Positions 1-64,000 of a stretch of 64,000 nucleotides of DNA are shown here, one piece after another (positions within the stretch are counted from its first letter, which is position 1; each line of letters starts with the position of its first letter). Location of the stretch: the NCBI GenBank assembly GCA_041651415.1, contig JBAZJH010000001.1:87713-151712 (forward strand), in the 5' to 3' direction. The position numbers and the translations under genes were made by a program. Source of the DNA: Minisyncoccota bacterium (GTDB lineage: Bacteria; Patescibacteriota; Minisyncoccia; UBA6257; XYB1-36-10). The notes beneath the pieces were generated by a model that did not search any database, was not told the DNA's origin, and worked only from the letters and a program-made list of their open reading frames with translations.

Positions 1-2
1 AT

Positions 3-197
3 GACGATAAATTTGTCGATTTAATTTTAAGCGATGAGAGAAAAATATCCTTGCCTCACGCGATATCGGCTTCCGGCGCCCGTTATGCGAATGCGGACGA
101 AACTTTTGTTTTCTGGAATAAAGGAGATACGGCTTTTATAACCGAAGGGACTGAAAGCGTTTTAACTTTCACCAATTGTGTTTTAAAAACCGATTAG
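3..197 (+). CDS. 5'-truncated ORF at the window edge. The C-terminal fragment resembles MliC-family lysozyme-inhibitor proteins.
   Basis: The frame is open from the window start to TAG at 195-197. The translation DDKFVDLILSDERKISLPHAISASGARYANADETFVFWNKGDTAFITEGTESVLTFTNCVLKTD fits the SGARY...FW.KGD.A pattern I associate with MliC-like proteins. No start codon lies in the window. Confidence 0.35.
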   Translation, partial: DDKFVDLILSDERKISLPHAISASGARYANADETFVFWNKGDTAFITEGTESVLTFTNCVLKTD

Positions 198-245
198 AAA
201 AGATTTGATAAAACTCTGACTTTCTGCGGAAAAAAACTTAAAGAT

Positions 246-270
246 TTCACGGCCTTACGGCCGTGGAGTT
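246..270 (-). repeat. Solitary copy of the terminal GNRA-hairpin module (CACGGCC-GTAA-GGCCGTG) of repeat family A, abutting the mltG stop.
   Basis: tttcacggccttacggccgtggagtttt matches the 3' hairpin of the ~125-nt family A elements at 3733, 7103, 8627 and 36207. Confidence 0.4.
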
Positions 271-1272
271 TTATCTCAGATATTTTTCAATATTAGCTTT
301 GTGTTCCTCGTAAGTTTTGGCGCAATGGATTTCTCCTTCTGTATCATGGAGATAAAACAAGCATTCGGTTTTTGCCGGATTGAGAGCGGCTGAAATAGCG
401 TCAAGACCGGGATTGGAAATGGGGTGAGGAGGAAGGCCTTTATTTTTGTAAGTATTATAAGGAGAAGAAATATTTTTATCGGCTGAGCTTATCGGTTTCC
501 ACCAATCTCCTTCACTTAAATATTTTGTCAGGCCGGAATTGTAATGAAGAGAGGTGTCGCGCGCATATTGGATGGCGCAGTCGGTTTCAAGACGCATATC
601 TTTCAGAAGGCGGTTCCAAAGGACACCAGCGACAAGAGGCATATCGCTTTTGCCAGCAGCTTCTCTTTGAACTATGGAGGCAAGTTTTATTGCTGTTGTC
701 CATTTTATGTTGGCCTTCGCAAATTTTTCGGCATAAGGCTGAAATTTTTCGTTAAATTTATTGATGAATCTTTTGGCGATATCTTCGGGGGATTCGTCTT
801 TTGAAATCAGATAAGTATCGGGAAAATAAACGCCTTCCGAATAATCAGGTTTTTCCGCGGTATATTTTATAACCCAGTCATTTTTTTCTTCGCTGCTCCA
901 ATCGAGTTTTTCCGCAAGAATTTCCGCGATCTGTTCTTTGCGGAGCCCTTCCTGAATGATTACCCATTCCATATACGGTTCTTTCAGGGCTTTAGCCAGT
1001 TGCCAAACATTTTGACTTTTAGAAATTTTATAGCCGCCCGGACGGATTTTTGACACGCCTAAGGCGATTTTGAAACCCCATTCGCTTTTTATAAAACCTC
1101 CAGCGCTTAATTTTTGAACAGCGTCTTCTTTTGTTTCATTTAAAGAAACAATAAATCTTTCCGGTTCGGCGTTTTTTTCCGGCGCGCCGAAGAGATGATT
1201 ATAAAAAAGAACTCCGGATAGAATAAAAATAAAAATGAATATTCCCAGGCTCAAAATAATCTTATTTTTCAT
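271..1272 (-). CDS. mltG: Endolytic murein transglycosylase MltG (YceG-like).
   Basis: 333 aa with an N-terminal TM/signal segment and a YceG/MltG-like core (…GKSDMPLVAGVLWNRL…CAIQYA…NSPYNTYKNKGLPPHPISNPG). The C-terminal PPxPI.NPG motif is typical of MltG. Confidence 0.8.
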   Translation of the reverse strand: MKNKIILSLGIFIFIFILSGVLFYNHLFGAPEKNAEPERFIVSLNETKEDAVQKLSAGGFIKSEWGFKIALGVSKIRPGGYKISKSQNVWQLAKALKEPYMEWVIIQEGLRKEQIAEILAEKLDWSSEEKNDWVIKYTAEKPDYSEGVYFPDTYLISKDESPEDIAKRFINKFNEKFQPYAEKFAKANIKWTTAIKLASIVQREAAGKSDMPLVAGVLWNRLLKDMRLETDCAIQYARDTSLHYNSGLTKYLSEGDWWKPISSADKNISSPYNTYKNKGLPPHPISNPGLDAISAALNPAKTECLFYLHDTEGEIHCAKTYEEHKANIEKYLR

Positions 1273-1404
1273 ATTTTATTTATTATGGCAAAAAGAATTG
1301 CTTTTTGCCATAAAATTAGGGCGCCGAAATTTATAAAGCCGAAGAAAATAAGCGGGGAAGTGGAAAAGAAATGAATTTTTTGGAAAATAGTTTATAATTA
1401 TCGT

Positions 1405-1821
1405 ATGGATAAAAAAATATCATTTATCGCGGTAGCTGTGGTTTTAGTTATCGCGGCAGTGTTTTTTATTATATTTATTTATAAAGAAATAGGAATAACA
1501 AGTTTTGAGGAATGCGCGGAAGCGGGAAATCCGGTAACGGAAAGCTATCCGCGACAATGCACGGCTGACGGAAAAATATTTACTGAAGAGATTAAAATAA
1601 AAGCGACGATAACAAAGGCGGAAGCTAAAACAATCGCAGAAGATGTTTGCATTCAAAACAAAAATGAAGAGACAGTTAAAGCGGGAGAATATAATGAGAG
1701 TACCGGAGTTTGGAGGTTTGGATTAAATTTAAAAGAAAAAAAGGAGGGGTGCAGTCCAATTTGCATGGTTCATGACGCAACCAAGGCGGCGGGAATAGAT
1801 TGGGATTGTGCCAATAAATAA
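1405..1821 (+). CDS. Hypothetical small membrane-anchored/secreted Cys-containing protein.
   Basis: 138 aa with an N-terminal hydrophobic segment (ISFIAVAVVLVIAAVFFIIFIY) followed by a soluble domain with 6 Cys. I recognise no family. Confidence 0.45.
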   Translation: MDKKISFIAVAVVLVIAAVFFIIFIYKEIGITSFEECAEAGNPVTESYPRQCTADGKIFTEEIKIKATITKAEAKTIAEDVCIQNKNEETVKAGEYNESTGVWRFGLNLKEKKEGCSPICMVHDATKAAGIDWDCANK

Positions 1822-1853
1822 AGAGTCGGAATAAAAAAATAAAATTATAAAAA

Positions 1854-2018
1854 ATGGGAAAAGAAAAAATTGTCGGGCAGTGCGGTTCTTCAGGCTTAAT
1901 TTGGTTTGGGGGATGGCTTTTTACTATCGGCTATTTGGGGCTTTCTTTTTGGAAAGGAGTTTTGGCGTTAATAATTTGGCCTTATTATCTGGGAGTGGCG
2001 ATTAGCGCGTTTTTATAG
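1854..2018 (+). CDS. Unlisted 54-aa two-TM micro-protein (MGKEKIVGQCGSSGLIWFGGWLFTIGYLGLSFWKGVLALIIWPYYLGVAISAFL).
   Basis: ATG at 1854 to TAG at 2016-2018 in an intergenic gap. The product is strongly hydrophobic with two predicted helices. It falls below the 60-aa cutoff of the ORF track. Confidence 0.3.
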   Translation: MGKEKIVGQCGSSGLIWFGGWLFTIGYLGLSFWKGVLALIIWPYYLGVAISAFL

Positions 2019-2087
2019 AAACAAGGATATTTTTTTAAAACTGTCTCGAAATAAAAGCGAGGCGGTTTTTATTTGTAAAACTTTTTT

Positions 2088-2117
2088 CATTCCAACATTC
2101 TCAAGAACATTGGAATG
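2088..2117. repeat. Family C palindrome copy C1 (CATTCCAACATTCTCAAGAACATTGGAATG), upstream of the STAS gene.
   Basis: This near-perfect 30-bp palindrome recurs at 44088, 48596 and 50414, with a variant at 5758. Confidence 0.55.
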
Positions 2118-2245
2118 AAAAATTGATTGACAAAGATTAAAGGCGGAAGTAGGGTGAAGATAGAGTTTTGAAAACAAAAAACATTACTTAATAATGAGGC
2201 AAAAAGAGCCCCGACGCTTCGGTCGGGGTAAAAAGGAGAAGGGCG

Positions 2246-2668
2246 ATGAGAAAATGGTTTAACTTCGGAAGGAGAAGAATCATGTTTAAAAAGTTTGACT
2301 TAAGGCGAGAAGAGCGAGAAGGAGGAGTAGAAGTTGTTTATGTGATCGGGTATTTGGACTCCTCAACATTTGTTGAGCTTGATAATTGTTTTAAAGAGCT
2401 AATAGAAGAGGGGAAGGTGAAAATTATTGTCGATATGTCAGAGTTGGAATATATTTCGGCGGCGGGGCTTGGAGTTATCGCAGGAATGTTGGTGGAAGTA
2501 AGAAACAAAATGGGAGACTTAAAACTATGTGGTATGGATTCGAGGATTAGAAATCTTTTTGATATACTTGGATTTTCAAGAACATTGGAAATCTATAGCA
2601 GTCAAGAAGAAGCGATGAAAGAGTTTAAGGAAGAAAAAGGACGGATTTCTGTTCTAGCGCTCAGTTGA
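2246..2668 (+). CDS. STAS-domain protein (anti-sigma-factor antagonist, SpoIIAA-like).
   Basis: 140 aa, …VVYVIGYLDSSTFVELDNCFKELIEEGKVKIIVDMSELEYISAAGLGVIAGMLVEVRNKMGDLKLCGMDSRIRNLFDILGF… fits the STAS fold pattern. An SD AAGGAG precedes the start. No partner kinase or anti-sigma factor is adjacent. Confidence 0.75.
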   Translation: MRKWFNFGRRRIMFKKFDLRREEREGGVEVVYVIGYLDSSTFVELDNCFKELIEEGKVKIIVDMSELEYISAAGLGVIAGMLVEVRNKMGDLKLCGMDSRIRNLFDILGFSRTLEIYSSQEEAMKEFKEEKGRISVLALS

Positions 2669-2758
2669 CATTCTTACTAAAAAAGGAGAGAAAAATGCCA
2701 AAAAGTTATTAATGCCGTCTTGATGAAAATCGAGACGGCTTTTTATTAAAGATCTATT

Positions 2759-2795
2759 CTCAAATTCTTGAGAATTTGAGAATAGATTGGAGCGA
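2759..2795 (+). terminator. Long hairpin downstream of the STAS gene (ctattctcaaattcttgagaatttgagaatag).
   Basis: A roughly 13-15-bp inverted repeat begins about 90 nt after the stop. It is not followed by a clean T-run, so its function as a terminator is uncertain. Confidence 0.3.
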
Positions 2796-2823
2796 TTTTT
2801 AACAGAGAAACAGGAAATTGGAA

Positions 2824-3654
2824 TTAAAGTTTCAGTTTTTTCATTAGGCGGCGCAGAAAGAAAAATCTTTTTTTATGATACTGCTTGCTTTCCGATATTT
2901 TCTTTATTTTTGGCATAAGAGAAATAGCGGCTTGATAACCGGCTGTAATTAACTCTTCTGTTTTATTGAAGTCGGAATAGCCGAAATTAAACAGATTCGG
3001 TTCGATGATGATGTCGGCTTCCCACATTCTTAAAAGACGGCGGTCCATAGAAAGAACAGCGAATGAGTTCAGAAGAACGTCAAAAACATTATGCACGTTT
3101 CTTAAGGAAGTTTTTCTCAAGTTGACTCCAATAGCAGAATCGGCGCCCATTTTTCTGACAACCGATAAGGGAAGATTTTCCGACCATCCGCCGTCAATAA
3201 GTTTTCGCTCATTGATGGTTATCGGAATATAGATGCCCGGAAGGCAGGAGCTTGCCATTAAAGCTTCCGCCAAATTGCCTTTTCGGAGAACAACTTTTTC
3301 ACCTTTTTCAATATCGGTTGCGACAATGGCAAGCGGAATTTTGGCGTCTTCTATATTAACCTCGCCGAAAACTTCTTTGATGAGTTTGCCGAGAGGTTTG
3401 TTGGAAGCTAGACCTAACTTGGAATAAGCGAAATTGGAGATGTTCCGCCAGTTGATTTTTTTGGAAACATCGGCCATTTGCTCATAAGAAAGGCCGAAGG
3501 CGAAGGCGGCAGCGATAATAGAGCCGGAACTGGTGCCGGCGATATAATCTATTTTAATTTTGTTTTCTTCAAGAGCTTTAAGAACTCCGATATGGGAGAT
3601 GCCGAGAGCGGAGCCGCCGCTTAAAGCCAAACCGATTTTATTTTTTCCGAACAT
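2824..3654 (-). CDS. Patatin-like phospholipase.
   Basis: A GGSALG oxyanion motif, a GTSSG GxSxG serine motif and a DGG motif (LIDGGWSENLP) are all present in the right order. Confidence 0.85.
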   Translation of the reverse strand: MFGKNKIGLALSGGSALGISHIGVLKALEENKIKIDYIAGTSSGSIIAAAFAFGLSYEQMADVSKKINWRNISNFAYSKLGLASNKPLGKLIKEVFGEVNIEDAKIPLAIVATDIEKGEKVVLRKGNLAEALMASSCLPGIYIPITINERKLIDGGWSENLPLSVVRKMGADSAIGVNLRKTSLRNVHNVFDVLLNSFAVLSMDRRLLRMWEADIIIEPNLFNFGYSDFNKTEELITAGYQAAISLMPKIKKISESKQYHKKRFFFLRRLMKKLKL

Positions 3655-3732
3655 ATCAAGTTAATACAAAATAAAAAGAAGAAGTTTCCATCTCTTTTTA
3701 TTTTATCTTAAGTAAGTCGATTTTTAAACAGA

Positions 3733-3855
3733 TTATTAAATCTCCACGAAAACCACGCGCGTTAGCTAGGGAGTTGAAGTGGTAAAGATTTAATAAACCC
3801 CGCCTTTAGGGGGGTGAGAAACTCAGGATACCACGGCCGTAAGGCCGTGGAGTTT
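3733..3855 (+). repeat. Repeat family A, copy A1 (~125-nt three-hairpin intergenic element).
   Basis: ttattaaatctccacgaaaacc…ggtaaagatttaataaaccccgcctttaggggggtgagaaactcaggataccacggccgtaaggccgtggagttt is near-identical to the copy at 7103-7225. It abuts the typA stop. Confidence 0.75.
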
Positions 3856-5645
3856 CATTTTTGGCGGGAGTGTTTGATGCGGGCGTTTTCGGTGAGAAAC
3901 TGTTTTCTCAAGCGAATGCTTTTTGGAGTGATTTCCAAATATTCGTCTTCGTTCATAACTCCCATACCGCGTTCCAAAGAAAGCTCCATAGGCGGAGTCA
4001 AACGAATGGCTTCGTCGGAACCGGAGGCGCGCATATTGCTAAGTTCTTTTCCTTTAATCGGATTGACGGTCATATCGTTGCCTTTCGAGACATTGCCGAT
4101 AACCATTCCTTCGTAAACTTCCGTTCCGGCTTTAACATAAAGAACGCCTCTTTCTTGAAGATTATATAAAGAGAAGCCAAGAGCTTTGCCGGTTGCCATA
4201 GAAACCATAGAGCCGAGTTCGCTTTTTTCGATATTGCCGGCATAAGGTTTGAAACCGATGACGCGGGTGTAAAGAATGCCTTCGCCGCGCGTATCGATAA
4301 TAAATTCATTGCGATAGCCGAGAAGAGCGCGGGTGGGAATTTCAAAAATCATAAAGGCGCGATTATTTTCGTGCTTGATTTCGAGCATCTGCCCTTTTCT
4401 TTTGCCGAGGCGTTCAATAACAACTCCGGCCATTTCCTCCGGAACATTTATTGTGGCTTCTTCAAAAGGTTCGAGCTTTGCGCCGTTTTCTTCTTTGATA
4501 ATAACGTGCGGTTCGGAGATTTGGAGTTCGTAGCCTTCGCGGCGCATATTTTCAAGCAGAATGGCGATATGCATTTCGCCGCGTCCGTAAACTTTGTAAT
4601 GGTCGCCTTCGGAAAAATCCACTTTCAAACCGACATTGACTTCCAGTTCTTTTTCCAAGCGTTCTTTAATTTGGCGAGTAGTGACAAATTTTCCTTCTCG
4701 GCCGGCGAAAGGGGAATCATTAACGAGAAAATTAAGACAGATGGTCGGTTCATCGATGGAAATGGCGGGCAGAGCTTTTTGATTTTCATTTTCACAAATG
4801 GTTTCGCCGATAAAAATATCGGGAAGTCCGGCAATCATAACAATATCGCCGGCGACAGCTTCCTCTTCTTCTTTGCGAGCCAGACCTTCGAAAGTGAAGA
4901 GTTTGGTGACTTTTCCCTGGCGGATTTCGCCTTTGTCGTTTTTAATGAAAACTGTTTGGCCATTTTTTATTTTTCCTTCGTAAATGCGGCCAAGTCCGAG
5001 ACGGCCGAGAAAATTGTCGTAAGCGAGATTGAAGGGCTGCATTAAAAGAGGCAAGTTGTTTTTTTCGGCGCCGGAAGCGACAGGCACTTCTTTAAGAATA
5101 ACGTCGAGAAGCGGGGAGAGGTCGGCGGATTTGTCTTCCAGATTTACTTTAGCGATGCCGTCGCGGCCGATGGCGTAGATAGTGGAAAAATTAAGCTGGT
5201 CGTTATTTGCGCCCAGTTCCATAAAAAGTTCCAGAACCATTTCATGAACGGCTTCCGGACGGGCGGCGGCTTTGTCTATTTTATTAATAACGACGATTGG
5301 CTTTAGTCCGAGGTCGAGAGATTTTTTAAGAACAAATCGAGTTTGAGGCATTGGGCCTTCTTGAGCGTCAACGACAAGAATAACGGAATCGATGGAGCGG
5401 AGAACGCGTTCCACTTCGGAGCCGAAGTCGGCGTGGCCGGGGGTGTCGACGATATTGATTTTTGTTTCTTTATAATAAACGGAGGTGTTTTTAGAATAAA
5501 TCGTAATACCGCGCTCTTTTTCGAGCGTGTTGGAATCCATGCTGACGCCGGCTTCTGCCATACCGGTTTGACGCATCAGAGCATCGGTAAGCGTGGTTTT
5601 GCCGTGGTCAACGTGGGCGATAATGGCGATGTTTCTTATATCCAT
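3855..5645 (-). CDS. typA: Translational GTPase TypA/BipA.
   Basis: 596 aa with G1 AHVDHGKTTL, DTPGHADF and NKID motifs, plus full-length EF-G-like domain order and the BipA C-terminal domain. Confidence 0.95.
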   Translation of the reverse strand: MDIRNIAIIAHVDHGKTTLTDALMRQTGMAEAGVSMDSNTLEKERGITIYSKNTSVYYKETKINIVDTPGHADFGSEVERVLRSIDSVILVVDAQEGPMPQTRFVLKKSLDLGLKPIVVINKIDKAAARPEAVHEMVLELFMELGANNDQLNFSTIYAIGRDGIAKVNLEDKSADLSPLLDVILKEVPVASGAEKNNLPLLMQPFNLAYDNFLGRLGLGRIYEGKIKNGQTVFIKNDKGEIRQGKVTKLFTFEGLARKEEEEAVAGDIVMIAGLPDIFIGETICENENQKALPAISIDEPTICLNFLVNDSPFAGREGKFVTTRQIKERLEKELEVNVGLKVDFSEGDHYKVYGRGEMHIAILLENMRREGYELQISEPHVIIKEENGAKLEPFEEATINVPEEMAGVVIERLGKRKGQMLEIKHENNRAFMIFEIPTRALLGYRNEFIIDTRGEGILYTRVIGFKPYAGNIEKSELGSMVSMATGKALGFSLYNLQERGVLYVKAGTEVYEGMVIGNVSKGNDMTVNPIKGKELSNMRASGSDEAIRLTPPMELSLERGMGVMNEDEYLEITPKSIRLRKQFLTENARIKHSRQK

Positions 5646-5757
5646 ATTAGGGTAAATAAAATCCGCTTTTTGGCGGATAAAAATTATCAGCGCTTTTATA
5701 TATTATAGAAGAAAATAGAAAAAAAGCAAGTTTGAGGGATGTTGAGAAACATTCTTA

Positions 5758-5783
5758 TTCCAATGTTGTTGAGAATATTGGGA
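5758..5783. repeat. Family C-like palindrome variant (TTCCAATGTTGTTGAGAATATTGGGA) in the parB-like upstream region.
   Basis: It shares the TTCCAAT…GAGAATATTGG arms of family C. Confidence 0.3.
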
Positions 5784-5934
5784 TAAGGAAGGAAAGAAAG
5801 TTTTTGACAAAAAAAGAGAAAGAGCTTATTTTTTAGGGAGAATTTTGAAACTAAATTAAAGAAATCTGCCTATACTAAGGTTGTGGCAAGACAAAGCTAC
5901 GACGTGAAAAGTCGGGGCACAAAGGAGAAAGAAA

Positions 5935-7053
5935 ATGGAAAAGAAAAGCGTAGTTGATGTTACTGAAATGGTTTATTGCAGGTTAGAAGGAAAAAACATT
6001 TCTGGCGAAAATTGCATAAAAATTTCGGGAATAAAAAAAAACAGGAACGGAGCTTGCATAAGATGCGGTTCGGAATTCAAAAGAGTAAGAAAACCGGTTT
6101 CAACTCCGCCTTTGGATTTTTCAAAGGCAAGAACCGGAAGTTCTGGGGGAAATGGGAAAGTTCATCGAGGGGAAGAGAATCAGGTAATTTTGATTCCAGT
6201 CGGAAATTTAGTTCCTGATCCAGAACAGCCAAGAATGTATTTTGACCTGGTTGCTTTAGAATGCCTAAAAGAAAGCATAAGAGAAAATGGGCAGAAGCAA
6301 CCGATTGTTATTTTTCAGGACGGGGAGAAAAGCATTATTCTTGACGGAGAAAGGCGGTGGAGATGCATTAAAGAATTAGGGTGGAAAGAGATTTCTTGCT
6401 TTATTATTTCGAAACCGAAGGACAAAAGAGAAAAATTGCTGCTTTCTCTTCTTTATAACTTCTGCCGAGAATCACATACGGTTGAAGAAGAAGTCATAGC
6501 CGCAAAGAAATTGCTTGATTCCGGAATGGCGCAAGCCGGCATCGCAAGAGCAATCGGCAAATCACAGATGTGGGTTTCGCAAAGATTGGCTCTTCTCAAC
6601 TTGCGTTCAGAAGTTTTTGGAATGTTGTCTCCGAAATTGCCGGAGGAGAAAAGAATAAATATTTCGGCAGCTTATGAGCTTTCTAAAATTGAAGATAAAG
6701 AAATTCAATTATCTTTAGCTTTAGAAATGGTGAAAAAAAAGATGACTCTTTGCGAATCCAGAACTTTGATTGAAGCGACTTGCAAGGAAAGAGGGTTAGA
6801 TGTAAGGAGAAAAAGGAAGGTGAAGCCGAGCGATATATGGAAGAGAATTACTCCGAAGCTGAGAGCATTTTTATTCAACTTTCGAAGAAATTTGAATGAA
6901 GGGGAAAAGGAGCTAGAGATAATGCTTCGGAAAAGAGAATTGTCGGAGTTGAGGCAGTTAATGAAAGACCTTAGCGAATGCATGGCTCTTTCTTCGCAGT
7001 TTCATATTTTAGTGAAGGGGGTTTTTGAAAAAAAGGGGGGAGTTCATGAATAA
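5935..7053 (+). CDS. Orphan ParB/Srx-fold protein with an N-terminal zinc-ribbon extension and an HTH.
   Basis: A CxxC…CxxC ribbon (CRLEGKNISGENC…CIRCGS) is followed by a ParB N-domain (…QPIVIFQDGEKSIILDGERRWRCIKELGW…) and an HTH (AGIARAIGKSQMWVSQRLALLNL). The GERRxR arginine patch is the ParB CTP-binding motif. No parA is adjacent. Confidence 0.7.
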   Translation: MEKKSVVDVTEMVYCRLEGKNISGENCIKISGIKKNRNGACIRCGSEFKRVRKPVSTPPLDFSKARTGSSGGNGKVHRGEENQVILIPVGNLVPDPEQPRMYFDLVALECLKESIRENGQKQPIVIFQDGEKSIILDGERRWRCIKELGWKEISCFIISKPKDKREKLLLSLLYNFCRESHTVEEEVIAAKKLLDSGMAQAGIARAIGKSQMWVSQRLALLNLRSEVFGMLSPKLPEEKRINISAAYELSKIEDKEIQLSLALEMVKKKMTLCESRTLIEATCKERGLDVRRKRKVKPSDIWKRITPKLRAFLFNFRRNLNEGEKELEIMLRKRELSELRQLMKDLSECMALSSQFHILVKGVFEKKGGVHE

Positions 7054-7102
7054 GAATTATCGGGCCCGCTGAACTTTTTGTAAAAAAGGGAGGCGGGTTT
7101 TT

Positions 7103-7225
7103 TTATTAAATCTCCACGAAAACCCCGCGCGTTAGCTAGGAAGTTGAAGCGGTAAAGATTTAATAAACCCCGCCTTTAGGGGGGTGAGAAACTCAGGATA
7201 CCACGGCCGTAAGGCCGTGGAGTTT
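7103..7225 (+). repeat. Repeat family A, copy A2.
   Basis: Near-identical to A1. It abuts the uppP stop at 7228. Confidence 0.75.
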
Positions 7226-7227
7226 CA

Positions 7228-7995
7228 TTAGAGAGCGAAAAGAAGAAAGATAAAAACAAGGAGAAGGCGATAGACGCCAAAGGAAGCAAAAGAATGACGG
7301 CGGATATAATTCAGAAGGAATTTTATGCTTAAGGCGGCGGAGAAAAAAGAAACGATAAAACCGAGAGCGAGAAGATAAAATTCGGAAGAAGAAAAGGAAG
7401 CGGAAGTTTTTAAAAGGTCGAAAAAAGTGGCGGCGAACATGGTTGGGACGGCGAGAAGAAAAGAAAATTCAACGATAGTTTGACGGGGAATTTTTAAAGC
7501 GAGTCCGCCGATAATAGTGGCGGCGGAACGGGAAATGCCGGGAACAACGGCAAGCGCTTGGCAGGCGCCGATTATCAGGCATTCTTTAAAACTGATATCT
7601 TTGATATCTTTTTCTCCTTTACTTTCTTTAAAAAATTTTTCAAAGAGAATAAGGAAAAGTCCGCCTAAAGCGAGAGACAAAAGAACGATAGCGATATTGC
7701 CAAGAAGGAAGCTTTTAACGGTTTTATAAAGAAGAAAACCGATTAGGCCGGTAGGGAGAAAAGCGACGAAGATTTTTTTCAGAACTTCCAAGTCGAGAAA
7801 TTTTTTAAAGAAAAGGACGATAACGGAAAGAATGGCGCCGCTTTGAATGGCGATTTCAAAAGTTTTGAGGAATTCCGTTTCGGAAATTTTTAAAAGATTA
7901 GAAGCAAGAATAAGATGGGCGGTTGAAGAGATGGGTAAAAATTCGGTGAAGCCCTCAATTAATCCGAGAAGGGAAGCGGTAAAAAAATTAAGCAT
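7228..7995 (-). CDS. uppP: Undecaprenyl-diphosphatase UppP (BacA).
   Basis: 255 aa polytopic protein. MLNFFTASLLGLIEGFTEFLPISSTAHL… and …PGISRSAATI… are UppP signature regions. Confidence 0.9.
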   Translation of the reverse strand: MLNFFTASLLGLIEGFTEFLPISSTAHLILASNLLKISETEFLKTFEIAIQSGAILSVIVLFFKKFLDLEVLKKIFVAFLPTGLIGFLLYKTVKSFLLGNIAIVLLSLALGGLFLILFEKFFKESKGEKDIKDISFKECLIIGACQALAVVPGISRSAATIIGGLALKIPRQTIVEFSFLLAVPTMFAATFFDLLKTSASFSSSEFYLLALGFIVSFFSAALSIKFLLNYIRRHSFASFGVYRLLLVFIFLLFAL

Positions 7996-8048
7996 TGTTT
8001 TATTTTAGCAGGTTGCGCGAAATTTTTAAAAGCACATAATGAAAACAT

Positions 8049-8375
8049 ATGAATAATATGGAAATTTTTCCAAAGTTCGAAAAAAAAGAAGAAAGAGAAA
8101 TTAATGAAGAGGAGTTGATAGAAAAAATGAAAGGCAAGGAGCCGGGTGATGCGGAAGCGGTTGAAGTTTTAAGAAAGTGGGTAGACCAAGAGCAGGGGAA
8201 AACGGAAGATAATCTTGGTTTTAATATTAAAATGGCGGAGGTTTATGAAAAGGCGGGATGGAAGGAACAGGCGAGAGAATCTTTTGAAGCAGCAGCGGAA
8301 TATGCCTACGAGATAGATGATGAAAGATACGAAGAATTATTAGGAAAGGCGGGTGAGATGGAAAAAGGAGAGTAA
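8049..8375 (+). CDS. Hypothetical acidic protein.
   Basis: 108 aa, Glu/Lys-rich. No family recognised. Confidence 0.4.
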   Translation: MNNMEIFPKFEKKEEREINEEELIEKMKGKEPGDAEAVEVLRKWVDQEQGKTEDNLGFNIKMAEVYEKAGWKEQARESFEAAAEYAYEIDDERYEELLGKAGEMEKGE

Positions 8376-8442
8376 TTTTTATTTAAAACTTTTGACAAAA
8401 GCAGTTTTGCTGTATAATTTTTTTATCTAAAAAAATAAAAAA

Positions 8443-8622
8443 ATGCTTTGGATGACTTTTTTGGTTGTTTTAGTTTTTACAATTCTTTCATGGTTTATTT
8501 TTAGTGATTCGGAGAGCTTAGGCTGGCGAGTTCTTTTGACGATGTCGGCTTCCGGTTTGGCGTTTTGGATTATGATGGCGGCGATTGCGGCCTGCGGGAC
8601 ACTCGGGTGTGTGGGAAAATGA
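8443..8622 (+). CDS. Unlisted 59-aa two-TM micro-protein (MLWMTFLVVLVFTILSWFIFSDSESLGWRVLLTMSASGLAFWIMMAAIAACGTLGCVGK).
   Basis: ATG 8443 to TGA 8620-8622. Hydrophobic with no SD. It is just under the ORF-track length cutoff. Confidence 0.3.
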   Translation: MLWMTFLVVLVFTILSWFIFSDSESLGWRVLLTMSASGLAFWIMMAAIAACGTLGCVGK

Positions 8623-8626
8623 AATT

Positions 8627-8746
8627 CTACAGCCTTACGGCCGTGGAATCTTTTAGTTTCACCCTGCAAAAAGTCGGGGTTTTATTAAATCTTCTCCGCT
8701 AAAACTCCTTAGCTGACGCACGGAGTTTTCGCGGAGATTTAATAAA
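8627..8746 (-). repeat. Repeat family A, copy A3 (reverse orientation).
   Basis: The reverse complement matches the A consensus: ttattaaatcttctccgctaaaactcc…ggagttttcgcggagatttaataaa…ccacggccgtaaggctgtag. Confidence 0.7.
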
Positions 8747-8776
8747 AAAATAGGCCTGTTCCGAAGAACAGGCCTT
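8742..8776 (-). terminator. Intrinsic terminator of the 1890-aa surface-protein gene.
   Basis: aggcctgttc-cgaa-gaacaggcct is a 10-bp stem followed on the minus strand by a T7 run. It lies 25 nt downstream of the stop. Confidence 0.7.
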
Positions 8777-8798
8777 AGTGATATAAGGTACTATAATT

Positions 8799-11700
8799 TT
8801 ATTCGACAATTTCCGAGGGGATGATGGCAGTAACGTAACGGTTATACCTATCCTGAAGGAAAACAAAAATGCTGAATTTTACAGGAGTATTAGGCCATTC
8901 TACCATCTCTACTACCCAAACATTCCTCGTGATCTCCGTTATTCGAAAACGGATTTTCGAGGCGAGATCTAAAGAAGTGTCCGCGATAACCAAAGCTCTT
9001 GCCAGATTATCACCTGTTAAAAAACAAGTGAAAACCGGTTCGGTTTTTCCGATTGTCGCTTTAACTACACCGGTAAGAATCATCAGATTCTTTGCCGGAG
9101 GAGTTGGAGTCGGTGGAATCGGAGTTGCGGTTGGCACAAGCGTCGGTGTCGGAGTCGGTGGAACAGGCGTGGATGTCGGAGGAACAGGTGTTGGCGGAAC
9201 CGGTGTCGCCGTTGGTTCCGGCGTGTTTGTCGGAGTTGGCGGAACAGGCGTTGGCGGAACCGGTGTCGTTGTTGGTTCCACAAAAGCTTCGGTGGCATTC
9301 CATACAATCGTGGCTGTCACCGAATTCACTCCGTCACTCGCGACGATTTCGAAACTGCTCGTCGGGCCGATTTCCGTTGCCGAAAACACCAAGTCGGCAG
9401 ACAAATTCGAACCGACCTGCATAACGCTTGTCACCTCTACGACAAATGTCGGAGAGATGACAAAAGCGCTCACGATGTCGCCGTCGTCCGGGTCCGTAAT
9501 TGTTATATGCAATAATTGCGAATCCCCAACGGCTAACTCCGGCGTGGCATCGGTTGGCATCGCGAATACTTCCGGCGATACCGAAATAATCGGCGCTTGA
9601 TTCGCTTTCGGCGTCGGCGTTACAGTCGGCGTCGAAGTCGCGGTTGGAGGCAAAGTTGGGGTCGCGGTTTCCGTCGGCGTTGCAGTCGGCGGAAGCAGAA
9701 CGATGTTGATGCAGAAAGTTTCTTCCTTATCGAAAACCTTAAATCTAAAAATAAACGACCCTTGGTTTCTTTTGGAAGAAAAACTAATTATCAATTGCCG
9801 GTCACTTAATCGTTCCGTGTTGGTTTCCCCGAGCTGAGGAACGCCAACCATTTCTACTCTTCCTGCTTCTACTGAAGCTAAAAATTTTAAATTTCCAGTA
9901 GAAGACATGGCCCCGCTGCCGGAATAAGAAGCTCCAGTTTCCGGATTGGAAAAAGAAATTAAATCCGGAGGTACAGGAGTGTTTGTCATAGTCGGAGTAA
10001 CAGTCGCTGTCGGCAGAACTGGTGTAGTTGTTGGCACCAAGGTTGGTGTCGGAGGCACAGGAGTTTCTGTCGGCGTTGCTGTCGGCGGAACCGGAGTGTC
10101 GGTTGAAGTACAAGTTGGCGTCGGAATTTCCGGCGTTACAGTCGGCAATTCCGGAGTTGCTGTTGGAAATTCCGGAGTTTCAGTTGCTGTGGGCAACAAC
10201 TCTGTTGCTGTTGGCTGAACTGGAGTGTTCGTACTCGTGGGAGTAGGAAGCGCTTCAGTTGCTGTTGCTGTCGGCAATTCCGGGGTATTCGTTGCCGTCG
10301 GCGGGACTTCTGTCGCCGTCGGAGGCACTGAAGTATTGGTCGGTGTCGGCGGAACTTCTGTCGCCGTCGGGGGCACTGGAGTGTTGGTTGGAGTACTAGT
10401 TGGTGTTGGTGTCGGCGCTGGATTGATAGTAAATATAGCGTCAACAAAAGACAGATTGTAATTCGTATTCAAGGCCAAAGTGCCTTGGCAAATCGCATAG
10501 TCTCCGACAGGTTCACCTGGGTCGCGTATCAGCGCGCCCGAGAAGGCGTCGCTGAATGCTAACGAACCCGAAGTAATCTGATAAGTGAACACTGTAGGGT
10601 CCGAATCCCCAAAGGTTTTCGACTTGGGTTCAGCCGCTACCGTAATCTGTCTTGCCGTGACAAGTAAATTGTCACCAACAAATGCCAGATTATAGTTGTC
10701 GCTCAAAGCCAGACTTCCTTGGGTGATGGCGTAAGTGCTGACATTTTCGCCAGGTGCTCGCGTGAGCGAACCCGAGAAGGTGTCAGCTCCGACCAGCGAG
10801 CCTGCGGTGATTTGGTAAGTGAGAGGCGCTGGGTCGGCATCTCCGTAGACTTTCGTCTGCGGGTCGGTAGTGACTTCGATCGTTCTTTTGTTAACTACCA
10901 GGCTCGCCGTTCCACTGCTTGCGCCGTTTTCCGTGTCGCCCGCGAAATTCGCGGCGACTCCAACCGGATATGAACCTTGATTGGTATCAAGGACGATTCC
11001 GGTGAGAGTTGCGACACCGCTACCGTCAGTCAAAGCGTTGCCTTTAGCAACGCCATTAAGCGAAAAGTCAATTTGCTTTCCGCTCATGGCTGGCGAAAGC
11101 GTCGCCGACAAACCGACGATGTTTCCGTAGTTGTCGGTAATTGAAGCTACCGACAAAGACGTGGAAAACACCGAACATGGCTCGTTCAGAGAAAACGGCC
11201 AGTAATCAACATGATCACTGACGGCATTTCCAGTCCCTGTTGGGTTTGAAGAATGAAACGGACCGGTAGGAGAACCCCACCAGTTTCTTTTGGCGTTTGC
11301 GGTCAAATAAACGACATTTGATTCAAAGCCAAAATTATTACCGATTCGATTGAGATTAGCTATAATACTGGTAAATATACCAGTATCGCAACCGCTCTCG
11401 CACTGATATGTCCCGATGCCTGTTCCAAATCCGGTGATGGTGTTATTCATCATCAGTAGATTCAAATTATCGGGGCCATATCCGGCGTCGGCTTCCAAGC
11501 CGACTGTTCCGGTGTTGTCTGGACCGCTGAAGTTAATTACATTGTCCGTAATCACTACATCCAGCGTTCGTACCACCATCGGTTTATTCTGTCTGCCAAA
11601 TCTGGAAGCAGTTTTTCCTTTGGCGGCCGGTTTTTCCGGAACGTCAAACGGCGAGGGAACGATTCCTGGCGGGTCGGAGGCGACTATGCCGTATCCCGAT

Positions 11701-14471
11701 TCGCCGGCTTTGATGGTCTGTAATTCATTACCATCAATTATTCCCGTGCCGTCATAGCTGTAGATGGGAACCTGGCCGTTAGTGACCTGGCTTCCTACCA
11801 CATTAACATCCGCGTAATAACTAAGAATGCTTGATGCCACCCATTTAGTGGCAGAAGCGCTGTTATCATACGCAATGCCGTCAATAGCCGTGTCTTCAAT
11901 CACTGCGGTCAGTGTCCCGAGTGGCGACCCAATATCATAGACTTGGATGCCATTTTGGGCGGTAACGGCAGTCACGCCATAACCTTGCACGTTGTTATTT
12001 TTTATAACAACTTGCAAATTTTTTCCCGCTAGAGCAACGCCATTCTTTTGAAAGTCATGAATGTCATTGCCAAGCAAGTTGATAACGCGCGCGACTCCGT
12101 CATTGTTGTAAGAATAAATTCCTACGCCATGTTGGACGCCGCTGAACGGCGTATCGCGCACGTCTTTTATAACGCAGTTCTCAACCGTTCCGCCGGCATT
12201 CCAAAAAGCGATGCCATCAAAACGATTATTGCTGTTTCCCCGCCCTGCTCCGTCAACGATAATGTCTTTCATTATCAGATTGGCATTTTTGGCGAGAATG
12301 ATTGGTTTGTGGGTTGCGGTGGTTGTGAAGCTCCCCGTCAGAATAACGGGCGACTTGATAAAAGTTCCGCCTGCCATTCCTAGAACAGATAGGTCTTTTC
12401 CGTCATCAATAACTTGTTCTTCAAAAGTTCCGGCAGAAACCAGAACTTTGTCGCCGGTAACAGCAGCGTGGTCAACTTCACCTTGAATCGTTCCGCCGAT
12501 ACGACGGACATTATTAAAGGTGCCGTAACTATTCGGATAAGAATATGTCCGAATATCGTTTGGAGGATTTACTCCTACCACAACGGCTCTGTCAAAAGTG
12601 TTGTTAGTAAAATACGATGCCCAATCAAATTGGGTGTTATCGTAATCACCCCTCGCACGGATATGCTGGCTGTTGCCGGAAAAAGTGTTGCCGGTAATAA
12701 CGGCTCCACCGATTCCATAGACAAACCATGGCACTCCGGTGCCACTTCCTGTGAAGCTGATTGAAGCTCCGGAACCGCTAAAAGCAATTTTGTTATTAGC
12801 GATTACGCGTCCAGAAACCAAACCTGTGTAACCGGCGCCGCTGTTAATATCGATACTGCACTGATTGAGGTAATTTCCCTCAACTAAATAAGTTTGGACA
12901 TGGGAAGTATTGGTTCCCGTGTCAAAGCGTTCATCGCAGAGATAAACTGACGCCCACGGATTGATAGCGGTGGTGTCGGTGATTTCGCAGTATTTTATTA
13001 CCGCGTTATCACCAATAACCGTTACTGTTTTGTTAGTCCCAAGAGTCGGATTTTGCCAGATTTTAAGACCGGTCAAAGTGACATTATCACCTTGAACCCA
13101 GACTCCATCCGGCCCAAAATTATCTGTGGCGTTTGTTTCCACAAATGCCTGAATATTATGGTAATCCGTAATCGGGTTTCCGCTCGCATCCACTCCTTCG
13201 ACTGTTAATCCGTCTTTAGCTAAATAAAGGCCAAAGGTGTAACCGGAATAAGAGCCGGAGGATGGTGTGGAGCGATTGGCCGCTGTTTCGGAATAACTGC
13301 CAGGGAAAACTTTTACAGTTCCACCCGCAGCAACTCCGTCAATACCTTCCTGAATTGTCGAAAAAGCATCGTAGCCGTAAATGTGTCCGTCGGAGCCACC
13401 ATCTGTATAGGCAGCGTCAACGAAAACAGTAGACGGGTTCGGTTCACTTAAAATCGTCATTATGGCGTTGACCCAATAAGGGCCAAAGTCCACCGAGCCG
13501 ACAATTTTGCTTGCGATTAAGGGGCGATAAGCTGTGCCCCACCAGTTTCTTTCAGCGTCCAGTGTTGTGCTGGACAAGTTAACAACATCGCCGTTTAAGT
13601 TGACATTGTTAACTTTCAAAATACCTGACGCAGTGTCGCGAACAACAACAGCGGCAAAGTATTTGCCGGCTTCCGGCGTATAGCCGTTTTTGTTGACGCT
13701 GATACTGCCGCCGGCAACAGCCATATCGACGATGGTTGAGCTGCCAAAGCGCACGCCGTAAGTGTTGTCCGTCGCGTTGTTGGCGACAACATCGATATTC
13801 GTATCTTGGACAACTAAATTACCGCCGCCGCCTTGGTGATTAATTCCGCTATGGACATTAGTCATAGTGGAATTCTTAACCGTGAGATTTAGCGCGTAAC
13901 CTTGAACCGAACCATATAGACCATTTTGGAAAGTGCACTCCTCAATCGTGATGTCTGAGTTGCCATTGCTGGCGCCTCTTTCCAAAACGACACCAAGCCA
14001 AGCTCCGCTCGCTGTACCGTCATAGATAAACCGGCTGCCACCGTCAAAAATGCAATTTTTGACAACAGCGCCATTGACGCCAAAAAGCGAAAGAAGGGTG
14101 CTCGTGGTTATTTCAAAGTCGATATTTTCCACTCGGACGTTATCGTCCATGGAACTATCGAGATTGTAAACGACGGAACCTGCGATTGTCGTCAGGGGAT
14201 TACCGGAACCATCGATGGTTCCTATAAGATTAATTCTTTTCCCCAAGACTTTCGTTGGCGTGATGGTGCCGTTTTTGACATCTTCCGGATAACTTCCGGC
14301 CGCAATTTGAATCGTGTCGCCGTCTGCCGCGGCATTGATTGCCGCTTGAATCGTTGTTTGATCAGTCGGCACATTGATGACAGCCGCACTCGCTTCGCCA
14401 GTGAATCCTAAAAAGAGAATTACCAGCCCTAAAACTGCGAAACCGCTTTTTCTAAACTTACTCTTGTTCAT
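8799..14471 (-). CDS. Giant secreted surface protein (1890 aa) with a signal peptide, right-handed parallel beta-helix repeats, MBG/YDG-type repeats and long Pro/Thr-rich linkers.
   Basis: Signal peptide MNKSKFRKSGFAVLGLVILFLGFTGEASA. Repeated beta-helix rungs with NWWG caps (ERNWWGTAYRP, KRNWWGSPTGP). KVYGD…TYQITAGSLVG…NYNL MBG-like repeats. PTPTPTSTPTNTPVPPTATEVPPT… linkers. Confidence 0.85.
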   Translation of the reverse strand: MNKSKFRKSGFAVLGLVILFLGFTGEASAAVINVPTDQTTIQAAINAAADGDTIQIAAGSYPEDVKNGTITPTKVLGKRINLIGTIDGSGNPLTTIAGSVVYNLDSSMDDNVRVENIDFEITTSTLLSLFGVNGAVVKNCIFDGGSRFIYDGTASGAWLGVVLERGASNGNSDITIEECTFQNGLYGSVQGYALNLTVKNSTMTNVHSGINHQGGGGNLVVQDTNIDVVANNATDNTYGVRFGSSTIVDMAVAGGSISVNKNGYTPEAGKYFAAVVVRDTASGILKVNNVNLNGDVVNLSSTTLDAERNWWGTAYRPLIASKIVGSVDFGPYWVNAIMTILSEPNPSTVFVDAAYTDGGSDGHIYGYDAFSTIQEGIDGVAAGGTVKVFPGSYSETAANRSTPSSGSYSGYTFGLYLAKDGLTVEGVDASGNPITDYHNIQAFVETNATDNFGPDGVWVQGDNVTLTGLKIWQNPTLGTNKTVTVIGDNAVIKYCEITDTTAINPWASVYLCDERFDTGTNTSHVQTYLVEGNYLNQCSIDINSGAGYTGLVSGRVIANNKIAFSGSGASISFTGSGTGVPWFVYGIGGAVITGNTFSGNSQHIRARGDYDNTQFDWASYFTNNTFDRAVVVGVNPPNDIRTYSYPNSYGTFNNVRRIGGTIQGEVDHAAVTGDKVLVSAGTFEEQVIDDGKDLSVLGMAGGTFIKSPVILTGSFTTTATHKPIILAKNANLIMKDIIVDGAGRGNSNNRFDGIAFWNAGGTVENCVIKDVRDTPFSGVQHGVGIYSYNNDGVARVINLLGNDIHDFQKNGVALAGKNLQVVIKNNNVQGYGVTAVTAQNGIQVYDIGSPLGTLTAVIEDTAIDGIAYDNSASATKWVASSILSYYADVNVVGSQVTNGQVPIYSYDGTGIIDGNELQTIKAGESGYGIVASDPPGIVPSPFDVPEKPAAKGKTASRFGRQNKPMVVRTLDVVITDNVINFSGPDNTGTVGLEADAGYGPDNLNLLMMNNTITGFGTGIGTYQCESGCDTGIFTSIIANLNRIGNNFGFESNVVYLTANAKRNWWGSPTGPFHSSNPTGTGNAVSDHVDYWPFSLNEPCSVFSTSLSVASITDNYGNIVGLSATLSPAMSGKQIDFSLNGVAKGNALTDGSGVATLTGIVLDTNQGSYPVGVAANFAGDTENGASSGTASLVVNKRTIEVTTDPQTKVYGDADPAPLTYQITAGSLVGADTFSGSLTRAPGENVSTYAITQGSLALSDNYNLAFVGDNLLVTARQITVAAEPKSKTFGDSDPTVFTYQITSGSLAFSDAFSGALIRDPGEPVGDYAICQGTLALNTNYNLSFVDAIFTINPAPTPTPTSTPTNTPVPPTATEVPPTPTNTSVPPTATEVPPTATNTPELPTATATEALPTPTSTNTPVQPTATELLPTATETPEFPTATPELPTVTPEIPTPTCTSTDTPVPPTATPTETPVPPTPTLVPTTTPVLPTATVTPTMTNTPVPPDLISFSNPETGASYSGSGAMSSTGNLKFLASVEAGRVEMVGVPQLGETNTERLSDRQLIISFSSKRNQGSFIFRFKVFDKEETFCINIVLLPPTATPTETATPTLPPTATSTPTVTPTPKANQAPIISVSPEVFAMPTDATPELAVGDSQLLHITITDPDDGDIVSAFVISPTFVVEVTSVMQVGSNLSADLVFSATEIGPTSSFEIVASDGVNSVTATIVWNATEAFVEPTTTPVPPTPVPPTPTNTPEPTATPVPPTPVPPTSTPVPPTPTPTLVPTATPIPPTPTPPAKNLMILTGVVKATIGKTEPVFTCFLTGDNLARALVIADTSLDLASKIRFRITEITRNVWVVEMVEWPNTPVKFSIFVFLQDRYNRYVTAIIPSEIVE

Positions 14472-14699
14472 TAGTAGTCGCTCCTTGTTTGAGATTTTGG
14501 GATTTTTCCCGTTTCGATGTTCAACAACTAAACTAAAAAAAACAAAGACATTAATGCTCCGCTTTTTTAATTCATTTTTTCTTCATCTCCTTTCTTTTCT
14601 GTTTTATTTTTTATTGTCAAACAGCGCATTTTTCCGATTTTCTTAAAAAAGATAAAGCGGAAAAATTCATTAAGATAATAGCTTAAAATTGCCTGTTTT

Positions 14700-14729
14700 G
14701 TCAAATCATGTTTATTGAAATGATTTGAC
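14700..14729. promoter_or_regulatory. Candidate operator: 10-bp perfect inverted repeat GTCAAATCAT-N10-ATGATTTGAC overlapping a TTGACT(-35)-17-TATTTT(-10) promoter for the 14790 gene.
   Basis: The inverted repeat is read directly from the sequence. A -35/-10 arrangement lies 36 nt upstream of an AGGAGG-led start at 14790. Confidence 0.35.
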
Positions 14730-14789
14730 TTTTTTCAATCTTCCAGGTATTTTAAAAGAAGAAGATTTGAAAAAAAGGAGGCGAAAAAA

Positions 14790-15065
14790 ATGTATATTTT
14801 TCCGGAAGATGCGTTTAGAATGCATCGGAGTTTTTTTAAGGAGATTGCTCTTTCTTATATATATAGGAAAGAGATTGCAAAACGGAGGCAGGAGGTGAAT
14901 GAAATTACAGAAATGGCAAGTAATTCACCTGCCGGCGAGGAATTATTATTTTATAACTGCGCGCCCTTGCCCGTAAGCGCAAAAAAATGGCAAGGACCAT
15001 CATTGGAAAACCGCGCTCTTTCAAAAAAGTTTGGTTTGGGAGAATATATCGATATTTTGGCCTGA
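14790..15065 (+). CDS. Hypothetical protein.
   Basis: 91 aa preceded by a strong SD AGGAGG. No family recognised. Confidence 0.45.
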   Translation: MYIFPEDAFRMHRSFFKEIALSYIYRKEIAKRRQEVNEITEMASNSPAGEELLFYNCAPLPVSAKKWQGPSLENRALSKKFGLGEYIDILA

Positions 15066-15111
15066 CGCGCTTTGTTTTAACAAAGTTAGCCGAGGGCCTT
15101 TTTTATTTTGT

Positions 15112-15162
15112 TTATTAAATCTTCGCGAAAACCCCGCGTGTTAGCTATAAGGGGTTTGACAA
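15112..15162 (+). repeat. Repeat family A, truncated copy A4 (left arm plus first hairpin only).
   Basis: ttattaaatcttcgcgaaaaccccgcgtgttagctataaggggtttgac matches the 5' half of the A elements. Confidence 0.55.
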
Positions 15163-15239
15163 TTTATAAACAGAGAATAGGATAGAAGCAGAATTTGCAT
15201 CTTGACAATTGCATACAATAATGGAAAAGGAGAAAGGCA

Positions 15240-15740
15240 ATGAAAGAGAAAGCAAAGAAGATTTGGAGTTCTTTAACCGGATTAATATCGTTTTTCGGAA
15301 AGGTTTTCGGTGGGTCGGAAAAACTTATCCCCGAGCAGCTTTTTTTGAAAGATATTTTGTCTACCGAATGGCCTAAAGGCAGCAAGCGAAACTTCGAAGA
15401 AAGAGTCCGAATATTACAGCGGAAAGCGAAAATAGTTTTGAACGAAATTGAAGTGGTCTTTATAAAGCTTCAAAAAATTATGCCTCTTTTGCCTTTTCGC
15501 CGCAGAGAATTGGAAATAATGTTAATGAAAGGCGATTCGGTTTGGGAAGTGGCGCAAGCTATTTGCGACCAATATCAGCTTATATCTAGCGTTGAGGCAA
15601 AAGAAAAGTTAATGGGAAAATTTTCCGTCTTAAAGGAAAAAGGGTTTTTAACCGCCAACCTTTTTGTGAAGGAAGAAGGAGGGGACAGAAGCTATCTATT
15701 TCCGTGGGAGGAGCAATATGTCGGGCTTCAAGAAAAATAA
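15240..15740 (+). CDS. Hypothetical protein.
   Basis: 166 aa. It overlaps the next gene by 23 nt, suggesting an operon. No family recognised. Confidence 0.45.
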   Translation: MKEKAKKIWSSLTGLISFFGKVFGGSEKLIPEQLFLKDILSTEWPKGSKRNFEERVRILQRKAKIVLNEIEVVFIKLQKIMPLLPFRRRELEIMLMKGDSVWEVAQAICDQYQLISSVEAKEKLMGKFSVLKEKGFLTANLFVKEEGGDRSYLFPWEEQYVGLQEK

Positions 15741-17208
15741 AATAAGGAGAAAGGTGATGAAACTTAAAAATTCATTCGGACTTTTGGCGATTTTTATGGC
15801 GATGTTTTTTGCGATTAAAGAAATGTCGCCGGTTCTCCCAGTTTTAGCGGCGGATAATTTCGAAAGGGAAGCTGCTGATTTTACCCGGCAACCGGGAAAA
15901 AAGCGGGTGGTTATTTATCCGGTTATTCCGATAGTGGAAGAAGGCAACTTTCGCGAGTTGGAGCTCACGCTTCAAGACCCGTTTATTTATCTGCGGGAGA
16001 TGTTTTCTTTATACAGCAATACTCTTTCGGATTTAGTTTCAGCGCCGGAAGGACAAATGGGAGGCGGTGATATGCCATTCACGGCTGAAATCAATAATTT
16101 TTCGGAAAAAAATATTCCCGGAATTATTGATGCTTTAAGCCGAATCTTTCTGACTTTATGCGAATATTCGGAACAGCGCGTGGAGAAAGTTAAAGCGGGA
16201 GCAGCGGAGAGCTTTTCTTCTATGATAAAAAGCGGTTTTGATGATTGCTTTCGACGTTATGGCATTCAAAATGGCGCGAGAAGGGCGAGCTTTATGGACA
16301 AAAGCTCAATGTCGGAAGAGGCGCTCTTTTATGGGTTTACTGTTGCGTTAGAAGAAGAAAAAAAAGCGGCGCCGATAAAAATAAGCTGGGAGATTTGGAA
16401 GGAAATTTTGCAAACAGTGGATTACGTGATGTTTGGTTCTTACACCGTTTTACAATCTGCGCTGGAATCAGAAAGTGAAATTCGGCTGCGGCTTGATTTA
16501 ACCGCGGTCAATATTCGCACTGGCGAGCGAAGGCAATTCAGTTCGGAAGGTTCCATAAACGAAGTGGCAATTTTGCTTGGCGAAGCGGTATTTGACGCTT
16601 TCCAACGCAATATTTATTCGGAATGGATAAGCCCGCTCTCGCAAATAGAGTGGATTCAAACTCAGCCGGTTAATCTAAGACTTACTTCTTCCGAAGCGCG
16701 CGAATATTGCGAAAGTCAGGGAGGACGGTTACCAACGGCGCGGCAAATGCTTCAAGCATTTCCGGGCGGGCGTTACCTTAACGGCGGCATTGAACTGAAA
16801 CCGAACGAATATTATTTAGTCCGCGACACAACGCTTACCGGCGATTCGTTGTATTTTGTCTATGAAATAAGCAATCGTTCCGGTTCGGAAGGGCCGATTC
16901 GTACGGCGCCCGGCATAAATTTTCGTTCGCTATTTTGGTGCATGCGGGATTTTAACTATCGGGAGCCGATGGAAGATTTAGAGGAAGGTTTAAGAAACAA
17001 GGCACGGATGCTTTTGCGAGAGAAAAGCGAAGCAACCGAAAAGAAAACCAATCTTGTTTTGGAGATTATTTATTTTCTCCAAAATAAGATTGGAGATATG
17101 ACCGCTTTTCCGGAGTATGAGGATAGGTTTGATTTTGATTCTGTGAAAGAGGCGATAGAAATATTGCGGGAAGAGGAGAAAAGTAAAAATGTTTTCAAAA
17201 ACAACTGA
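15718..17208 (+). CDS. Secreted hypothetical protein with a C-terminal DUF1566/C-type-lectin-like module.
   Basis: 496 aa with a signal/TM segment (LKNSFGLLAIFMAMFFAIKEMSPVLPVLAA). The C-terminal …SSEAREYCESQGGRLPTARQMLQAF… resembles the W…YC…GG.WRLPT motif of DUF1566 (Lcl-like) domains, as I recall it. Confidence 0.45.
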   Translation: MSGFKKNKIRRKVMKLKNSFGLLAIFMAMFFAIKEMSPVLPVLAADNFEREAADFTRQPGKKRVVIYPVIPIVEEGNFRELELTLQDPFIYLREMFSLYSNTLSDLVSAPEGQMGGGDMPFTAEINNFSEKNIPGIIDALSRIFLTLCEYSEQRVEKVKAGAAESFSSMIKSGFDDCFRRYGIQNGARRASFMDKSSMSEEALFYGFTVALEEEKKAAPIKISWEIWKEILQTVDYVMFGSYTVLQSALESESEIRLRLDLTAVNIRTGERRQFSSEGSINEVAILLGEAVFDAFQRNIYSEWISPLSQIEWIQTQPVNLRLTSSEAREYCESQGGRLPTARQMLQAFPGGRYLNGGIELKPNEYYLVRDTTLTGDSLYFVYEISNRSGSEGPIRTAPGINFRSLFWCMRDFNYREPMEDLEEGLRNKARMLLREKSEATEKKTNLVLEIIYFLQNKIGDMTAFPEYEDRFDFDSVKEAIEILREEEKSKNVFKNN

Positions 17209-17248
17209 AGCGAAAATTATCAGCATTTTATTTTTAGCGTTATAAATT

Positions 17249-17278
17249 CGCGTCCGATTAATCTCGGACGCTTTTTTT
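17249..17278 (+). terminator. Intrinsic terminator (gcgtccgattaatctcggacgc + T7).
   Basis: A 9-bp stem plus a T-run sits 40 nt after the 15718..17208 stop. Confidence 0.65.
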
Positions 17279-17375
17279 ATTAAATCTCCGTAGAAACATT
17301 GCGCGTTAGCGCAAGGTTTCTACGGCTAAGATTTAATAAAACCCCGTCGTAGGCGGGGTGAAACTCAAGATATTA
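17277..17375 (+). repeat. Repeat family A, copy A5 (lacks the terminal GNRA hairpin).
   Basis: ttattaaatctccgtagaaacattgcgcgttagcgcaaggtttctacggctaagatttaataaaaccccgtcgtaggcggggtgaaactcaagat. The arms CCGTAGAAAC/GTTTCTACGG differ from other copies in a way that keeps the stem paired. Confidence 0.7.
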
Positions 17376-17529
17376 TCGAGTTTCGTTAAGTCTCTGTAAA
17401 AACATTTAATTTTATTAAAAATTTATTTTATCGGAATTGACATTTTGCCAGGGATTATTTCAATGCTAAAATTATTGACACAGGGGGGAGGGGATTTATA
17501 CTTTAAATTGGAAAAAGGCAACATAGCCG

Positions 17530-20500
17530 ATGTTGCTTTGGAGTTTATTTATTAAAATTATTATGGAAAATATTTTTTATATTTTTAGGGCGATAAATTT
17601 GTTTTTTTCAAAGACGGCAAAGTCGGCCGCAAAAAACAAACCGCTTGCTATAGCTTTCGTGGCTTTACTCGCAAGCGGTTTTTTTATTATTAATTATGCT
17701 TTGGCTGTTAATGGAGTAATGATTACTCCCGCAAGCGGAGGGGTTAACATTTCCATTGATACTACTTCTGCTACAGGAGGAACAGGAACTTTTAAATCAC
17801 TGAGTGGACCTGGGATTACTGAAACAACAGCGGGTAATATTTCTATAGGTCTTCACACAATTCAATTACCTTCTGGATATGAATTTGACACAAGTTCTCC
17901 CATCTCAGTTGTTGTTATAGGCGATATAGGTTTAACTTCTACTTCAATAATTCCGAATCAAACATCTTTTACTTTTGAAGTAACTAATATTTCTTCTTCT
18001 CCTAGTATTATTGGTTTTAGTAATTTAAAAGTTAGACCAACGGGAATTATTGCTCCTTCTTCCGGAAATATAACTTATTCCGGTTCGGGTATTGTCAGTG
18101 TTGATGGTAATACTAATTTTGGAACTCTTTCTTTGATTCCTGGAGCAGTTAAAAACCTTGCTTTTTCCACTCAACCGGCCGGTTCTGTTTATGGCGAAAT
18201 TTTAAGTCAACAACCGGTTGTAAAAACTCAAGACCAATTCGGTAATAATTCCGTTAATGGTTTGGCGGAGAGTAAAATAGTATCTATTTCCTTAACTTCT
18301 GGTTCGGGTTCTTTAATTGGAACTACAGAAATTGATATCGGAACCGGCTCCGGAAACGGAACTGCTTCTTTTTCGGATTTATCCGTAAATAATGTCGGTC
18401 CGGGAAAGGTATTAAGCGTAACAGCTGATGGCCTTATTGGTGTTTCGAGTGATTCTTTCGAAATAACAGTAAGGAACATCGAAGTAACGGCTGATAATAA
18501 AACGAAAGTTTATGGTGAAACTGATCTGGGTTTAACCTATCAAATAACATATGGTTCTCTTGTCGGCTCGGATGCTTTTACCGGAAATATTACTCGTGAT
18601 TCTGGGGAAGATGTCGGCGATTATTCTATAAAGAAAGGGGATTTAACTTTAAGCGAAAATTATAATCTTTCTTTTATTCCTGCTTCTTTTACTATCACCC
18701 CGAAAGCCTTATCTGTCTCGGGAATCTCTTCAATCCTTAAAACATACGATGGAAACACCACTGCTGGGGTTGATTTTAGCACTACCTCTCTTGTCGGGAT
18801 TGTCGAGGGCGATGAAGGTTCAGTGACTCTTAACCCATCTTCATATTCCGCTTCTTTTGACAACAAAAATGTGGAAACAGGAAAAACAGTGACTGTTTCC
18901 GGATTAACATTAGATGGAGCCAAAGCAGGGAATTATTCTCTGACTCAGCCGACTCTTAATGACGGAGTAATTACGCCAAAAACTCTCACTGTCACCGCTA
19001 CCGGAATTGATAAGGAATATGACGGCACAACAAACGCTACCGTCACTCTTTCTGATGATAGAGTTTTAGGAGATGATTTAACGTTGGGGTATACAAGCGC
19101 TTTATTCACGGATAAAGATGTCGCTAATGATAAAAGTATTGATGTTACCGGCATTATTATGAATGGCGTTGATGCCGAAAATTATTCTCTTTCAAGCGAT
19201 CACGTTACCGCTTACGCAGATATAAATAAAAAACATATTACCGCATCGCTTATTTTACAGAACAAAACTTATGATGGAGATACGGGCGCAACTTATTCTG
19301 GTGACCATGTTCAATTAGTCGGAGTCATTTCAGGAGATGAGGTTCTTGCGAGTGATGGCGTTTCTAAATCTTTTGCAGATAAAAATGTTGGTGAAAATAA
19401 ATTAGTAACCGCTCTTGGTATTGTCTTAAGCGGCGTGGATTCTGGTAATTATGATTTTGATGGAATCGGGACAGGAACGGCTACAATTTCGAAACGGCCT
19501 ATTATTGTTACTGCTGTTTCTAACAAAAAAATTTATGATGGAACGGCGGTTTCATTGGGCATTCCTGATGTTACGCCAGATGGTTTTGCTACAGCTATTC
19601 AGACAGGCGACACGGCCGAATTTTCTCAAGTCTTCGATAATAAGAATGTCGGTGTGGGAAAAACGCTTACGCCAAGCGGATTAGTTGATGATGAAAATAA
19701 CGGAAACAATTATTCTTATACTTTTGTTTCTGTTTCTACGGGTGAAATTACTATTAAGTCAATTGAAGTTACCGCTCAATCTGATACTAAAGTTTATGAC
19801 GGCACAAATGCATCGAGTGTACCTCCTAAGGTAGACAATTTAGAAGGTGAGGATTTTGTCGGGACAATTCCTACTCAAACTTATGATAATGCGATTGTCG
19901 GAACTGGAAAAACTTTAACCGCCAGCGGTCTAGTGATTGATGACGGGAATGGCGGAGCTAATTATGAAATTCATTATATAATTGATTCAACTGGAGAGAT
20001 TACAGAAAAAGAACTTACCGTCACCGGAGCATCTTCTGTTGAAAAAATCTATGACGGAAATACTAATGCCGAAGTTAATTTCGGTTCTGCCTCTCTTGTC
20101 GGGATTGTCGAGGGCGATGAAGGTTCAGTGACTCTTAACCCATCTTCATATTCCGCTTCTTTTGACAACAAAAATGTGGAAACAGGAAAAACAGTGACTG
20201 TTTCCGGATTAACATTAGATGGAGCCAAAGCAGGGAATTATTCTCTGACTCAGCCGACTCTTAATGACGGAGTAATTACGCCAAAAACTCTCACTGTCAC
20301 CGCTACCGGAATTGATAAGGAATATGACGGCACAACAAACGCTACCGTCACTCTTTCTGATGATAGAGTAGAGGAAGATGTTCTGACTCCTGGGTACACA
20401 AGCGCCGCTTTTGAAGATAAAAATATTGGGACAGAAAAAACAGTGACTGTCTCCGGCATTACTAAATTAGGAACAGATGCGAATAATTATATTCTTGGCA

Positions 20501-23500
20501 ATACAACAGCCAGCGCATTGGCTGATATAACGAAAAAAGATCTTTCCGTCACAATTACTGTTGCTGATAAAGTTTATGATGGAAATACAACTGCTACTAT
20601 TGGTGAGCGCGTGCCGGTTGGTTTGATTTCTCCTGATGTCATTGATTTAAGTGGAGGAACAGCAGTTTTTTCTGACGCAATTGTCGGCAATAACAAGCCT
20701 GTTACTGCTACGGGTGTAATTATAGAAGGAACTGATGCCGGGAATTACGAATATAACGGAACGGCAACAGGAACGGGTAATATTCTTCCGGTACCGACAA
20801 CGGTTTATGTTGATGATGATTTTTCAGAGGAAGGAGGGGCGGGAGATTATACTTTTGGCTATAACGCTTTTGACACAATTCAAGGAGGTATAAATGCGGT
20901 AGAAGTTGGTGGAACGGTAAACGTGGCGGCGGGAAATTATACGGAAGTCGAGCAGATCGTTATCGATAAAAATCTATCCATCGTTGGCGAAAACAAAGAA
21001 ACAACGATTATTAAGCCAGCGCAAAATACAACTAACACGGGTCATGCTGATTCCGCTGCCTGGATTTTAGTTAATAGTGATAAAACATTTAATTTAAGCA
21101 AGGTTACTTTAGATGGTAACGGCCATTTGATAGCTATCGGCATACTTTCTCACGGTCATGGCACTATAAATGATAATATTTTCACAAATATCGCTTATAA
21201 TCCCAGCGGACCTGACTATAAGGGAATGGCGATAGAACTTTACGGTTCGGATATGACAATCGAGAATAATGAATTTGCGAATATCGGAAGAATCGGTGTG
21301 TTTAATGGAAATGGAACGAATTCGCATATTATCGGAAATACTTATACCGGAAAAGGAGCGGGTGATTGGCTGGATTATGGATTTGAAGTGGGACGCGGCA
21401 GCCAATCGGAAATTAGCAATAACATAATAACAAACAACATTGGTGTTGCTTCTGACGGTTCAACTTCCGCCGGTATTCTTGTAACGAGTTTTTTTGGTCC
21501 GGGAATATCAAACGCGACTATAACCGGAAATTCGATCTCTAATTCCACAGACGGAATTGCTGTTGGTTATGATGGAAGCGACGCAAGCATAGTTGTTGCT
21601 CATACTAATAAATTCAGCGGCAACACAAAAGATATAAATTCTACCAAACCATCTGTTGATGGAACGAGAAACTGGTGGGGAACAATAAGCGGAACGGAAA
21701 TTGCTAATAAAGTCGTTGGCGATGTGAGTTATCGCCCATGGTGCACGGAAGTTACTTGCACTGTTATCGATACCAACGGCGCGCCTACGGTAACTATTTC
21801 TTCCGTTGCCGGTTCTTTGACAAAAACTTCTCCAATCCCTATAACCGTAACTTTCAGCGAACCTGTTTATGATTTTAATGAATCTGATGTGACTGTTTCA
21901 TTAAATGCGGGGGTGACAAATTTCTCTGAAGTAAGCGGTAGCACAAGTTATACTTTCGATTTAACTCCAAATGTCGGCGTGGATGAAGGAGAAATAACAG
22001 TTGATGTGGCAGCTGAAAAAGCTTGGGACGAAGCTGGAAATTATAACTTAGCGGCAACGCAATTTGTTATTACTTATGATTCGGTAATTCCTACTCTTTC
22101 TTCTGTTTCTATTTCTTCAAATAATATTAATCATTCTTTAGCTAAGGTGGGAGATATTATTACTTTAAGCTTTACCGCAGATGAAGAGATTCAAAATCCA
22201 ACCGTGATCATTGCTTCTAATTCTATTACCGCCACAAATAGTATTGGTAATGATTGGACTGCGGTTTATACAATGCAAAGTGGCGATGCTGAGATAGTTT
22301 CGTTTGAAATTAATTTTAACGATTTAGCGGGAAATGCGGGAACGAAAGTAACAGCTACAACTGATTTGAGTTCTGTGACTTTTGATGAAACCGCGCCGGT
22401 AGTGGCGATTACTTCTCCTCTGAATGAAACAAGAGTAAATGGTGACACATTGATTTCCTTTACTGATACTTCAACTTCGCCTAAATGTTCGGTAAATAAT
22501 AACAGTTGGACTGTTTGTGAAAGCGGAGTAACAAAGCTCTCTGATATTGCTCAATTTTCTGGATTAGGCCAGGGAATATTTACGCTTTATCTTAAAGATA
22601 TTGATGAAGCGGGAAATGAAGGAACAACAAGTGTGAGTTTAATAAAAGATTCAATTGCTCCTGAAGTGGAATCTTATACCCCGACCAATTTGGCGGTGGG
22701 AGTGGACCCGACCGGAAATGTGACTGCTTTATTCAGTGAGAAAATGAGTTTGGCAACTATTAATTCCACTAATATAGAATTAAAAAAGAGCGGAGAAGTA
22801 ACCGAAGTTGAAACGGACTTAACTTTAAGCGAAGACGGAAAAACTTTAACAATCAATCCGGTCGCGACTCTTCTTAATAACTCCACTTATGAAGTGAGAA
22901 TAACAACCGGCGTAACTGATGAGGCGGGAAATAATTTGGCATCGGAGGAAACGTGGTCGTTTACCACTTCCGGCAGTTATTCGTTCACTTTATCTAAAGG
23001 AACTAAAGGCTGGAACTTGGTTTCTCTCGGAGTTGTACCGAATGACACGAATATTGACGCAGTGCTTGGAAGTGCGAAAAGCAACATTGAATCGGTTTGG
23101 ACTTATGACCCGGTTAATTATTCTTTGAACGGAGGATGGAAAGTTTATAATCCGGCGGAATCAGGAACCAGCAGTTTGTTAAATATGACAGCCGGTTACG
23201 GATATTGGATAAGCTATAAAGGAACAGAAGCGGCGACAGTTTCCGGTCCGGGAAACTTGGTTCTGGAAGGAAATAATGTTCCGCCGTCAAGAACCTTGCA
23301 AGCCGGATGGAATTTAATCGGTTATTACCAAAAAGAGAATACGACAAGCGTTTTGGCATCGCTGGCTTTGAAACATAACCTGGATGATTATTGGACGATG
23401 CTTCTTGGATACAACAACACTACAAAACAAATGACTTCTCTTACAGGCGATAATTTATTGAATCCGGGAGAAGGATATTGGGTGCTACTTGACGGAAAGG

Positions 23501-23541
23501 CAACGGACTCCTATATCTATACTATCGGTGACAGCCAATAA
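17530..23541 (+). CDS. Giant secreted surface/adhesin-like protein (2003 aa) with multiple MBG-type repeats, a right-handed beta-helix region and Ig-like (Big) domains.
   Basis: A hydrophobic signal segment follows basic residues (…KNKPLAIAFVALLASGFFIINYALA). At least 8 K(V/T/I)YDG…GNYS/NYNL MBG-like repeats are present. Beta-helix rungs end in TRNWWGT. Big/SbsA-like segments occupy the C-terminal third. The start could instead be the Met at 17563. Confidence 0.85.
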   Translation: MLLWSLFIKIIMENIFYIFRAINLFFSKTAKSAAKNKPLAIAFVALLASGFFIINYALAVNGVMITPASGGVNISIDTTSATGGTGTFKSLSGPGITETTAGNISIGLHTIQLPSGYEFDTSSPISVVVIGDIGLTSTSIIPNQTSFTFEVTNISSSPSIIGFSNLKVRPTGIIAPSSGNITYSGSGIVSVDGNTNFGTLSLIPGAVKNLAFSTQPAGSVYGEILSQQPVVKTQDQFGNNSVNGLAESKIVSISLTSGSGSLIGTTEIDIGTGSGNGTASFSDLSVNNVGPGKVLSVTADGLIGVSSDSFEITVRNIEVTADNKTKVYGETDLGLTYQITYGSLVGSDAFTGNITRDSGEDVGDYSIKKGDLTLSENYNLSFIPASFTITPKALSVSGISSILKTYDGNTTAGVDFSTTSLVGIVEGDEGSVTLNPSSYSASFDNKNVETGKTVTVSGLTLDGAKAGNYSLTQPTLNDGVITPKTLTVTATGIDKEYDGTTNATVTLSDDRVLGDDLTLGYTSALFTDKDVANDKSIDVTGIIMNGVDAENYSLSSDHVTAYADINKKHITASLILQNKTYDGDTGATYSGDHVQLVGVISGDEVLASDGVSKSFADKNVGENKLVTALGIVLSGVDSGNYDFDGIGTGTATISKRPIIVTAVSNKKIYDGTAVSLGIPDVTPDGFATAIQTGDTAEFSQVFDNKNVGVGKTLTPSGLVDDENNGNNYSYTFVSVSTGEITIKSIEVTAQSDTKVYDGTNASSVPPKVDNLEGEDFVGTIPTQTYDNAIVGTGKTLTASGLVIDDGNGGANYEIHYIIDSTGEITEKELTVTGASSVEKIYDGNTNAEVNFGSASLVGIVEGDEGSVTLNPSSYSASFDNKNVETGKTVTVSGLTLDGAKAGNYSLTQPTLNDGVITPKTLTVTATGIDKEYDGTTNATVTLSDDRVEEDVLTPGYTSAAFEDKNIGTEKTVTVSGITKLGTDANNYILGNTTASALADITKKDLSVTITVADKVYDGNTTATIGERVPVGLISPDVIDLSGGTAVFSDAIVGNNKPVTATGVIIEGTDAGNYEYNGTATGTGNILPVPTTVYVDDDFSEEGGAGDYTFGYNAFDTIQGGINAVEVGGTVNVAAGNYTEVEQIVIDKNLSIVGENKETTIIKPAQNTTNTGHADSAAWILVNSDKTFNLSKVTLDGNGHLIAIGILSHGHGTINDNIFTNIAYNPSGPDYKGMAIELYGSDMTIENNEFANIGRIGVFNGNGTNSHIIGNTYTGKGAGDWLDYGFEVGRGSQSEISNNIITNNIGVASDGSTSAGILVTSFFGPGISNATITGNSISNSTDGIAVGYDGSDASIVVAHTNKFSGNTKDINSTKPSVDGTRNWWGTISGTEIANKVVGDVSYRPWCTEVTCTVIDTNGAPTVTISSVAGSLTKTSPIPITVTFSEPVYDFNESDVTVSLNAGVTNFSEVSGSTSYTFDLTPNVGVDEGEITVDVAAEKAWDEAGNYNLAATQFVITYDSVIPTLSSVSISSNNINHSLAKVGDIITLSFTADEEIQNPTVIIASNSITATNSIGNDWTAVYTMQSGDAEIVSFEINFNDLAGNAGTKVTATTDLSSVTFDETAPVVAITSPLNETRVNGDTLISFTDTSTSPKCSVNNNSWTVCESGVTKLSDIAQFSGLGQGIFTLYLKDIDEAGNEGTTSVSLIKDSIAPEVESYTPTNLAVGVDPTGNVTALFSEKMSLATINSTNIELKKSGEVTEVETDLTLSEDGKTLTINPVATLLNNSTYEVRITTGVTDEAGNNLASEETWSFTTSGSYSFTLSKGTKGWNLVSLGVVPNDTNIDAVLGSAKSNIESVWTYDPVNYSLNGGWKVYNPAESGTSSLLNMTAGYGYWISYKGTEAATVSGPGNLVLEGNNVPPSRTLQAGWNLIGYYQKENTTSVLASLALKHNLDDYWTMLLGYNNTTKQMTSLTGDNLLNPGEGYWVLLDGKATDSYIYTIGDSQ
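18785..19064 (+). repeat. Intragenic exact duplication, copy 1 (280 bp), inside the 2003-aa gene.
   Basis: Identical at nucleotide level to 20090..20369. The offset is 1305 bp, which is in frame (435 codons). Confidence 0.85.
20090..20369 (+). repeat. Intragenic exact duplication, copy 2 (280 bp).
   Basis: See copy 1. The encoded 92 aa (SLVGIVEGDEGSV…TLSDDRV) are identical in both copies. Confidence 0.85.
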
Positions 23542-23561
23542 CTAAACTAAACAAAAGCTTT

Positions 23562-24203
23562 ATGAAGACAATAAAATCTTTTATCCTGTTTTCTGCGTTA
23601 GTTTTCTTGCCGGGCCTTGCTTTGGCCGCCCCGGGAATTCCTAACCAGTTTTATGGAATGGTAAGCTTCACAAATGGCGCGGCTCCGGACAATTTACTGG
23701 TGGAAGCGAGAATAAATAATTCTTTGGTTGGAAGCTCCATAACTAAAGACGGGAAATACGGATATAATCCGGCTCTGCTTTTTGTTCTTGACCCCGATAA
23801 CAGCTTTTCCGGACAGACGATAAAGTTTTTCGTTTCCGGAACGGATACGGGAGAAACGGCTATTTTTGAGAACGGAAAATCGGTCAGTCTCAATCTGACG
23901 GTTCCGGTAGCTTTGGAAACAACTACGCAAACGACAACCACTTCCGGCTCATCGGGAGGCGGGGGTGGCGGCGGAGGAGGCGGAGGCGGTTATTCGTCTT
24001 CGACGACCACAACAACGACGACTTTAAGCGCCGCGGCTAAGCAAGTTGATGCAAATAATGACAATAAAATAGATATTCTTGATTTCAACATTCTGATGGT
24101 CAATTGGGGGAAAACCGGAACCGGTTTGACCGGTGATTTCAACAAAGACGGAAAGGTCGATATCTTCGACTTCAACTCTTTGATGATCAACTGGGGAGCT
24201 TAG
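23562..24203 (+). CDS. Secreted protein with a C-terminal dockerin-like duplicated Ca-binding repeat.
   Basis: Signal peptide MKTIKSFILFSALVFLPGLALA. A Gly-run linker (SGSSGGGGGGGGGGGGYSSSTTTTTT) is followed by two about 22-aa repeats, DANNDNKIDILDFNILMVNWG and DFNKDGKVDIFDFNSLMINWG. Both fit the dockerin D.N.D…D…(F/L) loop-helix pattern. Confidence 0.7.
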   Translation: MKTIKSFILFSALVFLPGLALAAPGIPNQFYGMVSFTNGAAPDNLLVEARINNSLVGSSITKDGKYGYNPALLFVLDPDNSFSGQTIKFFVSGTDTGETAIFENGKSVSLNLTVPVALETTTQTTTTSGSSGGGGGGGGGGGGYSSSTTTTTTTLSAAAKQVDANNDNKIDILDFNILMVNWGKTGTGLTGDFNKDGKVDIFDFNSLMINWGA

Positions 24204-24229
24204 TAAAAATCATAAAGTAAAAAAGAAAA

Positions 24230-24997
24230 ATGATAAAAAAAATTGGAATGGGGGCGGTAATTTTGGGAATAGTTTTAGCGGGAACGGCGCTCGCCGCGTC
24301 TTCGTTTTCTTTAAATCCATCTTCGGTTTCAGTGAATAAAGGAGAAACTTTTTCTTCGGCGGTTTCAATTGCTCCGGGGAGCGAAAAAATTTACACAGTG
24401 AAACTGGTTTTGTCTTATCCTTCCGATAAGCTTGAGGTAACCGGATTCGATTTCGGAAGCGGATGGATGCCGATTGCGGAAACCGGATATGATTCCGGCG
24501 ATTCGTATCCGCAAACTTCCGGAACTTTAATAAAAACAGCCGGCTGGCCGAAAGGATTTAACACAGCCAAAACTTTAGGAACGGTTTCTTTCAGGAGCAA
24601 AGCTTCCGGAACGGGAACGGTGGCAGTTTCAGCGGATTCGTTGCTTTTGAGCGGACAAAATATAAACGATTTAACGGGAACGGCGACGGCAAAAATTTCC
24701 TTAACTATAAAAGAACCGGTAACAGCGCCGATATCGACTTCGACTATTTCTCCGAAATCAAAAGAAGAAGTTGTTTCTAAAGAAACGGAAGAATTGGAGA
24801 AAGAGGCGACGACAACCATAGAGAAAGAGGCAAGCCAATTAGAAAACGGAACAAACGAAATAGTAAATCAGGAAATCAATAGAACGCTTCTTGCGAGAAT
24901 GGGCGGGTTGTTTTCTTTAAAGACAGCTCTATTTTTGATTTTTGTTTTAATGGTAGCGGCGGCAGTGGGAATTTTGGTTTGGAAAAAGAAAAAGTAA
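24230..24997 (+). CDS. Membrane-anchored protein with a cohesin-like beta-sandwich domain (putative dockerin receptor).
   Basis: After a signal peptide, …SVSVNKGETFSSAVSIAPGSEKIYTVKLVLSYPSDKLEVTGFDFGSGWMP…TLGTVSFRSKASGTGTVAVSADSLL…TATAKISLTI resembles the type-I cohesin pattern V.aKpG.tv.V.V.…Y…LEV as I recall it. A C-terminal TM anchor (LFLIFVLMVAAAVGILVWKKKK) is present. Confidence 0.5.
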   Translation: MIKKIGMGAVILGIVLAGTALAASSFSLNPSSVSVNKGETFSSAVSIAPGSEKIYTVKLVLSYPSDKLEVTGFDFGSGWMPIAETGYDSGDSYPQTSGTLIKTAGWPKGFNTAKTLGTVSFRSKASGTGTVAVSADSLLLSGQNINDLTGTATAKISLTIKEPVTAPISTSTISPKSKEEVVSKETEELEKEATTTIEKEASQLENGTNEIVNQEINRTLLARMGGLFSLKTALFLIFVLMVAAAVGILVWKKKK

Positions 24998-25079
24998 ACA
25001 AAGGAAAGTTGAATATAAAAAACAAAGCGGCTTAAATAGCCGCTTTGTTTTTTAAAGGGAGGAGGCGTAGAATAATTTT

Positions 25080-25946
25080 ATGAACGAAATCGCCAAATTT
25101 AAAAAAGACGGATTGTTTTTGATGGCGGCTTTAGACCACAGAACAAGTTTGAAAAAAATGATAAATAGAGAAAATCCGAACGAAGTTTCTGGCGAAGAAA
25201 TGATTGAATGGAAAAAAGAAGCGCTCAAAGCTTTAACGCCTTTTTCTTCGGCGGTTTTGCTTGACCCGGAATTTGGACTTTCGGCTTATAAGGAATTGAA
25301 TTTGGAAGTTCCTTTTCTTTTATCAATGGAAGAAAGCGGATATAAAGAAAGCGAGGAAGGCAGAGAAACAAGCTTAGAATATTCAGCTTCGGAACTTAAA
25401 AAAATGGGGGGAGAAGCGGTAAAATTGCTTGTTTATTACAACGCAAAAGCGGGAGCGGCGATAAAACAGAAAAAGATAATCAGTAAGGCGGCGGCAGATT
25501 GCGAGAAAAATGAAATTCCTTTCTTGCTAGAGATAGTCTCTTACGATTTGGGAGAAGAAAAAAAGCATAAAGGAATTTTAACGGAAGAAGCGGTGGAGGA
25601 TATTTTAAGACTTGGAGCGAAAATCGATATTTTTAAAATAGAATTTCCGGGCAATATTGAAACGGATGGCGGAAAAGATTTGGCTTTTAATTTTTGCCGG
25701 AAAATTTCGGCGAAATTAGGAAAAACGCCATGGATACTTTTATCGGCGGGAGATGATTTCTCCGATTTTAAAGAAAAAGTGAAAATAGCGATAAAAGGGG
25801 GAGCAAAAGGATTTTTAGCCGGCCGGTCTTTATGGAAAGATTTTACGGAGTGCCCGAAAGAAAAACGAACGGAATTTTTTGAAAGAACGGTAAAAAGAAG
25901 ATTTCAGGAAATTATTGAGATTGCGCGGGAATCTTTTAATAATTGA
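25080..25946 (+). CDS. Class I aldolase of the LacD/tagatose-1,6-bisphosphate aldolase family.
   Basis: 288 aa. FLMAALDHRTSLKKM…SSAVLLDPEFGL…AVKLLVYYN…IPFLLEIVSYD aligns by eye with the LacD regions AFDQRGALKRM…SSILLDPEYGL…AVKFLLYYD…IPFFLEVLTYD. Confidence 0.65.
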   Translation: MNEIAKFKKDGLFLMAALDHRTSLKKMINRENPNEVSGEEMIEWKKEALKALTPFSSAVLLDPEFGLSAYKELNLEVPFLLSMEESGYKESEEGRETSLEYSASELKKMGGEAVKLLVYYNAKAGAAIKQKKIISKAAADCEKNEIPFLLEIVSYDLGEEKKHKGILTEEAVEDILRLGAKIDIFKIEFPGNIETDGGKDLAFNFCRKISAKLGKTPWILLSAGDDFSDFKEKVKIAIKGGAKGFLAGRSLWKDFTECPKEKRTEFFERTVKRRFQEIIEIARESFNN

Positions 25947-26020
25947 CGGATAAAAAAAATAGTGTTATATTTCTAAGAGTTTTTTATCGCCTCAAATAAA
26001 AGAAAAAAGGAGAAACGAAC

Positions 26021-26320
26021 ATGTTTAAAGTCGGAGATTCAGTTCTATTAGTTTTAAATGATGGTTTGAGAGCTCATCATAAGAATCTTTATGATGAGAT
26101 GGAGCGAAAGGGATTGGAAAAAATTCAAGGAGAGGTTCGGGAAGTTGCTGAAAAAAAAAATTCCAAGACTAATGAAATGACGATTTGGATCAATTTTTCG
26201 GATTCTCTTGGCGGAAAGAAGAATGAACAATATGGTCTTCCGCCAAAACTTTTAACGGAAGTTTCTTCTGAGAAAATCGTTGCTGCTGAAATTACTCCGG
26301 CGCTTCCTTCCGAATTTTAG
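26021..26320 (+). CDS. Hypothetical protein.
   Basis: 99 aa with SD AAGGAG. No family recognised. Confidence 0.4.
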   Translation: MFKVGDSVLLVLNDGLRAHHKNLYDEMERKGLEKIQGEVREVAEKKNSKTNEMTIWINFSDSLGGKKNEQYGLPPKLLTEVSSEKIVAAEITPALPSEF

Positions 26321-26418
26321 TTTTTTCATGTGTGTCTGATATATGAGCTGATATATGAGATGGCAGAGCTAATCATAATAAAGAGGGTTTCAACCCCTCT
26401 TTTTCTTTAGCATTTTTT

Positions 26419-26454
26419 TAGCATCAATAGGTACATATGTACCTATTGATGCTA
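26419..26454. repeat. Family B palindrome, type 1 (TAGCATCAATAGGTACATATGTACCTATTGATGCTA, a perfect 36-bp palindrome).
   Basis: Read directly from the sequence. It recurs at 28803 and 57873. Confidence 0.8.
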
Positions 26455-26481
26455 AACAGCAGAGCAAAGAAATAAGATTTC

Positions 26482-26519
26482 CCATCTATGTTTGGTATAT
26501 ATGTACCAAACATAGATGG
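26482..26519. repeat. Family B palindrome, type 2 (CCATCTATGTTTGGTATATATGTACCAAACATAGATGG).
   Basis: 38-bp palindrome with 1 mismatch. It shares the GGTA(C/T)ATATGTACC core and recurs at 28744. Confidence 0.75.
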
Positions 26520-26691
26520 AGGGAACAAAAAAATGCTTTAATTTCATAGATATAATTAATGACTTGCGATGCCATTAATTTTAAAAAGTGGAAAACTTTT
26601 CTTTTATTTTTTGCGGTTTTAGGATATGTGTTAATTAGGACTTAAACATTCAAATAGAGCTGTTGAGACGGCTGAACTTGGAAGGAGAAAA

Positions 26692-28653
26692 GTGATGAAA
26701 AGTTTTAAGAAGCAAAGAGCGTTTTTTGCGGCGGCGATTTTTATATTGGCGGCGGCGAGCGGATTTTCAGATTCAGTGAAAGATTGGAGAAAAGATATAG
26801 AGGTTGGGGATATTCTTTATGACCCGATTGGCGCTGTTATTGACTTGAAGATAATTGAATCAGTCAAAACGGGACATATAGGAATTTATGTGGGAGACGT
26901 TGAATATGGAGGAATAATTTGGCCGAATCAAGTGATTGAAGCAACACTTGTTGGTGGCGGAGTTTATATGATTGGAATAGAGGTTTGGGATTATCCGACG
27001 ACGAAAGAAGCTTGGATTCTCAGACCTAAAGCTCCGTCTGAATTAAAGAGAAAGGCGGTAGAATTTACTGAAAGCCAAATCGGAAAAGGATATACAAAGC
27101 TTAACTTTTTTTCAAGAAATCCTAGTCCGAATAACGAGCGTTGGTATTGTAGTGAACTTATTTGGGCGGCTTATTTTCAAGAAGGGAAGGGAATTGATTT
27201 GGCTAGCGTAAATATCGAGGAGGTGGGCGGAATAATAAATTCTGCCGTGTCGCCGCTTGATATTTTTGTTGATGACGACGTTTATTCTGTAAGCTATCAC
27301 GGAGATTACGATGTGATTCCGGAAGATGCTTTCAGAGTGTATAACGCAAATTTAGGGACGAGATATTTTTCCTTAAAAGAGGCGATAGAGGAAAAGTACT
27401 TGCGAGAGGGTGACATTATTTTAATTGAACCCGGAGGTTATCTGGGGGGAGGAAAAGTAGAAGAAAAGGGAGTAGTTTTGCGAGCGGTGGATTTTGACAA
27501 AGAAAGAAGAGTGGCAAAAACGGTAATTAGATCAGTAAAGAGCGTATTACAAACACTAGCTGATCTTGTTTCTTTTGAAGACCGGCCGACGGTGATCACA
27601 ATTTTATCTTCGGATGTGGTTTTAGAGGGGCTAACTATCACCGGGGCTTGGGGGAGCGAGGAAGTCGGAGGAATAAAAATAACAGAAGGAGCGGATAATT
27701 GCCGAATCTCCAATTGTATTTTATTCAATAATCCGTATGGAGTCGGAGCGGTTGATTCCTCCCATCATGTAATCAGAGACAATTCTTTTCTTTTTAACGA
27801 TTATGGCATTGGGTTTGTCCGATCTTACGGCGGCGAAGTTTTTAAGAATAGGATTGAGGGAAGTTTTAAGAAAGGATTTGTCGCAGGTGAGAATGAAGAA
27901 GCGTGCGCTTCAACGGCAGCGGTTGAAGAAATTCCGGGAAGCGATGTTCTTTTGTCTCCTTATAGAGATTTAAGGGATAAAATTCTTAAACCGCAGACAG
28001 TTTCCGATTACTATCGGTTTTCTTTGCCGGTTTTAGAAGTTTTTCGGAAAGATAAAAACTTAAAGAAGGAAGCTAGAGAGCTGATTTCTTTTTGGTCGCC
28101 GAAGATAAAACTTTTTTTTTCTGAAAATAAAGATTTTGAAATTAGAAGAGAAGAGGCGGAAAGAACGGCGGAGTTTTTGGAAAAACTTTCCGGTGGCTTG
28201 GAGAATTCTGAAACAAAAATTTTTGTGGAGAATCTTCTGAAAGAGGCGGAAATATCCGGCGGGAAAAAATTCAGCGAAGCGGTAAAAAATTCCTCGTTTT
28301 TTGAAGAAAAAAAATCTTCCACGAAGGCAAAGACGGAAAATTCCAAAAAGCCGACCTTTGTTTATTTAAATGATTTTTTAAATAACAAAGAATGGTCGGT
28401 TGGAAATTATCCGGAAGGATTGTTCTATTGGTTCTCGCCCGCCGAAATAAATTATTGTTTTAATAATAAAAATTTTTTCGGATTTCTTGGAAACTATTGG
28501 GGAGAGCCGGCAATGTCTTTTTTGGATAAAGACGGGAATGGAATTGGAGACAGCGCTTATGGCAATGATCTTTATCCTTTAATGGAGGGAGAGGATTGTT
28601 ATGGAAAAAAGAAGGCGGAAAAAACGGAAGTTTCGGATTGGATTTTATATTGA
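26692..28653 (+). CDS. Secreted multidomain protein: an N-terminal permuted papain-fold (NlpC/P60-like, His-before-Cys) domain, central right-handed beta-helix repeats and a C-terminal Asp/Gly-rich module.
   Basis: Signal peptide. HIGIYVGD (His) precedes WYCSELIWAAY (Cys) in the order typical of permuted NlpC/P60 (YiiX/YaeF-like) enzymes. Beta-helix rungs are …ITGAWGSEEVGGIKITEGADNCRISNCILFNNPYGVGAVDSSHHVIRDNSF…. The C-terminus is DKDGNGIGDSAYGNDLYPL. Confidence 0.6.
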   Translation: MMKSFKKQRAFFAAAIFILAAASGFSDSVKDWRKDIEVGDILYDPIGAVIDLKIIESVKTGHIGIYVGDVEYGGIIWPNQVIEATLVGGGVYMIGIEVWDYPTTKEAWILRPKAPSELKRKAVEFTESQIGKGYTKLNFFSRNPSPNNERWYCSELIWAAYFQEGKGIDLASVNIEEVGGIINSAVSPLDIFVDDDVYSVSYHGDYDVIPEDAFRVYNANLGTRYFSLKEAIEEKYLREGDIILIEPGGYLGGGKVEEKGVVLRAVDFDKERRVAKTVIRSVKSVLQTLADLVSFEDRPTVITILSSDVVLEGLTITGAWGSEEVGGIKITEGADNCRISNCILFNNPYGVGAVDSSHHVIRDNSFLFNDYGIGFVRSYGGEVFKNRIEGSFKKGFVAGENEEACASTAAVEEIPGSDVLLSPYRDLRDKILKPQTVSDYYRFSLPVLEVFRKDKNLKKEARELISFWSPKIKLFFSENKDFEIRREEAERTAEFLEKLSGGLENSETKIFVENLLKEAEISGGKKFSEAVKNSSFFEEKKSSTKAKTENSKKPTFVYLNDFLNNKEWSVGNYPEGLFYWFSPAEINYCFNNKNFFGFLGNYWGEPAMSFLDKDGNGIGDSAYGNDLYPLMEGEDCYGKKKAEKTEVSDWILY

Positions 28654-28743
28654 TTTTTGTGTTTTCTAAAGCTTCGGTTTAGTCCGGAGCTTTTTATTTT
28701 TTAGCAAGAACTGGGAGTGAAAGTTTTTTTGGAGCAATTCTTT

Positions 28744-28781
28744 GCATCCACGTTTGGTACATATGTACCAAATATGGATGC
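28744..28781. repeat. Family B palindrome, type 2, second copy (GCATCCACGTTTGGTACATATGTACCAAATATGGATGC).
   Basis: An imperfect palindrome with the same core, lying downstream of the 653-aa gene. Confidence 0.7.
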
Positions 28782-28802
28782 GGGAAAATAGAAAAAATTT
28801 TG

Positions 28803-28838
28803 TAGCATCAATGGGTACATATGTACCTATTGATGCTA
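28803..28838. repeat. Family B palindrome, type 1, second copy (TAGCATCAATGGGTACATATGTACCTATTGATGCTA).
   Basis: It mirrors the 26419 copy, so the arrangement around the gene is type1-type2-[gene]-type2-type1. Confidence 0.8.
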
Positions 28839-28970
28839 AATGAAAAAAGTTTTAAATGCGGAGATTTAATAAAAAATAATTTAATAGTAGTGTCAGTTAT
28901 AAATTTTAATGAAAAGATAAAAAAGTTTTCAACACGAGAAAGAAAAATTTTTCTGATATAATTTAAAAAA

Positions 28971-30653
28971 GTGTCTGAAATATTTTTACAACTGGGAATC
29001 GTAATGGGAGTGGCGATTATCGTGACAGCCGCGACGAGATTTTTGAAGCAACCTTTGATTGTCAGCTATATAATCACCGGACTTATTATCAGCGTCGGCA
29101 TTGGCAATGTTTACGATTTTTCCATTTTGGAATCTTTTGCTCATCTTGGAGCAATTTTGCTTTTGTTTTTGGTGGGTTTGGGATTAAATCCGGAACTGGT
29201 TCGAGAAATGAGTCGAACGGCGTTTTTGACCGGACTCTGGCAGATAATTTTTACTTCGGTTTTAGGTTATCTGATTGGGGTGGCTTTAGGATTTAGCGAG
29301 ATCACTTCTTTATATCTTGCGGTAGCTTTCACTTTTTCAAGCACAGTTATTGTAGTGAAGCTGCTGCACGAAAGAAAAGACGAAGAAACTCTTTACGGAA
29401 GAATCGTTATCGGGCTACTTCTGGTTCAAGATTTAGTGGCGATGATTTTTCTTATTTTTGTTTCCGCTTTCAGTAAAATCGGAGAAGGAGGCATAGGAAG
29501 TTTAATGAGTTTATCTTTGTTTAATTTATCGGCGATTACTCTTTGTTCTTTTATTTTAGGATATTACATCATTCCAAAGGTGGATAAGATTTTTGCCAAG
29601 AGTTCCGAAGCTCTTTTTATATTTTCTTTGACGGTGTGTTTTGCGGTAGTGGCGGCTTTTTATCTTCTTGATTTCCCGATAGAAATCGGAGCGCTTTTGG
29701 CGGGCGTGATTTTAGCTTCCTCTCCCTATCAAAGAGAGATAGCATCAAGAATCAAGCCGTTGCGGGATTTCTTTTTGGTTATCTTTTTTGTGATGCTTGG
29801 GTTTTCCATGAATTTGGAAAGCATAACGCAATTTTGGAAGGAAGCGGCGGTTTTTTCGGTTTTTATTTTAATCGGCAATCCGCTTGTGATGATGGTGGTA
29901 ATGAGGCTTCTCGGATATTCCAAAAAAACGGGATTTTATTCAGGGCTGGCAGTTGCTCAAATCAGCGAATTTTCACTGGTGCTTCTTTCGCTTGGAGCGA
30001 CGCTTAATCACATTGACCAAGCGATGGTGAGTTTTGGAACTTTGGTCGGGCTTATTACAATAACAGTTTCTTCATATATGATTTTTTATGCGGATAAGCT
30101 CTATAATATTTTAAAAGATTATCTTTTCATTTTTGACGTGAAAGAGGCGAAAGAAAAAGAAGAAAAAAAGAAACAAAAAAATTATGGCGTGGTAGTTTTC
30201 GGTTTTCATCGGCTGGGAGGAGGAATTTTGAAATATCTGAAAAAAACGAGGACATCTATTTTGGTGGTGGATTATGACCCGGAAGTGGTGGAAGATTTGA
30301 AGAGAAAGAAAATAGACACGCAGTTTGGAGACGCAAGCGATTTGTCCTTCTTGGAAACTTTGCCGCTTCGAAAGGCAAAATTGGTGGTTTCCACCATTCC
30401 GGAAATGGAGGATAATTTGACGATTTTAAAATATCTAAAAAAGATAAAGGCGGGAGCGGCGACAATTGTGGTGGCGGAATATTATGAAGACGCAAAAAAG
30501 CTTTATCGCGAAGGGGCGGAATATGTGGTGATGCCGCCGCATCTTGGAAGAAGGTATATCGGGGAATTAGTCGGTCAGCTTCGTTTTGATAAAAAGAAAT
30601 ACAGTCACGAAAGAAAGAGGCATTTAAAAGAAATAGAAATGGCGGAAAAATAA
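28971..30653 (+). CDS. Monovalent cation:proton antiporter-2 (KefB-like) with a C-terminal TrkA-N/RCK domain.
   Basis: 560 aa with a GTG start. It has about 12 TM helices typical of CPA2, then VVVFGFHRLGGGILKYL…ILVVDYDPEVVEDL…, a Rossmann RCK fold. Confidence 0.85.
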   Translation: MSEIFLQLGIVMGVAIIVTAATRFLKQPLIVSYIITGLIISVGIGNVYDFSILESFAHLGAILLLFLVGLGLNPELVREMSRTAFLTGLWQIIFTSVLGYLIGVALGFSEITSLYLAVAFTFSSTVIVVKLLHERKDEETLYGRIVIGLLLVQDLVAMIFLIFVSAFSKIGEGGIGSLMSLSLFNLSAITLCSFILGYYIIPKVDKIFAKSSEALFIFSLTVCFAVVAAFYLLDFPIEIGALLAGVILASSPYQREIASRIKPLRDFFLVIFFVMLGFSMNLESITQFWKEAAVFSVFILIGNPLVMMVVMRLLGYSKKTGFYSGLAVAQISEFSLVLLSLGATLNHIDQAMVSFGTLVGLITITVSSYMIFYADKLYNILKDYLFIFDVKEAKEKEEKKKQKNYGVVVFGFHRLGGGILKYLKKTRTSILVVDYDPEVVEDLKRKKIDTQFGDASDLSFLETLPLRKAKLVVSTIPEMEDNLTILKYLKKIKAGAATIVVAEYYEDAKKLYREGAEYVVMPPHLGRRYIGELVGQLRFDKKKYSHERKRHLKEIEMAEK

Positions 30654-30655
30654 AT

Positions 30656-30690
30656 ACCCTCTGATGTAATTGTATAGTCAGAGGGTATTA
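30656..30690. terminator. Bidirectional hairpin (ataccctctga…tcagagggtat) between convergent genes.
   Basis: 11-bp stem read from the sequence. A related hairpin occurs at 30975-31003 (ataccctcctaaaataggagggtat). Confidence 0.45.
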
Positions 30691-30711
30691 GATAATGATT
30701 GTGTTTAAAAT

Positions 30712-30894
30712 TTAAAATAACAAAAGTAAAGAAGAAAAAAGAGAAAGAGAAAGGAAGGCGCAAAGAAATAGCCACTTAGCCGCTCTTTTTTCTTCCACTA
30801 ACGCCGCTATAATTGTAGCGACAATGAAACTGATTGAAAGGATGCAGAAAAATAAACAAAGAATGCCAATAAGACTTGAAGGGAAAGAAAACAT
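30712..30894 (-). CDS. 60-aa two-TM mini membrane protein (paralog 1 of 3).
   Basis: MFSFPSSLIGILCLFFCILSISFIVATIIAALVEEKRAAKWLFLCAFLSLSLFSSLLLLF. SD AAGGAG. Its own sigma70-like promoter lies upstream. Confidence 0.5.
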   Translation of the reverse strand: MFSFPSSLIGILCLFFCILSISFIVATIIAALVEEKRAAKWLFLCAFLSLSLFSSLLLLF

Positions 30895-30924
30895 TTTTAA
30901 CTCCTTTTTTTACTTTGATTTTAC

Positions 30925-30960
30925 TTCTTATATTATACTCTCTTTTTTTTAAGTTGTCAA
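30925..30960 (-). promoter_or_regulatory. Near-consensus sigma70-type promoter, TTGACA-17-TATAAT, on the minus strand for the 30712..30894 gene.
   Basis: The reverse complement reads gattgacaacttaaaaaaaagagagtataatataagaagtaaaatcaaagtaaaaaaaggagttaaaaATG. Confidence 0.55.
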
Positions 30961-31030
30961 TCTCCTAGACAAGAAAATGAAATACCCTCCTAAAATAGGA
31001 GGGTATAAGAAAGATTGGAAATAAAAAACA

Positions 31031-31195
31031 TCAGATGGAAAGTAGCAAGGAACAGAACAGCAAAAAAAGAAAAACAACCGCAGAAATGGATGACCATTTA
31101 AAAATCCTGTCATCAGCCGATAAAAAACCGGCTGCGACCGCAAGAGCAACGGAAAACGAAAAAAGCAAAAGAAATAGAAACGAAAGTATAGCCAT
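31031..31195 (-). CDS. Unlisted 54-aa two-TM mini membrane protein (paralog 2 of 3).
   Basis: MAILSFLFLLLFSFSVALAVAAGFLSADDRIFKWSSISAVVFLFLLFCSLLLSI. SD AGGAGAGGG precedes the start. Its promoter and 5'UTR are near-identical to those of paralog 1. Confidence 0.45.
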   Translation of the reverse strand: MAILSFLFLLLFSFSVALAVAAGFLSADDRIFKWSSISAVVFLFLLFCSLLLSI

Positions 31196-31228
31196 TTCCC
31201 TCTCCTTTTTTATTGTATTTTACTTTTT

Positions 31229-31260
31229 ATATTATACTCCTATTTACTAATTTTGTCAAT
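31229..31260 (-). promoter_or_regulatory. Consensus sigma70-type promoter, TTGACA-17-TATAAT, on the minus strand for the 31031..31195 gene.
   Basis: The reverse complement reads agattgacaaaattagtaaataggagtataatataaaaagtaaaatacaa. The 5'UTR is conserved with the copy at 30925. Confidence 0.55.
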
Positions 31261-31304
31261 CTAAAAAAATCCCTCGCTTTTGAAAGCGAGGGGGGAGAAA
31301 AATA

Positions 31305-31757
31305 CTATTCGGAGACAGAGGGGGAGGCAGAAGGGATTTGAGTCGAAGAGAAAAAATCGGTTTCGAATTCTTTATTCTTGTATTGGAAATATTCAGGCGG
31401 TTTTTCTGAAAGAAAGTAGAAATAAGACTTTCCACTCGGTTCTTCTAATCTTACTAACCATTTTCCTTTTTCAACTTCTGCTGAAAAAATGGTTTTCTGA
31501 GGGGTAGAAGAAGAAATAAACCATTCCCTTAAAATAATATCTTCGGGGATAAGAAAAAAAACAAGAAAGAAAACAAAAATTAAAAAGAAAAGGGAACTAA
31601 GAATAGCAAAGAAAACAGATTCTCTTTCTTTTTTCTTCTCTTTTTTTCTTTCCTCTTCTAACTTTGAAAAAAAAGCGAAAAGAGAAAGAAAACTCCCAGC
31701 CAAACAAAAAGAAAAAACCAAAATAAAGGCAACTTTTATTTCAAAAATCGGTTCCAT
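31305..31757 (-). CDS. 150-aa membrane protein (paralog 3) with the same TM/charged-linker/TM N-terminus plus a C-terminal soluble extension.
   Basis: MEPIFEIKVAFILVFSFCLAGSFLSLFAFFSKLEEERKKEKKKERESVFFAILSSLFFLIFVFFLVFFLIP… A TTGACA-17-TAAAAT promoter and an AAGGAG SD are present. Confidence 0.5.
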   Translation of the reverse strand: MEPIFEIKVAFILVFSFCLAGSFLSLFAFFSKLEEERKKEKKKERESVFFAILSSLFFLIFVFFLVFFLIPEDIILREWFISSSTPQKTIFSAEVEKGKWLVRLEEPSGKSYFYFLSEKPPEYFQYKNKEFETDFFSSTQIPSASPSVSE

Positions 31758-31818
31758 TTCTATCTCCTTCTAGAAGGAAAATTGGGTGTAAATAATTCTG
31801 GGCATATTTTATGCGAGT

Positions 31819-32646
31819 TTGTTATTTTTGTCAATATGGCGAGAGAGAGCAGAATATGCGATAATAGACAAGCAAATGAGCAATTATTACAAACCAAACA
31901 GAAATCCGAATTGGAATTATGGCGGAGCGAATTTTCGCTTAAGCCGTTCGAAAATTGATTTATTCACGGAATGTCCGCGATGTTTTTATATAGACAACAA
32001 ATTGGGAGTGGCACGGCCGCCCGGATATCCGTTTTCGCTAAACTCGGCGGTGGACACGCTTTTAAAAAAAGAATTTGATATTCATCGGGCAAAAGGAGAG
32101 CCGCATCCTTTAATGAAAGAATATGGAATTGAAGCGGTGCCATATGTAAGCGAGAGAATGGACGAATGGCGGGATTCTTTAAGAAGAGGAATCCAGTTTT
32201 TTCATGAGCCAACCGGGCTTCTTATTTCCGGCGGAGTGGACGATGTTTGGGAAAACACGAAAGGAGAATTAATAATCGCGGATTACAAAGCGACAAGCAA
32301 AGAAGGAGAAGTGAACTTGGACGCAGAGTGGCAGAACGGATATAAAAGACAGATGGAAGTTTATCAATGGCTTTTCAGGCGAAACGGGTTTAAAGTTTCG
32401 GATATCGGTTATTTTGTTTATGTTAATGGAAAAACAGACCGGAAAGCTTTTGACGGCAAACTGGAGTTTGACGTAAAGATAATTCCATACAAAGGAGACG
32501 ATTCCTGGGTGGAAGGGACGATAAAAGAAATAAAAAAGTGTTTGGACGGAAAGAAGGTTCCGGAGGCGGCGGGGGAATGCGATTATTGCCGGTATCGCGG
32601 AGCGGTGGAAGAGGCAGTTGCCAAAAAACCGCAAAGATTGTTATAA
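31819..32646 (+). CDS. Cas4-like/RecB-family PD-(D/E)XK nuclease with Fe-S cysteines.
   Basis: 275 aa. N-terminal CPRCFY, then GGVDDVWENTKGELIIADYKAT (D…ExK-like motifs II/III), QMEVYQW (QxxxY), then C-terminal Cys (…KKCLDG…ECDYCRYRG). This is the Cas4/AddB-type arrangement. Confidence 0.6.
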   Translation: MLFLSIWRERAEYAIIDKQMSNYYKPNRNPNWNYGGANFRLSRSKIDLFTECPRCFYIDNKLGVARPPGYPFSLNSAVDTLLKKEFDIHRAKGEPHPLMKEYGIEAVPYVSERMDEWRDSLRRGIQFFHEPTGLLISGGVDDVWENTKGELIIADYKATSKEGEVNLDAEWQNGYKRQMEVYQWLFRRNGFKVSDIGYFVYVNGKTDRKAFDGKLEFDVKIIPYKGDDSWVEGTIKEIKKCLDGKKVPEAAGECDYCRYRGAVEEAVAKKPQRLL

Positions 32647-32678
32647 TTCTCAAGAATTAATTGTATAATTAAGAACTT

Positions 32679-34211
32679 ATGTCATATTTTAAAAAATCTT
32701 TTTCTTATGTCAGAAAGCATAAGATAATAACCGGAGTCGCTTTAGCAGTTTTTTTAATCGTTATTTATTATTTTTTCGGCGGGAGCGAAGAAAAATCTCC
32801 TTACGAATTTTATGCGGTGGACAGAGGCGAAGTGGTTCAAGAAGTTTCAACGACAGGAAAAGTAAAAGCGGCAAGCGAAGCGGATTTGTCTTTTGATAAA
32901 TCGGGGATTGTGGCGGGAGTTTTTGTAAGCGAAGGAACTTATGTTTATTCCGGGCAGGAACTGGCAAAAATAAGCGATACGGAATTAAAAACCCAGCTTT
33001 TGGAAGCGGAGGCAAACTTAAGAGCGCAGGAAATAAAATCCGGGCAGTTAAAGGGAGGAACAAGAACGGAAGAAATAAAGATAGCGGAAAATGATTTAAA
33101 CAATGCTTATCTACCGGTAGCGGATATTTTAAATGACGCTAAAAACGGCGTGGAGGATGCTTTGTATAAACAGATAGACCAAATTTTTGACAACGACAAC
33201 ACGGCGCCGCAATTAACTTTCACAATCTCCGACACGCAACTTAAAACGGATTCGGAAGCGGGAAGATTGACGGCGGAGGGAAGCTTATTGGAAATCAAAG
33301 AAGAAATTTCCGCTTTGAAAATAGGCGATCACAGTTCTTTAGATAAATCTTTAAATGCGGTGAAAACTCAACTTTTGAAAGTGGCGGATTTTCTTTCTAC
33401 AGTTTTAAAAACAGTGAATGTGGAAGCCAATTTAAGCGATACGACTGTTGCCACATATAAAACTAATATCGGGACGGCAAGAACAAACACGCAGGCGGCG
33501 ATTGAAGCGATAACAACCCAACAGAAGACAATTTCCAGCGCGCAAAAAGACTTGGATTTGAAAGTGGCTGGTTCAACAGCGGAAGATATAAGCTATCAAG
33601 AGGCGCAAGTAGAAAAAGCGCAGGCGCAGGTTGATAATATCAAAAGCCAGATAATGAGGACTATGATTATTTCTCCGATAAATGCGGTGGTGACAAAAAG
33701 AAATATAGAAGCGGGAGAATTTGTGGGAGCGGGAACAGTGGCCTTTTCGGTTATTTCGAGCAACAGATTTGAAGTTGAAAGCAATGTGCCGGAGGTTGAT
33801 ATAGCAAAAATAAAAGCGGGGAATGTTGCTAAAGTGACTTTAGATGCTTACGGACCGGATGAAGTTTTCGGAGCGAGAGTGGTAAAAATAAATCCGGGAG
33901 AAACGGTGATTGAGGGAGTTTCTACCTATAAGATAACCCTTTCTTTTGATGAATATAATGAAAAGATAAAACCGGGAATGACGGCGAATATCGATATAGA
34001 AACGGATAAAAAAGAAGGAGTAATAAGATTACCACAAAGAGCGATAACGAGAGATGAGGGAAAAAGCATGATAAGAATTTATCCGGAAGAAGATGGAAAA
34101 ACTCCGGAAGAAAAAGAAATAAAAACCGGACTTCGCGGTTCAGACGGAATGGTGGAGATAATTTCTGGGGTGACGGAAGGCGAGAAAGTTATTACTTTTG
34201 AAAAGAAATAA
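32679..34211 (+). CDS. Efflux periplasmic adaptor (MacA/HlyD family).
   Basis: 510 aa with an N-terminal TM anchor, a biotin-lipoyl-like fold, a long coiled-coil hairpin and a beta-barrel (…VESNVPEVDIAKIKAGNVAKVTLDAYG…). Confidence 0.8.
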   Translation: MSYFKKSFSYVRKHKIITGVALAVFLIVIYYFFGGSEEKSPYEFYAVDRGEVVQEVSTTGKVKAASEADLSFDKSGIVAGVFVSEGTYVYSGQELAKISDTELKTQLLEAEANLRAQEIKSGQLKGGTRTEEIKIAENDLNNAYLPVADILNDAKNGVEDALYKQIDQIFDNDNTAPQLTFTISDTQLKTDSEAGRLTAEGSLLEIKEEISALKIGDHSSLDKSLNAVKTQLLKVADFLSTVLKTVNVEANLSDTTVATYKTNIGTARTNTQAAIEAITTQQKTISSAQKDLDLKVAGSTAEDISYQEAQVEKAQAQVDNIKSQIMRTMIISPINAVVTKRNIEAGEFVGAGTVAFSVISSNRFEVESNVPEVDIAKIKAGNVAKVTLDAYGPDEVFGARVVKINPGETVIEGVSTYKITLSFDEYNEKIKPGMTANIDIETDKKEGVIRLPQRAITRDEGKSMIRIYPEEDGKTPEEKEIKTGLRGSDGMVEIISGVTEGEKVITFEKK

Positions 34212-34932
34212 AAAATTGTTTTTAATTGAGGCAAAAAATTTAGAAATGGTTTATGAAGACGGCGACACAAAAACCGTTGCTTTGAAGAATGTTGATTTTT
34301 CAGCGAAAAAAGGAGAGTTTGTGGCTATTATGGGACCTTCCGGAAGCGGAAAATCAACCCTGCTTCATGTGTTAGGGTTTTTAGACCGGAACACTTCCGG
34401 GGAATATCGGTTTGATGGAAAATTAATAGATGAACTAAACGACGAAGAATTGGCGCAAACGAGAAATAAGAAAATGGGTTTTGTATTTCAGGCGTTTAAT
34501 TTACTCTCTAGAACTTCGGTTTTGGAAAATGTGAAGCTGCCTCTTTTATATGCCAAGAAGAGCGATGCGGAAGCGGAGAAAATAGCTACAAAAGCAATAG
34601 AAGGAGTAGGGCTTTTGCATAGAATAAACCATGAGCCGTCTGAACTTTCCGGCGGAGAAAAACAAAGAGTGGCGATAGCGAGAGCTTTAGTGAATGATCC
34701 GCTTGTAATTTTTGCGGATGAGCCGACCGGAAATTTGGATTCGAAATCCGGAGAAAATATAATGGATATTCTTTATGATTTGAGTGAAAAAGGGAAAACA
34801 GTGGTTTTGATAACGCACGAGAGACAAACGGCGGAATATGCCGATAGAATTATTCATTTAAAGGACGGAGAAATGGAAAAAGAGGAAAAACTGCCAAGAG
34901 GAAAAGGGGCGAGAGGAGGAGGCATAAAATAA
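34198..34932 (+). CDS. ABC transporter ATP-binding protein (MacB/LolD-like).
   Basis: Walker A GPSGSGKST, signature LSGGEKQR, Walker B VIFADEPTGNLD and an H-loop. It overlaps the macA stop and probably uses a TTG/ATG start. Confidence 0.9.
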   Translation: MKRNKKLFLIEAKNLEMVYEDGDTKTVALKNVDFSAKKGEFVAIMGPSGSGKSTLLHVLGFLDRNTSGEYRFDGKLIDELNDEELAQTRNKKMGFVFQAFNLLSRTSVLENVKLPLLYAKKSDAEAEKIATKAIEGVGLLHRINHEPSELSGGEKQRVAIARALVNDPLVIFADEPTGNLDSKSGENIMDILYDLSEKGKTVVLITHERQTAEYADRIIHLKDGEMEKEEKLPRGKGARGGGIK

Positions 34933-34933
34933 A

Positions 34934-36190
34934 ATGACTTTAGGAAATACAATAAAAACATCTTTGAGGGGGCTCGCGGCGCACAAAGGGCGTTCGATTT
35001 TGACGATTTTGGGAGTGGTTATAGGCGTGACGGCAATAATTTTAGTGATGTCAATCGGGCAGAGCGCGCAGAATCTAATTCTAAATCAAATTCAGGGTCT
35101 TGGTTCAAAAATGATAATAGTTCTGCCGGGCCGAGAACCGGAAGGAATTTCGGATATGACAACTCTTTTTGCAGATTCTTTAAAGGAAAAAGACTTGGAA
35201 ACGTTGAAGAAAAAAGGAAATGTTCCTTTTGCGGAAGATGTGATGCCGCTTGCTTTCGGAGGCGGAAATTTGTCTTATCTAAACGAGACTTACAGTGCGA
35301 CTGTGATGGGGGTCGGAGATAAAGAAAAAGATGGAGTGGTGGAAAAGATTTTGAATTTTACCGTGGACCGCGGATTTTTCTTTACGGCGGAAGACGTGCG
35401 AGCGAAAGCGAGTGTGGCGGTTATCGGGGATAAAGTCGTGGAAGAGCTTTTTGGAAAAGGAGCGGAGCCGATAGGGGAAAAGATAAAAATAAACGGCAGG
35501 AACTTTAAAATAATAGGACTTCTGCCTTCAAAAGGGCAAGTAGGAGCGTTTGATTTAGACGGAGCGGTTCTTATTCCTTATACAACGGCGCAAGATTATG
35601 TTTTAGGAAAAAAGAATTTTGACAGAATTATAATAAATGCGACAGAAGAAGGATTAGTTGATAGAACTGTTGATGATATAAAAATAACCATCAGAAACAG
35701 CCATGGAGTTTTGGATATTGATAAAGATGATTTTTATATTGAGACGCAGATAGATATTATGGATAAAGTGAGCACAATAACTACGATATTGTCGGTACTT
35801 CTCACTTCAATTGCGGCGATTTCGCTTATTGTCGGCGGAGTGGGCATTATGAACATAATGCTTGTGTCCGTGACGGAGCGGACAAGAGAAATAGGGCTTC
35901 GGAAAGCGATCGGAGCAACCAATAAAGATATATTGACTCAGTTTTTATTGGATGCGGTTTTTCTGACAATGGTTGGCGGAATAGTCGGAATAATTTTGGG
36001 AGCATCTTTTTCATTTTTAGCTTCGATTATAGTAACAAGTCTCTACGCGCTGGATTTCACTTTTGTTTTCCCGGTTTTGGCGGCAGTTCTTGGAATCGGA
36101 GTGTCGGCAGGAGTGGGACTCTTATTTGGCATTTATCCGGCCAGGCAAGCTTCCAAAAAATCTCCGATTGAGGCTTTGAGATACGAATAG
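34934..36190 (+). CDS. ABC transporter permease (MacB/FtsX family).
   Basis: 418 aa with an N-terminal TM helix, a large periplasmic domain and a C-terminal FtsX 3-TM bundle. Confidence 0.85.
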   Translation: MTLGNTIKTSLRGLAAHKGRSILTILGVVIGVTAIILVMSIGQSAQNLILNQIQGLGSKMIIVLPGREPEGISDMTTLFADSLKEKDLETLKKKGNVPFAEDVMPLAFGGGNLSYLNETYSATVMGVGDKEKDGVVEKILNFTVDRGFFFTAEDVRAKASVAVIGDKVVEELFGKGAEPIGEKIKINGRNFKIIGLLPSKGQVGAFDLDGAVLIPYTTAQDYVLGKKNFDRIIINATEEGLVDRTVDDIKITIRNSHGVLDIDKDDFYIETQIDIMDKVSTITTILSVLLTSIAAISLIVGGVGIMNIMLVSVTERTREIGLRKAIGATNKDILTQFLLDAVFLTMVGGIVGIILGASFSFLASIIVTSLYALDFTFVFPVLAAVLGIGVSAGVGLLFGIYPARQASKKSPIEALRYE

Positions 36191-36206
36191 AATCACTTAA
36201 AATTTT

Positions 36207-36330
36207 TTATTAAATCTCCGCTTCAAACCCTGCATGCTATCTTAAGGGGTTTGAAGCGGTAAAGATTTAAAAAACCCCGCCATAGGCGGGGTGAAACTTT
36301 AAGATTCCACGGCCGTGAGGCCGTGAAGTT
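36207..36330 (+). repeat. Repeat family A, copy A6.
   Basis: …atctCCGCTTCAAACCC-tgcatgctatcttaa-GGGTTTGAAGCGGtaaagatttaa…ccccgccataggcgggg…ccacggccgtgaggccgtga. It has a perfect 13-bp first stem and a GTGA tetraloop on the third. Confidence 0.75.
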
Positions 36331-36336
36331 TTTTTT

Positions 36337-36370
36337 CAAAACCGCTTGGTTTTTTCCAGGCGGTTTTTTG
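36337..36370 (+). terminator. Intrinsic terminator (aaaaccgcttgg…ccaggcggttttttg).
   Basis: Stem plus T-run directly after the A6 element. Confidence 0.5.
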
Positions 36371-36383
36371 TTATAATTAAAAA

Positions 36384-37694
36384 GTGATAACAAATTTTTT
36401 TGATTTAGCGACAACGCCGGCGCGGGAAAAAATTTTAGAAATTGCTAATGCCGGATATGAAGCGATAAACGTAAAGAAATTCACGGCGAAAGAAGTGAAG
36501 ATGGAAAAAAACGAGCTTTTTATTTCTGGACAGAAATACGATTTAAAAAAATACCGAAGGATTTTTTTAGCGGCTTTTGGAAAGGGTTCAGGCGATTTTG
36601 CTTTGTCTTTTTCTAAAATCTTAGGAAGCAGATTAACCGGCGGAATCGCGCTAGACGTAAAAGAACCGGAAATTTCCGTTTGGGATACGCTTCCGGAGGA
36701 AATAACTTTTTTAACCGGCACTCATCCATTGCCTTCTTTAAAGAATGTGGAAGCGACAAGAAAAATAATAAGAATGGCGGATAGATTAGGAAGAGACGAT
36801 TTAATTTTCTTTTTAATTACAGGCGGCGGTTCTTCCTTATTTTGCGGTTCGGAAGAAGAAATGGAAGAAGCGGTGCAAATCACAAAACTCTTAACAAGAG
36901 GCGGAGCGCCGATTGGCGAACTTAACATGGTAAGAAAACATTTGAGCGAAGTGAAGGGAGGAAATTTGGCAAAAATCGCTTATCCGGCGAAAGCAATCAG
37001 TCTGATAGTTTCCGATGTTTGTTTTGAAAAAGAAGAAGAAGGAATAAAAATGGTGGCAAGCGGGCCGACGGTTTTTGATGAGACAACAGTTTTTGACGCA
37101 AAAAATGTTTTAATAAGATACGGCATAAATCCGGACGGATTCAAACTGAAGGAAACGCCGAAAGACAAAATGGTTTTTGAAAAAACGGAAAATATAATTT
37201 TTGCTTCCAATCGCGACGCTTTGGTTGAAATGGCAAGAAAAGCGGAAGAGTTGGAACTCAAACCAAAAATTTTTTCCGCAAGCGTGAAGGGAGAAGCCAA
37301 AGATGTTTTTAAAAAAATGGCGGAAGGAATTAAAAAAGGAGAGATAATAATTGCCGGCGGAGAAACAACAGTGATAATAAAAGGAAAAGGCGGCAAGGGA
37401 GGAAGGAATCAAGAAGCGGTTCTCGGCGGCCTTAATTTTCTTGATTTTAAAGATTATTTCGACGAATCGTTTATTCTGGCGGCTTTAGCAAGCGACGGGA
37501 GGGATAATAGCGAAGCGGCGGGAGCAATCGGAGATTCAAAAAGTTTAGAAGAAGCGAAAAGAAAGAGAATAAGTTATAGAAAATATCTGGAAGAACATGA
37601 CGAATTTCCATTTTTTGAACAAATCGGCGGTTTAGTTTTTGCCGACCAAAAAAGTTTCAATGTGGCAGATTTTTTGATGATAGGGAGAATATAG
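36384..37694 (+). CDS. Glycerate 2-kinase (MOFRL family, GckA/TtuD-like).
   Basis: 436 aa. IIIAGGETTVIIKGKGGKGGRNQEAVL matches the GGE.TV….G.GGRNQE MOFRL signature. Confidence 0.7.
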   Translation: MITNFFDLATTPAREKILEIANAGYEAINVKKFTAKEVKMEKNELFISGQKYDLKKYRRIFLAAFGKGSGDFALSFSKILGSRLTGGIALDVKEPEISVWDTLPEEITFLTGTHPLPSLKNVEATRKIIRMADRLGRDDLIFFLITGGGSSLFCGSEEEMEEAVQITKLLTRGGAPIGELNMVRKHLSEVKGGNLAKIAYPAKAISLIVSDVCFEKEEEGIKMVASGPTVFDETTVFDAKNVLIRYGINPDGFKLKETPKDKMVFEKTENIIFASNRDALVEMARKAEELELKPKIFSASVKGEAKDVFKKMAEGIKKGEIIIAGGETTVIIKGKGGKGGRNQEAVLGGLNFLDFKDYFDESFILAALASDGRDNSEAAGAIGDSKSLEEAKRKRISYRKYLEEHDEFPFFEQIGGLVFADQKSFNVADFLMIGRI

Positions 37695-37768
37695 AGAATA
37701 AAATTTTTTAGTTGAATGTCGTTGTGAAAAGTTTAGAAGAAACAAAAAAATTGTGATATAATTTTTTT

Positions 37769-38083
37769 ATGGCGATAAAATTTGAGAGGTCGAGTTTCAG
37801 AAACAGAAAAGACGTAAAAGAAAAAGGAAAGGGTTTTGAAAAAGAAAAAAATTGGCGGGAAGAAAAAAGTGAAACAGCGGCGAAGAGTTTTAATCTCTCT
37901 GATGAGCTGGAAAGAAAGAAAAAAGAACTCTCTGAAAAAGTGGAAGAATTGGAGAAAAAAAGAAAAATAAAAAGTAGCGCGGAAGAATTAGTGAAATTAG
38001 CTAAAGAAAGAGCGGAGAGGGCAAAAGAAGATGCAGAAAAAAAAGGAAAAAAATCACTTAAGGATTATTGGGGCGGAAAATAA
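37769..38083 (+). CDS. Hypothetical Lys/Glu-rich protein.
   Basis: 104 aa, low complexity and coiled-coil-like. Confidence 0.35.
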   Translation: MAIKFERSSFRNRKDVKEKGKGFEKEKNWREEKSETAAKSFNLSDELERKKKELSEKVEELEKKRKIKSSAEELVKLAKERAERAKEDAEKKGKKSLKDYWGGK

Positions 38084-38095
38084 AAAGTTTTTAAA

Positions 38096-40489
38096 ATGAA
38101 GGAACTTACAAAAAAATTTAAGGAAGTGGGAATAAATGATGTTCCAGAAGTGGGCGGAAAAAACGCTTCGCTGGGAGAAATGATTAAACATTTGAAACCG
38201 AAAGGAGTAAAGCTGCCGGACGGATTTATTGTGACAGCTACCGCCTTTCGTTATTTTTTAAAAGAAACGGGACTCGACAAAAGGATTCGGGAAGTTTTGC
38301 GTTATTTAAATACAAGAAATCTGAAGAAATTGGAAGAAAAGACGGCAGAAGTGAGGAAGCTCATTATTCAGGCAAAATTGCCGGACGATTTAAGAGAAGA
38401 AATTGTTTTAGGATACAGAATAATGGAAAAAGAATACGGGAAGAATGTGGATGTGGCAATCAGGTCAAGCGCAACGGCGGAAGATTTGCCGGATGCGAGT
38501 TTTGCCGGAGCGCACGAAACATATTTAAATGTGAGGGGAATAGAAGACGTTTTAAAACACACGCAAATGGCAATGGCGTCTTTGTTTACTCCTCGCGCCA
38601 CTTCTTATCGGGTAGATAAGGGGTTCGATCATTTTAAAATAGCTTTGTCGGTTGGAATTCAAAAAATGGTGCGCGCGGATAAGGCAAGTTCAGGCGTTAT
38701 TTTTACTTTAGACACGGAATCAGGATTTAATAATATAATTCTCATAAACGGAGTTTGCGGATTGGGAGAACTTATTGTGCAAGGGGAAGTGACGCCGGAT
38801 GAATGGCTGGTTTTTAAGCCGCTAATGGGGGAAAGAAAAATAATTCCGATAATAGACAGAAAATTGGGAGAAAAAAATCGGAAAATGATTTATCAGGAAA
38901 ACGGAAACGGGACAAAAATAATCAAGACAAGCGACAAAGAAAAAGAAACATTTGTCTTAAGCGATAAAGAGGTTTTAAAACTGGCGGAATGGTCTTCTTT
39001 AATCGAGGAACATTATTCAATCATAAAAGACAGGTGGCAGCCGATGGATATTGAATGGGCAAAAGACGGGAAAACCGGAGAGCTTTTTATAGTCCAAGCG
39101 AGGCCGGAAACAGTTCATTCATTGAGAGATATGACAAAATTGCGTTCTTATGAAAGACTGCAAAATGGGAAGGAAATTGTGAGGGGAGCATCGGTGGGAA
39201 ATAAAATTGCGGCTGGCAAGGCGAGAATAATAATAGACGTAAAAGATATTCGAAATTTTAAAGCGGGAGAAATTTTAGTGACGGATATGACCGACCCGGA
39301 TTGGGAGCCGATAATGAAAATTGCGGCGGGAATTATAACGGATAAGGGAGGAAGAACAAGCCACGCGGCAATTGTTTCAAGAGAGCTTGGAATTCCTTGC
39401 ATAGTCGGAAGCGGAACGGCGACCAAAAAAATAAAAACAGGAGAAATGGTGACGATAGACACGACGGGAAGCGAAGGAATTGTTTTTGAAGGAGAATTGA
39501 GATTTAAAATAAACGAAATAGACGTGAAAAAAGCGCCGAAAGTCAACGTAAAAATAATGATGAACATCGCGACGCCGGAATCGGCTTTTGAAAAATCATT
39601 TTTACCGAACAGCGGAGTGGGGCTCGCGAGAGAAGAATTTATAATTGCCGGAGGCGTGGGAGTGCATCCGATGGCGCTTATAAAATATAACCAATTGAGC
39701 GAGAAGCTGAAAAAAGAAATAGACAAAAAAACTTCCGGTTGGAAATCAAAAACGGATTTTTATGTTGATAAATTAGCTTTCGGCATTGCCAAAATTGCGG
39801 CGGCTTTTTATCCGAAACCGGTGATAGTAAGATTTTCCGATTTTAAAACAAACGAATATGCGACGCTTCTTGGCGGAGAAGACTTTGAACCGAAAGAAGA
39901 CAATCCAATGATTGGATGGCGGGGAGCTTCAAGATATTATCATCCGAATTTTCGAGCGGCTTTTGATTTGGAATGCCAAGCGATAAAAAAAGTAAGAGAC
40001 GAGATGGGTTTAACAAATACGGCAACGATGATTCCCTTTTGCCGAACAGTGGAGGAAGGAAAAAAAGTAATAAAAATAATGGGGGAAAACGGACTGCAGA
40101 GAAGCGGACGAGACAGAAACGGATTGAAAATTTATGTAATGTGCGAAATTCCGTCCAATGTGATTTTAGCCGAACAATTTCTTGATGTTTTTGACGGGAT
40201 GTCGATTGGCTCAAACGATTTAACACAACTTGCGATAGGAATAGACCGCGATGGCGGAGAACTTCTTCGGGGGATAGCCGATGAGAGAGACGAGGCGGTA
40301 AAAGAACTGATAAGACAGGTGATAAAAATCTGTAAGAAGAGAAATAAATATATCGGGATCTGCGGGCAGGCGCCAAGCGATTATCCGGAATTTGCCGAAT
40401 TTTTAATGAAAGAAGGAATTGAAAGCATGTCTTTAAATCCGGATTCGGTGATGCCGACCTTAATGCATCTTTCAAAGATAAAAAGATGA
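38096..40489 (+). CDS. ppsA: Phosphoenolpyruvate synthase (pyruvate, water dikinase).
   Basis: 797 aa. N-terminal …VGGKNASLGEM…, the phosphohistidine domain GGRTSHAAIVSRELGIPCIVG, and a C-terminal PEP-utilising TIM barrel. Confidence 0.9.
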   Translation: MKELTKKFKEVGINDVPEVGGKNASLGEMIKHLKPKGVKLPDGFIVTATAFRYFLKETGLDKRIREVLRYLNTRNLKKLEEKTAEVRKLIIQAKLPDDLREEIVLGYRIMEKEYGKNVDVAIRSSATAEDLPDASFAGAHETYLNVRGIEDVLKHTQMAMASLFTPRATSYRVDKGFDHFKIALSVGIQKMVRADKASSGVIFTLDTESGFNNIILINGVCGLGELIVQGEVTPDEWLVFKPLMGERKIIPIIDRKLGEKNRKMIYQENGNGTKIIKTSDKEKETFVLSDKEVLKLAEWSSLIEEHYSIIKDRWQPMDIEWAKDGKTGELFIVQARPETVHSLRDMTKLRSYERLQNGKEIVRGASVGNKIAAGKARIIIDVKDIRNFKAGEILVTDMTDPDWEPIMKIAAGIITDKGGRTSHAAIVSRELGIPCIVGSGTATKKIKTGEMVTIDTTGSEGIVFEGELRFKINEIDVKKAPKVNVKIMMNIATPESAFEKSFLPNSGVGLAREEFIIAGGVGVHPMALIKYNQLSEKLKKEIDKKTSGWKSKTDFYVDKLAFGIAKIAAAFYPKPVIVRFSDFKTNEYATLLGGEDFEPKEDNPMIGWRGASRYYHPNFRAAFDLECQAIKKVRDEMGLTNTATMIPFCRTVEEGKKVIKIMGENGLQRSGRDRNGLKIYVMCEIPSNVILAEQFLDVFDGMSIGSNDLTQLAIGIDRDGGELLRGIADERDEAVKELIRQVIKICKKRNKYIGICGQAPSDYPEFAEFLMKEGIESMSLNPDSVMPTLMHLSKIKR

Positions 40490-40610
40490 AACTTCACGGC
40501 CTTACTGCTACAGAGTCTTAAAGTTTCACCCCGACCAAAGTCGGGGTTTATTAAATCTTAGCCGCGAAAACCTCGCGCTAACGCGCGGGGTTTTCGCGAA
40601 GATTTAATAA
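40490..40610 (-). repeat. Repeat family A, copy A7 (reverse orientation), abutting the ppsA stop.
   Basis: The reverse complement reads ttattaaatcttCGCGAAAACC-tcgcgctaacgcgc-GGGTTTTCGCGaagatttaataaa… with a compensated first stem and CCCCGAC/GTCGGGG second stem. Confidence 0.7.
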
Positions 40611-40612
40611 AA

Positions 40613-40640
40613 AAGAAAACCCCGATTAAATCGGGGTTTG
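40613..40640. terminator. Bidirectional terminator hairpin (aaaaccccgattaaatcggggttt).
   Basis: 8-bp stem flanked by A/T runs, between convergent genes. Confidence 0.55.
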
Positions 40641-40658
40641 TAAATTTACGTTTATGGG

Positions 40659-41090
40659 TTATGGGAGAGGAGTTTTTAAAACTTTATCCCTATACTCTTT
40701 CCATTCCTCATCTGTCCAAAACATTCCAAGGGCAATTCTTACAGGCACATGACTGAAACGACCGGAGCGAGCAGTTTGCATTGTTATCTGTCTTGTTTCT
40801 TCCGTTATTTCGGAATCGGGATAATCTCTATCAAAAGGATCGATGGGAACAATCATAGATTTATCTTCTTTCTTCTCTTTAAAATTTTCTTTTACAAGAG
40901 AAGAAAGAGTTTCAGCTAAATAACTGACAAAAATTGCAGCTAAGCATAACACAAAGCAAAGAATAAAGGATTTAAAATCATTAAATACCCAAAGCATAAA
41001 TATTCCGACAAACAGAGAAGATATTCCGATTGTTAAATAGAACCAAAAAGAATTCAGAACTTTTCCAATCATTTCTTTCATTTCCGTCAT
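40659..41090 (-). CDS. Hypothetical membrane protein.
   Basis: 143 aa with two N-terminal TM helices and an acidic C-terminal domain. Confidence 0.45.
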   Translation of the reverse strand: MTEMKEMIGKVLNSFWFYLTIGISSLFVGIFMLWVFNDFKSFILCFVLCLAAIFVSYLAETLSSLVKENFKEKKEDKSMIVPIDPFDRDYPDSEITEETRQITMQTARSGRFSHVPVRIALGMFWTDEEWKEYRDKVLKTPLP

Positions 41091-41171
41091 CTCCTTTTTA
41101 TTTTTATGTTGCTGAAAATAATATAAGCTTTTTTATATTATTTTTCAAATGGCGTGATATAATTTAGAGAA

Positions 41172-42395
41172 ATGATAATAAAGGAAGCGGAAATAAAAAT
41201 AATTTTAGATTCAAGAGGGCAAGAAACGATAGAAGCAGAGCTAGAAAGCAAAAAAGGAAAGAAAGCGAAGTCGTCGGTGCCGTCCGGAAAGAGCCGCAGC
41301 GCTTATGAAGCGTTTGTTTTGAATCCGCAGATAGCGAAAAATATTTTTGAAAAAGAAGTAAGAAAAAAAATAACAGAAAGAGAGTTTCTTTATCAGGACG
41401 AGTTTGATAATTTTTTAATAAAATTGGACGGGACGGAGAACAAGAAGAGATTGGGCGGAAATTTGATTTTGGCTTTAAGTTTGGCTTTTGCAAGGCTAAA
41501 AGCGGAAGAGGAGGGATTAGAACTTTTTGAATATATAAACAAAGTTTATCAAGGAGCGATGCATCGAATCAGTCCGACATTGCCGCGGATGATTTTCAAT
41601 ATGATAAACGGGGGAAGTCATGCGGATAATAATTTGGAAATCCAGGAGTTCCAAGTGATTCCACAGCATGAAACGATAGAGGAGGGGCTTAAGGCAGCGA
41701 GAAGATTTTATGGAGAATTAGAAGAAGAACTAAGAAAAAAATTCGAAGCGGGAGAAATAAAATTAGGGGACGAAGCGGGATTTTCCGCGCCGATAAGAGG
41801 AAACGAACAGGCGATAAAGATTTTGAAAGAAACCGCGAGAGAATTCGCTTTTCGAGAAAAGATTTCTTTTGATTTGTCGCTAGACGCGGCGGCCAGCAGT
41901 TTTTATAAAAAAGACACGGCAAAATATAGGATTAACAGAGAAGAATTAAGCGCTAAGGAGTTGGAAGAGTATTATGAATATCTAATTCATAAATACGGAA
42001 TAATCGCTTTGGAGGACCCGTTTTATGAAGACGCTTTTGGAGAATTTGCGATAATAAACAAAAGAAAGGGAATTTATATCGTGGCGGACGATTTGACTTC
42101 CACTAATCCGCATCGAGTGAAGATGGCGGTGGATGCGGGAGCGGCGGACGCAATAATAATAAAACCGAATCAGGCGGGAAGTTTATCAGAGACTATCGAG
42201 GCGGCAAAAATAGCGCATGAAGCGGGGTGGCAGTTGATAATCTCGCATCGGAGCGGAGAAACGGAAGATGATTTTATTGCAGACCTCGCCGTGGGGTTGT
42301 CGGCTTGGGGAATAAAATCCGGCGCGCCGGAAACCAAATATCGCTTGAATAAATATTTTCGATTAATGGAAATCGAGAAGATTTTAAATAAATAA
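41172..42395 (+). CDS. eno: Enolase (divergent).
   Basis: 407 aa. …ILDSRGQETIEAEL…, IIIKPNQAGSLSE and the hallmark SHRSGETEDDFIADLAV all correspond to conserved enolase regions. Confidence 0.8.
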   Translation: MIIKEAEIKIILDSRGQETIEAELESKKGKKAKSSVPSGKSRSAYEAFVLNPQIAKNIFEKEVRKKITEREFLYQDEFDNFLIKLDGTENKKRLGGNLILALSLAFARLKAEEEGLELFEYINKVYQGAMHRISPTLPRMIFNMINGGSHADNNLEIQEFQVIPQHETIEEGLKAARRFYGELEEELRKKFEAGEIKLGDEAGFSAPIRGNEQAIKILKETAREFAFREKISFDLSLDAAASSFYKKDTAKYRINREELSAKELEEYYEYLIHKYGIIALEDPFYEDAFGEFAIINKRKGIYIVADDLTSTNPHRVKMAVDAGAADAIIIKPNQAGSLSETIEAAKIAHEAGWQLIISHRSGETEDDFIADLAVGLSAWGIKSGAPETKYRLNKYFRLMEIEKILNK

Positions 42396-42445
42396 AAAAT
42401 GAAACCCTTATTAATTTAATAAAGGTTTTTGAAAATTAGAACAAT

Positions 42446-42754
42446 TTATTGATTAGATTTTTTTTGACGATTTGCTCCATCTTTTTCTTGTTTTAGGGTG
42501 CAGGCAGTTTTTAAATTTTCAGCAATAAAGATCAGTTTGTGTAGACCTTCAAGATTGAGAGCAGAAGCAATTTTTTGAAGAGTATTCCAACTGATACGAT
42601 TGCTTCTTTGCCCAGTTTCTATCATGGAAATCATTCCTTGAGAGATTTCCGCTTTTTCCCCAAGTTCTTCTTGAGTCATTACTGCCCTTTCTCTTAAAAA
42701 TTTCACAGCTTCTCCTAAACTTTTTGAAAATGAAGAGTCATCTTTTGCGGCCAT
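42446..42754 (-). CDS. XRE-family HTH transcriptional regulator.
   Basis: 102 aa. …LRERAVMTQEELGEKAEISQGMISMIETGQR… is an HTH_3 pattern. A perfect TTGACA-16-TATAAT promoter lies upstream. Confidence 0.75.
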   Translation of the reverse strand: MAAKDDSSFSKSLGEAVKFLRERAVMTQEELGEKAEISQGMISMIETGQRSNRISWNTLQKIASALNLEGLHKLIFIAENLKTACTLKQEKDGANRQKKSNQ

Positions 42755-42878
42755 TCTTTTTCTCCTTTTTTTTCGTTCTTTTAAAATTATAATTCTTTTT
42801 AATGTTTTGTCAAATAAAATAATTTAAAAAAAATCTCCGTCCACTATCCGCCAACTGGCGGAGGCGGATAATCGGAGA

Positions 42879-42965
42879 TTATTTTTTAGTGGGAATAAAA
42901 GAAAGAATAATAGTCACTAAGACGATAACTATAAGCATCAGAAAAAAATAAAAGGAATCATACAT
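42879..42965 (-). CDS. 28-aa hydrophobic micro-protein (MYDSFYFFLMLIVIVLVTIILSFIPTKK) with its own SD and terminator.
   Basis: GGGAGGAG sits 7 nt before the ATG. The ORF is followed on the minus strand by a hairpin (…cggagattttttt) with a T-run, which in turn abuts the XRE promoter. Confidence 0.35.
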   Translation of the reverse strand: MYDSFYFFLMLIVIVLVTIILSFIPTKK

Positions 42966-43045
42966 TTTCTAACTCCTCCCATTTTATTTATTGATTTCTG
43001 TTTTTATTTTAGCATGCTTTAATAAAATAATGTATAATAAAAAGC

Positions 43046-44053
43046 ATGAAAATAGGCGTTTTTGAGATAAGGGGGTGGGAAAAAGAATATTTGGAAAAAG
43101 CTTTAGCGGGACAAGAAGCGGAGTTTTTTGAAATGGAAGCGAGAGCGGAAAATTTGGCGGAAAATAAAGATTATGAAGCAATTTCGGTTTTTGTCGGTTC
43201 GCTTTTGAATAAAGAAACCCTGGATAAATTTCCTAATTTAAAAATGATAACAACCCGTTCAACCGGATTTGACCATATTGATTTGGATTATTGCAAGGAA
43301 AAAGGGATACAAGTGGCAAATGTGCCGACTTACGGGGAAAATACGGTGGCGGAACATGTTTTTGCTTTGCTTTTAACTTTATCGCATCGGATTTATGAAG
43401 CTTATGACCGTTTGCGGGAGAAAGGCGTTTATTCTTATGAAGGATTGGAAGGATTTGATTTAAAAGGAAAAACGATGGGAGTGGTGGGAACGGGAAATAT
43501 TGGAAAACATACCATAAAAATTGCTAATGGTTTTGAAATGAAAGTGATAGCTTATGATAGTTTTCCCAAAAAAGAATTGGAAAGCGAACTGAATTTTGAA
43601 TATAAAAACAGTTTGGAAGAACTTTTAGTGGAGGCGGATGTGGTAACGCTTCATGTGCCATATTTGCCGGAAACGCATCATTTGATAAATAAAGATAATA
43701 TTTTGAAGATGAAAAAGGGGGCGATTTTAATAAACACAGCGCGAGGAGCGGTGGTGGAAACGGATGCGCTCGTTAAAGCGCTTAAGAGCGGACACTTGGG
43801 CGGAGCAGGGCTTGATGTGTTTGAAGAAGAAGGAGCGATAAAAGACGAGATGGGATATTTGTTGCAAGGAGAAGACAAAACCGATTTGAAAGTGCTTCTG
43901 GAAAATCATATTTTGATTGATATGAATAATGTGATTGTGACTCCGCATTCGGCTTTTAATACAAGAGAAGCTAAAGAAAGAATTTTAAACGCAACTATTA
44001 AAAACATAAAAACTTTCTCTGATTTAGGAAAAACAGAGAATTTAGTTTTTTAA
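43046..44053 (+). CDS. D-isomer-specific 2-hydroxyacid dehydrogenase (D-lactate dehydrogenase-like).
   Basis: 335 aa. NAD-binding GVVGTGNIGKHT and the catalytic region …TLHVPYLPETHHLIN…ARGAVVETDAL… are present. Confidence 0.8.
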   Translation: MKIGVFEIRGWEKEYLEKALAGQEAEFFEMEARAENLAENKDYEAISVFVGSLLNKETLDKFPNLKMITTRSTGFDHIDLDYCKEKGIQVANVPTYGENTVAEHVFALLLTLSHRIYEAYDRLREKGVYSYEGLEGFDLKGKTMGVVGTGNIGKHTIKIANGFEMKVIAYDSFPKKELESELNFEYKNSLEELLVEADVVTLHVPYLPETHHLINKDNILKMKKGAILINTARGAVVETDALVKALKSGHLGGAGLDVFEEEGAIKDEMGYLLQGEDKTDLKVLLENHILIDMNNVIVTPHSAFNTREAKERILNATIKNIKTFSDLGKTENLVF

Positions 44054-44087
44054 ATTAAAAAAGAGCCGATTTCTCGACTCTTATTTT

Positions 44088-44117
44088 TATTCCAATATTC
44101 TCAAGAATATTGGAATA
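44088..44117. repeat. Family C palindrome copy C2 (TATTCCAATATTCTCAAGAATATTGGAATA).
   Basis: Near-perfect palindrome between convergent genes. Confidence 0.55.
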
Positions 44118-44120
44118 GAT

Positions 44121-44393
44121 TTAGGCAACTTCTTTTTCTTTTTTAAGCTCTCTAAGCCAAGCAGGCTTTTGAGAGCAAGAGGTTTGAAGTCCGGTTTTTC
44201 TTCCGAACTTAATTAAATCGTGTCCGTTTGCGTTTGATTCAACGAGAATGGTTTTTTTGTTTTTTCCTCTTACCACTCCTGTCGTTTCAAATCTTTTTCC
44301 TCTTTTTAATCCGGGGATAACGATTCCCACTAAGGTTTCGATTTCTAAATTTTCCAACCACTCTTGCTTAGGGTGTTCGTCTCCGTTTCCCAT
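44121..44393 (-). CDS. Hypothetical protein.
   Basis: 90 aa. No family recognised. Confidence 0.35.
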   Translation of the reverse strand: MGNGDEHPKQEWLENLEIETLVGIVIPGLKRGKRFETTGVVRGKNKKTILVESNANGHDLIKFGRKTGLQTSCSQKPAWLRELKKEKEVA

Positions 44394-44530
44394 TTGACCT
44401 TCCTCCTTTTAAATTGTGCTGTGGTAAATATAGAAAATTGAGAGAATTTGTCAATAGGTGGATAACTTTAAAAGCTTTAGAAGAAAAAAATATAATTTTA
44501 AAAAATATTTTTTTATGGTAATTTAAGGGT

Positions 44531-45589
44531 ATGGAAAATGTTTTATGGTGGGTTTTGGGAGGAGCTTTCGTCGTCTTGGCTTTTCTATGGTGGAAATTAT
44601 GGAAAAGGATAGATAAAGGCGCAAATGAGGGGGAAAAAGGCCAAGGAGAGGGGTTTTTGATGATGCAGGGGCAACTGAAAGACATCAGTAGGATTTTGGA
44701 CGAGCGGATGAAACAAACTTCGGAAGTGATTGAGGGGCAGTTTGGGAAAAGCGCTTCTATTATAAGAGATGTCACGGAGCGTCTGACTAAGCTTGATGAA
44801 ACGAACCGCCAGGTGGTGGGTTTTGCCGACCAGTTAAAAAGCTTTGAAAATATTTTAAAGAATCCGAAGCAGAGAGGAATTTTAGGAGAATATATGCTTG
44901 AGACGGTTTTAAAAAACATTTTGCCGCCGGCGGCTTATGAGTTGCAATATAAATTTCAAGATGGAGAAATTGTGGACGCGGCGATTTTCACTAAAGAAGG
45001 AATTGTGCCGGTGGACTCCAAATTTTCTTTGGAAAATTATAATAAAATAGTGGAAGAAAAAGACGAAACGAAAAAAGAAGAACTGGAAAAGATATTTAAG
45101 GCGGATTTGAAAAGAAGAATAGACGAAACTTCCAAATATATCCGGCCGAAAGAAAACACGACTGATTTCGCTTTTATGTTTATACCGGCGGAGGGGATTT
45201 ATTACGATTTGCTTGTTAATCAAGTGGGAGCGATAAAAGTGAACACAAGAGATTTGATTGAATATGCTTTTCGCGAGAGGCGGGTGATAATTGTTTCGCC
45301 GACGACTTTTTATGCCTATCTCCAAACGATTATGCAGGGACTAAGGGCTTTAAAAATAGAAGAATCGGCGAAAGAAATCAGAAAGCGGGTGGAGGATTTG
45401 GGAAAACATCTCGGAGCGTATGAGAGTTATTTTAAAAAAGTGGGAAATAATTTATCAATGACAGTGAATAGTTATAATTCGGCTTATAAGGAACTGGGAA
45501 AAATAGACAAAGATGTCATTAAAATAAGCGGGAGTTCATCCGGGGTGGAAGTCGAAATGTTAGACAGGCCGAAAAGCGAGGAAGAATAG
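44531..45589 (+). CDS. rmuC: DNA recombination protein RmuC.
   Basis: 352 aa with an N-terminal TM helix and a coiled coil. The C-terminal region (…FAFMFIPAEGIYYDLL…VIIVSPTTFYAYLQTI…) resembles the RmuC nuclease-like core. Confidence 0.7.
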   Translation: MENVLWWVLGGAFVVLAFLWWKLWKRIDKGANEGEKGQGEGFLMMQGQLKDISRILDERMKQTSEVIEGQFGKSASIIRDVTERLTKLDETNRQVVGFADQLKSFENILKNPKQRGILGEYMLETVLKNILPPAAYELQYKFQDGEIVDAAIFTKEGIVPVDSKFSLENYNKIVEEKDETKKEELEKIFKADLKRRIDETSKYIRPKENTTDFAFMFIPAEGIYYDLLVNQVGAIKVNTRDLIEYAFRERRVIIVSPTTFYAYLQTIMQGLRALKIEESAKEIRKRVEDLGKHLGAYESYFKKVGNNLSMTVNSYNSAYKELGKIDKDVIKISGSSSGVEVEMLDRPKSEEE

Positions 45590-45634
45590 AAAAAGTTAAA
45601 AGTTAAAAAGTCAATAAAGTTTATAAAGTAAATA

Positions 45635-46291
45635 ATGGAAAGCGTTTTAGAAGAAAGAAAAAGGGATGTGTTGCGGGATAAAAAGTGGCTGAAGTTTTTA
45701 AGGCAGGCGAAATGGTTTCGGCACCTTCCCTTTATAGAGCTTGTTTTTGGGACTGGTTCTATGGCGGTCGGAAACATTAAAAAAGATTCCGATTTTGACG
45801 TTTTAATCAGAACAAGAGTCGGCCGGATTTTTACCGCCAGATTTTTCAGCAAAACTTTATTTGGAATTTTGGGATTAAGCCGAAAACCAAGGCACGGAAG
45901 AAGCGAACAGAAAGATAAAATCTGTTTGAGTCATTTTTTTACAACGGAGGTGAAAGACCCGGGATTGCCTTATGACGAAGAGCGAGCAGTTTTGCATCTT
46001 TATTTGGTTCCGCTTTTCGGACCGAAAGAAGAAATGAAAAATTTTTTTGCCGGATTGGAGAAAGTGGAAAAGAAAAGAAATTATGAAGAAGATTTAAGGC
46101 ATTTTGCGGAAGAAGGAAGTTTTATAAAAAAATGGGGAGAAAAAATTTTAGAAGGAAAAATGGGCGATAAAATTGAAAAGTTTTTGAGGTGGGTGCAAAT
46201 AAGGAAAATCGAAAGGAAAATGAAAGGAATTGAGATTTCCGAAACCGGCATCGCGCGATATACCGACCAAGAAATAAAGTTTCATTACTAA
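45635..46291 (+). CDS. Nucleotidyltransferase-fold protein (Pol-beta superfamily).
   Basis: FGTGSMAVGNIKKDSDFDVLI fits the hG[GS]x9-13Dh[DE]h motif. Confidence 0.55.
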   Translation: MESVLEERKRDVLRDKKWLKFLRQAKWFRHLPFIELVFGTGSMAVGNIKKDSDFDVLIRTRVGRIFTARFFSKTLFGILGLSRKPRHGRSEQKDKICLSHFFTTEVKDPGLPYDEERAVLHLYLVPLFGPKEEMKNFFAGLEKVEKKRNYEEDLRHFAEEGSFIKKWGEKILEGKMGDKIEKFLRWVQIRKIERKMKGIEISETGIARYTDQEIKFHY

Positions 46292-46379
46292 TTGACGGGA
46301 AAATGAAATAAGTTTATAATAGGCGGTGTATTTAAAGTACTCAACGAGGTCGTCTATAAAGTAAAATTAATTTAAAAAA

Positions 46380-46667
46380 ATGATAAAACCACTTTTTAAT
46401 AAGGTTCTGATAGCGCCGGAAAGCTTGGAGAAAAAAACCGAGTCCGGCATTGTGCTTCCCGATACGGCGAAGGAAGAAAATTTAATAAAAGGAAAAATTG
46501 TAGCGGTCGGTTCGGGCAAGAAAAACGAGAAAGGAGATATTATCTCTATGTCGGTAAAAGAAGGAGATCTAGTGCTTTTTAGAAAAGGATATTCGGCCGA
46601 TGAAATTGAGATAGAAGGAAAGAAACATTATTTAATAAGCGAAGACGAGATCTTGGGGATTTTATAA
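46380..46667 (+). CDS. groES: Co-chaperonin GroES.
   Basis: 95 aa. IKPLFNKVLI…ESGIVLPDTAKE…GKIVAVG is canonical GroES. Confidence 0.95.
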   Translation: MIKPLFNKVLIAPESLEKKTESGIVLPDTAKEENLIKGKIVAVGSGKKNEKGDIISMSVKEGDLVLFRKGYSADEIEIEGKKHYLISEDEILGIL

Positions 46668-46687
46668 TTAAGACAAGAAAAAAATAA

Positions 46688-48334
<1,647 letters not shown>

Positions 48335-48595
48335 ATAGAAAATAAAGTTTTAAATTAAATTAAAAGGCTTCGGTTAAAATCCGGAGTTTTTTATAAATTA
48401 AAAAACTCCGGTGAGGACGGAGTTCTGTGTGGCCCAAAAGGGCGCTGTTGTACAAAAAGGAGAAAAGCAAAGGAATACCTCACAAGAAGCGGAAGAAAGG
48501 GAAAAAAGACGCTTCTTATTCCTTTTCTAGAAGAAAAAAGAGGAACTTCTTTTAGTTTATTTTTTTTGTAGTTTTTTGTCAATGACCTCTGCTTT

Positions 48596-48645
48596 CATTC
48601 CAACATTCCTGCCTACCAGCAGGCAGGCTTAAGAATGTTGGAATG
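48596..48645. repeat. Family C palindrome copy C3, with an inserted inner hairpin (CATTCCAACATTC-ctgcctaccagcaggcagg-cttaaGAATGTTGGAATG).
   Basis: The outer arms match family C. The inner 7-bp stem is extra. Confidence 0.5.
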
Positions 48646-48696
48646 AAGATTTTAGAAGAAAAAAGCCCCGATTTTGTTCGGGGCGAGAGAAATGTT

Positions 48697-49143
48697 TTAA
48701 AGAATTGAAGTAATTTTTTTCTCCCCGTGAAGAGAATTTTCGTCTGTTATGATTAGAATTTTATCTGATTCTCTTGGAGTTTTCCAAACAAAACCGGGAG
48801 AAATTTCCGGAACTTTACAAAGAAATTTAATCCCATCCTTCTCTAAAACAATAGCCAGACAAGAAAGAGCTTTAAGAGGTATTAGATCTCCGTTAATTTC
48901 ATACTCTCCGTCTTTCAAGTCTTCCAATTTATAAATAAAATCATTCATTTTTCTTTCAAATCTAATGGAGAAGATTTGAGTGGATTTGAAGAAAAGAAAA
49001 ATTAACGGAATAAAGATAAACCAAGGCTCTTTCCTGAAAATAAGCATCAAAATCGCTGAGAAGACGATTAATAAAAACAGAAAAAAAATGAAAAAGATGT
49101 TGGTTTTGGGCATTGTTTTGCCCTCCTTTTTTATTTTTTGCAA
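48697..49143 (-). CDS. Hypothetical membrane-anchored protein.
   Basis: 148 aa with N-terminal TM helices. A downstream terminator hairpin (gccccgaacaaaatcggggc + T-run) is present. Confidence 0.45.
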   Translation of the reverse strand: MQKIKKEGKTMPKTNIFFIFFLFLLIVFSAILMLIFRKEPWFIFIPLIFLFFKSTQIFSIRFERKMNDFIYKLEDLKDGEYEINGDLIPLKALSCLAIVLEKDGIKFLCKVPEISPGFVWKTPRESDKILIITDENSLHGEKKITSIL

Positions 49144-49158
49144 ATGGAGCTTTTGATA

Positions 49159-50415
49159 TTATACATTCTTTCTGGTTTTTTTCAAGCTGTTATATCGAGC
49201 GAGCCATTTTTCTTTGAACTCTTTAAAGTTGCCGGCTAAAATGGATTGCCTTATCTTTTCCATCAGACTTTGGAACCAGAAGATATTATGAAGAGTCAGG
49301 AGTCTTACGGCTTCACTTTTTTCTTTTTGGGAATTAGATTTGAGCATTTTTTTCAGGTCTTTTTTTGTTTTAGAAAGACAAGCGGGACAAGGGCAATTTT
49401 TTTCAATAGGATTTTTATCGCCTGGTTTTTCTCCTTTATGCAAATCTATTCTTCCAAGCGAGGTATAAACCGAGCCGTGGCGGGCTTCGCGAGTCGGAAT
49501 AACACAATCAAAAGTGTCCAGTCCTTTTTCTACTCCGGAAAAAATATCTTCGGGTTTGCCTATGCCGAGAAGATGGCGGGGAAGTTCCGGATACTTATTT
49601 AAAATCGGAGAAAGCCAGCCGAGAATTTTTTTCATATCCTTTTTGTTTTTGCCGAGCGGTCCGCCGACAGCGATTCCTTTAAAAGGGAGGTTAGAAATAA
49701 ATTTGGCGGATTTTTCTCTTAAATCTTTAAATTCTCCGCCTTGGATAATGCCGTAGGCGGCTTGCTTGCTTTTTTTAAACTTCAAAAAATCTTTTGCCCA
49801 AGCGTGCGTTCGTTTCAAGGATTTTTTCGTGTAAGCGTAGGAATGAAAAGGAGAGGTGCATTCGTCAAAAGCGAGAATAATGTCGGCGCCGATTTTTTCC
49901 TGAATTTTGACGGATTCTTTCGGTCCTAAAAATTTTCTTTTTCCTTTTTCGTCGGTAAAGAAAGCGCCATCGTCAGTTATCTTAACAAGATTTTGGTCAG
50001 TTTTAACCGGCTGATTTTTTTCAGGAAAAAAACCGATTTTCCCGATGCCGTGTTCGCGGCCGAAGCCGAAACTGAAAACTTGAAATCCGCCGCTGTCGGT
50101 TAGAGTCAAGCCGGAAAAACTCATAAACTTAGCGAGTCCGCCGGCTTTTTTTATCCCGTCTGCTTTTTTAGTGCGAAGTCCCAAATGATAAGTGTTAGCA
50201 ATCAAGGCTTTGACGCTCTTTGAAGATTTTTTATCAAGCATGCGGATTTCGGCGTCGGTGCCGGCAAAAACATAAAGGGGAGTGGGAAATTCGCCGCGGG
50301 CGGTTTTAATAAGCCCGGCGCGGGCATAGCTGTTTTTTACTTTTTTTATTTCTTGGAAGGAAAACATTTTATAAGAACAATAAATAAAATAAAGGAATAA
50401 ATCAATTTTTATCAT
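49159..50415 (-). CDS. tgt: tRNA-guanine transglycosylase (queuine tRNA-ribosyltransferase).
   Basis: …LLGIGKPEDIFSGVEKGLDTFDCVIPTREARHG… and the Zn site CPCPAC…H. The true start is probably the internal Met MFSFQEIKK at about 50367. Confidence 0.85.
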   Translation of the reverse strand: MIKIDLFLYFIYCSYKMFSFQEIKKVKNSYARAGLIKTARGEFPTPLYVFAGTDAEIRMLDKKSSKSVKALIANTYHLGLRTKKADGIKKAGGLAKFMSFSGLTLTDSGGFQVFSFGFGREHGIGKIGFFPEKNQPVKTDQNLVKITDDGAFFTDEKGKRKFLGPKESVKIQEKIGADIILAFDECTSPFHSYAYTKKSLKRTHAWAKDFLKFKKSKQAAYGIIQGGEFKDLREKSAKFISNLPFKGIAVGGPLGKNKKDMKKILGWLSPILNKYPELPRHLLGIGKPEDIFSGVEKGLDTFDCVIPTREARHGSVYTSLGRIDLHKGEKPGDKNPIEKNCPCPACLSKTKKDLKKMLKSNSQKEKSEAVRLLTLHNIFWFQSLMEKIRQSILAGNFKEFKEKWLARYNSLKKTRKNV

Positions 50416-50442
50416 TCCAACATTCTCAAGAATATTGGAATG
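50414..50442. repeat. Family C palindrome copy C4 (CATTCCAACATTCTCAAGAATATTGGAATG).
   Basis: Overlaps the annotated tgt start region and lies in a divergent intergenic region. Confidence 0.55.
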
Positions 50443-50544
50443 AGATTTTGGCAGTTTTTGATTTTTTAGCGACGACTATTGACTTTTTATTTAGGAGTGG
50501 TATAATAGAACATAGAATAAAAAAACTAAAAAAGGAGATGGAAG

Positions 50545-50811
50545 ATGCTGAGAATAGTGCCTCCGAATCAAAAGTATGCAAAAGGTTTTTTGTTTTATAC
50601 CCCCAAAGAATGGGGTATAAATCGTGATGAGTTGCAGAAAATTCATTCGGATGTTTTTAAAGGTGCGCATCCCTTGAAGATTGAAGAGTTAAATTTGTTT
50701 CTTTTAATGGAGAGTTATATGTCTATCTCTCCGGAAGATTTGGGGAATTTGGTTTTAAAAATATTCAAGGAGAAGGAGAAGAAAGATGTTGATAAAAAAA
50801 GCTCATCTTAA
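50545..50811 (+). CDS. Hypothetical protein.
   Basis: 88 aa with a GGAG SD. Confidence 0.4.
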   Translation: MLRIVPPNQKYAKGFLFYTPKEWGINRDELQKIHSDVFKGAHPLKIEELNLFLLMESYMSISPEDLGNLVLKIFKEKEKKDVDKKSSS

Positions 50812-50968
50812 TTATTTTTCGGAGCCAGTTTTGCTGAAAAGAGCAGGTGGCTTCGGATTGGTAGTTTTTGCTTCTTTTCTTTTTGGATGCCTGCCGCTTG
50901 GCGGGCCGTATAGCATAACCATCGGTATGGTTGTTGCGGCGGCGGGTTTGTCTTTGATAACCTGCTAA
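50786..50968 (+). CDS. Hypothetical small membrane protein.
   Basis: 60 aa, hydrophobic. It overlaps the previous ORF. Confidence 0.25.
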   Translation: MLIKKAHLNYFSEPVLLKRAGGFGLVVFASFLFGCLPLGGPYSITIGMVVAAAGLSLITC

Positions 50969-51084
50969 TCTCTTTTTTTCTTTTGATTCAAATCCCCCTT
51001 GTTTTATAGGGGGTTTTTATTTTGACATAAGAGGAGCAGTTTTCTATAATAAACTCATTATAAATAAACACTACTTTTAAGTTT

Positions 51085-51636
51085 ATGAGCTTTTTTTATC
51101 TTTTTCTTTTTCTTTTAGCCATTGTTATTATTTGGCTAGTTTTTACTTTTAACAGATTAGTGGTTTTGAGAATGAGAGCGAGAGAGGCCTTATCGGACGT
51201 GGATGTCCAATTAAAGAGGCGTTTTGATTTAATTCCCAATTTAGTCGAGACAGTGAAAGGATATATGGAGCATGAAAGAGAAACGTTGACGAAAGTGACG
51301 GAAGCGAGAAGTCAGGTGGCAGGAGGGGGAAATGCGCTTGAAAGAGACAAAGCGGAAAATGCTCTTTCAAACACTTTAAAAACATTATTTGCGGTGGCGG
51401 AAGGGTATCCGGATTTGAAAGCTAACGCCAATTTTTTGGATTTACAGAGAGAGCTGGCGGACACGGAAAATAAAATTCAAGCGTCGCGCCGTTTTTACAA
51501 CACGACAACCATGGAATTAAACACCAAGATTGAAACTTTTCCGACTAATCTGTTGGCAGGAACGCTGGGATTCAAAAAATTGGAATTTTTCGCGGCGGAA
51601 GAGGGAGAACGGGAAAATATCAAAGTGTCTTTTTAA
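51085..51636 (+). CDS. lemA: LemA family protein.
   Basis: 183 aa with an N-terminal TM helix. …FNRLVVLRMRAREALSDVDVQLKRRFDLIPNLVETVKGY… is the LemA core. Confidence 0.8.
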   Translation: MSFFYLFLFLLAIVIIWLVFTFNRLVVLRMRAREALSDVDVQLKRRFDLIPNLVETVKGYMEHERETLTKVTEARSQVAGGGNALERDKAENALSNTLKTLFAVAEGYPDLKANANFLDLQRELADTENKIQASRRFYNTTTMELNTKIETFPTNLLAGTLGFKKLEFFAAEEGERENIKVSF

Positions 51637-51654
51637 AAATTAATAAAAAAATAA

Positions 51655-52116
51655 ATGTCAACTTATTATTTATCAGAAGAAAGAATAGCGGAGTTGCAGG
51701 AAGAGCTTAAGGATTTAACAACCAATAAAAGGATGGAAATCGCGGAAAAACTGAAGAGAGCGAAAGAGTTTGGGGATCTGTCGGAAAATTCCGAATACAA
51801 CGAAGCGAAAGACGAACAGGCGAGACTGGAGCGAAGGATTATGGAAGTGGAAGACGTTTTGAAAAATTCAGAACTGATAAAAAAATCAGCTAAAGGAGAG
51901 GCAGTGGAAATCGGCTCAACGGTGACGGTGGAGAAAAACGAAAAAGAAAAAATAACTTATACTATCGTGGGGTCGCAGGAAGCCAATCCGGATGAAGGGA
52001 AAATATCCAACGAATCACTCGTGGGTGGAGCGCTTTTGGGAAAAGCGGCAGGAGAAACAGTGAGAGTAAAAACTTTGAGCGGAGAAAATTCTTATAAAAT
52101 AATTTCCATTGAATAA
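51655..52116 (+). CDS. greA: Transcription elongation factor GreA.
   Basis: 153 aa. GDLSENSEYNEAKDEQA is the GreA hallmark (GDLSENAEY). Confidence 0.9.
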   Translation: MSTYYLSEERIAELQEELKDLTTNKRMEIAEKLKRAKEFGDLSENSEYNEAKDEQARLERRIMEVEDVLKNSELIKKSAKGEAVEIGSTVTVEKNEKEKITYTIVGSQEANPDEGKISNESLVGGALLGKAAGETVRVKTLSGENSYKIISIE

Positions 52117-53568
52117 ATGATTGAGGAAATAATAAAAGAAAGAAAAAAAAAGATTGAAAAGATAAGAAAGGCGGGAATCGAGCCATATCCCGCAGAAGTG
52201 GAAAAAGCCGATGCTATCGGGGAGGTTTTGAATAATTTTTCCAAACTGGAAAAAGGAAAGAAAAAAGTATCTTTTTCCGGAAGAATAAGAGGTTTAAGAA
52301 ATCAGGGAAAGATAATTTTTTCGGATTTGGAAGATGAAAGCGGACGAATTCAGCTCGTCATAAAAAAAGAAAATCTGGAAGATTTTGATTTATGGGTTGA
52401 CGTTATAGACACAGGCGATTTTCTGGAAGCGGAAGGAAATCTTTTTACCACAAAAAGAGGGGAGAAGAGTTTGGAAGTGAAAAAAATGAGAATACTCTCA
52501 AAATCTTTAAGAGCTTTGCCGAGCGATTATTATGGAATAGGAGACACGGAAACTCGGCTTCGCAAGAGATATTTAGACCTTGTTTTAAATAAAGAAACAA
52601 AGGAACTTTTTTTAAAAAAAGCGAAGTTTTGGCAATCTTTCCGCGATTATCTTTTGAAGGAAAATTTTCTGGAAGTAGAAACGCCGATTTTGGAAACTAT
52701 GCCGGGAGGAGCGGATGCCGAGCCGTTTAAAACCTATTACAACGCCTTAGGAGAAGATTTTTATTTGAGAATATCTTTGGAAATCGCTTTAAAAAAATTA
52801 TTAGTCGGCGGATTTGAAAGAATTTTTGAAATAGGCAGAGTTTTTAGAAATGAAGGAATAGACGCGGAGCATTTGCAGGATTACACTCAGCTGGAATTTT
52901 ATTACGCTTATGCCGATTATAACGATTTAATGAAGATGGTGGAGAAAATGTATAAGTTTGTCATAAAAGAAACTTTCGGGAAAATGGTTTTTGAACAAGA
53001 CGGAAAAAAGGCGGATTTTTCAAAAAAATGGGAAGTGATTGATTATTACGAAATTTTTAAAAAGAAATCGGGAATTGATTTAAAAGTTTGCGCAAAAGAA
53101 GATTTATTAAAAAAAGCCAAAGAATTGAAGCTTGAAGGAGTAAAAGGTCTTGGCAAAGGAAGATTGATTGATTTAATTTTCAAGAAAACAGCGCGGCCGG
53201 CAATCATCGGTCCGGCTTTTCTTGTTAATCCGCCGGCAGATATCGAACCTCTAGCTAAAAGGCATAGAAAGGAAAAAGAGCGGGTGGAAAGATTTCAGGT
53301 GATGGCTTTTGGTACCGAGCTTGGCAAGGGATTTTCGGAAGCTAACGACCCAATTGACCAAAGGGAAAGATTTGAAGAGCAGATGAAACTTAGAAAAGGC
53401 GGGGATAAAGAAGCGCAAATGTTAGATGAAGAATTTTTGGAAGCTCTGGAATATGGCATGCCGCCGGCAGCCGGGTTTGGAGTTTCCGAGAGATTATTTT
53501 CAGTTTTATCGGGGAAACCGATAAGAGAATGCGTTTTTTTTCCGGCAATGAGAAAAAATAAGGATTAA
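52117..53568 (+). CDS. lysS: Lysine--tRNA ligase (class II).
   Basis: 483 aa with an OB anticodon-binding N-domain and class II motifs (FLEVETPIL; MPGGADAEPF; …FRNEGIDAEH…; GFGVSERL). Confidence 0.88.
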   Translation: MIEEIIKERKKKIEKIRKAGIEPYPAEVEKADAIGEVLNNFSKLEKGKKKVSFSGRIRGLRNQGKIIFSDLEDESGRIQLVIKKENLEDFDLWVDVIDTGDFLEAEGNLFTTKRGEKSLEVKKMRILSKSLRALPSDYYGIGDTETRLRKRYLDLVLNKETKELFLKKAKFWQSFRDYLLKENFLEVETPILETMPGGADAEPFKTYYNALGEDFYLRISLEIALKKLLVGGFERIFEIGRVFRNEGIDAEHLQDYTQLEFYYAYADYNDLMKMVEKMYKFVIKETFGKMVFEQDGKKADFSKKWEVIDYYEIFKKKSGIDLKVCAKEDLLKKAKELKLEGVKGLGKGRLIDLIFKKTARPAIIGPAFLVNPPADIEPLAKRHRKEKERVERFQVMAFGTELGKGFSEANDPIDQRERFEEQMKLRKGGDKEAQMLDEEFLEALEYGMPPAAGFGVSERLFSVLSGKPIRECVFFPAMRKNKD

Positions 53569-53586
53569 AATTAATTTCTAAAAAAT

Positions 53587-54825
53587 ATGCTTGATATAAA
53601 AATAATAAGAGATGAACCGGAAATGGTGAAAGGAAAAATTTCTTTAAAAGGCGTGAAGGCGGAAGTAATTGATGAATTTTTAGAGGCGGACGAAAAATGG
53701 CGGGAACTTGTTTCTAAAAGAGATGAAGCGAAAGCCAAGCAAAAAATTTTAGGCGAAGAGAAAAAGATAGAAGAAGCGAAAGAGATGAAAACACTCATTC
53801 AGAAGTTTGAGCCGCAAATAGAAGAATTAGCGGAAAAAAGAGCTTTGCTTTTGGAAAAAATTCCTAATTTGCCGGATGACAGCGTGACAGTAGGGAGAGA
53901 CGATTCGGAAAATCCGGTTTTAAAAGAAGTGGGAGAAAAAACTAAATTTGATTTTGAGCCGAAAGATTATATGGAAATAGCCGAAAAGCTTAATTTGATT
54001 GACACAAAACAAGCGGGAAAAATTTCCGGTTCCAGATTCGGATATTTATTCAATGAAGCGGTTTTGTTGGAATTCGGCTTAGTGAGATTAGCTTTTGACA
54101 CTCTTTTAGAAGAAGGATTTATTCCGGTGGTACCGCCCGTGATGATTCGGGAAGAATTTTATCGCGGCATGGGAAGATTAGCCGGGGACCAGAAAGATGA
54201 AAGATATTATTTAAAAAATGACGACTTGTTTTTGGTCGGAAGCGCGGAACACACAATCGGTCCGATACACGCGGATGATACTCTTCTGGAAAAAGATTTG
54301 CCGAGACGGTATGTTGGTTTTTCAACATGTTTTCGAAGAGAAGCCGGGTCGTATGGAAAAGACACTAAAGGAATTTTGAGAGTTCATCAATTTGATAAAG
54401 TGGAAATGTTTTCTTTTTCGCTTCCGGAAAAATCAAAAGAAGAACACAAATTTCTGCTTTCCATGCAGGAAAAACTGGTTCAAAAATTAAAACTTCCTTA
54501 CAGAGTGGTGGAAATTTGCACAGGAGATATGGGTTGGACGGATGCAAAAGCTTATGATGTGGAGACTTGGATGCCAAGCCAAAATAAATACAGGGAAACC
54601 AATTCCTGTTCCAACACGACTGATTTTCAATCAAGGGGAATAAATGCCAGATATAAAAAAGCGGACGGAACGGGAGTGGAATATCTGCACATGCTAAACG
54701 CGACCGGATTCGCTGTCGGCAGGATGATTATCGCCATAATCGAAAACTATCAAACCAAAGAAGGTTTTGTTAAAGTTCCGGAAGTTTTACAGCCCTATGT
54801 CGGAAAAGAAATCATTTCTCGCTAA
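53587..54825 (+). CDS. serS: Serine--tRNA ligase.
   Basis: 412 aa with an N-terminal coiled coil (MLDIKIIRDEPEMVKGKI…) and the class II core (…FRREAGSYGKDTKGILRVHQFDKVE…). Confidence 0.9.
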   Translation: MLDIKIIRDEPEMVKGKISLKGVKAEVIDEFLEADEKWRELVSKRDEAKAKQKILGEEKKIEEAKEMKTLIQKFEPQIEELAEKRALLLEKIPNLPDDSVTVGRDDSENPVLKEVGEKTKFDFEPKDYMEIAEKLNLIDTKQAGKISGSRFGYLFNEAVLLEFGLVRLAFDTLLEEGFIPVVPPVMIREEFYRGMGRLAGDQKDERYYLKNDDLFLVGSAEHTIGPIHADDTLLEKDLPRRYVGFSTCFRREAGSYGKDTKGILRVHQFDKVEMFSFSLPEKSKEEHKFLLSMQEKLVQKLKLPYRVVEICTGDMGWTDAKAYDVETWMPSQNKYRETNSCSNTTDFQSRGINARYKKADGTGVEYLHMLNATGFAVGRMIIAIIENYQTKEGFVKVPEVLQPYVGKEIISR

Positions 54826-54847
54826 AAACGCTGGAAAATTTTAACGG

Positions 54848-55558
54848 ATGCTGAAAATAAATTCGGAGAGGAAAAGAAAGAAGAAAATAGCCATTCTTGT
54901 TCTTATCGCTGTTTTTTTTGTCGGTTTGATTTATGCGGTTTTTTTCACGAATTTTTTTAAAGTGCAGAAAATAAAGGTGGCTGGAAACAAAATAGCTTCG
55001 GAAGAAGAAATTAAAAATGCTTTCGGTTTTTCTTATATTTTTTGGCCGGCGGAAGAAAAAGAACTGCCGATTACGGTTAAAGAAGCGCAGGTGATAAAAA
55101 GTTTTTTCAAAAGAGAGGTTTTGATAGAAATAAAGGAAAGAGAACCGTTCGCTCTATGGTGTTTTCTTAAAGAAGGAATAGAGGATTGCCGTTGGTTTGA
55201 TAAAGAGGGATTCGTTTTTATGGATAGCCCTTTGACTAAAGGAGTTTTTATAAAATCAATCAAAGGGGACAAAGAAGTTGAAATCGGCAATTTTGTAATG
55301 GCGGAGGATTTATTTAAAAATTTAAAAGAAATCTTAAATATATTTGAGCGAAGCGATATTTCCGTTTCGCGGTTTGAAACAGGGGATTTAAAAAATGAAG
55401 AATTGACGGCTTATGTCGGAACTTTGCCGATATTTTTCAGTTTGAGAATCGACCCGAAATTTACCGAAAAAGCGCTGGAAACTCTTAAGACTAAATTTTC
55501 CGGATTGGCTTACATAGACCTGCGTTCGGAAAATAAAGTTTTTTATAAAAATAAATAG
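54848..55558 (+). CDS. FtsQ/DivIB-like POTRA-domain protein.
   Basis: 236 aa with one N-terminal TM helix, then FKVQKIKVAGNKIASEEEIKNAF, a POTRA-like region. It is not in a dcw cluster. Confidence 0.45.
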   Translation: MLKINSERKRKKKIAILVLIAVFFVGLIYAVFFTNFFKVQKIKVAGNKIASEEEIKNAFGFSYIFWPAEEKELPITVKEAQVIKSFFKREVLIEIKEREPFALWCFLKEGIEDCRWFDKEGFVFMDSPLTKGVFIKSIKGDKEVEIGNFVMAEDLFKNLKEILNIFERSDISVSRFETGDLKNEELTAYVGTLPIFFSLRIDPKFTEKALETLKTKFSGLAYIDLRSENKVFYKNK

Positions 55559-55559
55559 C

Positions 55560-55590
55560 CCCCTCGCTGAATTTGCGGGGGGCTATTGAT
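55560..55590. terminator. Bidirectional GC-rich hairpin (tagccccctcgctgaatttgcggggggcta).
   Basis: 8-9-bp GC stem between convergent genes. Confidence 0.5.
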
Positions 55591-55841
55591 TATGCGCAAC
55601 AGCAACTTGTGTCTCTGCTGCGGCACATTCCGCATTGCGTTATGCCGTCTTTATTGATAATGGCTTTCGCTTTGCAGTAATTGCATTGTTGAATATTATT
55701 ACTATGATTTTCTGTTAATTCTTCCTGTAGAAAACGGTGAAGTTTTGAAGCTGTATCTTCTTTGTCATGATAATCAAAATATCCGGGGCTTCGGAGCATT
55801 GCTATAGCATCTTGAATTGCTTTTAAAACATCCTCGTTCAT
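55590..55841 (-). CDS. Small Cys-rich protein (zinc-ribbon-like C-terminus ending in CCCA).
   Basis: 83 aa. The C-terminal 31 residues (…CNYCKAKAIINKDGITQCGMCRSRDTSCCCA) hold 8 of the 9 Cys. Confidence 0.45.
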   Translation of the reverse strand: MNEDVLKAIQDAIAMLRSPGYFDYHDKEDTASKLHRFLQEELTENHSNNIQQCNYCKAKAIINKDGITQCGMCRSRDTSCCCA

Positions 55842-55904
55842 CTTTTTTTCTCCTTTTTCGGTTTTTATGAACTTCTGCTATTTTATATCTTTATTATTTT
55901 TATG

Positions 55905-57890
55905 TCAATTCAGTTTATAAATGAAGATGGAAGTGCCGGCGCGATAATCGGAAAGAGGAACGTCAGAATAGTTTTGAGGGACATTTCTTAAAGTTTTAAG
56001 CCAAAGATAGCTGTCTTCCGGTTTTCTTGCTGATTCCATGCCGGGGGCGAGATCTGCCATTGCCCCTTCTAGAGTGTTAACAGAAACTGCCAGCCAATTT
56101 ATGCCTTCTTCTTGAGGATTATTTTTAGCCGACTGCCAAGGAATGGCTTTATCTCCAAAACGGTAAGCAAGATTGTCGCCGCCAAAATAGTCCACGGCGA
56201 TTTTATCAATATTGTTTTTTTCGACAAAAACCGCAAGCTCTTTCAAATCCTGGCCCCAATCATAGTTGGAATCAGTGACAAAGCGATAGCCATTTTTTGT
56301 TCCGCCGCCAAACTCGTTAAAATAAGAAAGATAATTGGGATAAGCGAGGGCGGACTCAATTGAAAACCAAAGCAAAACAGCAAAAAGAATAACCAACTTA
56401 TTGGCGTTCTTTGAAATAAGGCCGAGAGTTTTAAAGAATCCGGAGAACCAGGAAGATGATTCTGATTTTGATTCAAAATAAAAAGATTTTTTCAGAGCGG
56501 AGACGGTTAAAATGTAAATGAAAGGAATAGTCGGCAAAATATGGCGGACACCGATATTTAAGGGACTGCTTACGCTATAAGCCCAATAAAAAACCACAAA
56601 GACCAACATAGAAAATTCCGCAAAGTTAGTGTTTAGATATTCGGCGATTTTTATATGGCCTGGCTTTAGAGAGCGGAAAAGGCGGATAACGGCCGAATTG
56701 AAGGCAAAAAGGATAAGAAGAAGAACCGGCAGAGCTTCTTTTAGAAGATAAACGACGGGGAAATAATACCACCAGCCGCCGCCGCCGACTTCTCCTAAAA
56801 AGAAAGCGGTGTTTCCTCCGGAAGACCTTTGCATAACCATAAGAACGCCTAAGAGATATTCAGCCGCGGGACGAGTGAGAGAATTTCCAGCCAGCCAAAT
56901 ATCAAGGTCGGCCAGGCATCTTTTTCCCGAACAGGTTTCTCCGACTGGAGTGGGGCTGCCGGCAAAGGAAGTAAGAATTTCTCTAGTGTCATCGACTTGC
57001 CTTTCTACCGGATAATTAAATGTAAAAACAAAATAAACGGCATAAACTAAGAGGAAACCGATAAAGAAGATAGAGAAAAGCCATAAGATGTAAACGCCGG
57101 CTTTTTTAAAGAAAAATTTTATTTTGTGGTTCGGGGCAAAACGGCTAAAACCTTTTAAGCTGACAAGAAAATGAATAAGAGCGATAAAAATAAAGAAAGG
57201 AATAAGAAGGACGGCGGAAAATTTCAAAAGTTGCGCTATGCCAAAAACCAAACCGGCTATGATTAAATTTTTTCTGTTCGGTTTTTCCAGAAAATTCAAA
57301 AAGGAAAAAGTGGCGGCAAAAATGCCGAAAGCGGCGGCAAGGTCGGTTGTGACATAATGACCGTGAGCGAGAACGATGGGAGAAAAGGCAAAAAGAAAAG
57401 CGGGCAAAATTCCCCACCATTTTCCAACAAGCTTGGCAGACCAAAAATAAATCAGAAAAACAAGAAGAATAGTCAAAAGAATAGGAGCGAGGCGGGACCA
57501 AAAAATGATGGCGTCGGCGTTGTTTCCCGATTCAAAAATAAACTGGGTTCCCACCCACCATTGGCCGTTTATTTCTTCCTGCCAAGATTCTTTTTCTAAA
57601 GGAAAGTTTAAATCCATAAAAACAAGAGGCAGAGCGGAAAGCGCTTTCAAAAGCGGGGGATGTTCGGGATTCAGGCGAAAGTCAAAATATTTATCGTAAC
57701 TAAAGCCGGCGGGAATATGCGCCAGTTCATCCATAATGGCTGAATCGCGACTTGAGGCAGAAAGCATTAAAAATAAAGAAAGAAGAGCGACTAAAGATAT
57801 AATTAAAAAAGGAGCGGAGAAAATTGTTTTTTTTATCATAGTAAATTTTAAATTATTAAGCGTTTTTTTCTTTAGCATCAATGTGTACAT
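55905..57890 (-). CDS. GT-C fold glycosyltransferase (PMT/ArnT-like, family 39-type).
   Basis: 661 aa polytopic protein with a first-loop DE motif (MDELAHIPAG), about 11 TM helices and a C-terminal soluble domain. The annotated start lies inside the B3 palindrome, so the real start is probably the Met at about 57839. Confidence 0.7.
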   Translation of the reverse strand: MYTLMLKKKTLNNLKFTMIKKTIFSAPFLIISLVALLSLFLMLSASSRDSAIMDELAHIPAGFSYDKYFDFRLNPEHPPLLKALSALPLVFMDLNFPLEKESWQEEINGQWWVGTQFIFESGNNADAIIFWSRLAPILLTILLVFLIYFWSAKLVGKWWGILPAFLFAFSPIVLAHGHYVTTDLAAAFGIFAATFSFLNFLEKPNRKNLIIAGLVFGIAQLLKFSAVLLIPFFIFIALIHFLVSLKGFSRFAPNHKIKFFFKKAGVYILWLFSIFFIGFLLVYAVYFVFTFNYPVERQVDDTREILTSFAGSPTPVGETCSGKRCLADLDIWLAGNSLTRPAAEYLLGVLMVMQRSSGGNTAFFLGEVGGGGWWYYFPVVYLLKEALPVLLLILFAFNSAVIRLFRSLKPGHIKIAEYLNTNFAEFSMLVFVVFYWAYSVSSPLNIGVRHILPTIPFIYILTVSALKKSFYFESKSESSSWFSGFFKTLGLISKNANKLVILFAVLLWFSIESALAYPNYLSYFNEFGGGTKNGYRFVTDSNYDWGQDLKELAVFVEKNNIDKIAVDYFGGDNLAYRFGDKAIPWQSAKNNPQEEGINWLAVSVNTLEGAMADLAPGMESARKPEDSYLWLKTLRNVPQNYSDVPLSDYRAGTSIFIYKLN

Positions 57891-57908
57891 ATGTACCTAT
57901 TGATGCTA
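57873..57908. repeat. Family B palindrome, type 1, third copy (TAGCATCAATGTGTACATATGTACCTATTGATGCTA).
   Basis: Perfect 36-bp palindrome in the GT-C promoter / mpg divergent region. Confidence 0.8.
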
Positions 57909-57970
57909 TGAATTTTTATTTCGGCGAACTTGCCGGAAAAAATGTTAATATGCTTAAATTATAAAACAAA

Positions 57971-58513
57971 ATGGCAGGTATGTTAATAAAAAAAGAAGAT
58001 TTTTTATTAAAAAACACGCCGAGTTTGGCAAAAAAGCTTTTGGGGAAAATTTTAGTAAAAAAAATCGGCAATAAGGAAATGCGAGCGGTGATTTTAGAAA
58101 CGGAAGCTTACAACGGATTTTTAGACAAAGCTTCCCATGCGCATAAAGGAAAAACAGGAAGAAACATGATTATGTTTCAAGAAGCGGGGGGCTGGTATGT
58201 TTATTTTGTTTATGGAAATCATTTTATGCTGAATCTTGTGACGGGGCCGAAAGAATATCCGGCGGCGATTTTGATAAGAGGCGTGGAAATTTTACCGGAA
58301 AGAAAAAGAATAGACGGGCCGGGACGGCTGACAAAGTTTTTAAAAATCGATAAAAATTTGAATGGAGAAGCGGTCGGAAAAAAGAGCGGGTTGTGGATTG
58401 AAGACGGCGGAGTTAGAATAAGCCAAAAAGAAATAGAGGAACTGCCTCGGGTAGGAGTGGATTACGCAGGAGAAGAATGGGCGGGAAAATTGTGGAGGTT
58501 TAGATTAAAATAA
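57971..58513 (+). CDS. mpg: DNA-3-methyladenine glycosylase (Mpg/AAG family).
   Basis: 180 aa. …RAVILETEAYNGFLDKASHAHKGKTGRNMIMFQEAGGWYVYFVYGNHFMLNLVTG…AAILIRGVE… matches the Mpg core (ETEAY…D.ASH…T.RN..MF…YVY..YG.H..LNVV). Confidence 0.8.
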   Translation: MAGMLIKKEDFLLKNTPSLAKKLLGKILVKKIGNKEMRAVILETEAYNGFLDKASHAHKGKTGRNMIMFQEAGGWYVYFVYGNHFMLNLVTGPKEYPAAILIRGVEILPERKRIDGPGRLTKFLKIDKNLNGEAVGKKSGLWIEDGGVRISQKEIEELPRVGVDYAGEEWAGKLWRFRLK

Positions 58514-58516
58514 AAA

Positions 58517-58560
58517 AAGGCAGCTGGTAAGTCGGTCATGTTTCGAATTGTTTCAAAACA
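58517..58560 (+). terminator. Long hairpin after mpg (gcagctggtaagt…acttactagctgc).
   Basis: 13-bp stem with 1 mismatch. No clear T-run follows. Confidence 0.35.
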
Positions 58561-58809
58561 CTTACTAGCTGCAATATCATCATGAATCACTTATGTATAT
58601 TGAAGACCTAGGTAAAATATATCATAAATAACAAACTAAGTCAATATTAGAATATGAAACTCTCAATGGGCATTGTCGGGACACAATCGGACATTATTAC
58701 TATCAGGCAGAGGTTAAAGTTGTGCCGTTTTCTTTTTCTATAAAAATACCATCATCTCTAAAAAGGGGAGTGGATTATGGGTTTAGGAGAAAGCAAGTTT
58801 ATAGATAAT

Positions 58810-59400
58810 TTAATTTTTGTATTCTAAAACTACAATTAAAGATTTATTCCATTCTGTTTTAGAGGTATTTTTCTTCAAGTAATTTATTTCTTTTTTATTG
58901 TTTCTGGTTATTAAATAGATTGCCGACACTTTTATTTTAGAAAGTTTGTTATGCCATTTTTTAACTGATTTTAGATACTTTTCCGGATAATAAGGTTTTT
59001 CTTTAGGATGTTCTTTTTCCAAAAATTTTTGGTCGCTTAAAATCTCCACCTCATCAATTACGGGAAGCTCTAAGTTTTTAACTATTTTTAACTTATTTAT
59101 GTTTTCAAAATACACGGCTTTTATACCTATCCTTTTCAAATAGGATATTAAAAAGTTTTTAGCAAAATAAGTTTTTCCTTCATCTGTTTTACTAACTAAA
59201 AACACACTCTTTTCGTTTTTGAGAGATTTTACTATTTTTTTTGCCAAAACCTCCATTTCTTTTGGAGTTTTGTATTTGTTAAGCATTTGTTTAATTATAA
59301 TCTTTATGAAAAAAAATAGGGAGGATGATTGTATCCTCCCAAAGCTTTGATAGAAGGCACCTTTTAAGTGCGGCAAGAACTGTTTTTGGGGGTCTTGCAA
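58810..59400 (-). CDS. Hypothetical protein with degenerate Walker A/B-like motifs. The likely true start is the internal Met at 59286.
   Basis: VFLVSKTDEGKTYFA is P-loop-like and LPVIDEVE is Walker-B-like. The first 38 codons of the listed ORF cover a minus-strand terminator hairpin (gggaggatacaatcatcctccc + T8) and a TATAAT box, so they are probably not coding. Confidence 0.4.
   Translation of the reverse strand: MQDPQKQFLPHLKGAFYQSFGRIQSSSLFFFIKIIIKQMLNKYKTPKEMEVLAKKIVKSLKNEKSVFLVSKTDEGKTYFAKNFLISYLKRIGIKAVYFENINKLKIVKNLELPVIDEVEILSDQKFLEKEHPKEKPYYPEKYLKSVKKWHNKLSKIKVSAIYLITRNNKKEINYLKKNTSKTEWNKSLIVVLEYKN
59320..59345 (-). terminator. Intrinsic terminator between the rSAM gene and the P-loop-like gene.
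   Basis: gggaggat-acaatc-atcctccc is followed by T8 on the minus strand. Confidence 0.6.
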
Positions 59401-59457
59401 TTAGCGCCTGCTTTTGAATGCTTGGTGAGACAGGAATGTTCGGGAACTGTTTGCGAC

Positions 59458-60768
59458 TTATACACCTTGAGCGGTTTGTAGCTTTTCTTCATTTTCAATT
59501 CTCCTTCTGTTGTAGAGATGAGTGATGTTACACTTATGCTCTACAGGTTTTCGGTAATCTCCATTTTCTATCAAAGCAATACCAATACAACTATCACAAT
59601 AATCTTTCAAAGAGCATCCCATGCATTTAGGAATGTCTTTAATAGAAAAAACATTTAGAAAAGAACCTCTTTTTTTCAATATTTCATTTATTGGCTCTTC
59701 CTTGATGTTACCCATTTTCAATCTTAGGTCAAGACAAGGGTGGACATAGCCATCCGGGTCAATGACTATCTGGTCTCTTCCGGCATAACAAACAGTGTCT
59801 TGAGTTCCGCAACTTCTATACTTGTCTACGGCCGGAAAACCGTCAATTTTATCAAGGAAATTGTAGAACTTGCCATTCAGGTCTTCTTTTGAAAGACGCA
59901 ATTTTGTTTCTTCTCCGATACTACCCCTGTTTGGAGTAATATAAGGGCTGTAGGATACGCTTATCTTTTCTCCAAAGGTAGAAATGAGCTTATCGTGCCA
60001 TTGTTCTATTTGGTTGATGTTGTGATTACCAACGGTTACAGAAAGAGAAGTCCTTACTCCGAGAAACATCAGAAGATTTACATTTTCCGATATTTTACTA
60101 AAATTGTAGTTTGAACGAGTGAAGGCAGAATGGCCATTCTTAATCTCATAAATTGAAACTTGTAAATCATAGATTTTAATTTTGGAAAGAAAATCTATGA
60201 TTTTATGATTTAGAAGCGAGCCATTTGTTTTTATTTCTATGGCAAATCCAAGTTCATTTAAGAAGGATAATATCTCAAGAATATCCGGTCTTAAAAAAGT
60301 TTCCCCGCCAGTTAGGAGAATAAATATTACCCCTACCTCTTTTAACTCTTTAGCAAGGGGTAGTAGATATTTTAACTCCAGTCCTTTCTTTGTGAGTTCT
60401 TCCCAGTAGCAATGTAGGCAATTTTGATTACACTTGCTTAGAAGTTCAATGCTGGCATTTATCACTTGCCAATTTTGACGAGCATATTTACAGAGATTAA
60501 CCATAGAATAATTAATTTCCGATTTTGCTCCCGATATGTTTTTTGTCTGATGTTCATCTTCTTCTAAAAAACCTCTTACAGATTTTTGCAACAAAAGAAA
60601 ATCCTTTTTTTGTTCGCGGTTCTTGGGAAGCTGAATGTTTTTATTCACTAAGATTTCAGGGACTTTATTTGCTAAGGTTCCTTCAAAAAAGATGGAACTC
60701 CAATTCTCTCGGTTCATAATAAAAGCGGCATCTTGGTAGGTTCTGACTATTAAATCATGCTTTTTCAT
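59458..60768 (-). CDS. Radical SAM enzyme with a C-terminal SPASM domain and an N-terminal extension of about 110 aa (possible RRE-like peptide-binding domain).
   Basis: CNQNCLHC (CX3CX2C) sits at about residue 113, GGE is present, and C-terminal auxiliary-cluster cysteines follow (…CYAGRDQIVIDPDGYVHPC…CMGCSLKDYCDSCIG). A strong SD AAGGAG and a TTGACA-type promoter lie upstream. Confidence 0.85.
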   Translation of the reverse strand: MKKHDLIVRTYQDAAFIMNRENWSSIFFEGTLANKVPEILVNKNIQLPKNREQKKDFLLLQKSVRGFLEEDEHQTKNISGAKSEINYSMVNLCKYARQNWQVINASIELLSKCNQNCLHCYWEELTKKGLELKYLLPLAKELKEVGVIFILLTGGETFLRPDILEILSFLNELGFAIEIKTNGSLLNHKIIDFLSKIKIYDLQVSIYEIKNGHSAFTRSNYNFSKISENVNLLMFLGVRTSLSVTVGNHNINQIEQWHDKLISTFGEKISVSYSPYITPNRGSIGEETKLRLSKEDLNGKFYNFLDKIDGFPAVDKYRSCGTQDTVCYAGRDQIVIDPDGYVHPCLDLRLKMGNIKEEPINEILKKRGSFLNVFSIKDIPKCMGCSLKDYCDSCIGIALIENGDYRKPVEHKCNITHLYNRRRIENEEKLQTAQGV

Positions 60769-60895
60769 GATTTCATCTCCTTATTTAGTTGTATATTTTG
60801 CTTTTTATAAAGTATATCCTTTTTACTAATTTGTCAATCTTACGTAAAACTCCGCCTCTCAAGAGGGGGGGATTATGGGTTTAGGAGGAAAGTTT

Positions 60896-61375
60896 TTATA
60901 TGTGTTTAACTTTACCTTCTTTCTCTAAATGGCTTTCAGTTTTAATTTCGTCAATAAAATTAACTTTTTCAAGTTCCGAAAGTTTGGTATAAAAACAAAC
61001 TCTACCTTTGGCCGGCTTTCCCTTCCGGTGAACTATCTCGTGAGGCAGTTTTTCTATATCGCAAAGAATGTATTCCTTAGCGTATCCGCCGCCTTTCCAA
61101 CCCCTTAAATTAGCCAACTCTTCCGCCTCAAATAATTCTTCCTTAAAGTAATCTTCATTAGTTTCAACAACTCTGGACTCCTTTACCTTAGCTATATGAG
61201 TAATAGCGCTTGGTAAATAATTTCCGTTTTCGTCTTTTCTACCAACTAAAAGAAAAGCTATATATTTAGCATCTTTTTTATCAGCAGCTTGATTGGCTAT
61301 CTTGCGTCTTTGAACTACTCGCCACATCTCTGGACGGGTATAAGCTACGAGAACTTCGGCTTTATGGTTGTTCAT
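60896..61375 (-). CDS. Hypothetical protein (159 aa).
   Basis: No family recognised with confidence. A PUA/EVE-like fold is possible but unsupported. Its start overlaps the stop of the upstream gene, indicating an operon. Confidence 0.4.
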   Translation of the reverse strand: MNNHKAEVLVAYTRPEMWRVVQRRKIANQAADKKDAKYIAFLLVGRKDENGNYLPSAITHIAKVKESRVVETNEDYFKEELFEAEELANLRGWKGGGYAKEYILCDIEKLPHEIVHRKGKPAKGRVCFYTKLSELEKVNFIDEIKTESHLEKEGKVKHI

Positions 61376-61376
61376 T

Positions 61377-62204
61377 TTATGTTCTACTAGATATGTCGGC
61401 TATTAACTTATCTTTTAGATTAGAAAGACAAGAATAAAAAAGTTTTGCTTCTTCATAATATTTTTCAAAGTAGGTTTTAGTGTCCGAAGAAGATATATTA
61501 TCTATAAAATTAAAATTACGATAATTCATTCTCAATCTCATTAAATAGAAAAAATCAAAAACAGATACTATCATTTTATCCTTAAACTTTTCAACCTTGT
61601 CTTTATTTTTTTGACTTTTTATATTTAATATACCGTTTGCTATTTTATAGTTTTCAATTTTTTCTTTAGCAACCTTTTTCATTAACAGCTTAAAAACCTT
61701 TTCGTCTACTACATTTGTTTTTAGGTGTTCTCCTGGAGCTTCCTTGAATAGAAGTATATTTTTATCGTAAACATTATTAAATAACGGTTCGCTAAATTGT
61801 AATTCTTGATTAATTAACATTTTAGAAAAACCATCAATACAGCCAGAATGTTTTATTGAAAGAGAAGTTTCTTCTCCTGTTAAAATATAATTAATTACAC
61901 AAAGAATGTGATAAATCAGGTAATATGTTTTTATAGGTAGCCAAAGAACTGCTGCGGTTGAGTATTCTTTATCAAATAATACTATTTCATGTTCATCTTT
62001 AATTGATTGTTTTGTAAGTTCAATAAGTTTTTCTTTATTTTTCAGATTTTTAATTTTGTCTTTATTTAGCAAAGGAACAACAGAGCAAGATAAAGAAAGA
62101 CCTTCTGATAACTTTACTAATCGGGATATGTATTTTAGATGGGTTCTAAAATCTAATCTATCATTATTCTGAAACCTTATTTTTATTTCTTTAATAATGG
62201 GCAT
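61377..62204 (-). CDS. Hypothetical protein (275 aa).
   Basis: No recognisable motifs. It lies in an AT-rich region and is the first gene of a two-gene operon. Confidence 0.4.
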   Translation of the reverse strand: MPIIKEIKIRFQNNDRLDFRTHLKYISRLVKLSEGLSLSCSVVPLLNKDKIKNLKNKEKLIELTKQSIKDEHEIVLFDKEYSTAAVLWLPIKTYYLIYHILCVINYILTGEETSLSIKHSGCIDGFSKMLINQELQFSEPLFNNVYDKNILLFKEAPGEHLKTNVVDEKVFKLLMKKVAKEKIENYKIANGILNIKSQKNKDKVEKFKDKMIVSVFDFFYLMRLRMNYRNFNFIDNISSSDTKTYFEKYYEEAKLFYSCLSNLKDKLIADISSRT

Positions 62205-62402
62205 CTTATAGGGTGTTTACTTTAGGGCTGTTTTATACTAAAATTAAATCATAATTGAATATAGTGTAAAGACCTAAACCATAGCTTCGGCTGTGGCATG
62301 GCCAAAAAATCGTTCAACGCATTATACCCGTCATCAGGGCGCGTTGAACGTTACAGGAGGAAACTTCTGTAGAGACTGCGAGGTCTTACTGGTGGCGGGT
62401 TT

Positions 62403-63455
62403 GTGTTTTTATCCGCTACCAGATTTATAAAAAATATAAAGAATATGCGTAGTGGATTTATACAAACACCAATACTTATAATCTTAGCCGCAATAGGTAT
62501 TTTTATTGTAGGTAACGCAAGTTATCGTTTTCTTGATGATAATAAGACGAATAAAGATGAAGAAATTAAGGTTTTAGAAGAAAAGCCAGATAAAACTAAA
62601 GAGGTAGATTTGAGTAATATCTTTGGGGAAGAAACGGAAGAAAAAATATCTACCAATTCAGAATCTAAAATAAGATTATATCCTTCCTCCGAACCGGAAG
62701 AAGAGCCGGCGGCGGAAGTTGTCAGTCAAACTGCCGGCGATGCGGATAATAACGCTGAAACTGAAACAAATGATTATGTTGATGACTTGGCCGACAGAGT
62801 GGCAAAAGAGATAAAGCAACCGCTTTATCTTGGAGAGTTAGATGACGACATTGATGACTTTAATCGTATCATAAAAGCGGTTCAAGACGACCGAGAACGA
62901 TACATATCTTTCGCGGAAAAAGCAGCCAGACAGAGATTAGATGCATTAAACGGATTTATTTATCTTGCTACTGACCCGGGAATAAAAAACTTCGTACAAA
63001 GTTTAGCCGATGACGAAAAGAAAAATAGTGATGAAGCTCGTAAGAGCTACACTGAACTCTTTGGATTTCTTGAGAGTGAAATTACCGATTACATAACCAA
63101 ACTGGAGAATGCCAAAGAAGAAATAACCGAAGACAAGTTCATTGGAAGTGTTGACGACCTGTTATCTCAAAACACGAAACAAAAAGAATACTTCATCGGG
63201 CTTATGCCGCAATTCACTAAAAGCGCTCAAGAATTAGAAGAGAGAAAAGCTGATAATTTTTCTGACGGAATATCATATCTCCATAATCTATTGGCTGTAA
63301 GCGAAACACTTTCCTCTGTGAACCAAAAATTATCTCAAATAGAACAAGAAGCACGCGAAAACATTGTCTCTAATGACGAGGTAAATTGCTGGGCAACCAC
63401 AGAATATAGTGGCGGACTGAATGGAACTTCAAAGACAAGAGTTAGGTGTGAATAA
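62403..63455 (+). CDS. Hypothetical membrane-anchored acidic protein. The likely start is the ATG at 62445 (MRSGFIQTPILIILAAIG…).
   Basis: N-terminal TM helix, then a D/E-rich soluble region. The listed start at 62403 falls inside a GC-rich hairpin. Confidence 0.45.
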   Translation: MFLSATRFIKNIKNMRSGFIQTPILIILAAIGIFIVGNASYRFLDDNKTNKDEEIKVLEEKPDKTKEVDLSNIFGEETEEKISTNSESKIRLYPSSEPEEEPAAEVVSQTAGDADNNAETETNDYVDDLADRVAKEIKQPLYLGELDDDIDDFNRIIKAVQDDRERYISFAEKAARQRLDALNGFIYLATDPGIKNFVQSLADDEKKNSDEARKSYTELFGFLESEITDYITKLENAKEEITEDKFIGSVDDLLSQNTKQKEYFIGLMPQFTKSAQELEERKADNFSDGISYLHNLLAVSETLSSVNQKLSQIEQEARENIVSNDEVNCWATTEYSGGLNGTSKTRVRCE

Positions 63456-63589
63456 TATAATGACTAAAATTAACTAAAAATGACTGAAAAAATAGTAGAA
63501 ACTATAGACGACGGTTGGCTTTTTATCATTCTTCAAAATTATAATTTTCTCGGGCTAAATAGTTTTATAAGAAGAAAACAAGAAGAATA

Positions 63590-64000
63590 TGAAAAACGAC
63601 TTAGAAAAAGCCGAAACAGGTAAGCCGATTACTCTAAAAAGTTATGCGGTTATTGACCGGAAGGGCAGAGATACAGGAAAAAGGTTTTTAAGAAAGGAGG
63701 ACGCGGAAAAGTATCAGAAAACTTTGCTTGAAATTGAAGATAAAAAGTTCTTTCGGGAAATGTATGGACAGCTCTTGGATTATGTAGATGACTATTTAAT
63801 TTCTAACTGCGCGGAGTGGGGTTATGACGCTTATAAAAAATATCTAACCCAAAAGAATCTTCAATCAAACAATCCTTTAATTTTTATTATTGCCGCGACT
63901 ACGGCTGTTATCATCGGACATTTTGGCTATAAGGCCTACAACGACCATTTTGACGAAGAAGGGATTATTGAGCTTAATCCACTGGACTTGGATTTTGAGC
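63590..64000 (+). CDS. 3'-truncated hypothetical ORF (runs off the window).
   Basis: ATG 63590, open to the end of the window. The product MKNDLEKAETGKPITLKSYAVIDRKGRDTGKRF… ends in a TM-like segment (PLIFIIAATTAVIIGHFGY). Confidence 0.35.

What the first reader, a model, noticed from the sequence alone, without database searches (positions are those of the whole stretch)
3733..40640. Multi-copy ~125-nt three-hairpin intergenic element (family A) with compensatory base changes between copies
There are six full copies (3733, 7103, 8627 rev, 17277, 36207, 40490 rev) and three partial copies (246, 15112, about 28858). They share the inverted termini TTATTAAATCT…AGATTTAATAAA, a first stem-loop, a second CCCCGNC/GNCGGGG stem and, in most copies, a third CCACGGCC-G(T/A)(A/G)A-GGCCGTGG hairpin with a GNRA tetraloop. 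The first stem differs in primary sequence between copies while staying paired: CCGCTTCAAACCC/GGGTTTGAAGCGG, CCGTAGAAAC/GTTTCTACGG, CGCGAAAACC/GGTTTTCGCG and CTCCGCTAAAACTCC/GGAGTTTTCGCGGAG. The second stem does the same with GCC/GGC versus GAC/GTC. That covariation argues for selection on structure (an RNA, or a REP/MITE-like DNA element) rather than drift. Most copies abut stop codons and sit beside intrinsic terminators. I do not recognise the family.
Basis: seen in the sequence. Interest (0 to 1): 0.7.

Follow-up and report, generated by a model that had tools for sequence, protein, structure and literature searches.

The report
Small hairpin-rich mobile repeat, Paceibacterota
A roughly 122-base, three-hairpin DNA repeat has recently spread through the intergenic regions of one uncultured Paceibacterota (Patescibacteria) genome, landing next to terminators and exactly at stop codons while supplying a replacement stop codon. 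It is a new family of a familiar kind of selfish element, not a new RNA gene.

Summary
The repeat is real. There are six full copies, three remnants in the window, and one more full copy on another metagenome contig (L044). All fold into the three hairpins described.

It matches nothing in Rfam, plasmids, phages or viral contigs. It is absent from every related Patescibacteria locus I could fetch. Five occupied sites (c1, c2, c5, c6 and the remnant at 198) are empty in relatives.

Comparison with the nearest relative places the boundaries at TTA|TTAAATCT...GAGTTTCA| (122-124 nt). Insertion falls 3' of TTA, usually the T5-7A tail of a terminator, with no target-site duplication.

Where that TTA is the reverse complement of a convergent gene's TAA stop, the element sits between the last sense codon and the stop. 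Its terminal TCA then reads as an in-frame TGA (BipA, PEP synthase, a 59-aa ORF). Protein lengths are unchanged.

Hairpin 3 read forward and hairpin 2 read in reverse both look like terminators.

Covariation support is weak. Three of seven copies carry an unpaired internal loop in hairpin 1, and damage to hairpin 3 is not compensated. Both strands fold about equally well.

Best reading: a lineage-specific, non-autonomous mobile DNA repeat of the PATE/MITE/REP kind. It may be moved by an IS200/IS605-type single-strand transposase, but that step is inferred and no transposase was found.

The parts
3736..3857 (+). Copy c1, element proper (TTAAATCT...GAGTTTCA). Target TTA at 3733-3735. Terminal TCA 3855-3857 is the TGA stop of BipA/TypA (minus strand).
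   Evidence: The site is empty in L039, the 95% BipA relative.
3733..3796 (+). c1 hairpin 1: a long stem, TTATTAAATCT paired with AGATTTAATAA, with a 3-nt bulge on the 3' side. The outer three pairs use the target TTA.
3797..3815 (+). c1 hairpin 2 (CCCCGCC-TTTA-GGGGGG). Read on the opposite strand it is a GC stem followed by TTTATTAAATCTT, which is terminator-like.
   Evidence: Equivalent sites in c3, c4 and c5 are flagged.
3818..3856 (+). c1 outer stem GAAACTC/GAGTTTC enclosing hairpin 3 (CCACGGCC-GTAA-GGCCGTGG, 3831-3850). Terminator-like in the forward direction (tail AGTTTCATTT).
7106..7227 (+). Copy c2, 98% identical to c1. The left end follows the T7A tail of the ParB terminator. The right end abuts the TAA stop of BacA/UppP (7228-7230, minus strand), giving TAA-TGA in frame.
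   Evidence: The site is empty in L161.
8620..8742 (-). Copy c3. Target TTA at 8743-8745, following the terminator at 8752-8775 of the 1890-aa surface protein gene. Terminal TCA is the TGA stop (8620-8622, plus strand) of a 59-aa membrane-like ORF (8443-8622).
17280..17385 (+). Copy c4. It follows the terminator at 17250-17271 plus T7A. The 19-nt core of hairpin 3 is deleted. The right end is mutated to TCG.
36210..36333 (+). Copy c5, 17 nt after the MacB-type permease stop and co-oriented with both neighbouring genes. The right end has degenerated to TTTTT. A native terminator follows at 36338-36367.
   Evidence: The site is empty in L156 and L158.
40487..40607 (-). Copy c6. Target TTA at 40608-40610, following the bidirectional terminator at 40617-40639. 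Terminal TCA is the TGA stop of PEP synthase (40487-40489, plus strand). The left arm of hairpin 3 is scrambled.
   Evidence: The site is empty in L156, L158, L159 and L160.
198..276 (+). Remnant: right arm of hairpin 1 (AGATTTGATAA), decayed hairpin 2, and hairpin 3 with an inverted loop (TTAC). It fills the whole 73-nt spacer between the MliC-like stop (195-197) and the mltG/YceG stop. The terminal TTA is the TAA stop of YceG (271-273, minus strand).
   Evidence: (nhmmer E = 3.6e-11). Absent downstream of YceG in L039.
15115..15160 (+). Remnant: the left ~45 nt (left arm and loop of hairpin 1), preceded by TTTGTTTA.
   Evidence: E = 4e-8.
28858..28872 (-). Remnant: left terminus only (TTATTAAATCTCCGC), preceded on its own strand by ATTTTTTA.

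Best explanation
This is a lineage-specific, non-autonomous mobile DNA repeat of the MITE/PATE/REP kind, not an RNA gene.

**The unit.** It is 122-124 nt, running from 5'-TTAAATCT to GAGTTTCA-3', and has three parts:
- Hairpin 1 is a long 5' hairpin. Its 3' arm (AGATTTAA-TAA[A][A]) also pairs with the flanking target TTA or TTTA.
- Hairpin 2 is a short GC hairpin.
- Hairpin 3 is a GC hairpin 7 nt from the right end, enclosed by the stem GAAACT/AGTTTC.

**Insertion (shown).** The element inserts immediately 3' of TTA, usually the T5-7A tail that follows an intrinsic terminator. It does not duplicate the target.

**Stop codons (shown).** In this compact genome that tail is often the reverse complement of a convergent gene's TAA stop followed by an A-tract. 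Many insertions therefore fall exactly between the last sense codon and the stop. The element's terminal TCA then reads as an in-frame TGA, so the host protein is unchanged.

**Consequences (inferred).**
- Downstream of that TGA, the transcript meets hairpin 3 and then hairpin 2 followed by a U-rich tract.
- In the other direction hairpin 3 is followed by a U-rich tract. The element therefore looks like a two-way terminator or insulator.
- This makes insertions near-neutral.

**Mobilisation (inferred).** It is probably moved in trans by an IS200/IS605-type (Y1 HUH) single-strand transposase or a similar enzyme, with the hairpins acting as single-strand DNA recognition structures. No transposase was found.
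For: **The repeat is real and structured.**
-.

**Recent spread.**
- c1 and c2 are 98% identical with unrelated flanks; the other pairs are 65-84% identical.
- A Logan assembly of the same species ends inside c4 and inside c2.

**Empty sites in relatives.**
- c1: L039 has a 69-nt BipA-patatin spacer reading CGCCAAAAG TAG TCAATTTAAAAA. The window reads CGCCAAAAA[TGAAAC..AGATTTAA]TAA TCTGTTTAAAAA.
- c2: L161 reads CTC TAA TTAAAAAT-CCCTCC. The window reads CTC TAA[..]TAAAAAAA-CCCGCC. The stop-to-hairpin spacing is 8 nt in both only if TTA is target-derived and nothing is duplicated.
- c5 and c6: empty in L156, L158, L159 and L160.
- The remnant at 198: absent in L039.

**No copy elsewhere.**
- Neither nhmmer nor covariance model R1 finds a copy in about 120 kb of relatives.
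- There is no Rfam family, and no plasmid, phage or viral-contig match.

**Target.**
- The left flank is TTA in 9 of 9 ends and TTTA in 8 of 9. It is a T-run plus A directly after a terminator hairpin in c2, c3, c4, c6 and L044.

**Stop codon.**
- 3 of the 9 TGA stops among 53 ORFs are the element's own end (BipA, PEP synthase, the 59-aa ORF). Background usage is TAA 37, TGA 9, TAG 7.
- The orthologues in relatives end in TAG or TAA, and protein lengths are conserved: BipA 596 = 596, YceG 333 = 333.
- Without the TGA, translation would run 20-30 codons into the element.

**Terminator-like hairpins.**
- Hairpin 3 forward and hairpin 2 reverse are both flagged.

**Match to defining features from the literature.**
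- IS200/IS605 elements have no TIR and no target duplication, insert 3' of a specific tetra- or pentanucleotide, and carry a hairpin at each end (PMC7290912).
- PATEs are too short to encode a transposase, have near-terminal palindromes, cause no target duplication and have a 4-5 bp targeting sequence at the 5' end (PMC3119063).
Against: - No transposase of any kind lies in the 64-kb window, in the 16 kb of extra flank (L038, L162, L164) or in L044. The rest of the MAG could not be searched.
- Hairpin 2 and hairpin 3 are not similar to each other, whereas IS608-type ends usually carry similar hairpins.
- The left end starts a hairpin directly rather than having a subterminal one.
- The two termini show an imperfect inverted similarity (TTAAATCTCCGCG against TGAAA-CTCCACG, 10 of 13), so a TIR-type element is not fully excluded.
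- Orientation relative to the G-rich strand is mixed, 6 to 3.
- Only two empty sites come from a close relative. The more distant L158 empty site for c5 fits an insertion within a T-run about as well.
- The split of the flanking trinucleotides (TTA as target and TCA as element, or the reverse) rests on parsimony. The relatives carry TAG or TAA, not TGA.
- Only eight full copies are known and the genome-wide copy number is unknown.
- Copies cluster in the first 41 kb of the window, with none in the next 33 kb. This is unexplained.
Confidence: 0.68

Rival explanations
1. A family of structured small RNAs or cis-regulatory RNA elements. On this reading the three hairpins are selected at the RNA level, as the GNRA loop and compensatory changes might suggest, and the copies are genes or 3'-UTR modules rather than insertions.
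For: - The folds are stable, with z-scores from -4.8 to -9.7.
- The hairpin-3 loop is GTAA or GTGA in 6 of 7 forward-strand hairpins.
- Some changes are compensated: c4 against c6 against c5 in hairpin 1, and C-G against A-T in hairpin 2.
- The forward strand is slightly more stable in 6 of 7 copies.
- Most copies are certainly transcribed as 3' UTRs of the abutting genes.
Against: - There is no Rfam match.
- The element is absent from all relatives, including orthologous sites.
- c1, c2, c3, c6 and the remnant at 198 lie antisense to the element's forward strand within the 3' UTRs of convergent genes, while c4 and c5 lie in sense. No single strand is consistently transcribed.
- There is no conserved promoter, because the upstream sequence is unrelated flank.
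- Covariation is weak.
- Three of seven copies have an internal loop in hairpin 1.
- Hairpin 3 is destroyed or deleted in c6 and c4 without compensation.
- The difference in fold energy between strands is only 0.8-4.6 kcal/mol.
Confidence: 0.07
2. A classical MITE derived from a DDE-transposase insertion sequence. It would have terminal inverted repeats and a short AT-rich target duplication, for example TTA or a few T residues, as in Correia, ERIC, RUP or bcr1 elements.
For: - The size and AT-rich target fit.
- The termini are imperfectly inverted (10 of 13 with one gap; sequence read directly).
- c2 and c4 do have TTA on both sides.
- The c5 site compared with L158 is compatible with a TTT(T) duplication.
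Against: - The two empty sites from the closest relative (c1 and c2) leave no room for a duplicated trinucleotide.
- The right flanks are TTT, TTA, TTT, TTA, TTT, TCT and TTT, so they are not a repeat of the invariant left TTA.
- The strong 11-nt inverted repeat closes hairpin 1 only, not the element.
Confidence: 0.1
3. A REP/BIME-type repeat maintained by a RAYT (a domesticated Y1 transposase), with host functions in mRNA stabilisation and termination.
For: - The element is extragenic, sits at 3' ends of genes, has GC-rich imperfect palindromes and shows no target duplication.
- c2 and c3 lie in inverted orientation around a 1.4-kb segment.
- Background on REPs and RAYTs is in PMC2817692 and PMC3479197.
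Against: - The consensus has no conserved GTAG-type head. GTAG appears only as a mutation in c3 and c6.
- The unit is a 122-nt three-hairpin composite, not a 20-40-nt palindrome.
- There is no regular alternating BIME arrangement.
- The ORFs between c2 and c3 (BacA, a 108-aa acidic protein and a 59-aa membrane ORF) have no HUH/Y1 features.
Confidence: 0.07
4. A host-selected two-way terminator or insulator cassette, or a centromere-like site, spread by recombination rather than transposition. The clustering near parB (and gyrB in L044) and the GTGAAAC...GTTTCA motif (half-sites of parS, TGTTTCAC/GTGAAACA) could hint at an origin-proximal function.
For: - Terminator-like hairpins face both ways.
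- Seven of the window's sites lie within 41 kb that include parB, and none lie in the next 33 kb.
- The L044 copy lies 1 kb from gyrB.
- The window has no canonical parS.
Against: - The precise, TTA-anchored, stop-codon-exact junctions at unrelated loci are what transposition produces, not recombination.
- The parS-like halves are everted and about 35 nt apart, so they are not a ParB dimer site.
- The native terminators are still present next to c2, c3, c4, c5 and c6, so the cassette was not needed for termination.
Confidence: 0.05

Closest known systems
PATEs (palindrome-associated transposable elements), the transposase-less derivatives of IS200/IS605 elements described in Haloquadratum walsbyi (PMC3119063); parent family features in PMC7290912
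   Same: - Too short to encode a protein.
- No target duplication.
- Always abuts a short AT-rich target sequence on the left side.
- Asymmetric ends with palindromes near the termini; the right-end hairpin lies closer to the end than the left-end one.
- Copies include a homogeneous pair (98%) and more diverged ones.
- Palindrome-mediated internal deletions occur (c4).
   Different: - No cognate tnpA or tnpB was identified.
- The two GC hairpins are not alike.
- A 60-nt hairpin occupies the space between the left end and hairpin 2, and it pairs with the target itself.
- The target is only TTA or TTTA.
- The host is a bacterium of the Patescibacteria.
- The terminal TCA doubles as a replacement stop codon.
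SMR-A small mobile repeats of Haloquadratum (PMC3119063)
   Same: About 110 bp, a prominent inverted repeat, no target duplication, strong target preference, and an unknown mobilising enzyme.
   Different: SMR-A inverted repeats are terminal and the elements target palindromes of other mobile elements. Here the inverted repeat closes only the 5' half, and the target is the T-run plus A of terminators or stop codons. There is no sequence similarity.
REP/BIME elements with RAYT transposases (PMC2817692, PMC3479197)
   Same: Extragenic GC-rich palindromes at 3' ends of genes. HUH/Y1 chemistry leaves no duplication. Effects on mRNA 3' ends are likely.
   Different: There is no GTAG head, the unit is a composite of three different hairpins, and neither a BIME arrangement nor a RAYT was found.
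Classical bacterial MITEs: Correia/NEMIS (Neisseria), ERIC/IRU (enterobacteria), RUP and BOX (pneumococcus), bcr1 (Bacillus cereus group). This comparison rests on my own knowledge plus the review PMC3184786.
   Same: 100-160 nt, intergenic, fold into long hairpins when transcribed, can carry terminator or promoter activity, and are lineage-restricted.
   Different: Those elements have terminal inverted repeats spanning the element and duplicate a TA or longer target. This element shows no duplication at the two best-resolved sites, and its ends are only weakly inverted.
Group IIC introns (terminator-targeting retroelements; my own knowledge)
   Same: They insert just after the T-run of intrinsic terminators, in one orientation relative to the hairpin.
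   Different: There are no intron RNA domains (no Rfam group II hit), no reverse transcriptase and the element is only 122 nt. The resemblance is limited to target choice.

Membership tests
IS200/IS605-derived non-autonomous element (PATE) | No target-site duplication on insertion | tested here: met
   Filled against empty sites for c1 (L039) and c2 (L161). One trinucleotide in the relative corresponds to TTA + element. The stop-to-hairpin spacing is 8 nt in both genomes only without duplication.
IS200/IS605-derived non-autonomous element (PATE) | Left end always abuts a specific AT-rich tetra- or pentanucleotide target; single orientation relative to it | tested here: met
   TTA in 9 of 9 left junctions and TTTA in 8 of 9. 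T5-7A in c2, c3, c4, c5, c6, L044 and the remnant at 28872.
IS200/IS605-derived non-autonomous element (PATE) | No terminal inverted repeats; subterminal hairpins at both ends, usually alike, bound by a TnpA dimer | tested here: inconclusive
   Hairpin 3 lies 7 nt from the right end. The left end opens directly into a 60-nt hairpin, followed by GC hairpin 2. Hairpins 2 and 3 share no sequence. The termini show 10 of 13 inverted similarity.
IS200/IS605-derived non-autonomous element (PATE) | A cognate Y1 HUH transposase (Pfam Y1_Tnp) in the genome, carried by an element with the same ends | not testable with these tools
   None among the roughly 37 ORFs scanned (30 by Pfam; 7 of those and 3 others by NCBIfam), the flanks L038/L162/L164, or L044.
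IS200/IS605-derived non-autonomous element (PATE) | Orientation bias towards the lagging-strand template | tested here: inconclusive
   GC skew is positive across the whole window. Six ends lie on the + strand and three on the - strand.
Classical DDE-type MITE | Target-site duplication flanking the element | tested here: not met
   See the c1 and c2 empty sites. The right flanks are not copies of the left TTA.
Classical DDE-type MITE | Terminal inverted repeats at the two ends of the element | tested here: inconclusive
   The perfect 11-nt inverted repeat closes hairpin 1 only. The true ends align 10 of 13 with one gap (read).
REP/BIME | Short (about 20-40 nt) imperfect palindrome with a conserved GTAG-type 5' tetranucleotide, arranged in alternating orientation | tested here: not met
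   The consensus has no GTAG. The unit is 122 nt with three different hairpins. No regular arrays are present.
REP/BIME | Associated RAYT gene flanked by REPs | tested here: not met
   The ORFs between the inverted pair c2/c3 and next to the other copies have no Pfam or NCBIfam transposase hit and no HUH-like sequence. This holds only for the DNA available.
Any Rfam RNA family | Score at or above the family's gathering threshold | tested here: not met
   The whole-window scan finds only LOOT RNA, elsewhere in the window. Permissive scans of c5 and c6 give only sub-threshold generic hairpin or terminator matches.
Intrinsic (Rho-independent) terminator | GC-rich hairpin followed by a T-rich tail | tested here: met
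   Hairpin 3 in the forward direction (c1, c2, c5) and hairpin 2 in the reverse direction (c3, c4, c5) are flagged by the consensus scan. Actual termination was not tested.
Group IIC intron | Intron RNA domains (5' GUGYG, domain V) and usually a reverse transcriptase | tested here: not met
   No Rfam group II hit. The 5' end is TTAAATCT and the element is 122 nt long.

The most novel reading that the evidence does not exclude
The element may be a previously undescribed type of single-strand DNA transposon remnant that carries its own target guide and its own repair. On this reading:
- The 3' arm of hairpin 1 (TAA[A][A], directly 5' of hairpin 2) base-pairs with the target (T)(T)TTA and so selects the tails of terminators and TAA stop codons.
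- The terminal TCA has been shaped so that an insertion into a stop codon restores an in-frame stop with no change to the protein.
- It is mobilised in this reduced Patescibacteria genome by an enzyme that is not a recognisable IS200/IS605 TnpA.

If true, this would be a stop-codon-homing, self-healing mobile element.
Probability: 0.15. Interest if true: 0.7.

Novelty: new member of a known kind. Interest (0 to 1): 0.45.

Why it matters
Small mobile repeats have hardly been described in Patescibacteria. I found no paper on MITE-like elements in this group, although only searched for that directly and asked only about insertion sequences. These genomes are reduced and gene-dense, so any insertion is risky.

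This family shows one way a selfish element can persist there. It lands in terminator tails and stop codons, brings its own stop codon and carries terminator-like hairpins facing both ways. Host proteins and operon boundaries are preserved.

There are three practical consequences:
- The element breaks metagenome assemblies. A Logan contig ends inside two copies.
- It creates TGA stops that differ from the TAA or TAG of orthologues.
- It could be mistaken for a conserved sRNA.

If the mobilising enzyme is a Y1 transposase, the built-in complementarity between the element and its target would be a compact natural example of transposon-directed target choice.

Tried and rejected
- **Rfam.** At gathering and permissive thresholds there is nothing beyond generic hairpin noise.
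- **Genome-contig scan.** The TIR..TIR pattern gave 37 hits in unrelated AT-rich genomes. The two Patescibacteria hits (L013, L034) were read and are chance matches inside coding sequence.
- **Other collections.** The viral contig scan and blastn against plasmids and phages gave no match.
- **Covariance model R1.** It found no further or diverged copies in relatives or in the extra 10 kb to the right of the window.
- **An autonomous parent between the solo left end at 15112 and c4.** The two enclosed ORFs (166 aa; 496 aa with a signal peptide) have no Pfam or NCBIfam hit and do not look like transposases. Rejected.
- **A RAYT between the inverted pair c2 and c3.** Rejected.
- **parS or DnaA-box reading of GTGAAAC...GTTTCA and GATTCCACG.** The window has no canonical parS, and the half-sites are everted and separated. 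Set aside as coincidence.
- **SECIS-like reading of UGA followed by a CACGGCC hairpin.** There is no Rfam support, and the downstream frame is element sequence. Rejected.
- **A mini-ORF on the reverse strand** (MKLHGLTAV.S, starting at the ATG of ATGAAAC). It is conserved only as far as the nucleotides are, it is absent in c5 and the remnant at 198, and c3's changes are all non-synonymous. Probably chance.
- **Strand asymmetry of folding as a test for RNA.** Forward against reverse differs by only 0.8-4.6 kcal/mol, which is uninformative.
- **Literature.** I found no report of stop-codon-supplying MITEs or of Patescibacteria MITEs.

Full report

Yes. Repeat finding recovers the family (families D4, D7, D9, D14, D15, D17, D20 and inverted pairs I1-I19).
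- The 11-mer TTATTAAATCT occurs 14 times exactly. Counting hits with up to one mismatch there are 20, against 6.4 +/- 2.7 in shuffles, and no shuffle reaches 20.
- The hairpin-3 pattern occurs at 5 sites, against 0.03 expected.
- The six full copies and three remnants sit at the stated coordinates.
- Each full copy folds on its own into three hairpins, with z-scores from -4.8 to -9.7.
- A profile HMM and a covariance model built from the copies find nothing else in the window.

**2. Whose genome is this?**

The window's BipA, PEP synthase and BacA proteins are identical to proteins of an NCBI MAG named Candidatus Paceibacterota bacterium, on a contig of 298,271 bp. The same DNA is on ENA contig k141_1832807 of ERZ27247363. 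GC content is 39.5% and the + strand is G-rich throughout.

**3. Anatomy.** Read in the forward orientation:
- Hairpin 1 is a stem of roughly 20-28 pairs. TTATTAAATCT pairs with AGATTTAATAA, there is a constant 3-nt bulge on the 3' side, and the inner stem and loop are variable.
- Hairpin 2 is CCCCGNC-loop-GNCGGGG.
- The outer stem GAAACT/AGTTTC encloses hairpin 3, CCACGGCC-GTAA-GGCCGTGG.
- The element ends in TCA.

A consensus scan flags hairpin 3 as terminator-like in the forward direction (tail AGTTTCATTT). It flags hairpin 2 as terminator-like on the opposite strand (tail TTTATTAAAT).

**4. Context.** The two ends of the element have different neighbours.
- The left end directly follows the T-run of an intrinsic terminator of a co-oriented gene in c2, c3, c4 and c6, and in the extra copy L044.
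- The right end coincides with the stop codon of a convergent gene. The terminal TCA is the TGA stop of BipA (c1), of PEP synthase (c6) and of a 59-aa membrane-like ORF (c3).
- In c2 the BacA stop TAA is followed in frame by the element's TGA.
- In the remnant at 198 the equivalent triplet is the TAA stop of mltG/YceG.
- c4 and c5 lie between co-directional genes.

**5. Related genomes.** I fetched orthologous loci through protein homologues.
- The nearest relative comes from Logan run SRR33086896 (BipA 95%, BacA 84% identity). It has a 69-nt BipA-patatin spacer with no element (L039) and a 44-nt spacer after BacA with no element (L161). Nothing resembling the remnant lies downstream of YceG.
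- Relatives with 83%, 76% and 73% identical PEP synthase keep the gene order HlyD, ABC, MacB, glycerate kinase, 104-aa ORF, PEP synthase, enolase (a short minus-strand ORF precedes enolase in L156-L158). They have 19-105-nt spacers where the window has c5 and c6; in L159/L160 the MacB-glycerate kinase gap is longer (about 970 nt) but also holds no copy (L156-L160).
- Neither nhmmer nor the covariance model finds any copy in these loci, or in the 10 kb to the right of the window.

Outside this species the only true copy came from the metagenome pattern scan. It lies on a JGI contig (L044, from sample Ga0265297, which also yielded a contig identical to one in ERZ27247363), between pheT and gyrB, and again directly follows a terminator plus T7A. 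An independent Logan assembly of the same species (L163) starts inside hairpin 1 of c4 and ends inside hairpin 3 of c2. That is what a dispersed repeat does to an assembler.

**6. Boundaries and insertion rule.**

In gene orientation, the c1 site reads:
- L039: CGCCAAAAG TAG TCAATTTAAAAA
- window: CGCCAAAAA [TGAAAC...AGATTTAA] TAA TCTGTTTAAAAA

The c2 site reads:
- L161: CTC TAA TTAAAAAT CCCTCC...
- window: CTC TAA [TGAAAC...AGATTTAA] TAAAAAAA CCCGCC...

In both cases the relative has one trinucleotide where the window has TTA + X + TCA. For c2 the stop-to-hairpin spacing matches (8 nt against 8 nt) only if nothing was duplicated. The insert is therefore 122-124 nt with no target-site duplication.

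Which flanking triplet is the target? I assign TTA to the target and TCA to the element, for three reasons:
- The left TTA is invariant (9 of 9 ends, and TTTA in 8 of 9). The right triplet is TCA, TCG, TTT or TTA depending on the copy.
- The orthologues of the three genes that now end in TGA end in TAG or TAA.
- TGA is the minority stop codon here: TAA 37, TGA 9, TAG 7, and three of the nine TGA stops are the element's own end.

The opposite assignment (insertion just after a pre-existing TGA) is less parsimonious but not excluded. The c5 site compared with the more distant L158 is compatible with either reading, or with an insertion inside a T-run.

**7. Why stop codons?** This part is inference.

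In this compact genome, convergent genes share two-way terminators whose A-tract begins at the stop codon (TAA AAAAA-hairpin). On the other strand that reads hairpin-TTTTTTTA, which is exactly the preferred target.

An insertion 3' of that TTA falls between the last sense codon and TAA. The frame is then fixed, so the element's first triplet in that direction, TGA, is always in frame. Protein lengths are unchanged against orthologues: BipA 596 = 596 and YceG 333 = 333. Without the TGA, translation would run 20-30 codons into the element.

**8. Structure conservation.**
- On a model-fitted alignment of the seven full copies, 91.6% of cells pair.
- Most pairs never vary. 5 of 40 pairs show a double change, against 2.7 +/- 1.1 in shuffles, and 26 of 500 shuffles do as well.
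- The covariation score is 0.154 against 0.125.
- RNAalifold gives a slightly unfavourable covariation term of +1.35.

Real compensated blocks exist in hairpin 1: c6 has CGA/TCG, c4 has TAG/CTA and c5 has TTC/GAA. Hairpin 2 has one compensated pair. But c1, c2, L044 and the remnant at 15112 combine a left arm of one type with a right arm of another, which leaves a 2x3 internal loop.

Hairpin 3 tells the same story. It is scrambled in c6, carries two uncompensated transitions in c3 and has lost its 19-nt core in c4. In the remnant at 198 its loop is inverted (TTAC). Both strands fold nearly equally well.

This pattern fits palindromes maintained and eroded at the DNA level. Arm-to-arm templated repair, loop inversion and slippage deletion would all produce it. 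It does not single out an RNA.

**9. Mechanism.**

Shown:
- The element is a discrete unit.
- It has recently multiplied (c1 and c2 are 98% identical).
- It is absent from relatives.
- It inserts at TTA or T-run-A sites without duplication.
- It carries a stop codon and terminator-like hairpins.

Inferred: how it moves. Three features are the defining traits of the IS200/IS605 family and its transposase-less PATE derivatives (PMC7290912, PMC3119063): no duplication, a fixed short AT-rich sequence abutting one end only, and palindromes near asymmetric ends.

One suggestive detail is that the bases immediately 5' of hairpin 2, TAA(A)(A), are complementary to the target (T)(T)TTA. Hairpin 1 brings the two together. 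From my own knowledge, this recalls transposon-directed target selection in IS608.

Four points count against membership:
- No Y1 transposase, nor any other, was found in the DNA I could reach.
- Hairpins 2 and 3 are dissimilar.
- The left end is not subterminal in the usual sense.
- Orientation relative to the G-rich strand is mixed, 6 to 3.

I therefore say it works like a PATE, with about 0.35 confidence in that specific chemistry. I do not file it as a proven member.

**10. Rivals.**
- An sRNA or cis-RNA family is unlikely. It has no conserved promoter, both orientations occur relative to host transcription, it has no phylogenetic depth and covariation is weak.
- A DDE-type MITE is disfavoured by the missing duplication.
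- REP/BIME fails on the GTAG head, unit size and arrangement.
- A host-built terminator or parS-like site does not explain the exact TTA-anchored junctions. Native terminators remain beside the copies, and the window has no canonical parS.

**11. What remains unexplained.**
- Copies cluster in the first 41 kb of the window, which includes parB, and none lie in the following 33 kb.
- The mobilising enzyme is unknown.
- The genome-wide copy number is unknown.
- It is unclear whether the 59-aa ORF abutting c3 is a real gene. The gene callers on L038 and L162 did not call it.

**12. Verdict.**

This is a new family of a known kind of small, non-autonomous, hairpin-bearing mobile repeat, found in a phylum where such elements are barely documented. 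The stop-codon-replacing insertion geometry is a neat feature. Interest is moderate.

Noticed in passing
window 62271-62387 (+): A full-length match to LOOT RNA (Rfam RF03000), 75.4 bits against a gathering score of 46.4. It lies just upstream of the ORF at 62403-63455. This is the only Rfam hit in the window and is unrelated to the repeat.
   Followed up: no
window 2079-2125, 5747-5793, 44079-44125, 50404-50450: A second repeat family: the AT-rich palindrome ATTCCAAyATTCTCAAGAAyATTGGAAT (D5, I20-I21). It sits mostly in divergent or promoter-side intergenic regions, so it looks like an operator for a transcription factor.
   Followed up: no
window 26414-26456, 28798-28840, 57868-57910; also 26483-26525 and 28738-28780: Two further long palindromes, TAGCATCAATnGGTACATATGTACCTATTGATGCTA and CATCTATGTTTGGTAyATATGTACCAAAyATAGATG (D13, I8, I10, I13). 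They flank the beta-helix/peptidase gene at 26692-28653. One lies right beside the left-end remnant at 28858-28872.
   Followed up: no
window 18715-19014 and 20020-20319: A 300-nt direct duplication (91% identity) inside the 2003-aa ORF at 17530-23541. The neighbouring 1890-aa ORF (8799-14471) is full of short Thr/Pro-rich coding repeats (D1, D3, D6, D8, D10).
   Followed up: no
L164 13366-21053 (2-10 kb to the right of the window): An integrated island: GmrSD-like, AbiJ-like, an AAA_25 protein, an HTH_17 excisionase-like protein and a large serine recombinase, followed by ychF. It contains no copies of the repeat.
   Followed up: partly
L163 (Logan SRR8542065), positions 1-26 and 10071-10099: An independent assembly of the same species begins inside hairpin 1 of c4 and ends inside hairpin 3 of c2. 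The repeat fragments short-read assemblies.
   Followed up: yes
reverse strand of c1, c2, c6 and L044 (for example window 3858-3823, minus strand): An 11-codon mini-ORF starts at the ATG that overlaps the host stop (ATGA). It reads MKLHGLTAV(V/A)S* in c1, c2 and L044 and MKLHGLTATES* in c6. In c6, two of the three codon changes that break hairpin 3 are synonymous. It is absent in c5 and the remnant at 198, and c3's changes are non-synonymous. Probably chance.
   Followed up: partly
window 5935-7053 (+): The ParB-like gene (372 aa) has no adjacent parA, and the window has no canonical parS (TGTTNCACGTGAAACA) within 2 mismatches.
   Followed up: partly
window 1-41000 against 41001-64000 plus L164: All nine copies and remnants lie in the first 41 kb. 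None lie in the next 33 kb or in the 6 kb to the left of the window. The cause of this clustering is unknown.
   Followed up: partly
L040 3663-6668 (a co-occurring Patescibacteria contig from the same sample, BipA 80% identical): Directly downstream of BipA this other organism carries a large serine recombinase and a rolling-circle Rep-like gene (REP_ORF2-G2P). A different mobile element has landed at the same kind of position. It holds no copy of the repeat.
   Followed up: no

Follow-up and report, generated by a model that had tools for sequence, protein, structure and literature searches.

A predicted dockerin–cohesin pair encoded beside a giant adhesin in Patescibacteria: a likely non-cellulosomal surface tether

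Among the closest described systems are the anchoring scaffoldins of cellulosomes, SdbA and OlpB of C. thermocellum, which carry SLH modules, and ScaE of R. flavefaciens, which carries a sortase signal (PMC9012536, PMC11557425). A non-SLH class of anchoring scaffoldin, in which a single cohesin is combined with a C-terminal transmembrane (TM) helix, has been reported in Firmicutes such as H. luporum, C. cibarium and Lachnoclostridium sp. MSJ-17 (PMC11557425). Binding has been demonstrated for archaeal cohesin–dockerin pairs (Haimovitz 2008, as cited in PMC9012536), proteins with dockerins or cohesins occur in ANME archaea, and giant open reading frames (ORFs) bearing dockerins occur in Omnitrophota (PMC9012536, PMC10066038, bioRxiv 10.1101/2023.11.21.568195). 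In the literature on cohesins and dockerins in Patescibacteria, CPR and Parcubacteria, no description was found of the cassette reported here, in which a secreted dockerin protein (P1) is encoded next to a membrane-anchored cohesin protein (P2). Its parts are ordinary, and as a whole it appears to be an undescribed form of non-cellulosomal cohesin–dockerin anchoring.

The locus lies in a 64-kb stretch of DNA, the whole of which was analysed and is referred to as the window. Three genes on its forward strand encode the giant surface protein G, P1 and P2 (Table 1). They form one transcription unit, whose boundaries follow from the short spacers inside it (20 nt between G and P1, 26 nt between P1 and P2), a terminator and promoter-like site on the 5′ side and a strong terminator on the 3′ side. 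Promoter-like sites in the region are no more numerous than the shuffled expectation. A first-pass annotation of this DNA had described P1 and P2 as neighbors immediately downstream of a 2003-residue surface protein; both ORFs are found on the forward strand at the coordinates given in the table, and the upstream ORF encodes adhesin-type domains.

Table 1. Features of the G–P1–P2 locus, in window coordinates
Feature	Position	Strand	Description
Terminator closing the gene before G	17250..17271		strong; precedes the promoter-like site
Promoter-like site	17475..17502	+	TTGACA-16-TATACT, 11/12; just 5′ of the G gene; consensus match only
G gene	17530..23541	+	giant surface protein, 2003 aa
GC domain of G	22972..23538	+	C-terminal ~190 aa (aa 1815–2003); internal two-fold repeat
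P1 gene	23562..24203	+	213 aa; predicted secreted, dockerin-bearing candidate adaptor
P1 signal peptide	23562..23627	+	aa 1–22, MKTIKSFILFSALVFLPGLALA, cleavage before AP placed by an AxA motif; sequence and hydropathy
P1N domain	23628..23921	+	aa 23–120; prealbumin/transthyretin-like beta sandwich, model pLDDT about 95
P1 linker	23922..24023	+	aa 121–154; Thr/Ser/Gly, disordered; pLDDT below 50 at residues 120–151
P1 dockerin module	24024..24200	+	aa 155–213; two 22-residue repeats, Ca2+ loops D-x-N-x-D-x-x-x-D-x-x-D
P2 gene	24230..24997	+	255 aa; predicted membrane-anchored monovalent cohesin protein
P2 signal peptide	24230..24298	+	aa 1–23, MIKKIGMGAVILGIVLAGTALA, cleavage before AS; sequence and hydropathy
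P2 cohesin-fold domain	24299..24724	+	aa 24–165; nine beta strands, pLDDT 80–94
P2 stalk	24725..24913	+	aa 166–228; low-complexity acidic/Thr/Ser, disordered
P2 C-terminal TM helix and KKKK	24914..24994	+	aa 229–255, helix at about 229–250; model and hydropathy
Intrinsic terminator closing the G–P1–P2 unit	25016..25054	+	hairpin and U-run; dG −24.1 kcal/mol, z −8.1

The tail of P1 had been read as a duplicated, Ca-binding dockerin-like repeat behind a run of glycines, and that reading holds. The linker contains 12 consecutive Gly flanked by Ser/Thr, and the C-terminal repeats, VDANNDNKIDILDFNILMVNWG and GDFNKDGKVDIFDFNSLMINWG, both place Asp or Asn at positions 1, 3, 5, 9 and 12 of the EF-hand loop. 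In the AF2 model the loops DANNDNKIDILD and DFNKDGKVDIFD lead into helices at residues 172–180 and 201–209 (pLDDT about 95). Against Pfam Dockerin_1 (PF00404) the tail scores 22.6 bits (E 1.3e-4), 0.3 bits short of the gathering cut-off of 22.9; 80 of 83 P1 relatives match the family at E ≤ 0.01 (best 6e-10), and several syntenic dockerin carriers score 24–38 bits. The sequence pattern, the borderline Pfam match, the relatives and the confident two-helix model together confirm the predicted dockerin. Its position at the extreme C-terminus after a linker is shared by about 42 of 43 natural pairs. Sequence searches of the PDB with full-length P1 matched only scFv entries, driven by the Gly/Ser linker and uninformative.

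P2, like P1, begins with a signal peptide; the coding sequence given in ENA begins 11 codons further in and would lack the basic n-region. The nine modelled strands span residues 25–161, and the motifs YT.K, YP, GYD and (L)IKTAG[WY]P.G are invariant in the family. The stalk ends in a moderately conserved juxtamembrane motif, (S/T)LLAA.G. Beyond it lies the C-terminal anchor that the annotation had proposed, a hydrophobic helix followed by KKKK; such a helix and basic tail are found in P2 only. When the P2 model was compared with the PDB by Foldseek, cohesins made up 19 of the best 20 matches (E down to 4.5e-8, target TM-score 0.57–0.74), and the domain of ~140 residues superposes on them over 146–162 columns.

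Sequence comparison reaches the same fold through the homologs. P2 of the window has no match to Pfam Cohesin (PF00963); the family is matched by 60 of 100 P2 relatives (best 2.3e-9), and some relatives are named “cohesin domain-containing protein” by NCBI. The protein P0004, 41% identical to P2, scores 23.9 bits where the cut-off is 24.1, and the syntenic ortholog in locus L003 scores 28.9 bits against that same gathering value, over model positions 3–136 of 139. Solved cohesins were not reached by PDB searches with the P2 sequence or with profiles, the 100-sequence P2 profile included; these turned up only a short Ig-like strand motif. The Pfam matches in homologs and the predicted fold confirm the domain as a putative cohesin, in agreement with the cohesin-like beta sandwich first proposed. 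Since the window proteins score weakly in Pfam, the identification needed both homologs and structure prediction. A Pfam search, suggested at the outset as a check on both modules, succeeds for the two families and falls short for the window proteins themselves.

It could be argued that P2 is no more than a generic surface protein of the Ig-like, Big_2 type and that the P1 tail is a structural EF-hand pair, the trio being just co-expressed envelope or adhesin proteins. Such a view would accommodate the missing Cohesin match of P2, the Big_2 model touched by 21 of the 100 relatives, and the best PDB sequence match of the P2 family profile, an Ig-like phage tail domain aligned over only about 35 residues. 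EF-hand models also match the P1 tail, and when the dockerin profile is compared with the PDB, calmodulins score close behind the true dockerins (5lxv_B, 2jnk, 5nrk_B) that rank first. The view is nonetheless very improbable. The full nine-strand domain superposes on cohesins, which head the fold ranking; Cohesin is the commonest Pfam match in the family (60 against 21), with full-length coverage of the model; Dockerin_1 is matched more often than any EF-hand model (80 against at most 63 of the 83 P1 relatives); and two 22-residue repeats in tandem, placed behind a linker at the very end of the chain, make up the architecture of a dockerin rather than of a calmodulin-type protein.

Custom HMMs built from natural pairs and run on all six frames of the window detect a single dockerin (107 bits) and a single cohesin (157 bits), on the P1 and P2 genes, which argues against a chance finding. 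No dockerin-tagged glycoside hydrolase is encoded in the 64 kb, the P1 dockerin is joined to a non-catalytic beta domain, and the features of a cellulosome sensu stricto, a scaffoldin with at least two cohesins and glycoside hydrolases fused to dockerins, are absent from the window; the non-cellulosomal reading given earlier fits this single cohesin and single dockerin. There is no LPxTG-like motif in the last 60 residues of G, P1 or P2 and no SLH match to these proteins in Pfam, and an NCBIfam search of the three gave nothing useful. With its cohesin and TM helix, P2 falls in the non-SLH, TM-helix category of anchoring scaffoldins (PMC11557425), and the complementary dockerin protein expected in the same genome is P1, encoded directly 5′ of it. 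P2-type anchor proteins make up more than 1,200 representative clusters.

These features suggest how the pair may work. P2 would be exported by Sec and retained in the membrane by its C-terminal helix, with the KKKK tail inside, and would show a single cohesin outside the membrane, raised on a flexible stalk some 60 residues long; this topology would make it a monovalent, non-SLH, non-sortase anchoring scaffoldin. P1 would be secreted, and its Ca2+-loaded dockerin would bind the P2 cohesin, so that P1 becomes fixed on the cell surface. Cohesins typically receive the dockerin on one side of the sandwich, formed by strands 8-3-6-5, and the binding depends on Ca2+ and is of high affinity.

The pairing is conserved when viewed from either partner. 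Of 45 evaluable genome loci seeded with the cohesin and drawn from many Patescibacteria lineages, 42 have an ORF ending in a dockerin directly 5′ in the same orientation. Of 68 evaluable metagenome loci seeded with the dockerin, 67 have a cohesin ORF ≤400 nt 3′, and a locus has a single module of each kind. The gaps between the two genes range from −24 to +132 nt, and within each protein conservation is highest in the dockerin or cohesin module. Gene order thus indicates that the pair forms a widespread, strongly conserved Patescibacteria cassette. The dockerin is joined to diverse cargo across loci, including Peptidase_S8, LTD, Ig-like, fn3 and CHB_HEX_C_1 domains and a GLUG/YDG/MBG adhesin, and by these domain assignments the anchor is constant while the cargo varies between lineages. 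The idea that one anchor takes many cargos was rejected for the P1-type dockerin subtype, which has its own adjacent cohesin in nearly every dockerin-seeded locus (67/68). An apparent natural P1–P2 fusion, a 712-aa ORF in locus L035, proved to be an artefact of an ORF that crosses a masked run of N's.

A true cohesin and a true dockerin need not be mutual partners, and the two genes might merely be co-transcribed. The P1 dockerin would then bind a cell-wall polymer, or a cohesin encoded at another place in the genome or displayed by a host cell, and P2 would take some other ligand. P1–P2 binding is a prediction, and in other bacteria many non-cellulosomal dockerins and TM-anchored single cohesins stand without an identified partner (PMC11557425, PMC9012536). 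It is difficult, however, to reconcile separate partners with two genes that nearly always lie side by side, whichever of them serves as the seed (42/45 and 67/68), in lineages that diverge widely and with cargo that changes, with the presence of exactly one module of each kind per locus, or with the concentration of conservation in the two modules. We regard separate partners as unlikely, and binding of the P1 dockerin to the P2 cohesin as quite probable. The proposal that a cognate pair encoded side by side tethers surface components draws strong support from the reciprocal synteny and the topology, with physical contact between the modules as its inferred element.

What P1 might hold at the surface is suggested by the protein encoded upstream. 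G contains eight YDG domains, MBG_2, a beta-helix-like region, Big_12, Big_5 and the C-terminal GC domain, and its N-terminus bears a hydrophobic signal or anchor at about residues 38–60, ending in ..YALA before V. The two halves of GC are marked by GWNL[IV][SG]..P ... G[YF]GYW[IV] and then GWNLIGYYQ ... PGEG[FY]W[IV]. GC has no relative in Pfam or the PDB. P1N belongs to no Pfam family; by fold it is matched weakly and without specificity (E 1e-4 to 1e-2), and it resembles generic domains that act as stalks or spacers, SlaB among them. GC is present on the upstream protein in 11 of 13 loci with P1N-type carriers and in none of 26 others (Fisher 4.7e-8), a result replicated in a second comparison (30/33 against 1/10, 3.6e-6); these co-occurrence figures, like those for synteny, carry no correction for shared ancestry, so that a vertically inherited block would give similar numbers. 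The co-occurrence suggests a chain running from the membrane through P2 and P1 to the giant adhesin, in which P1N would most likely bind GC. P1 looks like an adaptor linked to this domain, although for direct GC–P1N contact the likelihood falls slightly below an even chance.

The adaptor step is where a different account carries most weight. Dockerin and cohesin may bind, with P1 itself the end product, as a subunit of a surface coat, a spacer or a cap, and the association of GC with P1N may reflect nothing more than vertical descent of a three-gene block. The uncorrected statistics and the resemblance of P1N to spacer domains agree with this account, as does the hydrophobic segment of G: if it is an uncleaved anchor, G needs neither P1 nor P2 for its retention, and the adaptor step is weakened. 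Other observations run against it. GC stays with P1N in loci L050, L051 and L053, where the upstream proteins of ~650 aa otherwise have nothing in common with G, and it always occupies the extreme C-terminus. In locus L014 a GLUG/YDG/MBG adhesin carries the dockerin fused directly, as would be predicted if an adaptor elsewhere replaces the fusion. On balance P1 as an end product seems rather unlikely, yet it deserves serious consideration.

It is probable, then, that G, P1 and P2 together build a tether on the surface of a monoderm Patescibacteria (CPR) cell. The pair most likely tethers surface proteins to the cell, in this locus probably the giant adhesin encoded upstream, and we infer that it serves in attachment to host cells or to a substrate. 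In other CPR lineages the cohesin anchor would take a dockerin fused straight to the cargo, with no adaptor, the cargo being a protease or an Ig-like, lamin-tail or YDG/MBG adhesin protein. Relative to the first-pass annotation, the analysis adds what looks like a widespread Patescibacteria cassette with interchangeable cargo, and P1 as an apparent adaptor to GC. A more far-reaching reading is possible but tentative: a CPR-wide plug-and-display system in which a TM cohesin, always encoded with its own dockerin client, takes the place of sortase or SLH anchors and puts host-attachment adhesins and exo-enzymes on the cell, taken jointly with a P1N–GC extension, a previously unknown protein–protein pair, that plugs in the 2003-aa adhesin.

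How ultra-small CPR bacteria retain surface proteins and attach to their hosts is poorly understood, and study in culture is not yet easy. The locus names explicit candidate pairs, in which the P1 dockerin partners the P2 cohesin and GC, at the end of the giant adhesin, partners P1N. The arrangement, once confirmed, would explain how a monoderm CPR envelope that lacks sortase or SLH anchors can carry giant adhesins and exo-enzymes, and would extend cohesin–dockerin biology to a major uncultured radiation. It would also offer naturally orthogonal, compact cohesin–dockerin pairs, and possibly a new GC–P1N pair, for the engineering of protein assemblies.

The anchoring scaffoldins of cellulosomes resemble P2 in that a surface cohesin captures a C-terminal, Ca2+-dependent dockerin and tethers a larger assembly, as is proposed here. 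They differ in their cargo, which is a glycoside hydrolase in cellulosomal systems and an adhesin or adaptor at G–P1–P2; the P1–P2 pair lacks polysaccharide-degrading cargo, a multi-cohesin scaffoldin and an SLH or LPXTG motif, and would be anchored by a TM helix. In sequence, P2 of the window is too distant from the classical cohesins to match the Pfam model directly. The TM scaffoldins of Firmicutes share the whole plan of P2, with a signal peptide, one cohesin and a C-terminal TM helix, and are likewise presumed receptors for dockerin-tagged proteins. Their partners are mostly unknown or encoded elsewhere, and many dockerins compete for few cohesins (PMC11557425), whereas the partner of P2 is encoded directly 5′ in a strict one-to-one cassette, in a Patescibacteria lineage.

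Uses outside cellulose degradation are shared with the cohesin–dockerin pairs of Archaeoglobus fulgidus and Clostridium perfringens. The A. fulgidus cohesin 2xdh and the cohesins of the C. perfringens toxin complex (2vo8, 2jh2, 2w1n) are among the best structural matches of P2, and the P1 tail has the C. perfringens dockerin 2jnk/2ozn among its best matches by sequence. Those modules reside on enzymes, on toxins or on the same polypeptide, and none is described as a TM receptor whose gene shares a conserved cassette with that of its ligand, beside a giant adhesin. ANME archaea and Omnitrophota are, like the CPR host of this locus, uncultured and partner-dependent or ultra-small, and giant surface proteins are again involved; their cohesin and dockerin modules are proposed to act in surface attachment of functional proteins or in cell–cell contact. 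There the modules are scattered and numerous, with no partner assigned, while the CPR locus presents a one-to-one pair and a candidate adaptor. A close parallel to the role proposed for P1 is found in the monovalent adaptor scaffoldins of complex cellulosomes (PMC11557425; see also PMC4959524), which also combine a dockerin with a second binding module. In the classical adaptors that second module is a cohesin; in P1 it would be the prealbumin-like domain, with GC as its proposed ligand.

The secreted protein P1, encoded directly downstream of the giant 2003-aa surface protein G, ends in a dockerin, and the next gene encodes a membrane-anchored cohesin, P2. The first-pass annotation had described such a pair from sequence; its finding is real, with both ORFs at the positions it gave, and its interpretation is supported. 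The duplicated Ca2+-binding repeat behind a Gly-run linker is present, and positions 1, 3, 5, 9, and 12 of the EF-hand loop are Asp or Asn in both copies. The proposed Pfam check was marginal on the window proteins alone: P1 scores 22.6 bits (E 1.3e-4) against a Dockerin_1 cut-off of 22.9, and Cohesin does not match P2 at all, but homologs match both models. The module identities are settled by homologs and structure; NCBIfam added nothing for the window proteins. The P1 family exceeds 369 proteins, labeled mostly Patescibacteria or Nealsonbacteria, and Dockerin_1 finds 80 of 83 members (best E 6e-10). In the PDB, a profile of the module places the dockerins 5lxv_B, 2jnk, and 5nrk_B above calmodulins, as does the single P1 dockerin sequence, and in the AF2 model the module (pLDDT ~95) places a helix behind each Ca2+ loop. 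A PDB sequence search with P1 returned only scFv entries, matched through the linker and set aside.

Features of the window and cargo of related dockerins
Feature	Position	Remarks
Second giant ORF	8799..14471 (-)	1890 aa, MBG_2 domains
Strong terminator	17250..17271	closes gene preceding G
Sigma-70-like site	17475..17502	11/12
G	17530..23541 (+)	2003 aa
GC, C-terminal region of G	22972..23538	last ~190 residues
P1	23562..24203 (+)	213 aa
P1 signal peptide	N-terminus	MKTIKSFILFSALVFLPGLALA, cleavage before AP
P1 domain (P1N)	after signal peptide	~100 residues
P1 linker		Thr/Ser/Gly, including 12 Gly in succession
P1 repeats	extreme C-terminus	22 residues each, VDANNDNKIDILDFNILMVNWG and GDFNKDGKVDIFDFNSLMINWG
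P2	24230..24997 (+)	255 aa
P2 signal peptide	N-terminus	MIKK...TALA, cleavage before AS
P2 domain	after signal peptide	~140 residues
P2 low-complexity stretch	between domain and C-terminal helix	acidic/Thr-rich
P2 (S/T)LLAA.G motif	24881..24913	aa 218-228, just ahead of TM helix
P2 C-terminal end	C-terminus	hydrophobic helix, then KKKK
Hairpin with U-run	25016..25054	downstream of P2; dG -24.1 kcal/mol, z -8.1
Peptidase_C92/NosD protein	26692..28653 (+)	653 aa, secreted-looking
LOOT RNA (Rfam RF03000)	62271..62387 (+)	full-length match
Cargo: P1N-type proteins		~200 or ~350 aa
Cargo: fn3-like domains; CHB_HEX_C_1 domains		
Cargo: subtilisin-like protease (subtilase)	L008:319-4545	fervidolysin-type prodomain
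Cargo: lamin-tail-domain proteins	L022:6770-9886; L033:4707-7874	
Cargo: Ig-like proteins	L024	
Cargo: GLUG/YDG/MBG adhesin	L014:516-3200	same kind as G, dockerin fused directly
Uncharacterized cargo type	L012:9204-9911; L042:9264-9944	N-terminal repeated GYAWSAN.G(W/F)I.F(N/S) motifs

PDB sequence searches with P2 found nothing, and its assignment comes from its family and its model. The family comprises 363 word-index matches. An exhaustive search gives 1,205 representative clusters at E<=1e-3, of which 231 reach E<=1e-30; almost all measure 220-270 aa, and the domain comes straight after the signal peptide. Pfam Cohesin matches 60 of 100 members (best E 2.3e-9); against a cut-off of 24.1 bits, the syntenic ortholog at locus L003 scores 28.9 over the full model and P0004, a relative 41% identical to P2, scores 23.9. 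Some relatives are already named "cohesin domain-containing protein" by NCBI. The predicted β-sandwich and C-terminal anchor are both seen in the AF2 model, where a nine-strand sandwich (residues 25-161, pLDDT 80-94) is followed by a disordered stalk and a long C-terminal helix. Cohesins account for 19 of its 20 best Foldseek matches in the PDB (E down to 4.5e-8, target TM up to 0.74), among them the CohA2 complex of C. acetobutylicum and the non-cellulosomal C. perfringens and A. fulgidus cohesins. A public gene call (ENA metagenome contig k141_567737) starts P2 at 24263, 11 codons downstream, giving 244 aa; that start would cut off the basic n-region (MIKK), and the ATG at 24230 is the better fit to a Sec signal. 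The juxtamembrane motif of P2 is moderately conserved among 100 aligned relatives (A222 85%, L221 68%, G225 63%) and forms a separate helix in the model. Possible roles are those of an interfacial helix, an oligomerization element, or an unrecognized sorting signal.

The pairing of the two modules is conserved. Scanned in all six frames with HMMs made from natural pairs, the window contains a single dockerin (107 bits) and a single cohesin (157 bits). Dockerin and cohesin of 47 natural pairs were also aligned as pairs, joined via a flexible linker. Seeding with the cohesin domain yielded 49 loci in species-representative genomes, essentially all Patescibacteria (Jorgensen-, Wolfe-, Yanofsky-, Taylor-, Azam-, Nealson-, Nomura-, and Vogelbacteria, and Paceibacterota). 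Upstream sequence is available at 45 loci, and at 42 of these the same-strand gene directly upstream ends in a P1-type dockerin, located at the extreme C-terminus, with gene gaps of -24 to +132 nt; at a 43rd, L041, the dockerin is a frameshifted remnant. Reciprocally, in a dockerin-seeded metagenome scan, 67 of 68 evaluable loci have a cohesin ORF whose start lies no more than 400 nt downstream, each with one dockerin and one cohesin. The two scans together indicate a dedicated 1:1 gene pair. A single anchor serving many dispersed clients is rejected for this dockerin subtype. An apparent natural fusion at L035 runs through masked N's and was discarded. The complete Nealsonbacteria genome CP179889.1 (647,540 bp) has two cassettes of dockerin carrier and cohesin, L028 and L038, ~34 kb apart. 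They have near-identical dockerins and cohesins and a common Cys-containing carrier domain; these paralogous cassettes probably cross-react.

The region ahead of the dockerin differs between lineages at the cohesin-seeded loci. With the TM-anchored cohesin constant and the dockerin-tagged client swappable, the system has the form that a surface-display tether should take, and the large dockerin-tagged proteins at L008, L022, L033, and L014 suggest display of exo-enzymes besides adhesins. The carrier at L012 has no Pfam match.

As the first-pass annotation had it, P1 lies immediately downstream of G, with a spacer of 20 nt; P1 and P2 are separated by 26 nt. G has YDG (x8), MBG_2, Big_12, and Big_5 domains and is thus an adhesin-type surface protein. 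Given the upstream terminator and promoter-like site, the short spacers, and the downstream hairpin, G, P1, and P2 would most simply form one transcription unit. Two genes further downstream, the 653-aa protein has a permuted papain-like Peptidase_C92 domain at its N-terminus as well as NosD/right-handed β-helix repeats; it may be a further protein of the envelope or one that acts on the cell wall. Dockerin, cohesin, GC, and P1N modules are all absent from the 1890-aa ORF, which lies in a segment with G+C of 0.45-0.51, clearly over the window background of ~0.39. The LOOT RNA match (75.4 bits, gathering score 46.4, E 2.2e-12) lies just upstream of the ORF 62403..63455.

A second interaction may link P1 to G. 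P1N, the N-terminal β domain of P1 (residues 28-114, pLDDT ~95), belongs to no Pfam family in a search of P1 relatives, and its only matches are at the level of fold, to prealbumin/transthyretin-like sandwiches (SlaB stalk, PapC usher C-domain, carboxypeptidase regulatory domains). P1N is a module for structure or binding, not an enzyme. GC has an internal two-fold repeat and no relatives in Pfam or the PDB. It forms the very C-terminal end of the upstream protein at 11 of 13 evaluable loci with a P1N carrier, as against 0 of 26 with other carriers (Fisher 4.7e-8, kinship ignored), and in an independent dockerin-seeded set the counts are 30/33 and 1/10 (3.6e-6, kinship likewise ignored). The association is kept at L050, L051, and L053, where the upstream protein is ~650 aa and otherwise unlike G. 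This co-occurrence, together with the direct fusion at L014, suggests that P1 is an adaptor: P1N would bind GC, giving a chain from membrane through P2 and P1 to the giant adhesin, a reading to which we assign slightly less than an even chance. G itself has a hydrophobic segment near its N-terminus, which could stay uncleaved and act as an anchor.

Cohesins and dockerins outside cellulosomes have been described from all three domains of life, and archaeal pairs were shown to bind (Peer 2009, Haimovitz 2008, as cited in PMC9012536 and PMC10066038). Coh/Doc proteins have been proposed as surface decoration in ANME archaea (PMC9012536), and giant ORFs with dockerins have been reported from Omnitrophota (PMC10066038; bioRxiv 10.1101/2023.11.21.568195). 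A literature search found no published description of a cohesin-dockerin cassette in CPR/Patescibacteria. In contrast to a cellulosome, the locus has a single cohesin and a single dockerin, with no dockerin-tagged glycoside hydrolase in the 64-kb window; it is not a cellulosome, in agreement with the non-cellulosomal system that the first-pass annotation suggested. Motif and Pfam checks found neither LPXTG nor SLH anchoring at the locus. Its anchor architecture is instead an already known category: P2 fits the "nonSLH-anchoring scaffoldins", built of one cohesin plus a TM helix at the C-terminus, that a 2024 genomic survey defined in a few Firmicutes with mostly unknown partners (PMC11557425); Patescibacteria go unmentioned in that survey. 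The parts of the system are members of known module families. What appears undescribed is the dedicated 1:1 pairing within an operon, kept over a major uncultured radiation, the interchangeable cargo, and a candidate second interaction, of P1N with GC, joining a giant adhesin to the anchor.

What the first reader, a model, noticed from the sequence alone, without database searches (positions are those of the whole stretch)
26419..28838. Gene for a secreted NlpC/P60-like beta-helix protein bracketed by nested perfect palindromes (type1-type2-gene-type2-type1)
There are two palindrome types that share the core GGTA(C/T)ATATGTACC. Type 1 is the 36-bp TAGCATCAAT(A/G)GGTACATATGTACCTATTGATGCTA and type 2 is the 38-bp CCATCTATGTTTGGTAYATATGTACCAAAYATRGATGG. 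They occur in mirror order on both sides of gene 26692..28653, and a further type-1 copy lies at 57873 in the GT-C promoter region. Perfect palindromes this long are unusual. Because they flank one gene symmetrically, the options are a mobilisable cassette (attC-like or MITE-like ends), cruciform or hairpin regulatory sites, or operators for a dimeric regulator.
Basis: seen in the sequence. Interest (0 to 1): 0.6.

Follow-up and report, generated by a model that had tools for sequence, protein, structure and literature searches.

The report
Dispersed hairpin repeats, not a cassette
The long palindromes on both sides of this gene are real, but they are copies of a small hairpin-forming repeat that has been dropped into several gaps between genes in this tiny uncultured bacterium. 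They do not mark the ends of a mobile gene, and they are not a conserved on/off switch for it.

Summary
The five palindromes exist where reported: T1 at 26419, 28803 and 57873, and T2 at 26482 and 28744. They are far beyond chance, although only one is perfect. The host is a Candidatus Paceibacterota (CPR) genome.

The gene between them (26695-28653) encodes a Peptidase_C92 plus beta-helix protein. It sits in conserved order (DeoC, small ORF, gene A, Kef-like antiporter, PD-(D/E)XK nuclease) in relatives down to 33% identity. Those relatives have short intergenic gaps without T1 or T2, so the gene is not a cassette.

In the nearest relative (83-88% nucleotide identity) the promoters of the antiporter and of the MPG glycosylase are conserved, but the palindromes are missing. 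T1c lies inside a 73-bp insertion. Identical T1 and T2 copies occur in another metagenome at unrelated places, just after stop codons and between convergent genes.

Similarity between copies stops sharply at the palindrome edge. Subfamilies keep the centre GTACATATGTAC but swap arm sequences symmetrically (10 of 18 pairs covary). The same genome carries two more small repeat families.

Best reading: REP-like dispersed hairpin repeats, with the bracketing coincidental or due to local clustering. The mobilising enzyme and any function are unknown. The centre matches a cyanobacterial-type LexA box, an untested lead.

The parts
26417..26456 (.). T1a: perfect 40-bp palindrome TTTAGCATCAATAGGTACATATGTACCTATTGATGCTAAA (36-bp family unit at 26419-26454)
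   Evidence: DNA hairpin -17.2 kcal/mol, z = -11; identical 40-mer in L124 from another metagenome
26482..26519 (.). T2a: 38-bp palindrome CCATCTATGTTTGGTATATATGTACCAAACATAGATGG (1 mismatched pair)
   Evidence: arm changes relative to T2b and the L140 copy are compensated on both arms
28744..28781 (.). T2b: 38-bp palindrome GCATCCACGTTTGGTACATATGTACCAAATATGGATGC (2 mismatched pairs)
   Evidence: close to the T2 copy in L140 3796-3833
28803..28838 (.). T1b: 36-bp palindrome TAGCATCAATGGGTACATATGTACCTATTGATGCTA (1 mismatched pair, G.T)
57873..57908 (.). T1c: 36-bp palindrome with 2 mismatched pairs, lying in the divergent gap between the PMT_2 glycosyltransferase and the MPG glycosylase. It sits inside a 78-nt stretch (57837-57914) that corresponds to only 5 nt in the nearest relative.
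   Evidence: comparison with L146
26409..26537 (.). Left doublet block: T1a and T2a enclosed by an 11-bp inverted repeat, AGCATTTTTTT (26409-26419) and AAAAAAATGCT (26527-26537). As a single strand it folds into a two-hairpin structure closed by an outer stem. An 11-nt tandem duplication, TTTCTTTAGCA / TTTTTTTAGCA, lies at 26402-26423.
   Evidence: I4, D3; -37.5 kcal/mol, z = -11. No equally clean outer repeat exists around the right doublet.
26695..28653 (+). Gene A, the resident gene between the doublets and not part of the repeat: Peptidase_C92 (permuted papain-like amidase) plus NosD/Beta_helix, with a hydrophobic N-terminus
   Evidence: Pfam; exact protein on record from ATG 26695; syntenic orthologues at 56, 50, 40 and 33% identity; local G+C is like the neighbours
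26380..26402 (+). Intrinsic-terminator-like hairpin plus T-run that ends the upstream small ORF. T1a starts 15 nt after it.
26584..26649 (+). Second terminator-like hairpin (26584-26612) and the conserved 5' block TTAATTAGGACTTAAACAT (26631-26649). In relatives these directly follow the small ORF. The doublet lies upstream of both.
   Evidence: sequence comparison by eye with L003 and L005
28668..28693 (+). Intrinsic terminator of gene A. T2b starts 50 nt after it.
28858..28876 (-). Fragment (GCGGAGATTTAATAAAAAA) of the unrelated ~130-bp dispersed repeat, lying right next to T1b
   Evidence: (D17)
28923..28962 (+). Conserved promoter block of gene B (AAGTTTTCAACA ... TGATATAAT). It is shared with L003, L005 and L148, whether or not a palindrome is present upstream.
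28971..30653 (+). Gene B, a resident gene: Kef-type cation/proton antiporter (Na_H_Exchanger plus TrkA_N). The start is probably GTG 28971, because the N-terminus MSEIFLQLG is conserved.
   Evidence: Pfam
57919..57973 (+). Conserved MPG promoter and 5' block, nearly identical in the nearest relative, which lacks T1c

Best explanation
T1 and T2 are two subfamilies of one lineage-specific family of small (36-40 bp) dispersed palindromic repeats in Paceibacterota genomes. The closest known analogue is the REP/BIME family of proteobacteria.

Each copy is a self-contained unit that can fold into a 16-18-bp hairpin (as single-stranded DNA or RNA) or extrude as a cruciform. Copies have been added to dispensable intergenic DNA, mostly between the 3' end or terminator of one gene and the promoter of the next.

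The two T1+T2 doublets on either side of the amidase/beta-helix gene are insertions into two neighbouring spacers of an old, syntenic gene pair. They are not the ends of a unit that carries the gene.

What is shown:
- the repeats are real;
- their similarity stops sharply at the unit boundary;
- they occur at unrelated loci;
- they are absent from orthologous sites in close and distant relatives;
- the resident promoters and gene order are conserved;
- dyad symmetry is kept by compensated changes, while the centre GTACATATGTAC and the outer (G)CATC stay fixed.

What is inferred:
- the unit spreads as a hairpin intermediate handled by a trans-acting enzyme encoded elsewhere in the genome (by analogy with RAYT and IS200/IS605 Y1 transposases), and the conserved hairpin tip is the recognition determinant;
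- arm symmetry is kept by selection for pairing or by hairpin-templated correction;
- any effect on neighbouring genes (3'-end hairpins, insulation, a fragile site for rearrangement) is secondary.
For: (1) Sharp unit boundaries. Five T1 copies are 94-100% identical over 36-38 bp and unrelated outside that stretch. They show no flanking conservation and no target-site duplication. The three T2 copies behave the same way.

(2) Unrelated loci. In metagenome Ga0265297 an identical T1 lies 5-8 nt after the rnhB stop codon (L124). Another lies 35 nt after the alaS stop codon (L128). A T2 lies between convergent genes, 17 nt after a stop codon (L140).

(3) Presence or absence at orthologous sites.
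- The nearest relative, GCA_028709185.1, is 83-88% identical at the nucleotide level.
- It has 5 nt where the window has a 78-nt stretch containing T1c, and the MPG promoter block is intact.
- It has the conserved gene-B promoter with no T element upstream.
- No T, F2 or 130-bp repeat was found in about 22 kb of that relative.

(4) Gene A is resident. The order DeoC, small ORF, gene A, gene B, PD-(D/E)XK is conserved in L005, L007 and L008. In L003 the gene A-gene B adjacency is kept, but YceG and a DUF3977 ORF lie upstream of gene A. The intergenic gaps in these relatives are 91-265 bp, against 374 and 350 bp here.

(5) The family exists in another species with different arms but the same centre: L003 6838-6885 and the end of L145.

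(6) Symmetry by covariation. 94% of cells are paired, 10 of 18 pairs change on both sides, and 0 of 500 shuffles reach the observed covariation score. Slid controls give 28-42% paired. Arm sequence is free while pairing is kept.

(7) The same genome holds two more small repeat families, so repeat invasion of spacers is general here. These are the F2 palindromes, again with a shared centre and variable arms, and a ~130-bp three-hairpin repeat.

(8) The elements lie outside the conserved promoter blocks and downstream of canonical terminators.

(9) No Rfam family matches. No true copies occur in viral contigs.
Against: - Copy density is modest for a REP family: 5 copies at 3 loci in about 84 kb of the source genome. 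The whole genome could not be read.
- No candidate mobilising enzyme (Y1 transposase or RAYT) is encoded in the 84 kb examined, so the spreading mechanism rests purely on analogy.
- The only two T1+T2 doublets seen flank the same gene in mirrored order. Chance explains this only moderately well (adjacency p about 0.15, times one bit for the order).
- A relative at 56% identity (L003) has a palindrome with a related centre in the same gene A-gene B spacer. That could mean the site is old and retained, i.e. functional.
- The strictly conserved centre equals a known operator consensus, the cyanobacterial LexA box.
Confidence: 0.6

Rival explanations
1. The palindromes are operators for a dimeric DNA-binding regulator, possibly a LexA-type repressor. 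The protein would bind the 14-16-bp centre (A)GGTACATATGTACC(T), and the elements would place the amidase gene, the Kef-like antiporter and the MPG glycosylase in one regulon.
For: - The centre matches the cyanobacterial LexA box consensus RGTACNNNDGTWCB. It equals the lexA-upstream consensus aggtACAtaTGTacct listed in PMC2248561.
- The only matches to that consensus in 64 kb are the T elements.
- One copy lies in front of a DNA-repair gene, MPG.
- The centre is the part conserved across species.
- In Actinomycetota the same 14-mer is a tandem site in front of TetR-like genes, so the sequence can serve as an operator.
Against: - The nearest relative keeps the MPG and gene-B promoters but has no site. 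L005, L007 and L008 also have none.
- The sites sit about 140 and 200 bp upstream of the gene-B -10, and upstream of a terminator-like hairpin in front of gene A.
- Other copies follow stop codons or lie between convergent genes.
- Copies are identical over 36-40 bp with sharp edges, far beyond a 14-16-bp contact region.
- The flanking genes have no common function.
- Neither LexA nor any regulator is linked to the sites in 84 kb.
Confidence: 0.13
2. The hairpins act in RNA. When transcribed as part of 3' or 5' untranslated regions they would protect upstream mRNA from 3' exonucleases or serve as RNase III processing sites, as shown for some REP sequences. They would be kept for that reason.
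For: - Three copies in Ga0265297 start 5-35 nt after stop codons of genes that have no other obvious terminator.
- The stems are 16-18 bp and very stable.
- Symmetry is kept by compensated changes, including several G.U-compatible cells.
Against: - In the window, four of the five copies lie downstream of canonical terminators with T-runs, so they should be poorly transcribed.
- None has a following U-tract.
- T1c lies in a divergent promoter gap.
- The elements are dispensable at orthologous sites.
- There is no strand bias that would point to an RNA, and no Rfam family matches.
Confidence: 0.12
3. T1a/T1b and T2a/T2b are recombination sites. The 2.3-kb segment carrying the secreted amidase gene could then be inverted or excised, as a phase-variation switch or fragile site.
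For: - Self-complementary sites on both sides can pair in either orientation.
- The gene encodes a secreted or surface protein, a typical target of phase variation.
- In the nearest relative, synteny breaks exactly in the gene A-gene B spacer and no gene A orthologue was found.
- A large serine recombinase lies about 45 kb away, at L143 19414 onwards.
Against: - All assemblies retrieved show one orientation and no empty site.
- No recombinase is adjacent.
- The gene's own conserved 5' block lies inside the segment, so inversion would not switch its expression.
- The other junction of the relative's rearrangement carries no T element.
- Solitary copies occur elsewhere.
Confidence: 0.06
4. The gene plus palindromes is a mobile cassette, with attC-like or MITE-like ends that mobilise the gene.
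For: Nested symmetric order of two palindrome types around one gene. Long spacers on both sides.
Against: - The gene sits in the same neighbourhood in four more distant relatives without the flanks.
- Its composition is not atypical.
- It has its own conserved upstream block and terminator.
- There are no target-site duplications.
- There are no attC core sites and no integron integrase.
- T1 and T2 also occur singly at loci with no cargo.
Confidence: 0.02

Closest known systems
REP / BIME (PU) elements and REPINs of Enterobacteria and Pseudomonas, mobilised by RAYT (TnpA-REP) transposases
   Same: - Short (20-40 bp) extragenic palindromes that form hairpins.
- Typically found just after genes or between convergent genes.
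- Variable presence at orthologous sites between close relatives.
- Several sequence subtypes occur in clusters (Y and Z types in BIMEs; T1 and T2 doublets here).
- Families are species-specific.
   Different: - The T elements are (near-)perfect palindromes with no asymmetric foot. The conserved part is the hairpin tip, not a 5' GTAG.
- Copy density seen here is low.
- No RAYT gene was seen.
- The host is a reduced CPR genome, for which I know of no described REP family (my own knowledge; the paper search found none).
Neisseria small repeats (dRS3 and Correia elements) and other bacterial MITE-like intergenic repeats (ERIC, RUP, BOX)
   Same: Several families of small structured repeats share the spacers of one genome and expand them. 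The window also has a ~130-bp three-hairpin repeat and a second palindrome family.
   Different: MITEs have terminal inverted repeats around a non-palindromic body, plus target-site duplications. T1 and T2 are nothing but the palindrome, and no duplications are visible.
Cyanobacterial-type LexA (SOS) box RGTACNNNDGTWCB
   Same: The central 14-16 bp, (A)GGTACATATGTACC(T), is an exact match to the consensus.
   Different: - The element is 36-40 bp and is conserved as a whole.
- It is not conserved in front of orthologous genes.
- It often lies at 3' ends of genes.
- Whether the host has a LexA is unknown.
Integron attC sites and gene cassettes
   Same: An imperfect-palindrome recombination site next to a single gene. 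Structure matters more than sequence.
   Different: - No R''/L''-L'/R' core sites and no integrase.
- The gene has its own promoter region and is syntenic in relatives.
- The palindromes occur away from any cassette.

Membership tests
REP/BIME (RAYT-associated repetitive extragenic palindromes) | Short (about 20-40 bp) extragenic palindromic unit able to form a stable hairpin | tested here: met
   36-40-bp units, all in intergenic DNA. Hairpins fold at -9 to -17 kcal/mol.
REP/BIME (RAYT-associated repetitive extragenic palindromes) | Many dispersed copies per genome (tens to hundreds) | tested here: inconclusive
   5 copies at 3 loci in about 84 kb of the source genome. A further 3 loci lie on separate contigs of another metagenome.
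REP/BIME (RAYT-associated repetitive extragenic palindromes) | Conserved GT(A/G)G tetranucleotide at the 5' foot of the hairpin | tested here: not met
   GTAG precedes only 2 of 5 T1 copies (T1b and L128); the others have TTAG. T2 has none.
REP/BIME (RAYT-associated repetitive extragenic palindromes) | A cognate RAYT / Y1 transposase gene in the genome, usually flanked by REPs | tested here: inconclusive
   No Y1_Tnp or any other transposase appears among the window ORFs scanned against Pfam or in the gene tables of the flanks. Most of the genome is unseen.
REP/BIME (RAYT-associated repetitive extragenic palindromes) | Variable presence at orthologous intergenic sites between close relatives | tested here: met
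   T1c and the gene-B doublet are absent from GCA_028709185.1, while genes and promoters are 83-88% identical.
MITE | Terminal inverted repeats around an internal body, with flanking target-site duplications | tested here: not met
   Conservation ends at the palindrome edge, and there are no direct repeats at the flanks of 5 T1 and 3 T2 copies. Only the left doublet has an 11-bp outer inverted repeat.
Integron gene cassette / attC | attC with R''-L''/L'-R' core sites (RYYYAAC / GTTRRRY) at the 3' end of a promoterless, variably present gene, and an IntI integrase nearby | tested here: not met
   No such core sites are seen in the sequence. No integrase is present among the window ORFs scanned. 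The gene is syntenic in four relatives and has a conserved upstream block.
LexA (SOS) operator, cyanobacterial type | Match to the consensus RGTACNNNDGTWCB | tested here: met
   T1a, T1b and T2b match exactly and are the only matches in 64 kb. The consensus is taken from PMC2248561.
LexA (SOS) operator, cyanobacterial type | Site conserved in the promoters of orthologous genes across related genomes | tested here: not met
   The site is absent upstream of MPG and gene B in the nearest relative, and upstream of gene B in L005, L007 and L008.
LexA (SOS) operator, cyanobacterial type | The host encodes LexA, and the box precedes lexA and recA | not testable with these tools
Invertible or excisable segment (inverton) | Both orientations, or an empty site, detectable in sequence data, with a cognate recombinase | tested here: inconclusive
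   Only one arrangement appears in the assemblies on record. No adjacent recombinase was found; a large serine recombinase lies about 45 kb away. Raw reads could not be examined.

The most novel reading that the evidence does not exclude
The T family could be a self-propagating hairpin element of CPR bacteria whose invariant tip is a functional LexA-type or other regulator box. Its spread would then seed new regulator-binding sites next to arbitrary genes, acting as 'mobile operators'. The copies could also act as recombination-prone sites: the nearest relative has a synteny break exactly in the gene A-gene B spacer. In that reading the doublets around the secreted amidase gene would be an active switch or fragile module rather than inert insertions.
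Probability: 0.08. Interest if true: 0.65.

Novelty: new member of a known kind. Interest (0 to 1): 0.3.

Why it matters
CPR/Patescibacteria genomes are small and usually described as streamlined. A lineage in which at least three families of small structured repeats have recently expanded the spacers, while a relative at 83-88% identity lacks them at every orthologous site examined (about 22 kb), shows that such genomes can still be invaded by selfish or structural DNA.

The family gives a clean example of a palindrome whose arms drift while symmetry and the tip are kept. That pattern points to a hairpin-recognising activity that has not yet been identified in these organisms.

There is also a practical consequence. 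Perfect palindromes longer than the assembly k-mer end Logan contigs (L002 and L145 both stop inside one), so they fragment CPR assemblies.

For the gene itself the result is deflationary. It is an ordinary resident gene, not a mobile cassette.

Tried and rejected
- **Cassette idea.** Rejected by the synteny in L003, L005, L007 and L008.
- **Inverted segmental duplication of one doublet.** Rejected because the T1-T2 spacers do not align in either orientation.
- **Intrinsic terminators.** Rejected. No T-run follows the hairpin on either strand, and canonical terminators precede the elements.
- **CIRCE (HrcA operator).** Considered because of the TTAGCA...TGCTAA ends. There is no match even with 3 mismatches, and the spacing is wrong.
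- **Known RNA families.** None at the gathering threshold. Only sub-threshold matches to generic hairpin families turned up.
- **Phage or viral origin.** The core pattern gives 20 single chance hits with no extended symmetry. The arm-plus-core pattern gives 8 one-arm chance hits. F2 gives none.
- **Genome-collection scan with the 16-nt core.** The source genome is not in the collection. Many hits are unrelated palindromes: terminators in Firmicutes, tandem sites in front of TetR-like genes in Actinomycetota, and a separate palindrome family in a Saccharibacteria contig.
- **Metagenome scan.** Only three true hits, all from one sample.
- **The 2017 paper on the Patescibacteria LexA regulon.** It could not be read, so I do not know the LexA motif reported for this group.
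- **Restriction-site readings** (KpnI, NdeI, SfaNI and FokI sites inside the elements). Considered by eye and dropped, because they are not consistent across copies.
- **parS, dif and protelomerase sites.** Considered from memory and dropped, because of the sequence, the copy number and the positions.


Full report
**The observation**

- T1a is perfect and extends to a perfect 40-mer: 26417-26456, TTTAGCATCAATAGGTACATATGTACCTATTGATGCTAAA.
- T1b (28803-28838) has one mismatched pair.
- T1c (57873-57908) has two mismatched pairs.
- T2a (26482-26519) has one mismatched pair.
- T2b (28744-28781) has two mismatched pairs.

The 14-nt core, allowing up to 2 mismatches, gives 10 strand-matches in 64 kb against 0.04 expected. 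As single strands the units fold at -9 to -17 kcal/mol, with z-scores from -4 to -11. The same sequences appear in independent ENA, Logan and NCBI assemblies.

'Perfect' applies to one copy only. The two T2 copies differ at several arm positions. Every unit is its own reverse complement, so the 'mirror order' is a single bit. The T1-T2 spacings differ (64 versus 58 bp) and the spacers do not align in either orientation. Three occupied spacers out of about 38 include an adjacent pair 15% of the time.

**Organism and genes**

The protein between the doublets is on record as a NosD-domain protein of a Candidatus Paceibacterota MAG.
- Gene A (26695-28653) is a Peptidase_C92 permuted papain-like amidase fused to a NosD/beta-helix region.
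- Gene B (28971-30653) is a Kef-type antiporter, Na_H_Exchanger plus TrkA_N.
- T1c lies between a divergent PMT_2 glycosyltransferase and an MPG DNA glycosylase.

No integrase, transposase or regulator lies next to any copy. The nearest helix-turn-helix protein is an XRE-type ORF at 42446-42754.

**Is the gene a cassette?**

No. Orthologues at 50, 40 and 33% identity sit in the order DeoC aldolase, small ORF, gene A, gene B, PD-(D/E)XK nuclease (L005, L007, L008). The 56% orthologue in L003 keeps gene A next to gene B but has YceG and a DUF3977 ORF upstream.

The spacers in these relatives are 91-265 bp, against 374 and 350 bp here. None contains T1 or T2.

What is conserved in those spacers is the terminator of the preceding gene and a promoter or 5' block:
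- TTAATTAGGACTTAAACAT in front of gene A;
- AAGTTTTCAACA...TGnTATAAT in front of gene B.

In the window these blocks lie downstream of the palindromes. Local G+C is unremarkable.

**Is it an operator?**

The best test came from the nearest relative, GCA_028709185.1, which is 83-88% identical at the nucleotide level over coding regions.
- In the PMT_2/MPG spacer the MPG promoter block is nearly identical. The relative has 5 nt where the window has the 78-nt stretch 57837-57914 that contains T1c.
- Upstream of gene B the relative has a terminator and the conserved promoter, with no T element.
- In about 22 kb of that relative there is no T, F2 or 130-bp repeat at all.

In the window, T1b and T2b are centred about 140 and 200 bp upstream of the gene-B -10. 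T1a and T2a lie upstream of a terminator-like hairpin in front of gene A.

In another metagenome (Ga0265297) an identical T1 lies 5-8 nt after the rnhB stop. Another lies 35 nt after the alaS stop. A T2 lies between convergent genes.

These positions, the lack of any functional link among the flanking genes, and the absence from orthologous promoters all argue against a conserved operator.

**What the copies look like**

An alignment of five T1 copies with flanks shows 94-100% identity over 36-38 bp and nothing outside. There is no target-site duplication. T2 behaves the same way.

T1 and T2 are related. Both have an outer (G)CATC and the centre GGTACATATGTACC, and they differ by a symmetric 2-3-nt length change and substitutions in the middle of the arm.

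A third arm type occurs in the organism at 56% identity:
- CTCTATCACAAATTTGTACATATGAACAAATTTGTGATAGAG lies between gene A and gene B (L003);
- GCATCACAAATTCGTACATATGTACGA... lies at the end of another contig from the same sample (L145).

On an ungapped alignment of nine copies, 94% of cells pair and 10 of 18 pairs change on both sides. None of 500 shuffles reaches the observed covariation score, and slid controls give 28-42% pairing.

So the arm sequence is free, pairing is kept, and the tip is fixed. That pattern is expected for a hairpin-based element. A single dimeric protein reading 36 bp would not readily produce it.

**Context in the genome**

The window carries two further small repeat families.
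- F2 palindromes, ATTCCAAYATTCT-CA-AGAATRTTGGAAT, lie at 2079, 5747, 44079, 48595 and 50404, with an arm variant at 2752. Again the centre is shared and the arms vary.
- A ~130-bp three-hairpin repeat has at least eight full or partial copies. One fragment abuts T1b.

Two F2 copies are also missing at orthologous sites of the nearest relative. Extending the source genome by 10 kb on each side added no T copy, so there are 5 copies at 3 loci in about 84 kb.

**Most likely mechanism**

T1 and T2 are REP-like dispersed palindromic repeats that were inserted into dispensable spacer DNA. The two doublets around gene A are independent or locally clustered insertions.

The following steps are inferred, not shown:
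- spread through a hairpin intermediate handled by an enzyme encoded elsewhere, by analogy with RAYT and IS200/IS605;
- recognition of the conserved tip;
- maintenance of symmetry by selection or by hairpin-templated correction.

I put this reading at about 0.6.

**What keeps the case from being closed**

- Copy density is modest.
- No mobilising enzyme was seen.
- The only two doublets flank one gene.
- L003 has a related palindrome in the same spacer.
- The nearest relative has a synteny break exactly in the gene A-gene B spacer. There, gene B follows zf_Tbcl_2, VTT and GT4 genes that lie left of the window in the source genome.
- The centre, (A)GGTACATATGTACC(T), is an exact match to the cyanobacterial LexA box consensus and to the lexA-upstream consensus tabulated in PMC2248561.

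I could not read the paper on the Patescibacteria LexA regulon, and I could not reach lexA or recA of this genome. The LexA link therefore remains a lead.

**Controls and dead ends**

- Viral contigs hold only chance matches.
- The genome-collection scan did not contain the source genome. It returned unrelated palindromes around the same 14-mer: terminators, tandem sites in front of TetR-like genes in Actinomycetota, and a separate Saccharibacteria family around a PaaX-like gene.
- Rfam gave nothing for the region.
- CIRCE does not match.

**Verdict**

The cassette and operator readings are not supported. The structural (hairpin) reading holds.

The thing is a new member of a known kind, a REP-like repeat family, in a phylum where I know of no described example. 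Interest is modest at 0.3. It would rise if the whole-genome census, a linked transposase or LexA, or read-level recombination evidence turned up.

Noticed in passing
window 3733-3859, 7099-7230, 36203-36334 (+); 8616-8749, 40483-40615 (-); partial copies at 211-274, 15107-15147, 17273-17372, 28858-28876; also L140 8497-8627 and L145 1797-1934: A ~130-bp dispersed intergenic repeat made of three hairpins (ATTAAATCT...AGATTTAAT, CCCCGCC...GGGGGG, CCACGGCC...GGCCGTGG). Copies are 75-100% identical. It is present in related organisms but not in about 22 kb of the nearest relative.
   Followed up: partly
window 2079-2125, 2752-2787, 5747-5793, 44079-44125, 48595-48646, 50404-50450: A second family of long palindromes (F2: ATTCCAAYATTCT-CA-AGAATRTTGGAAT). 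One variant has different arms but the same centre (ATCTATTCTCAAATTCTTGAGAATTTGAGAATAGAT), and one copy has a 20-nt loop insert. The copies at 48595 and 50404 are absent at the orthologous sites of L146.
   Followed up: partly
window 28654-28970, compared with L147 4634-4809 and L148 2233-2408: In the nearest relative, gene B is preceded by zf_Tbcl_2, VTT, GT4, PAP2 and DEAD-helicase genes. In the source genome those genes lie left of the window (L141 15087-19555). So about 34 kb, including gene A, is missing or moved, and the breakpoint falls in the spacer that holds T2b and T1b. No gene A orthologue from that organism was found.
   Followed up: partly
start of L002 (position 1 falls inside T1a) and end of L145 (15383-15411): Logan contigs stop inside perfect palindromes, a few nucleotides from the centre. 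These repeats therefore fragment short-k-mer assemblies of such genomes.
   Followed up: no
window 62271-62387 (+): A LOOT RNA (Rfam RF03000) scores 75 bits against a gathering score of 46. It is the only Rfam match at gathering threshold in the window. There are no tRNA genes in 64 kb.
   Followed up: no
L143 13366-21053 (about 65.8-73.4 kb in window coordinates, beyond the right end): An island-like stretch with GmrSD, AbiJ, AAA_25, an HTH_17 excisionase-like gene and a large serine recombinase, ending at ychF. In the relative L145, MPG and ychF are about 0.8 kb apart with a single 190-aa ORF between them. The radical-SAM/SPASM gene and the unknown ORFs at window 58.8-63.5 kb may belong to the same insertion.
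   Followed up: no
L062 1207-1311 and 1847-1900; L068 6178-6213 and 6267-6290 (Saccharibacteria contig CAZAAL010000001.1): A PaaX_M-domain gene is bracketed by long palindromes (42-54 bp) that share ACATAATT-N4-CATATG-N4-AATTATGT. A further copy plus a half-copy lie between uvrD/pcrA and a NUDIX gene. This is a separate CPR palindrome family with the same layout: fixed CATATG centre, long symmetric arms.
   Followed up: partly
L033 6690-6735 and L036 6205-6250 (Actinomycetota MAGs): Tandem sites, ATCGGTACATATGTACCGAT followed by ATTGGTACAnTTGTACCG, lie immediately upstream of an ORF whose N-terminus looks TetR-like by eye (not scanned against Pfam). The same 14-mer may serve there as an autoregulatory operator of an unrelated regulator.
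   Followed up: no
window 26402-26423, 28697-28708, 43008-43022: The motif TTTAGCA(T), which forms the outer end of T1, also occurs on its own. It appears as an 11-nt tandem duplication just before T1a, right after the gene A terminator, and inside a short palindrome TTTAGCATGCTTTAA. It could be a preferred target or a remnant (9 TTTAGCAT matches against 3.8 expected).
   Followed up: partly
window 28954-28973: The conserved extended -10 (TGATATAAT) of gene B ends 8 nt before the conserved GTG start (N-terminus MSEIFLQLG, shared with relatives). The mRNA is therefore probably leaderless or nearly so. Database gene calls start 11 codons later.
   Followed up: no
window 8799-14471 (-) and 17530-23541 (+): Two giant ORFs (1890 and 2003 aa) with internal repeats: 45-78-nt Gly/Thr/Val-rich units, and a 300-nt duplication at 18715 and 20020. 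The ENA assembly breaks inside the first one.
   Followed up: no
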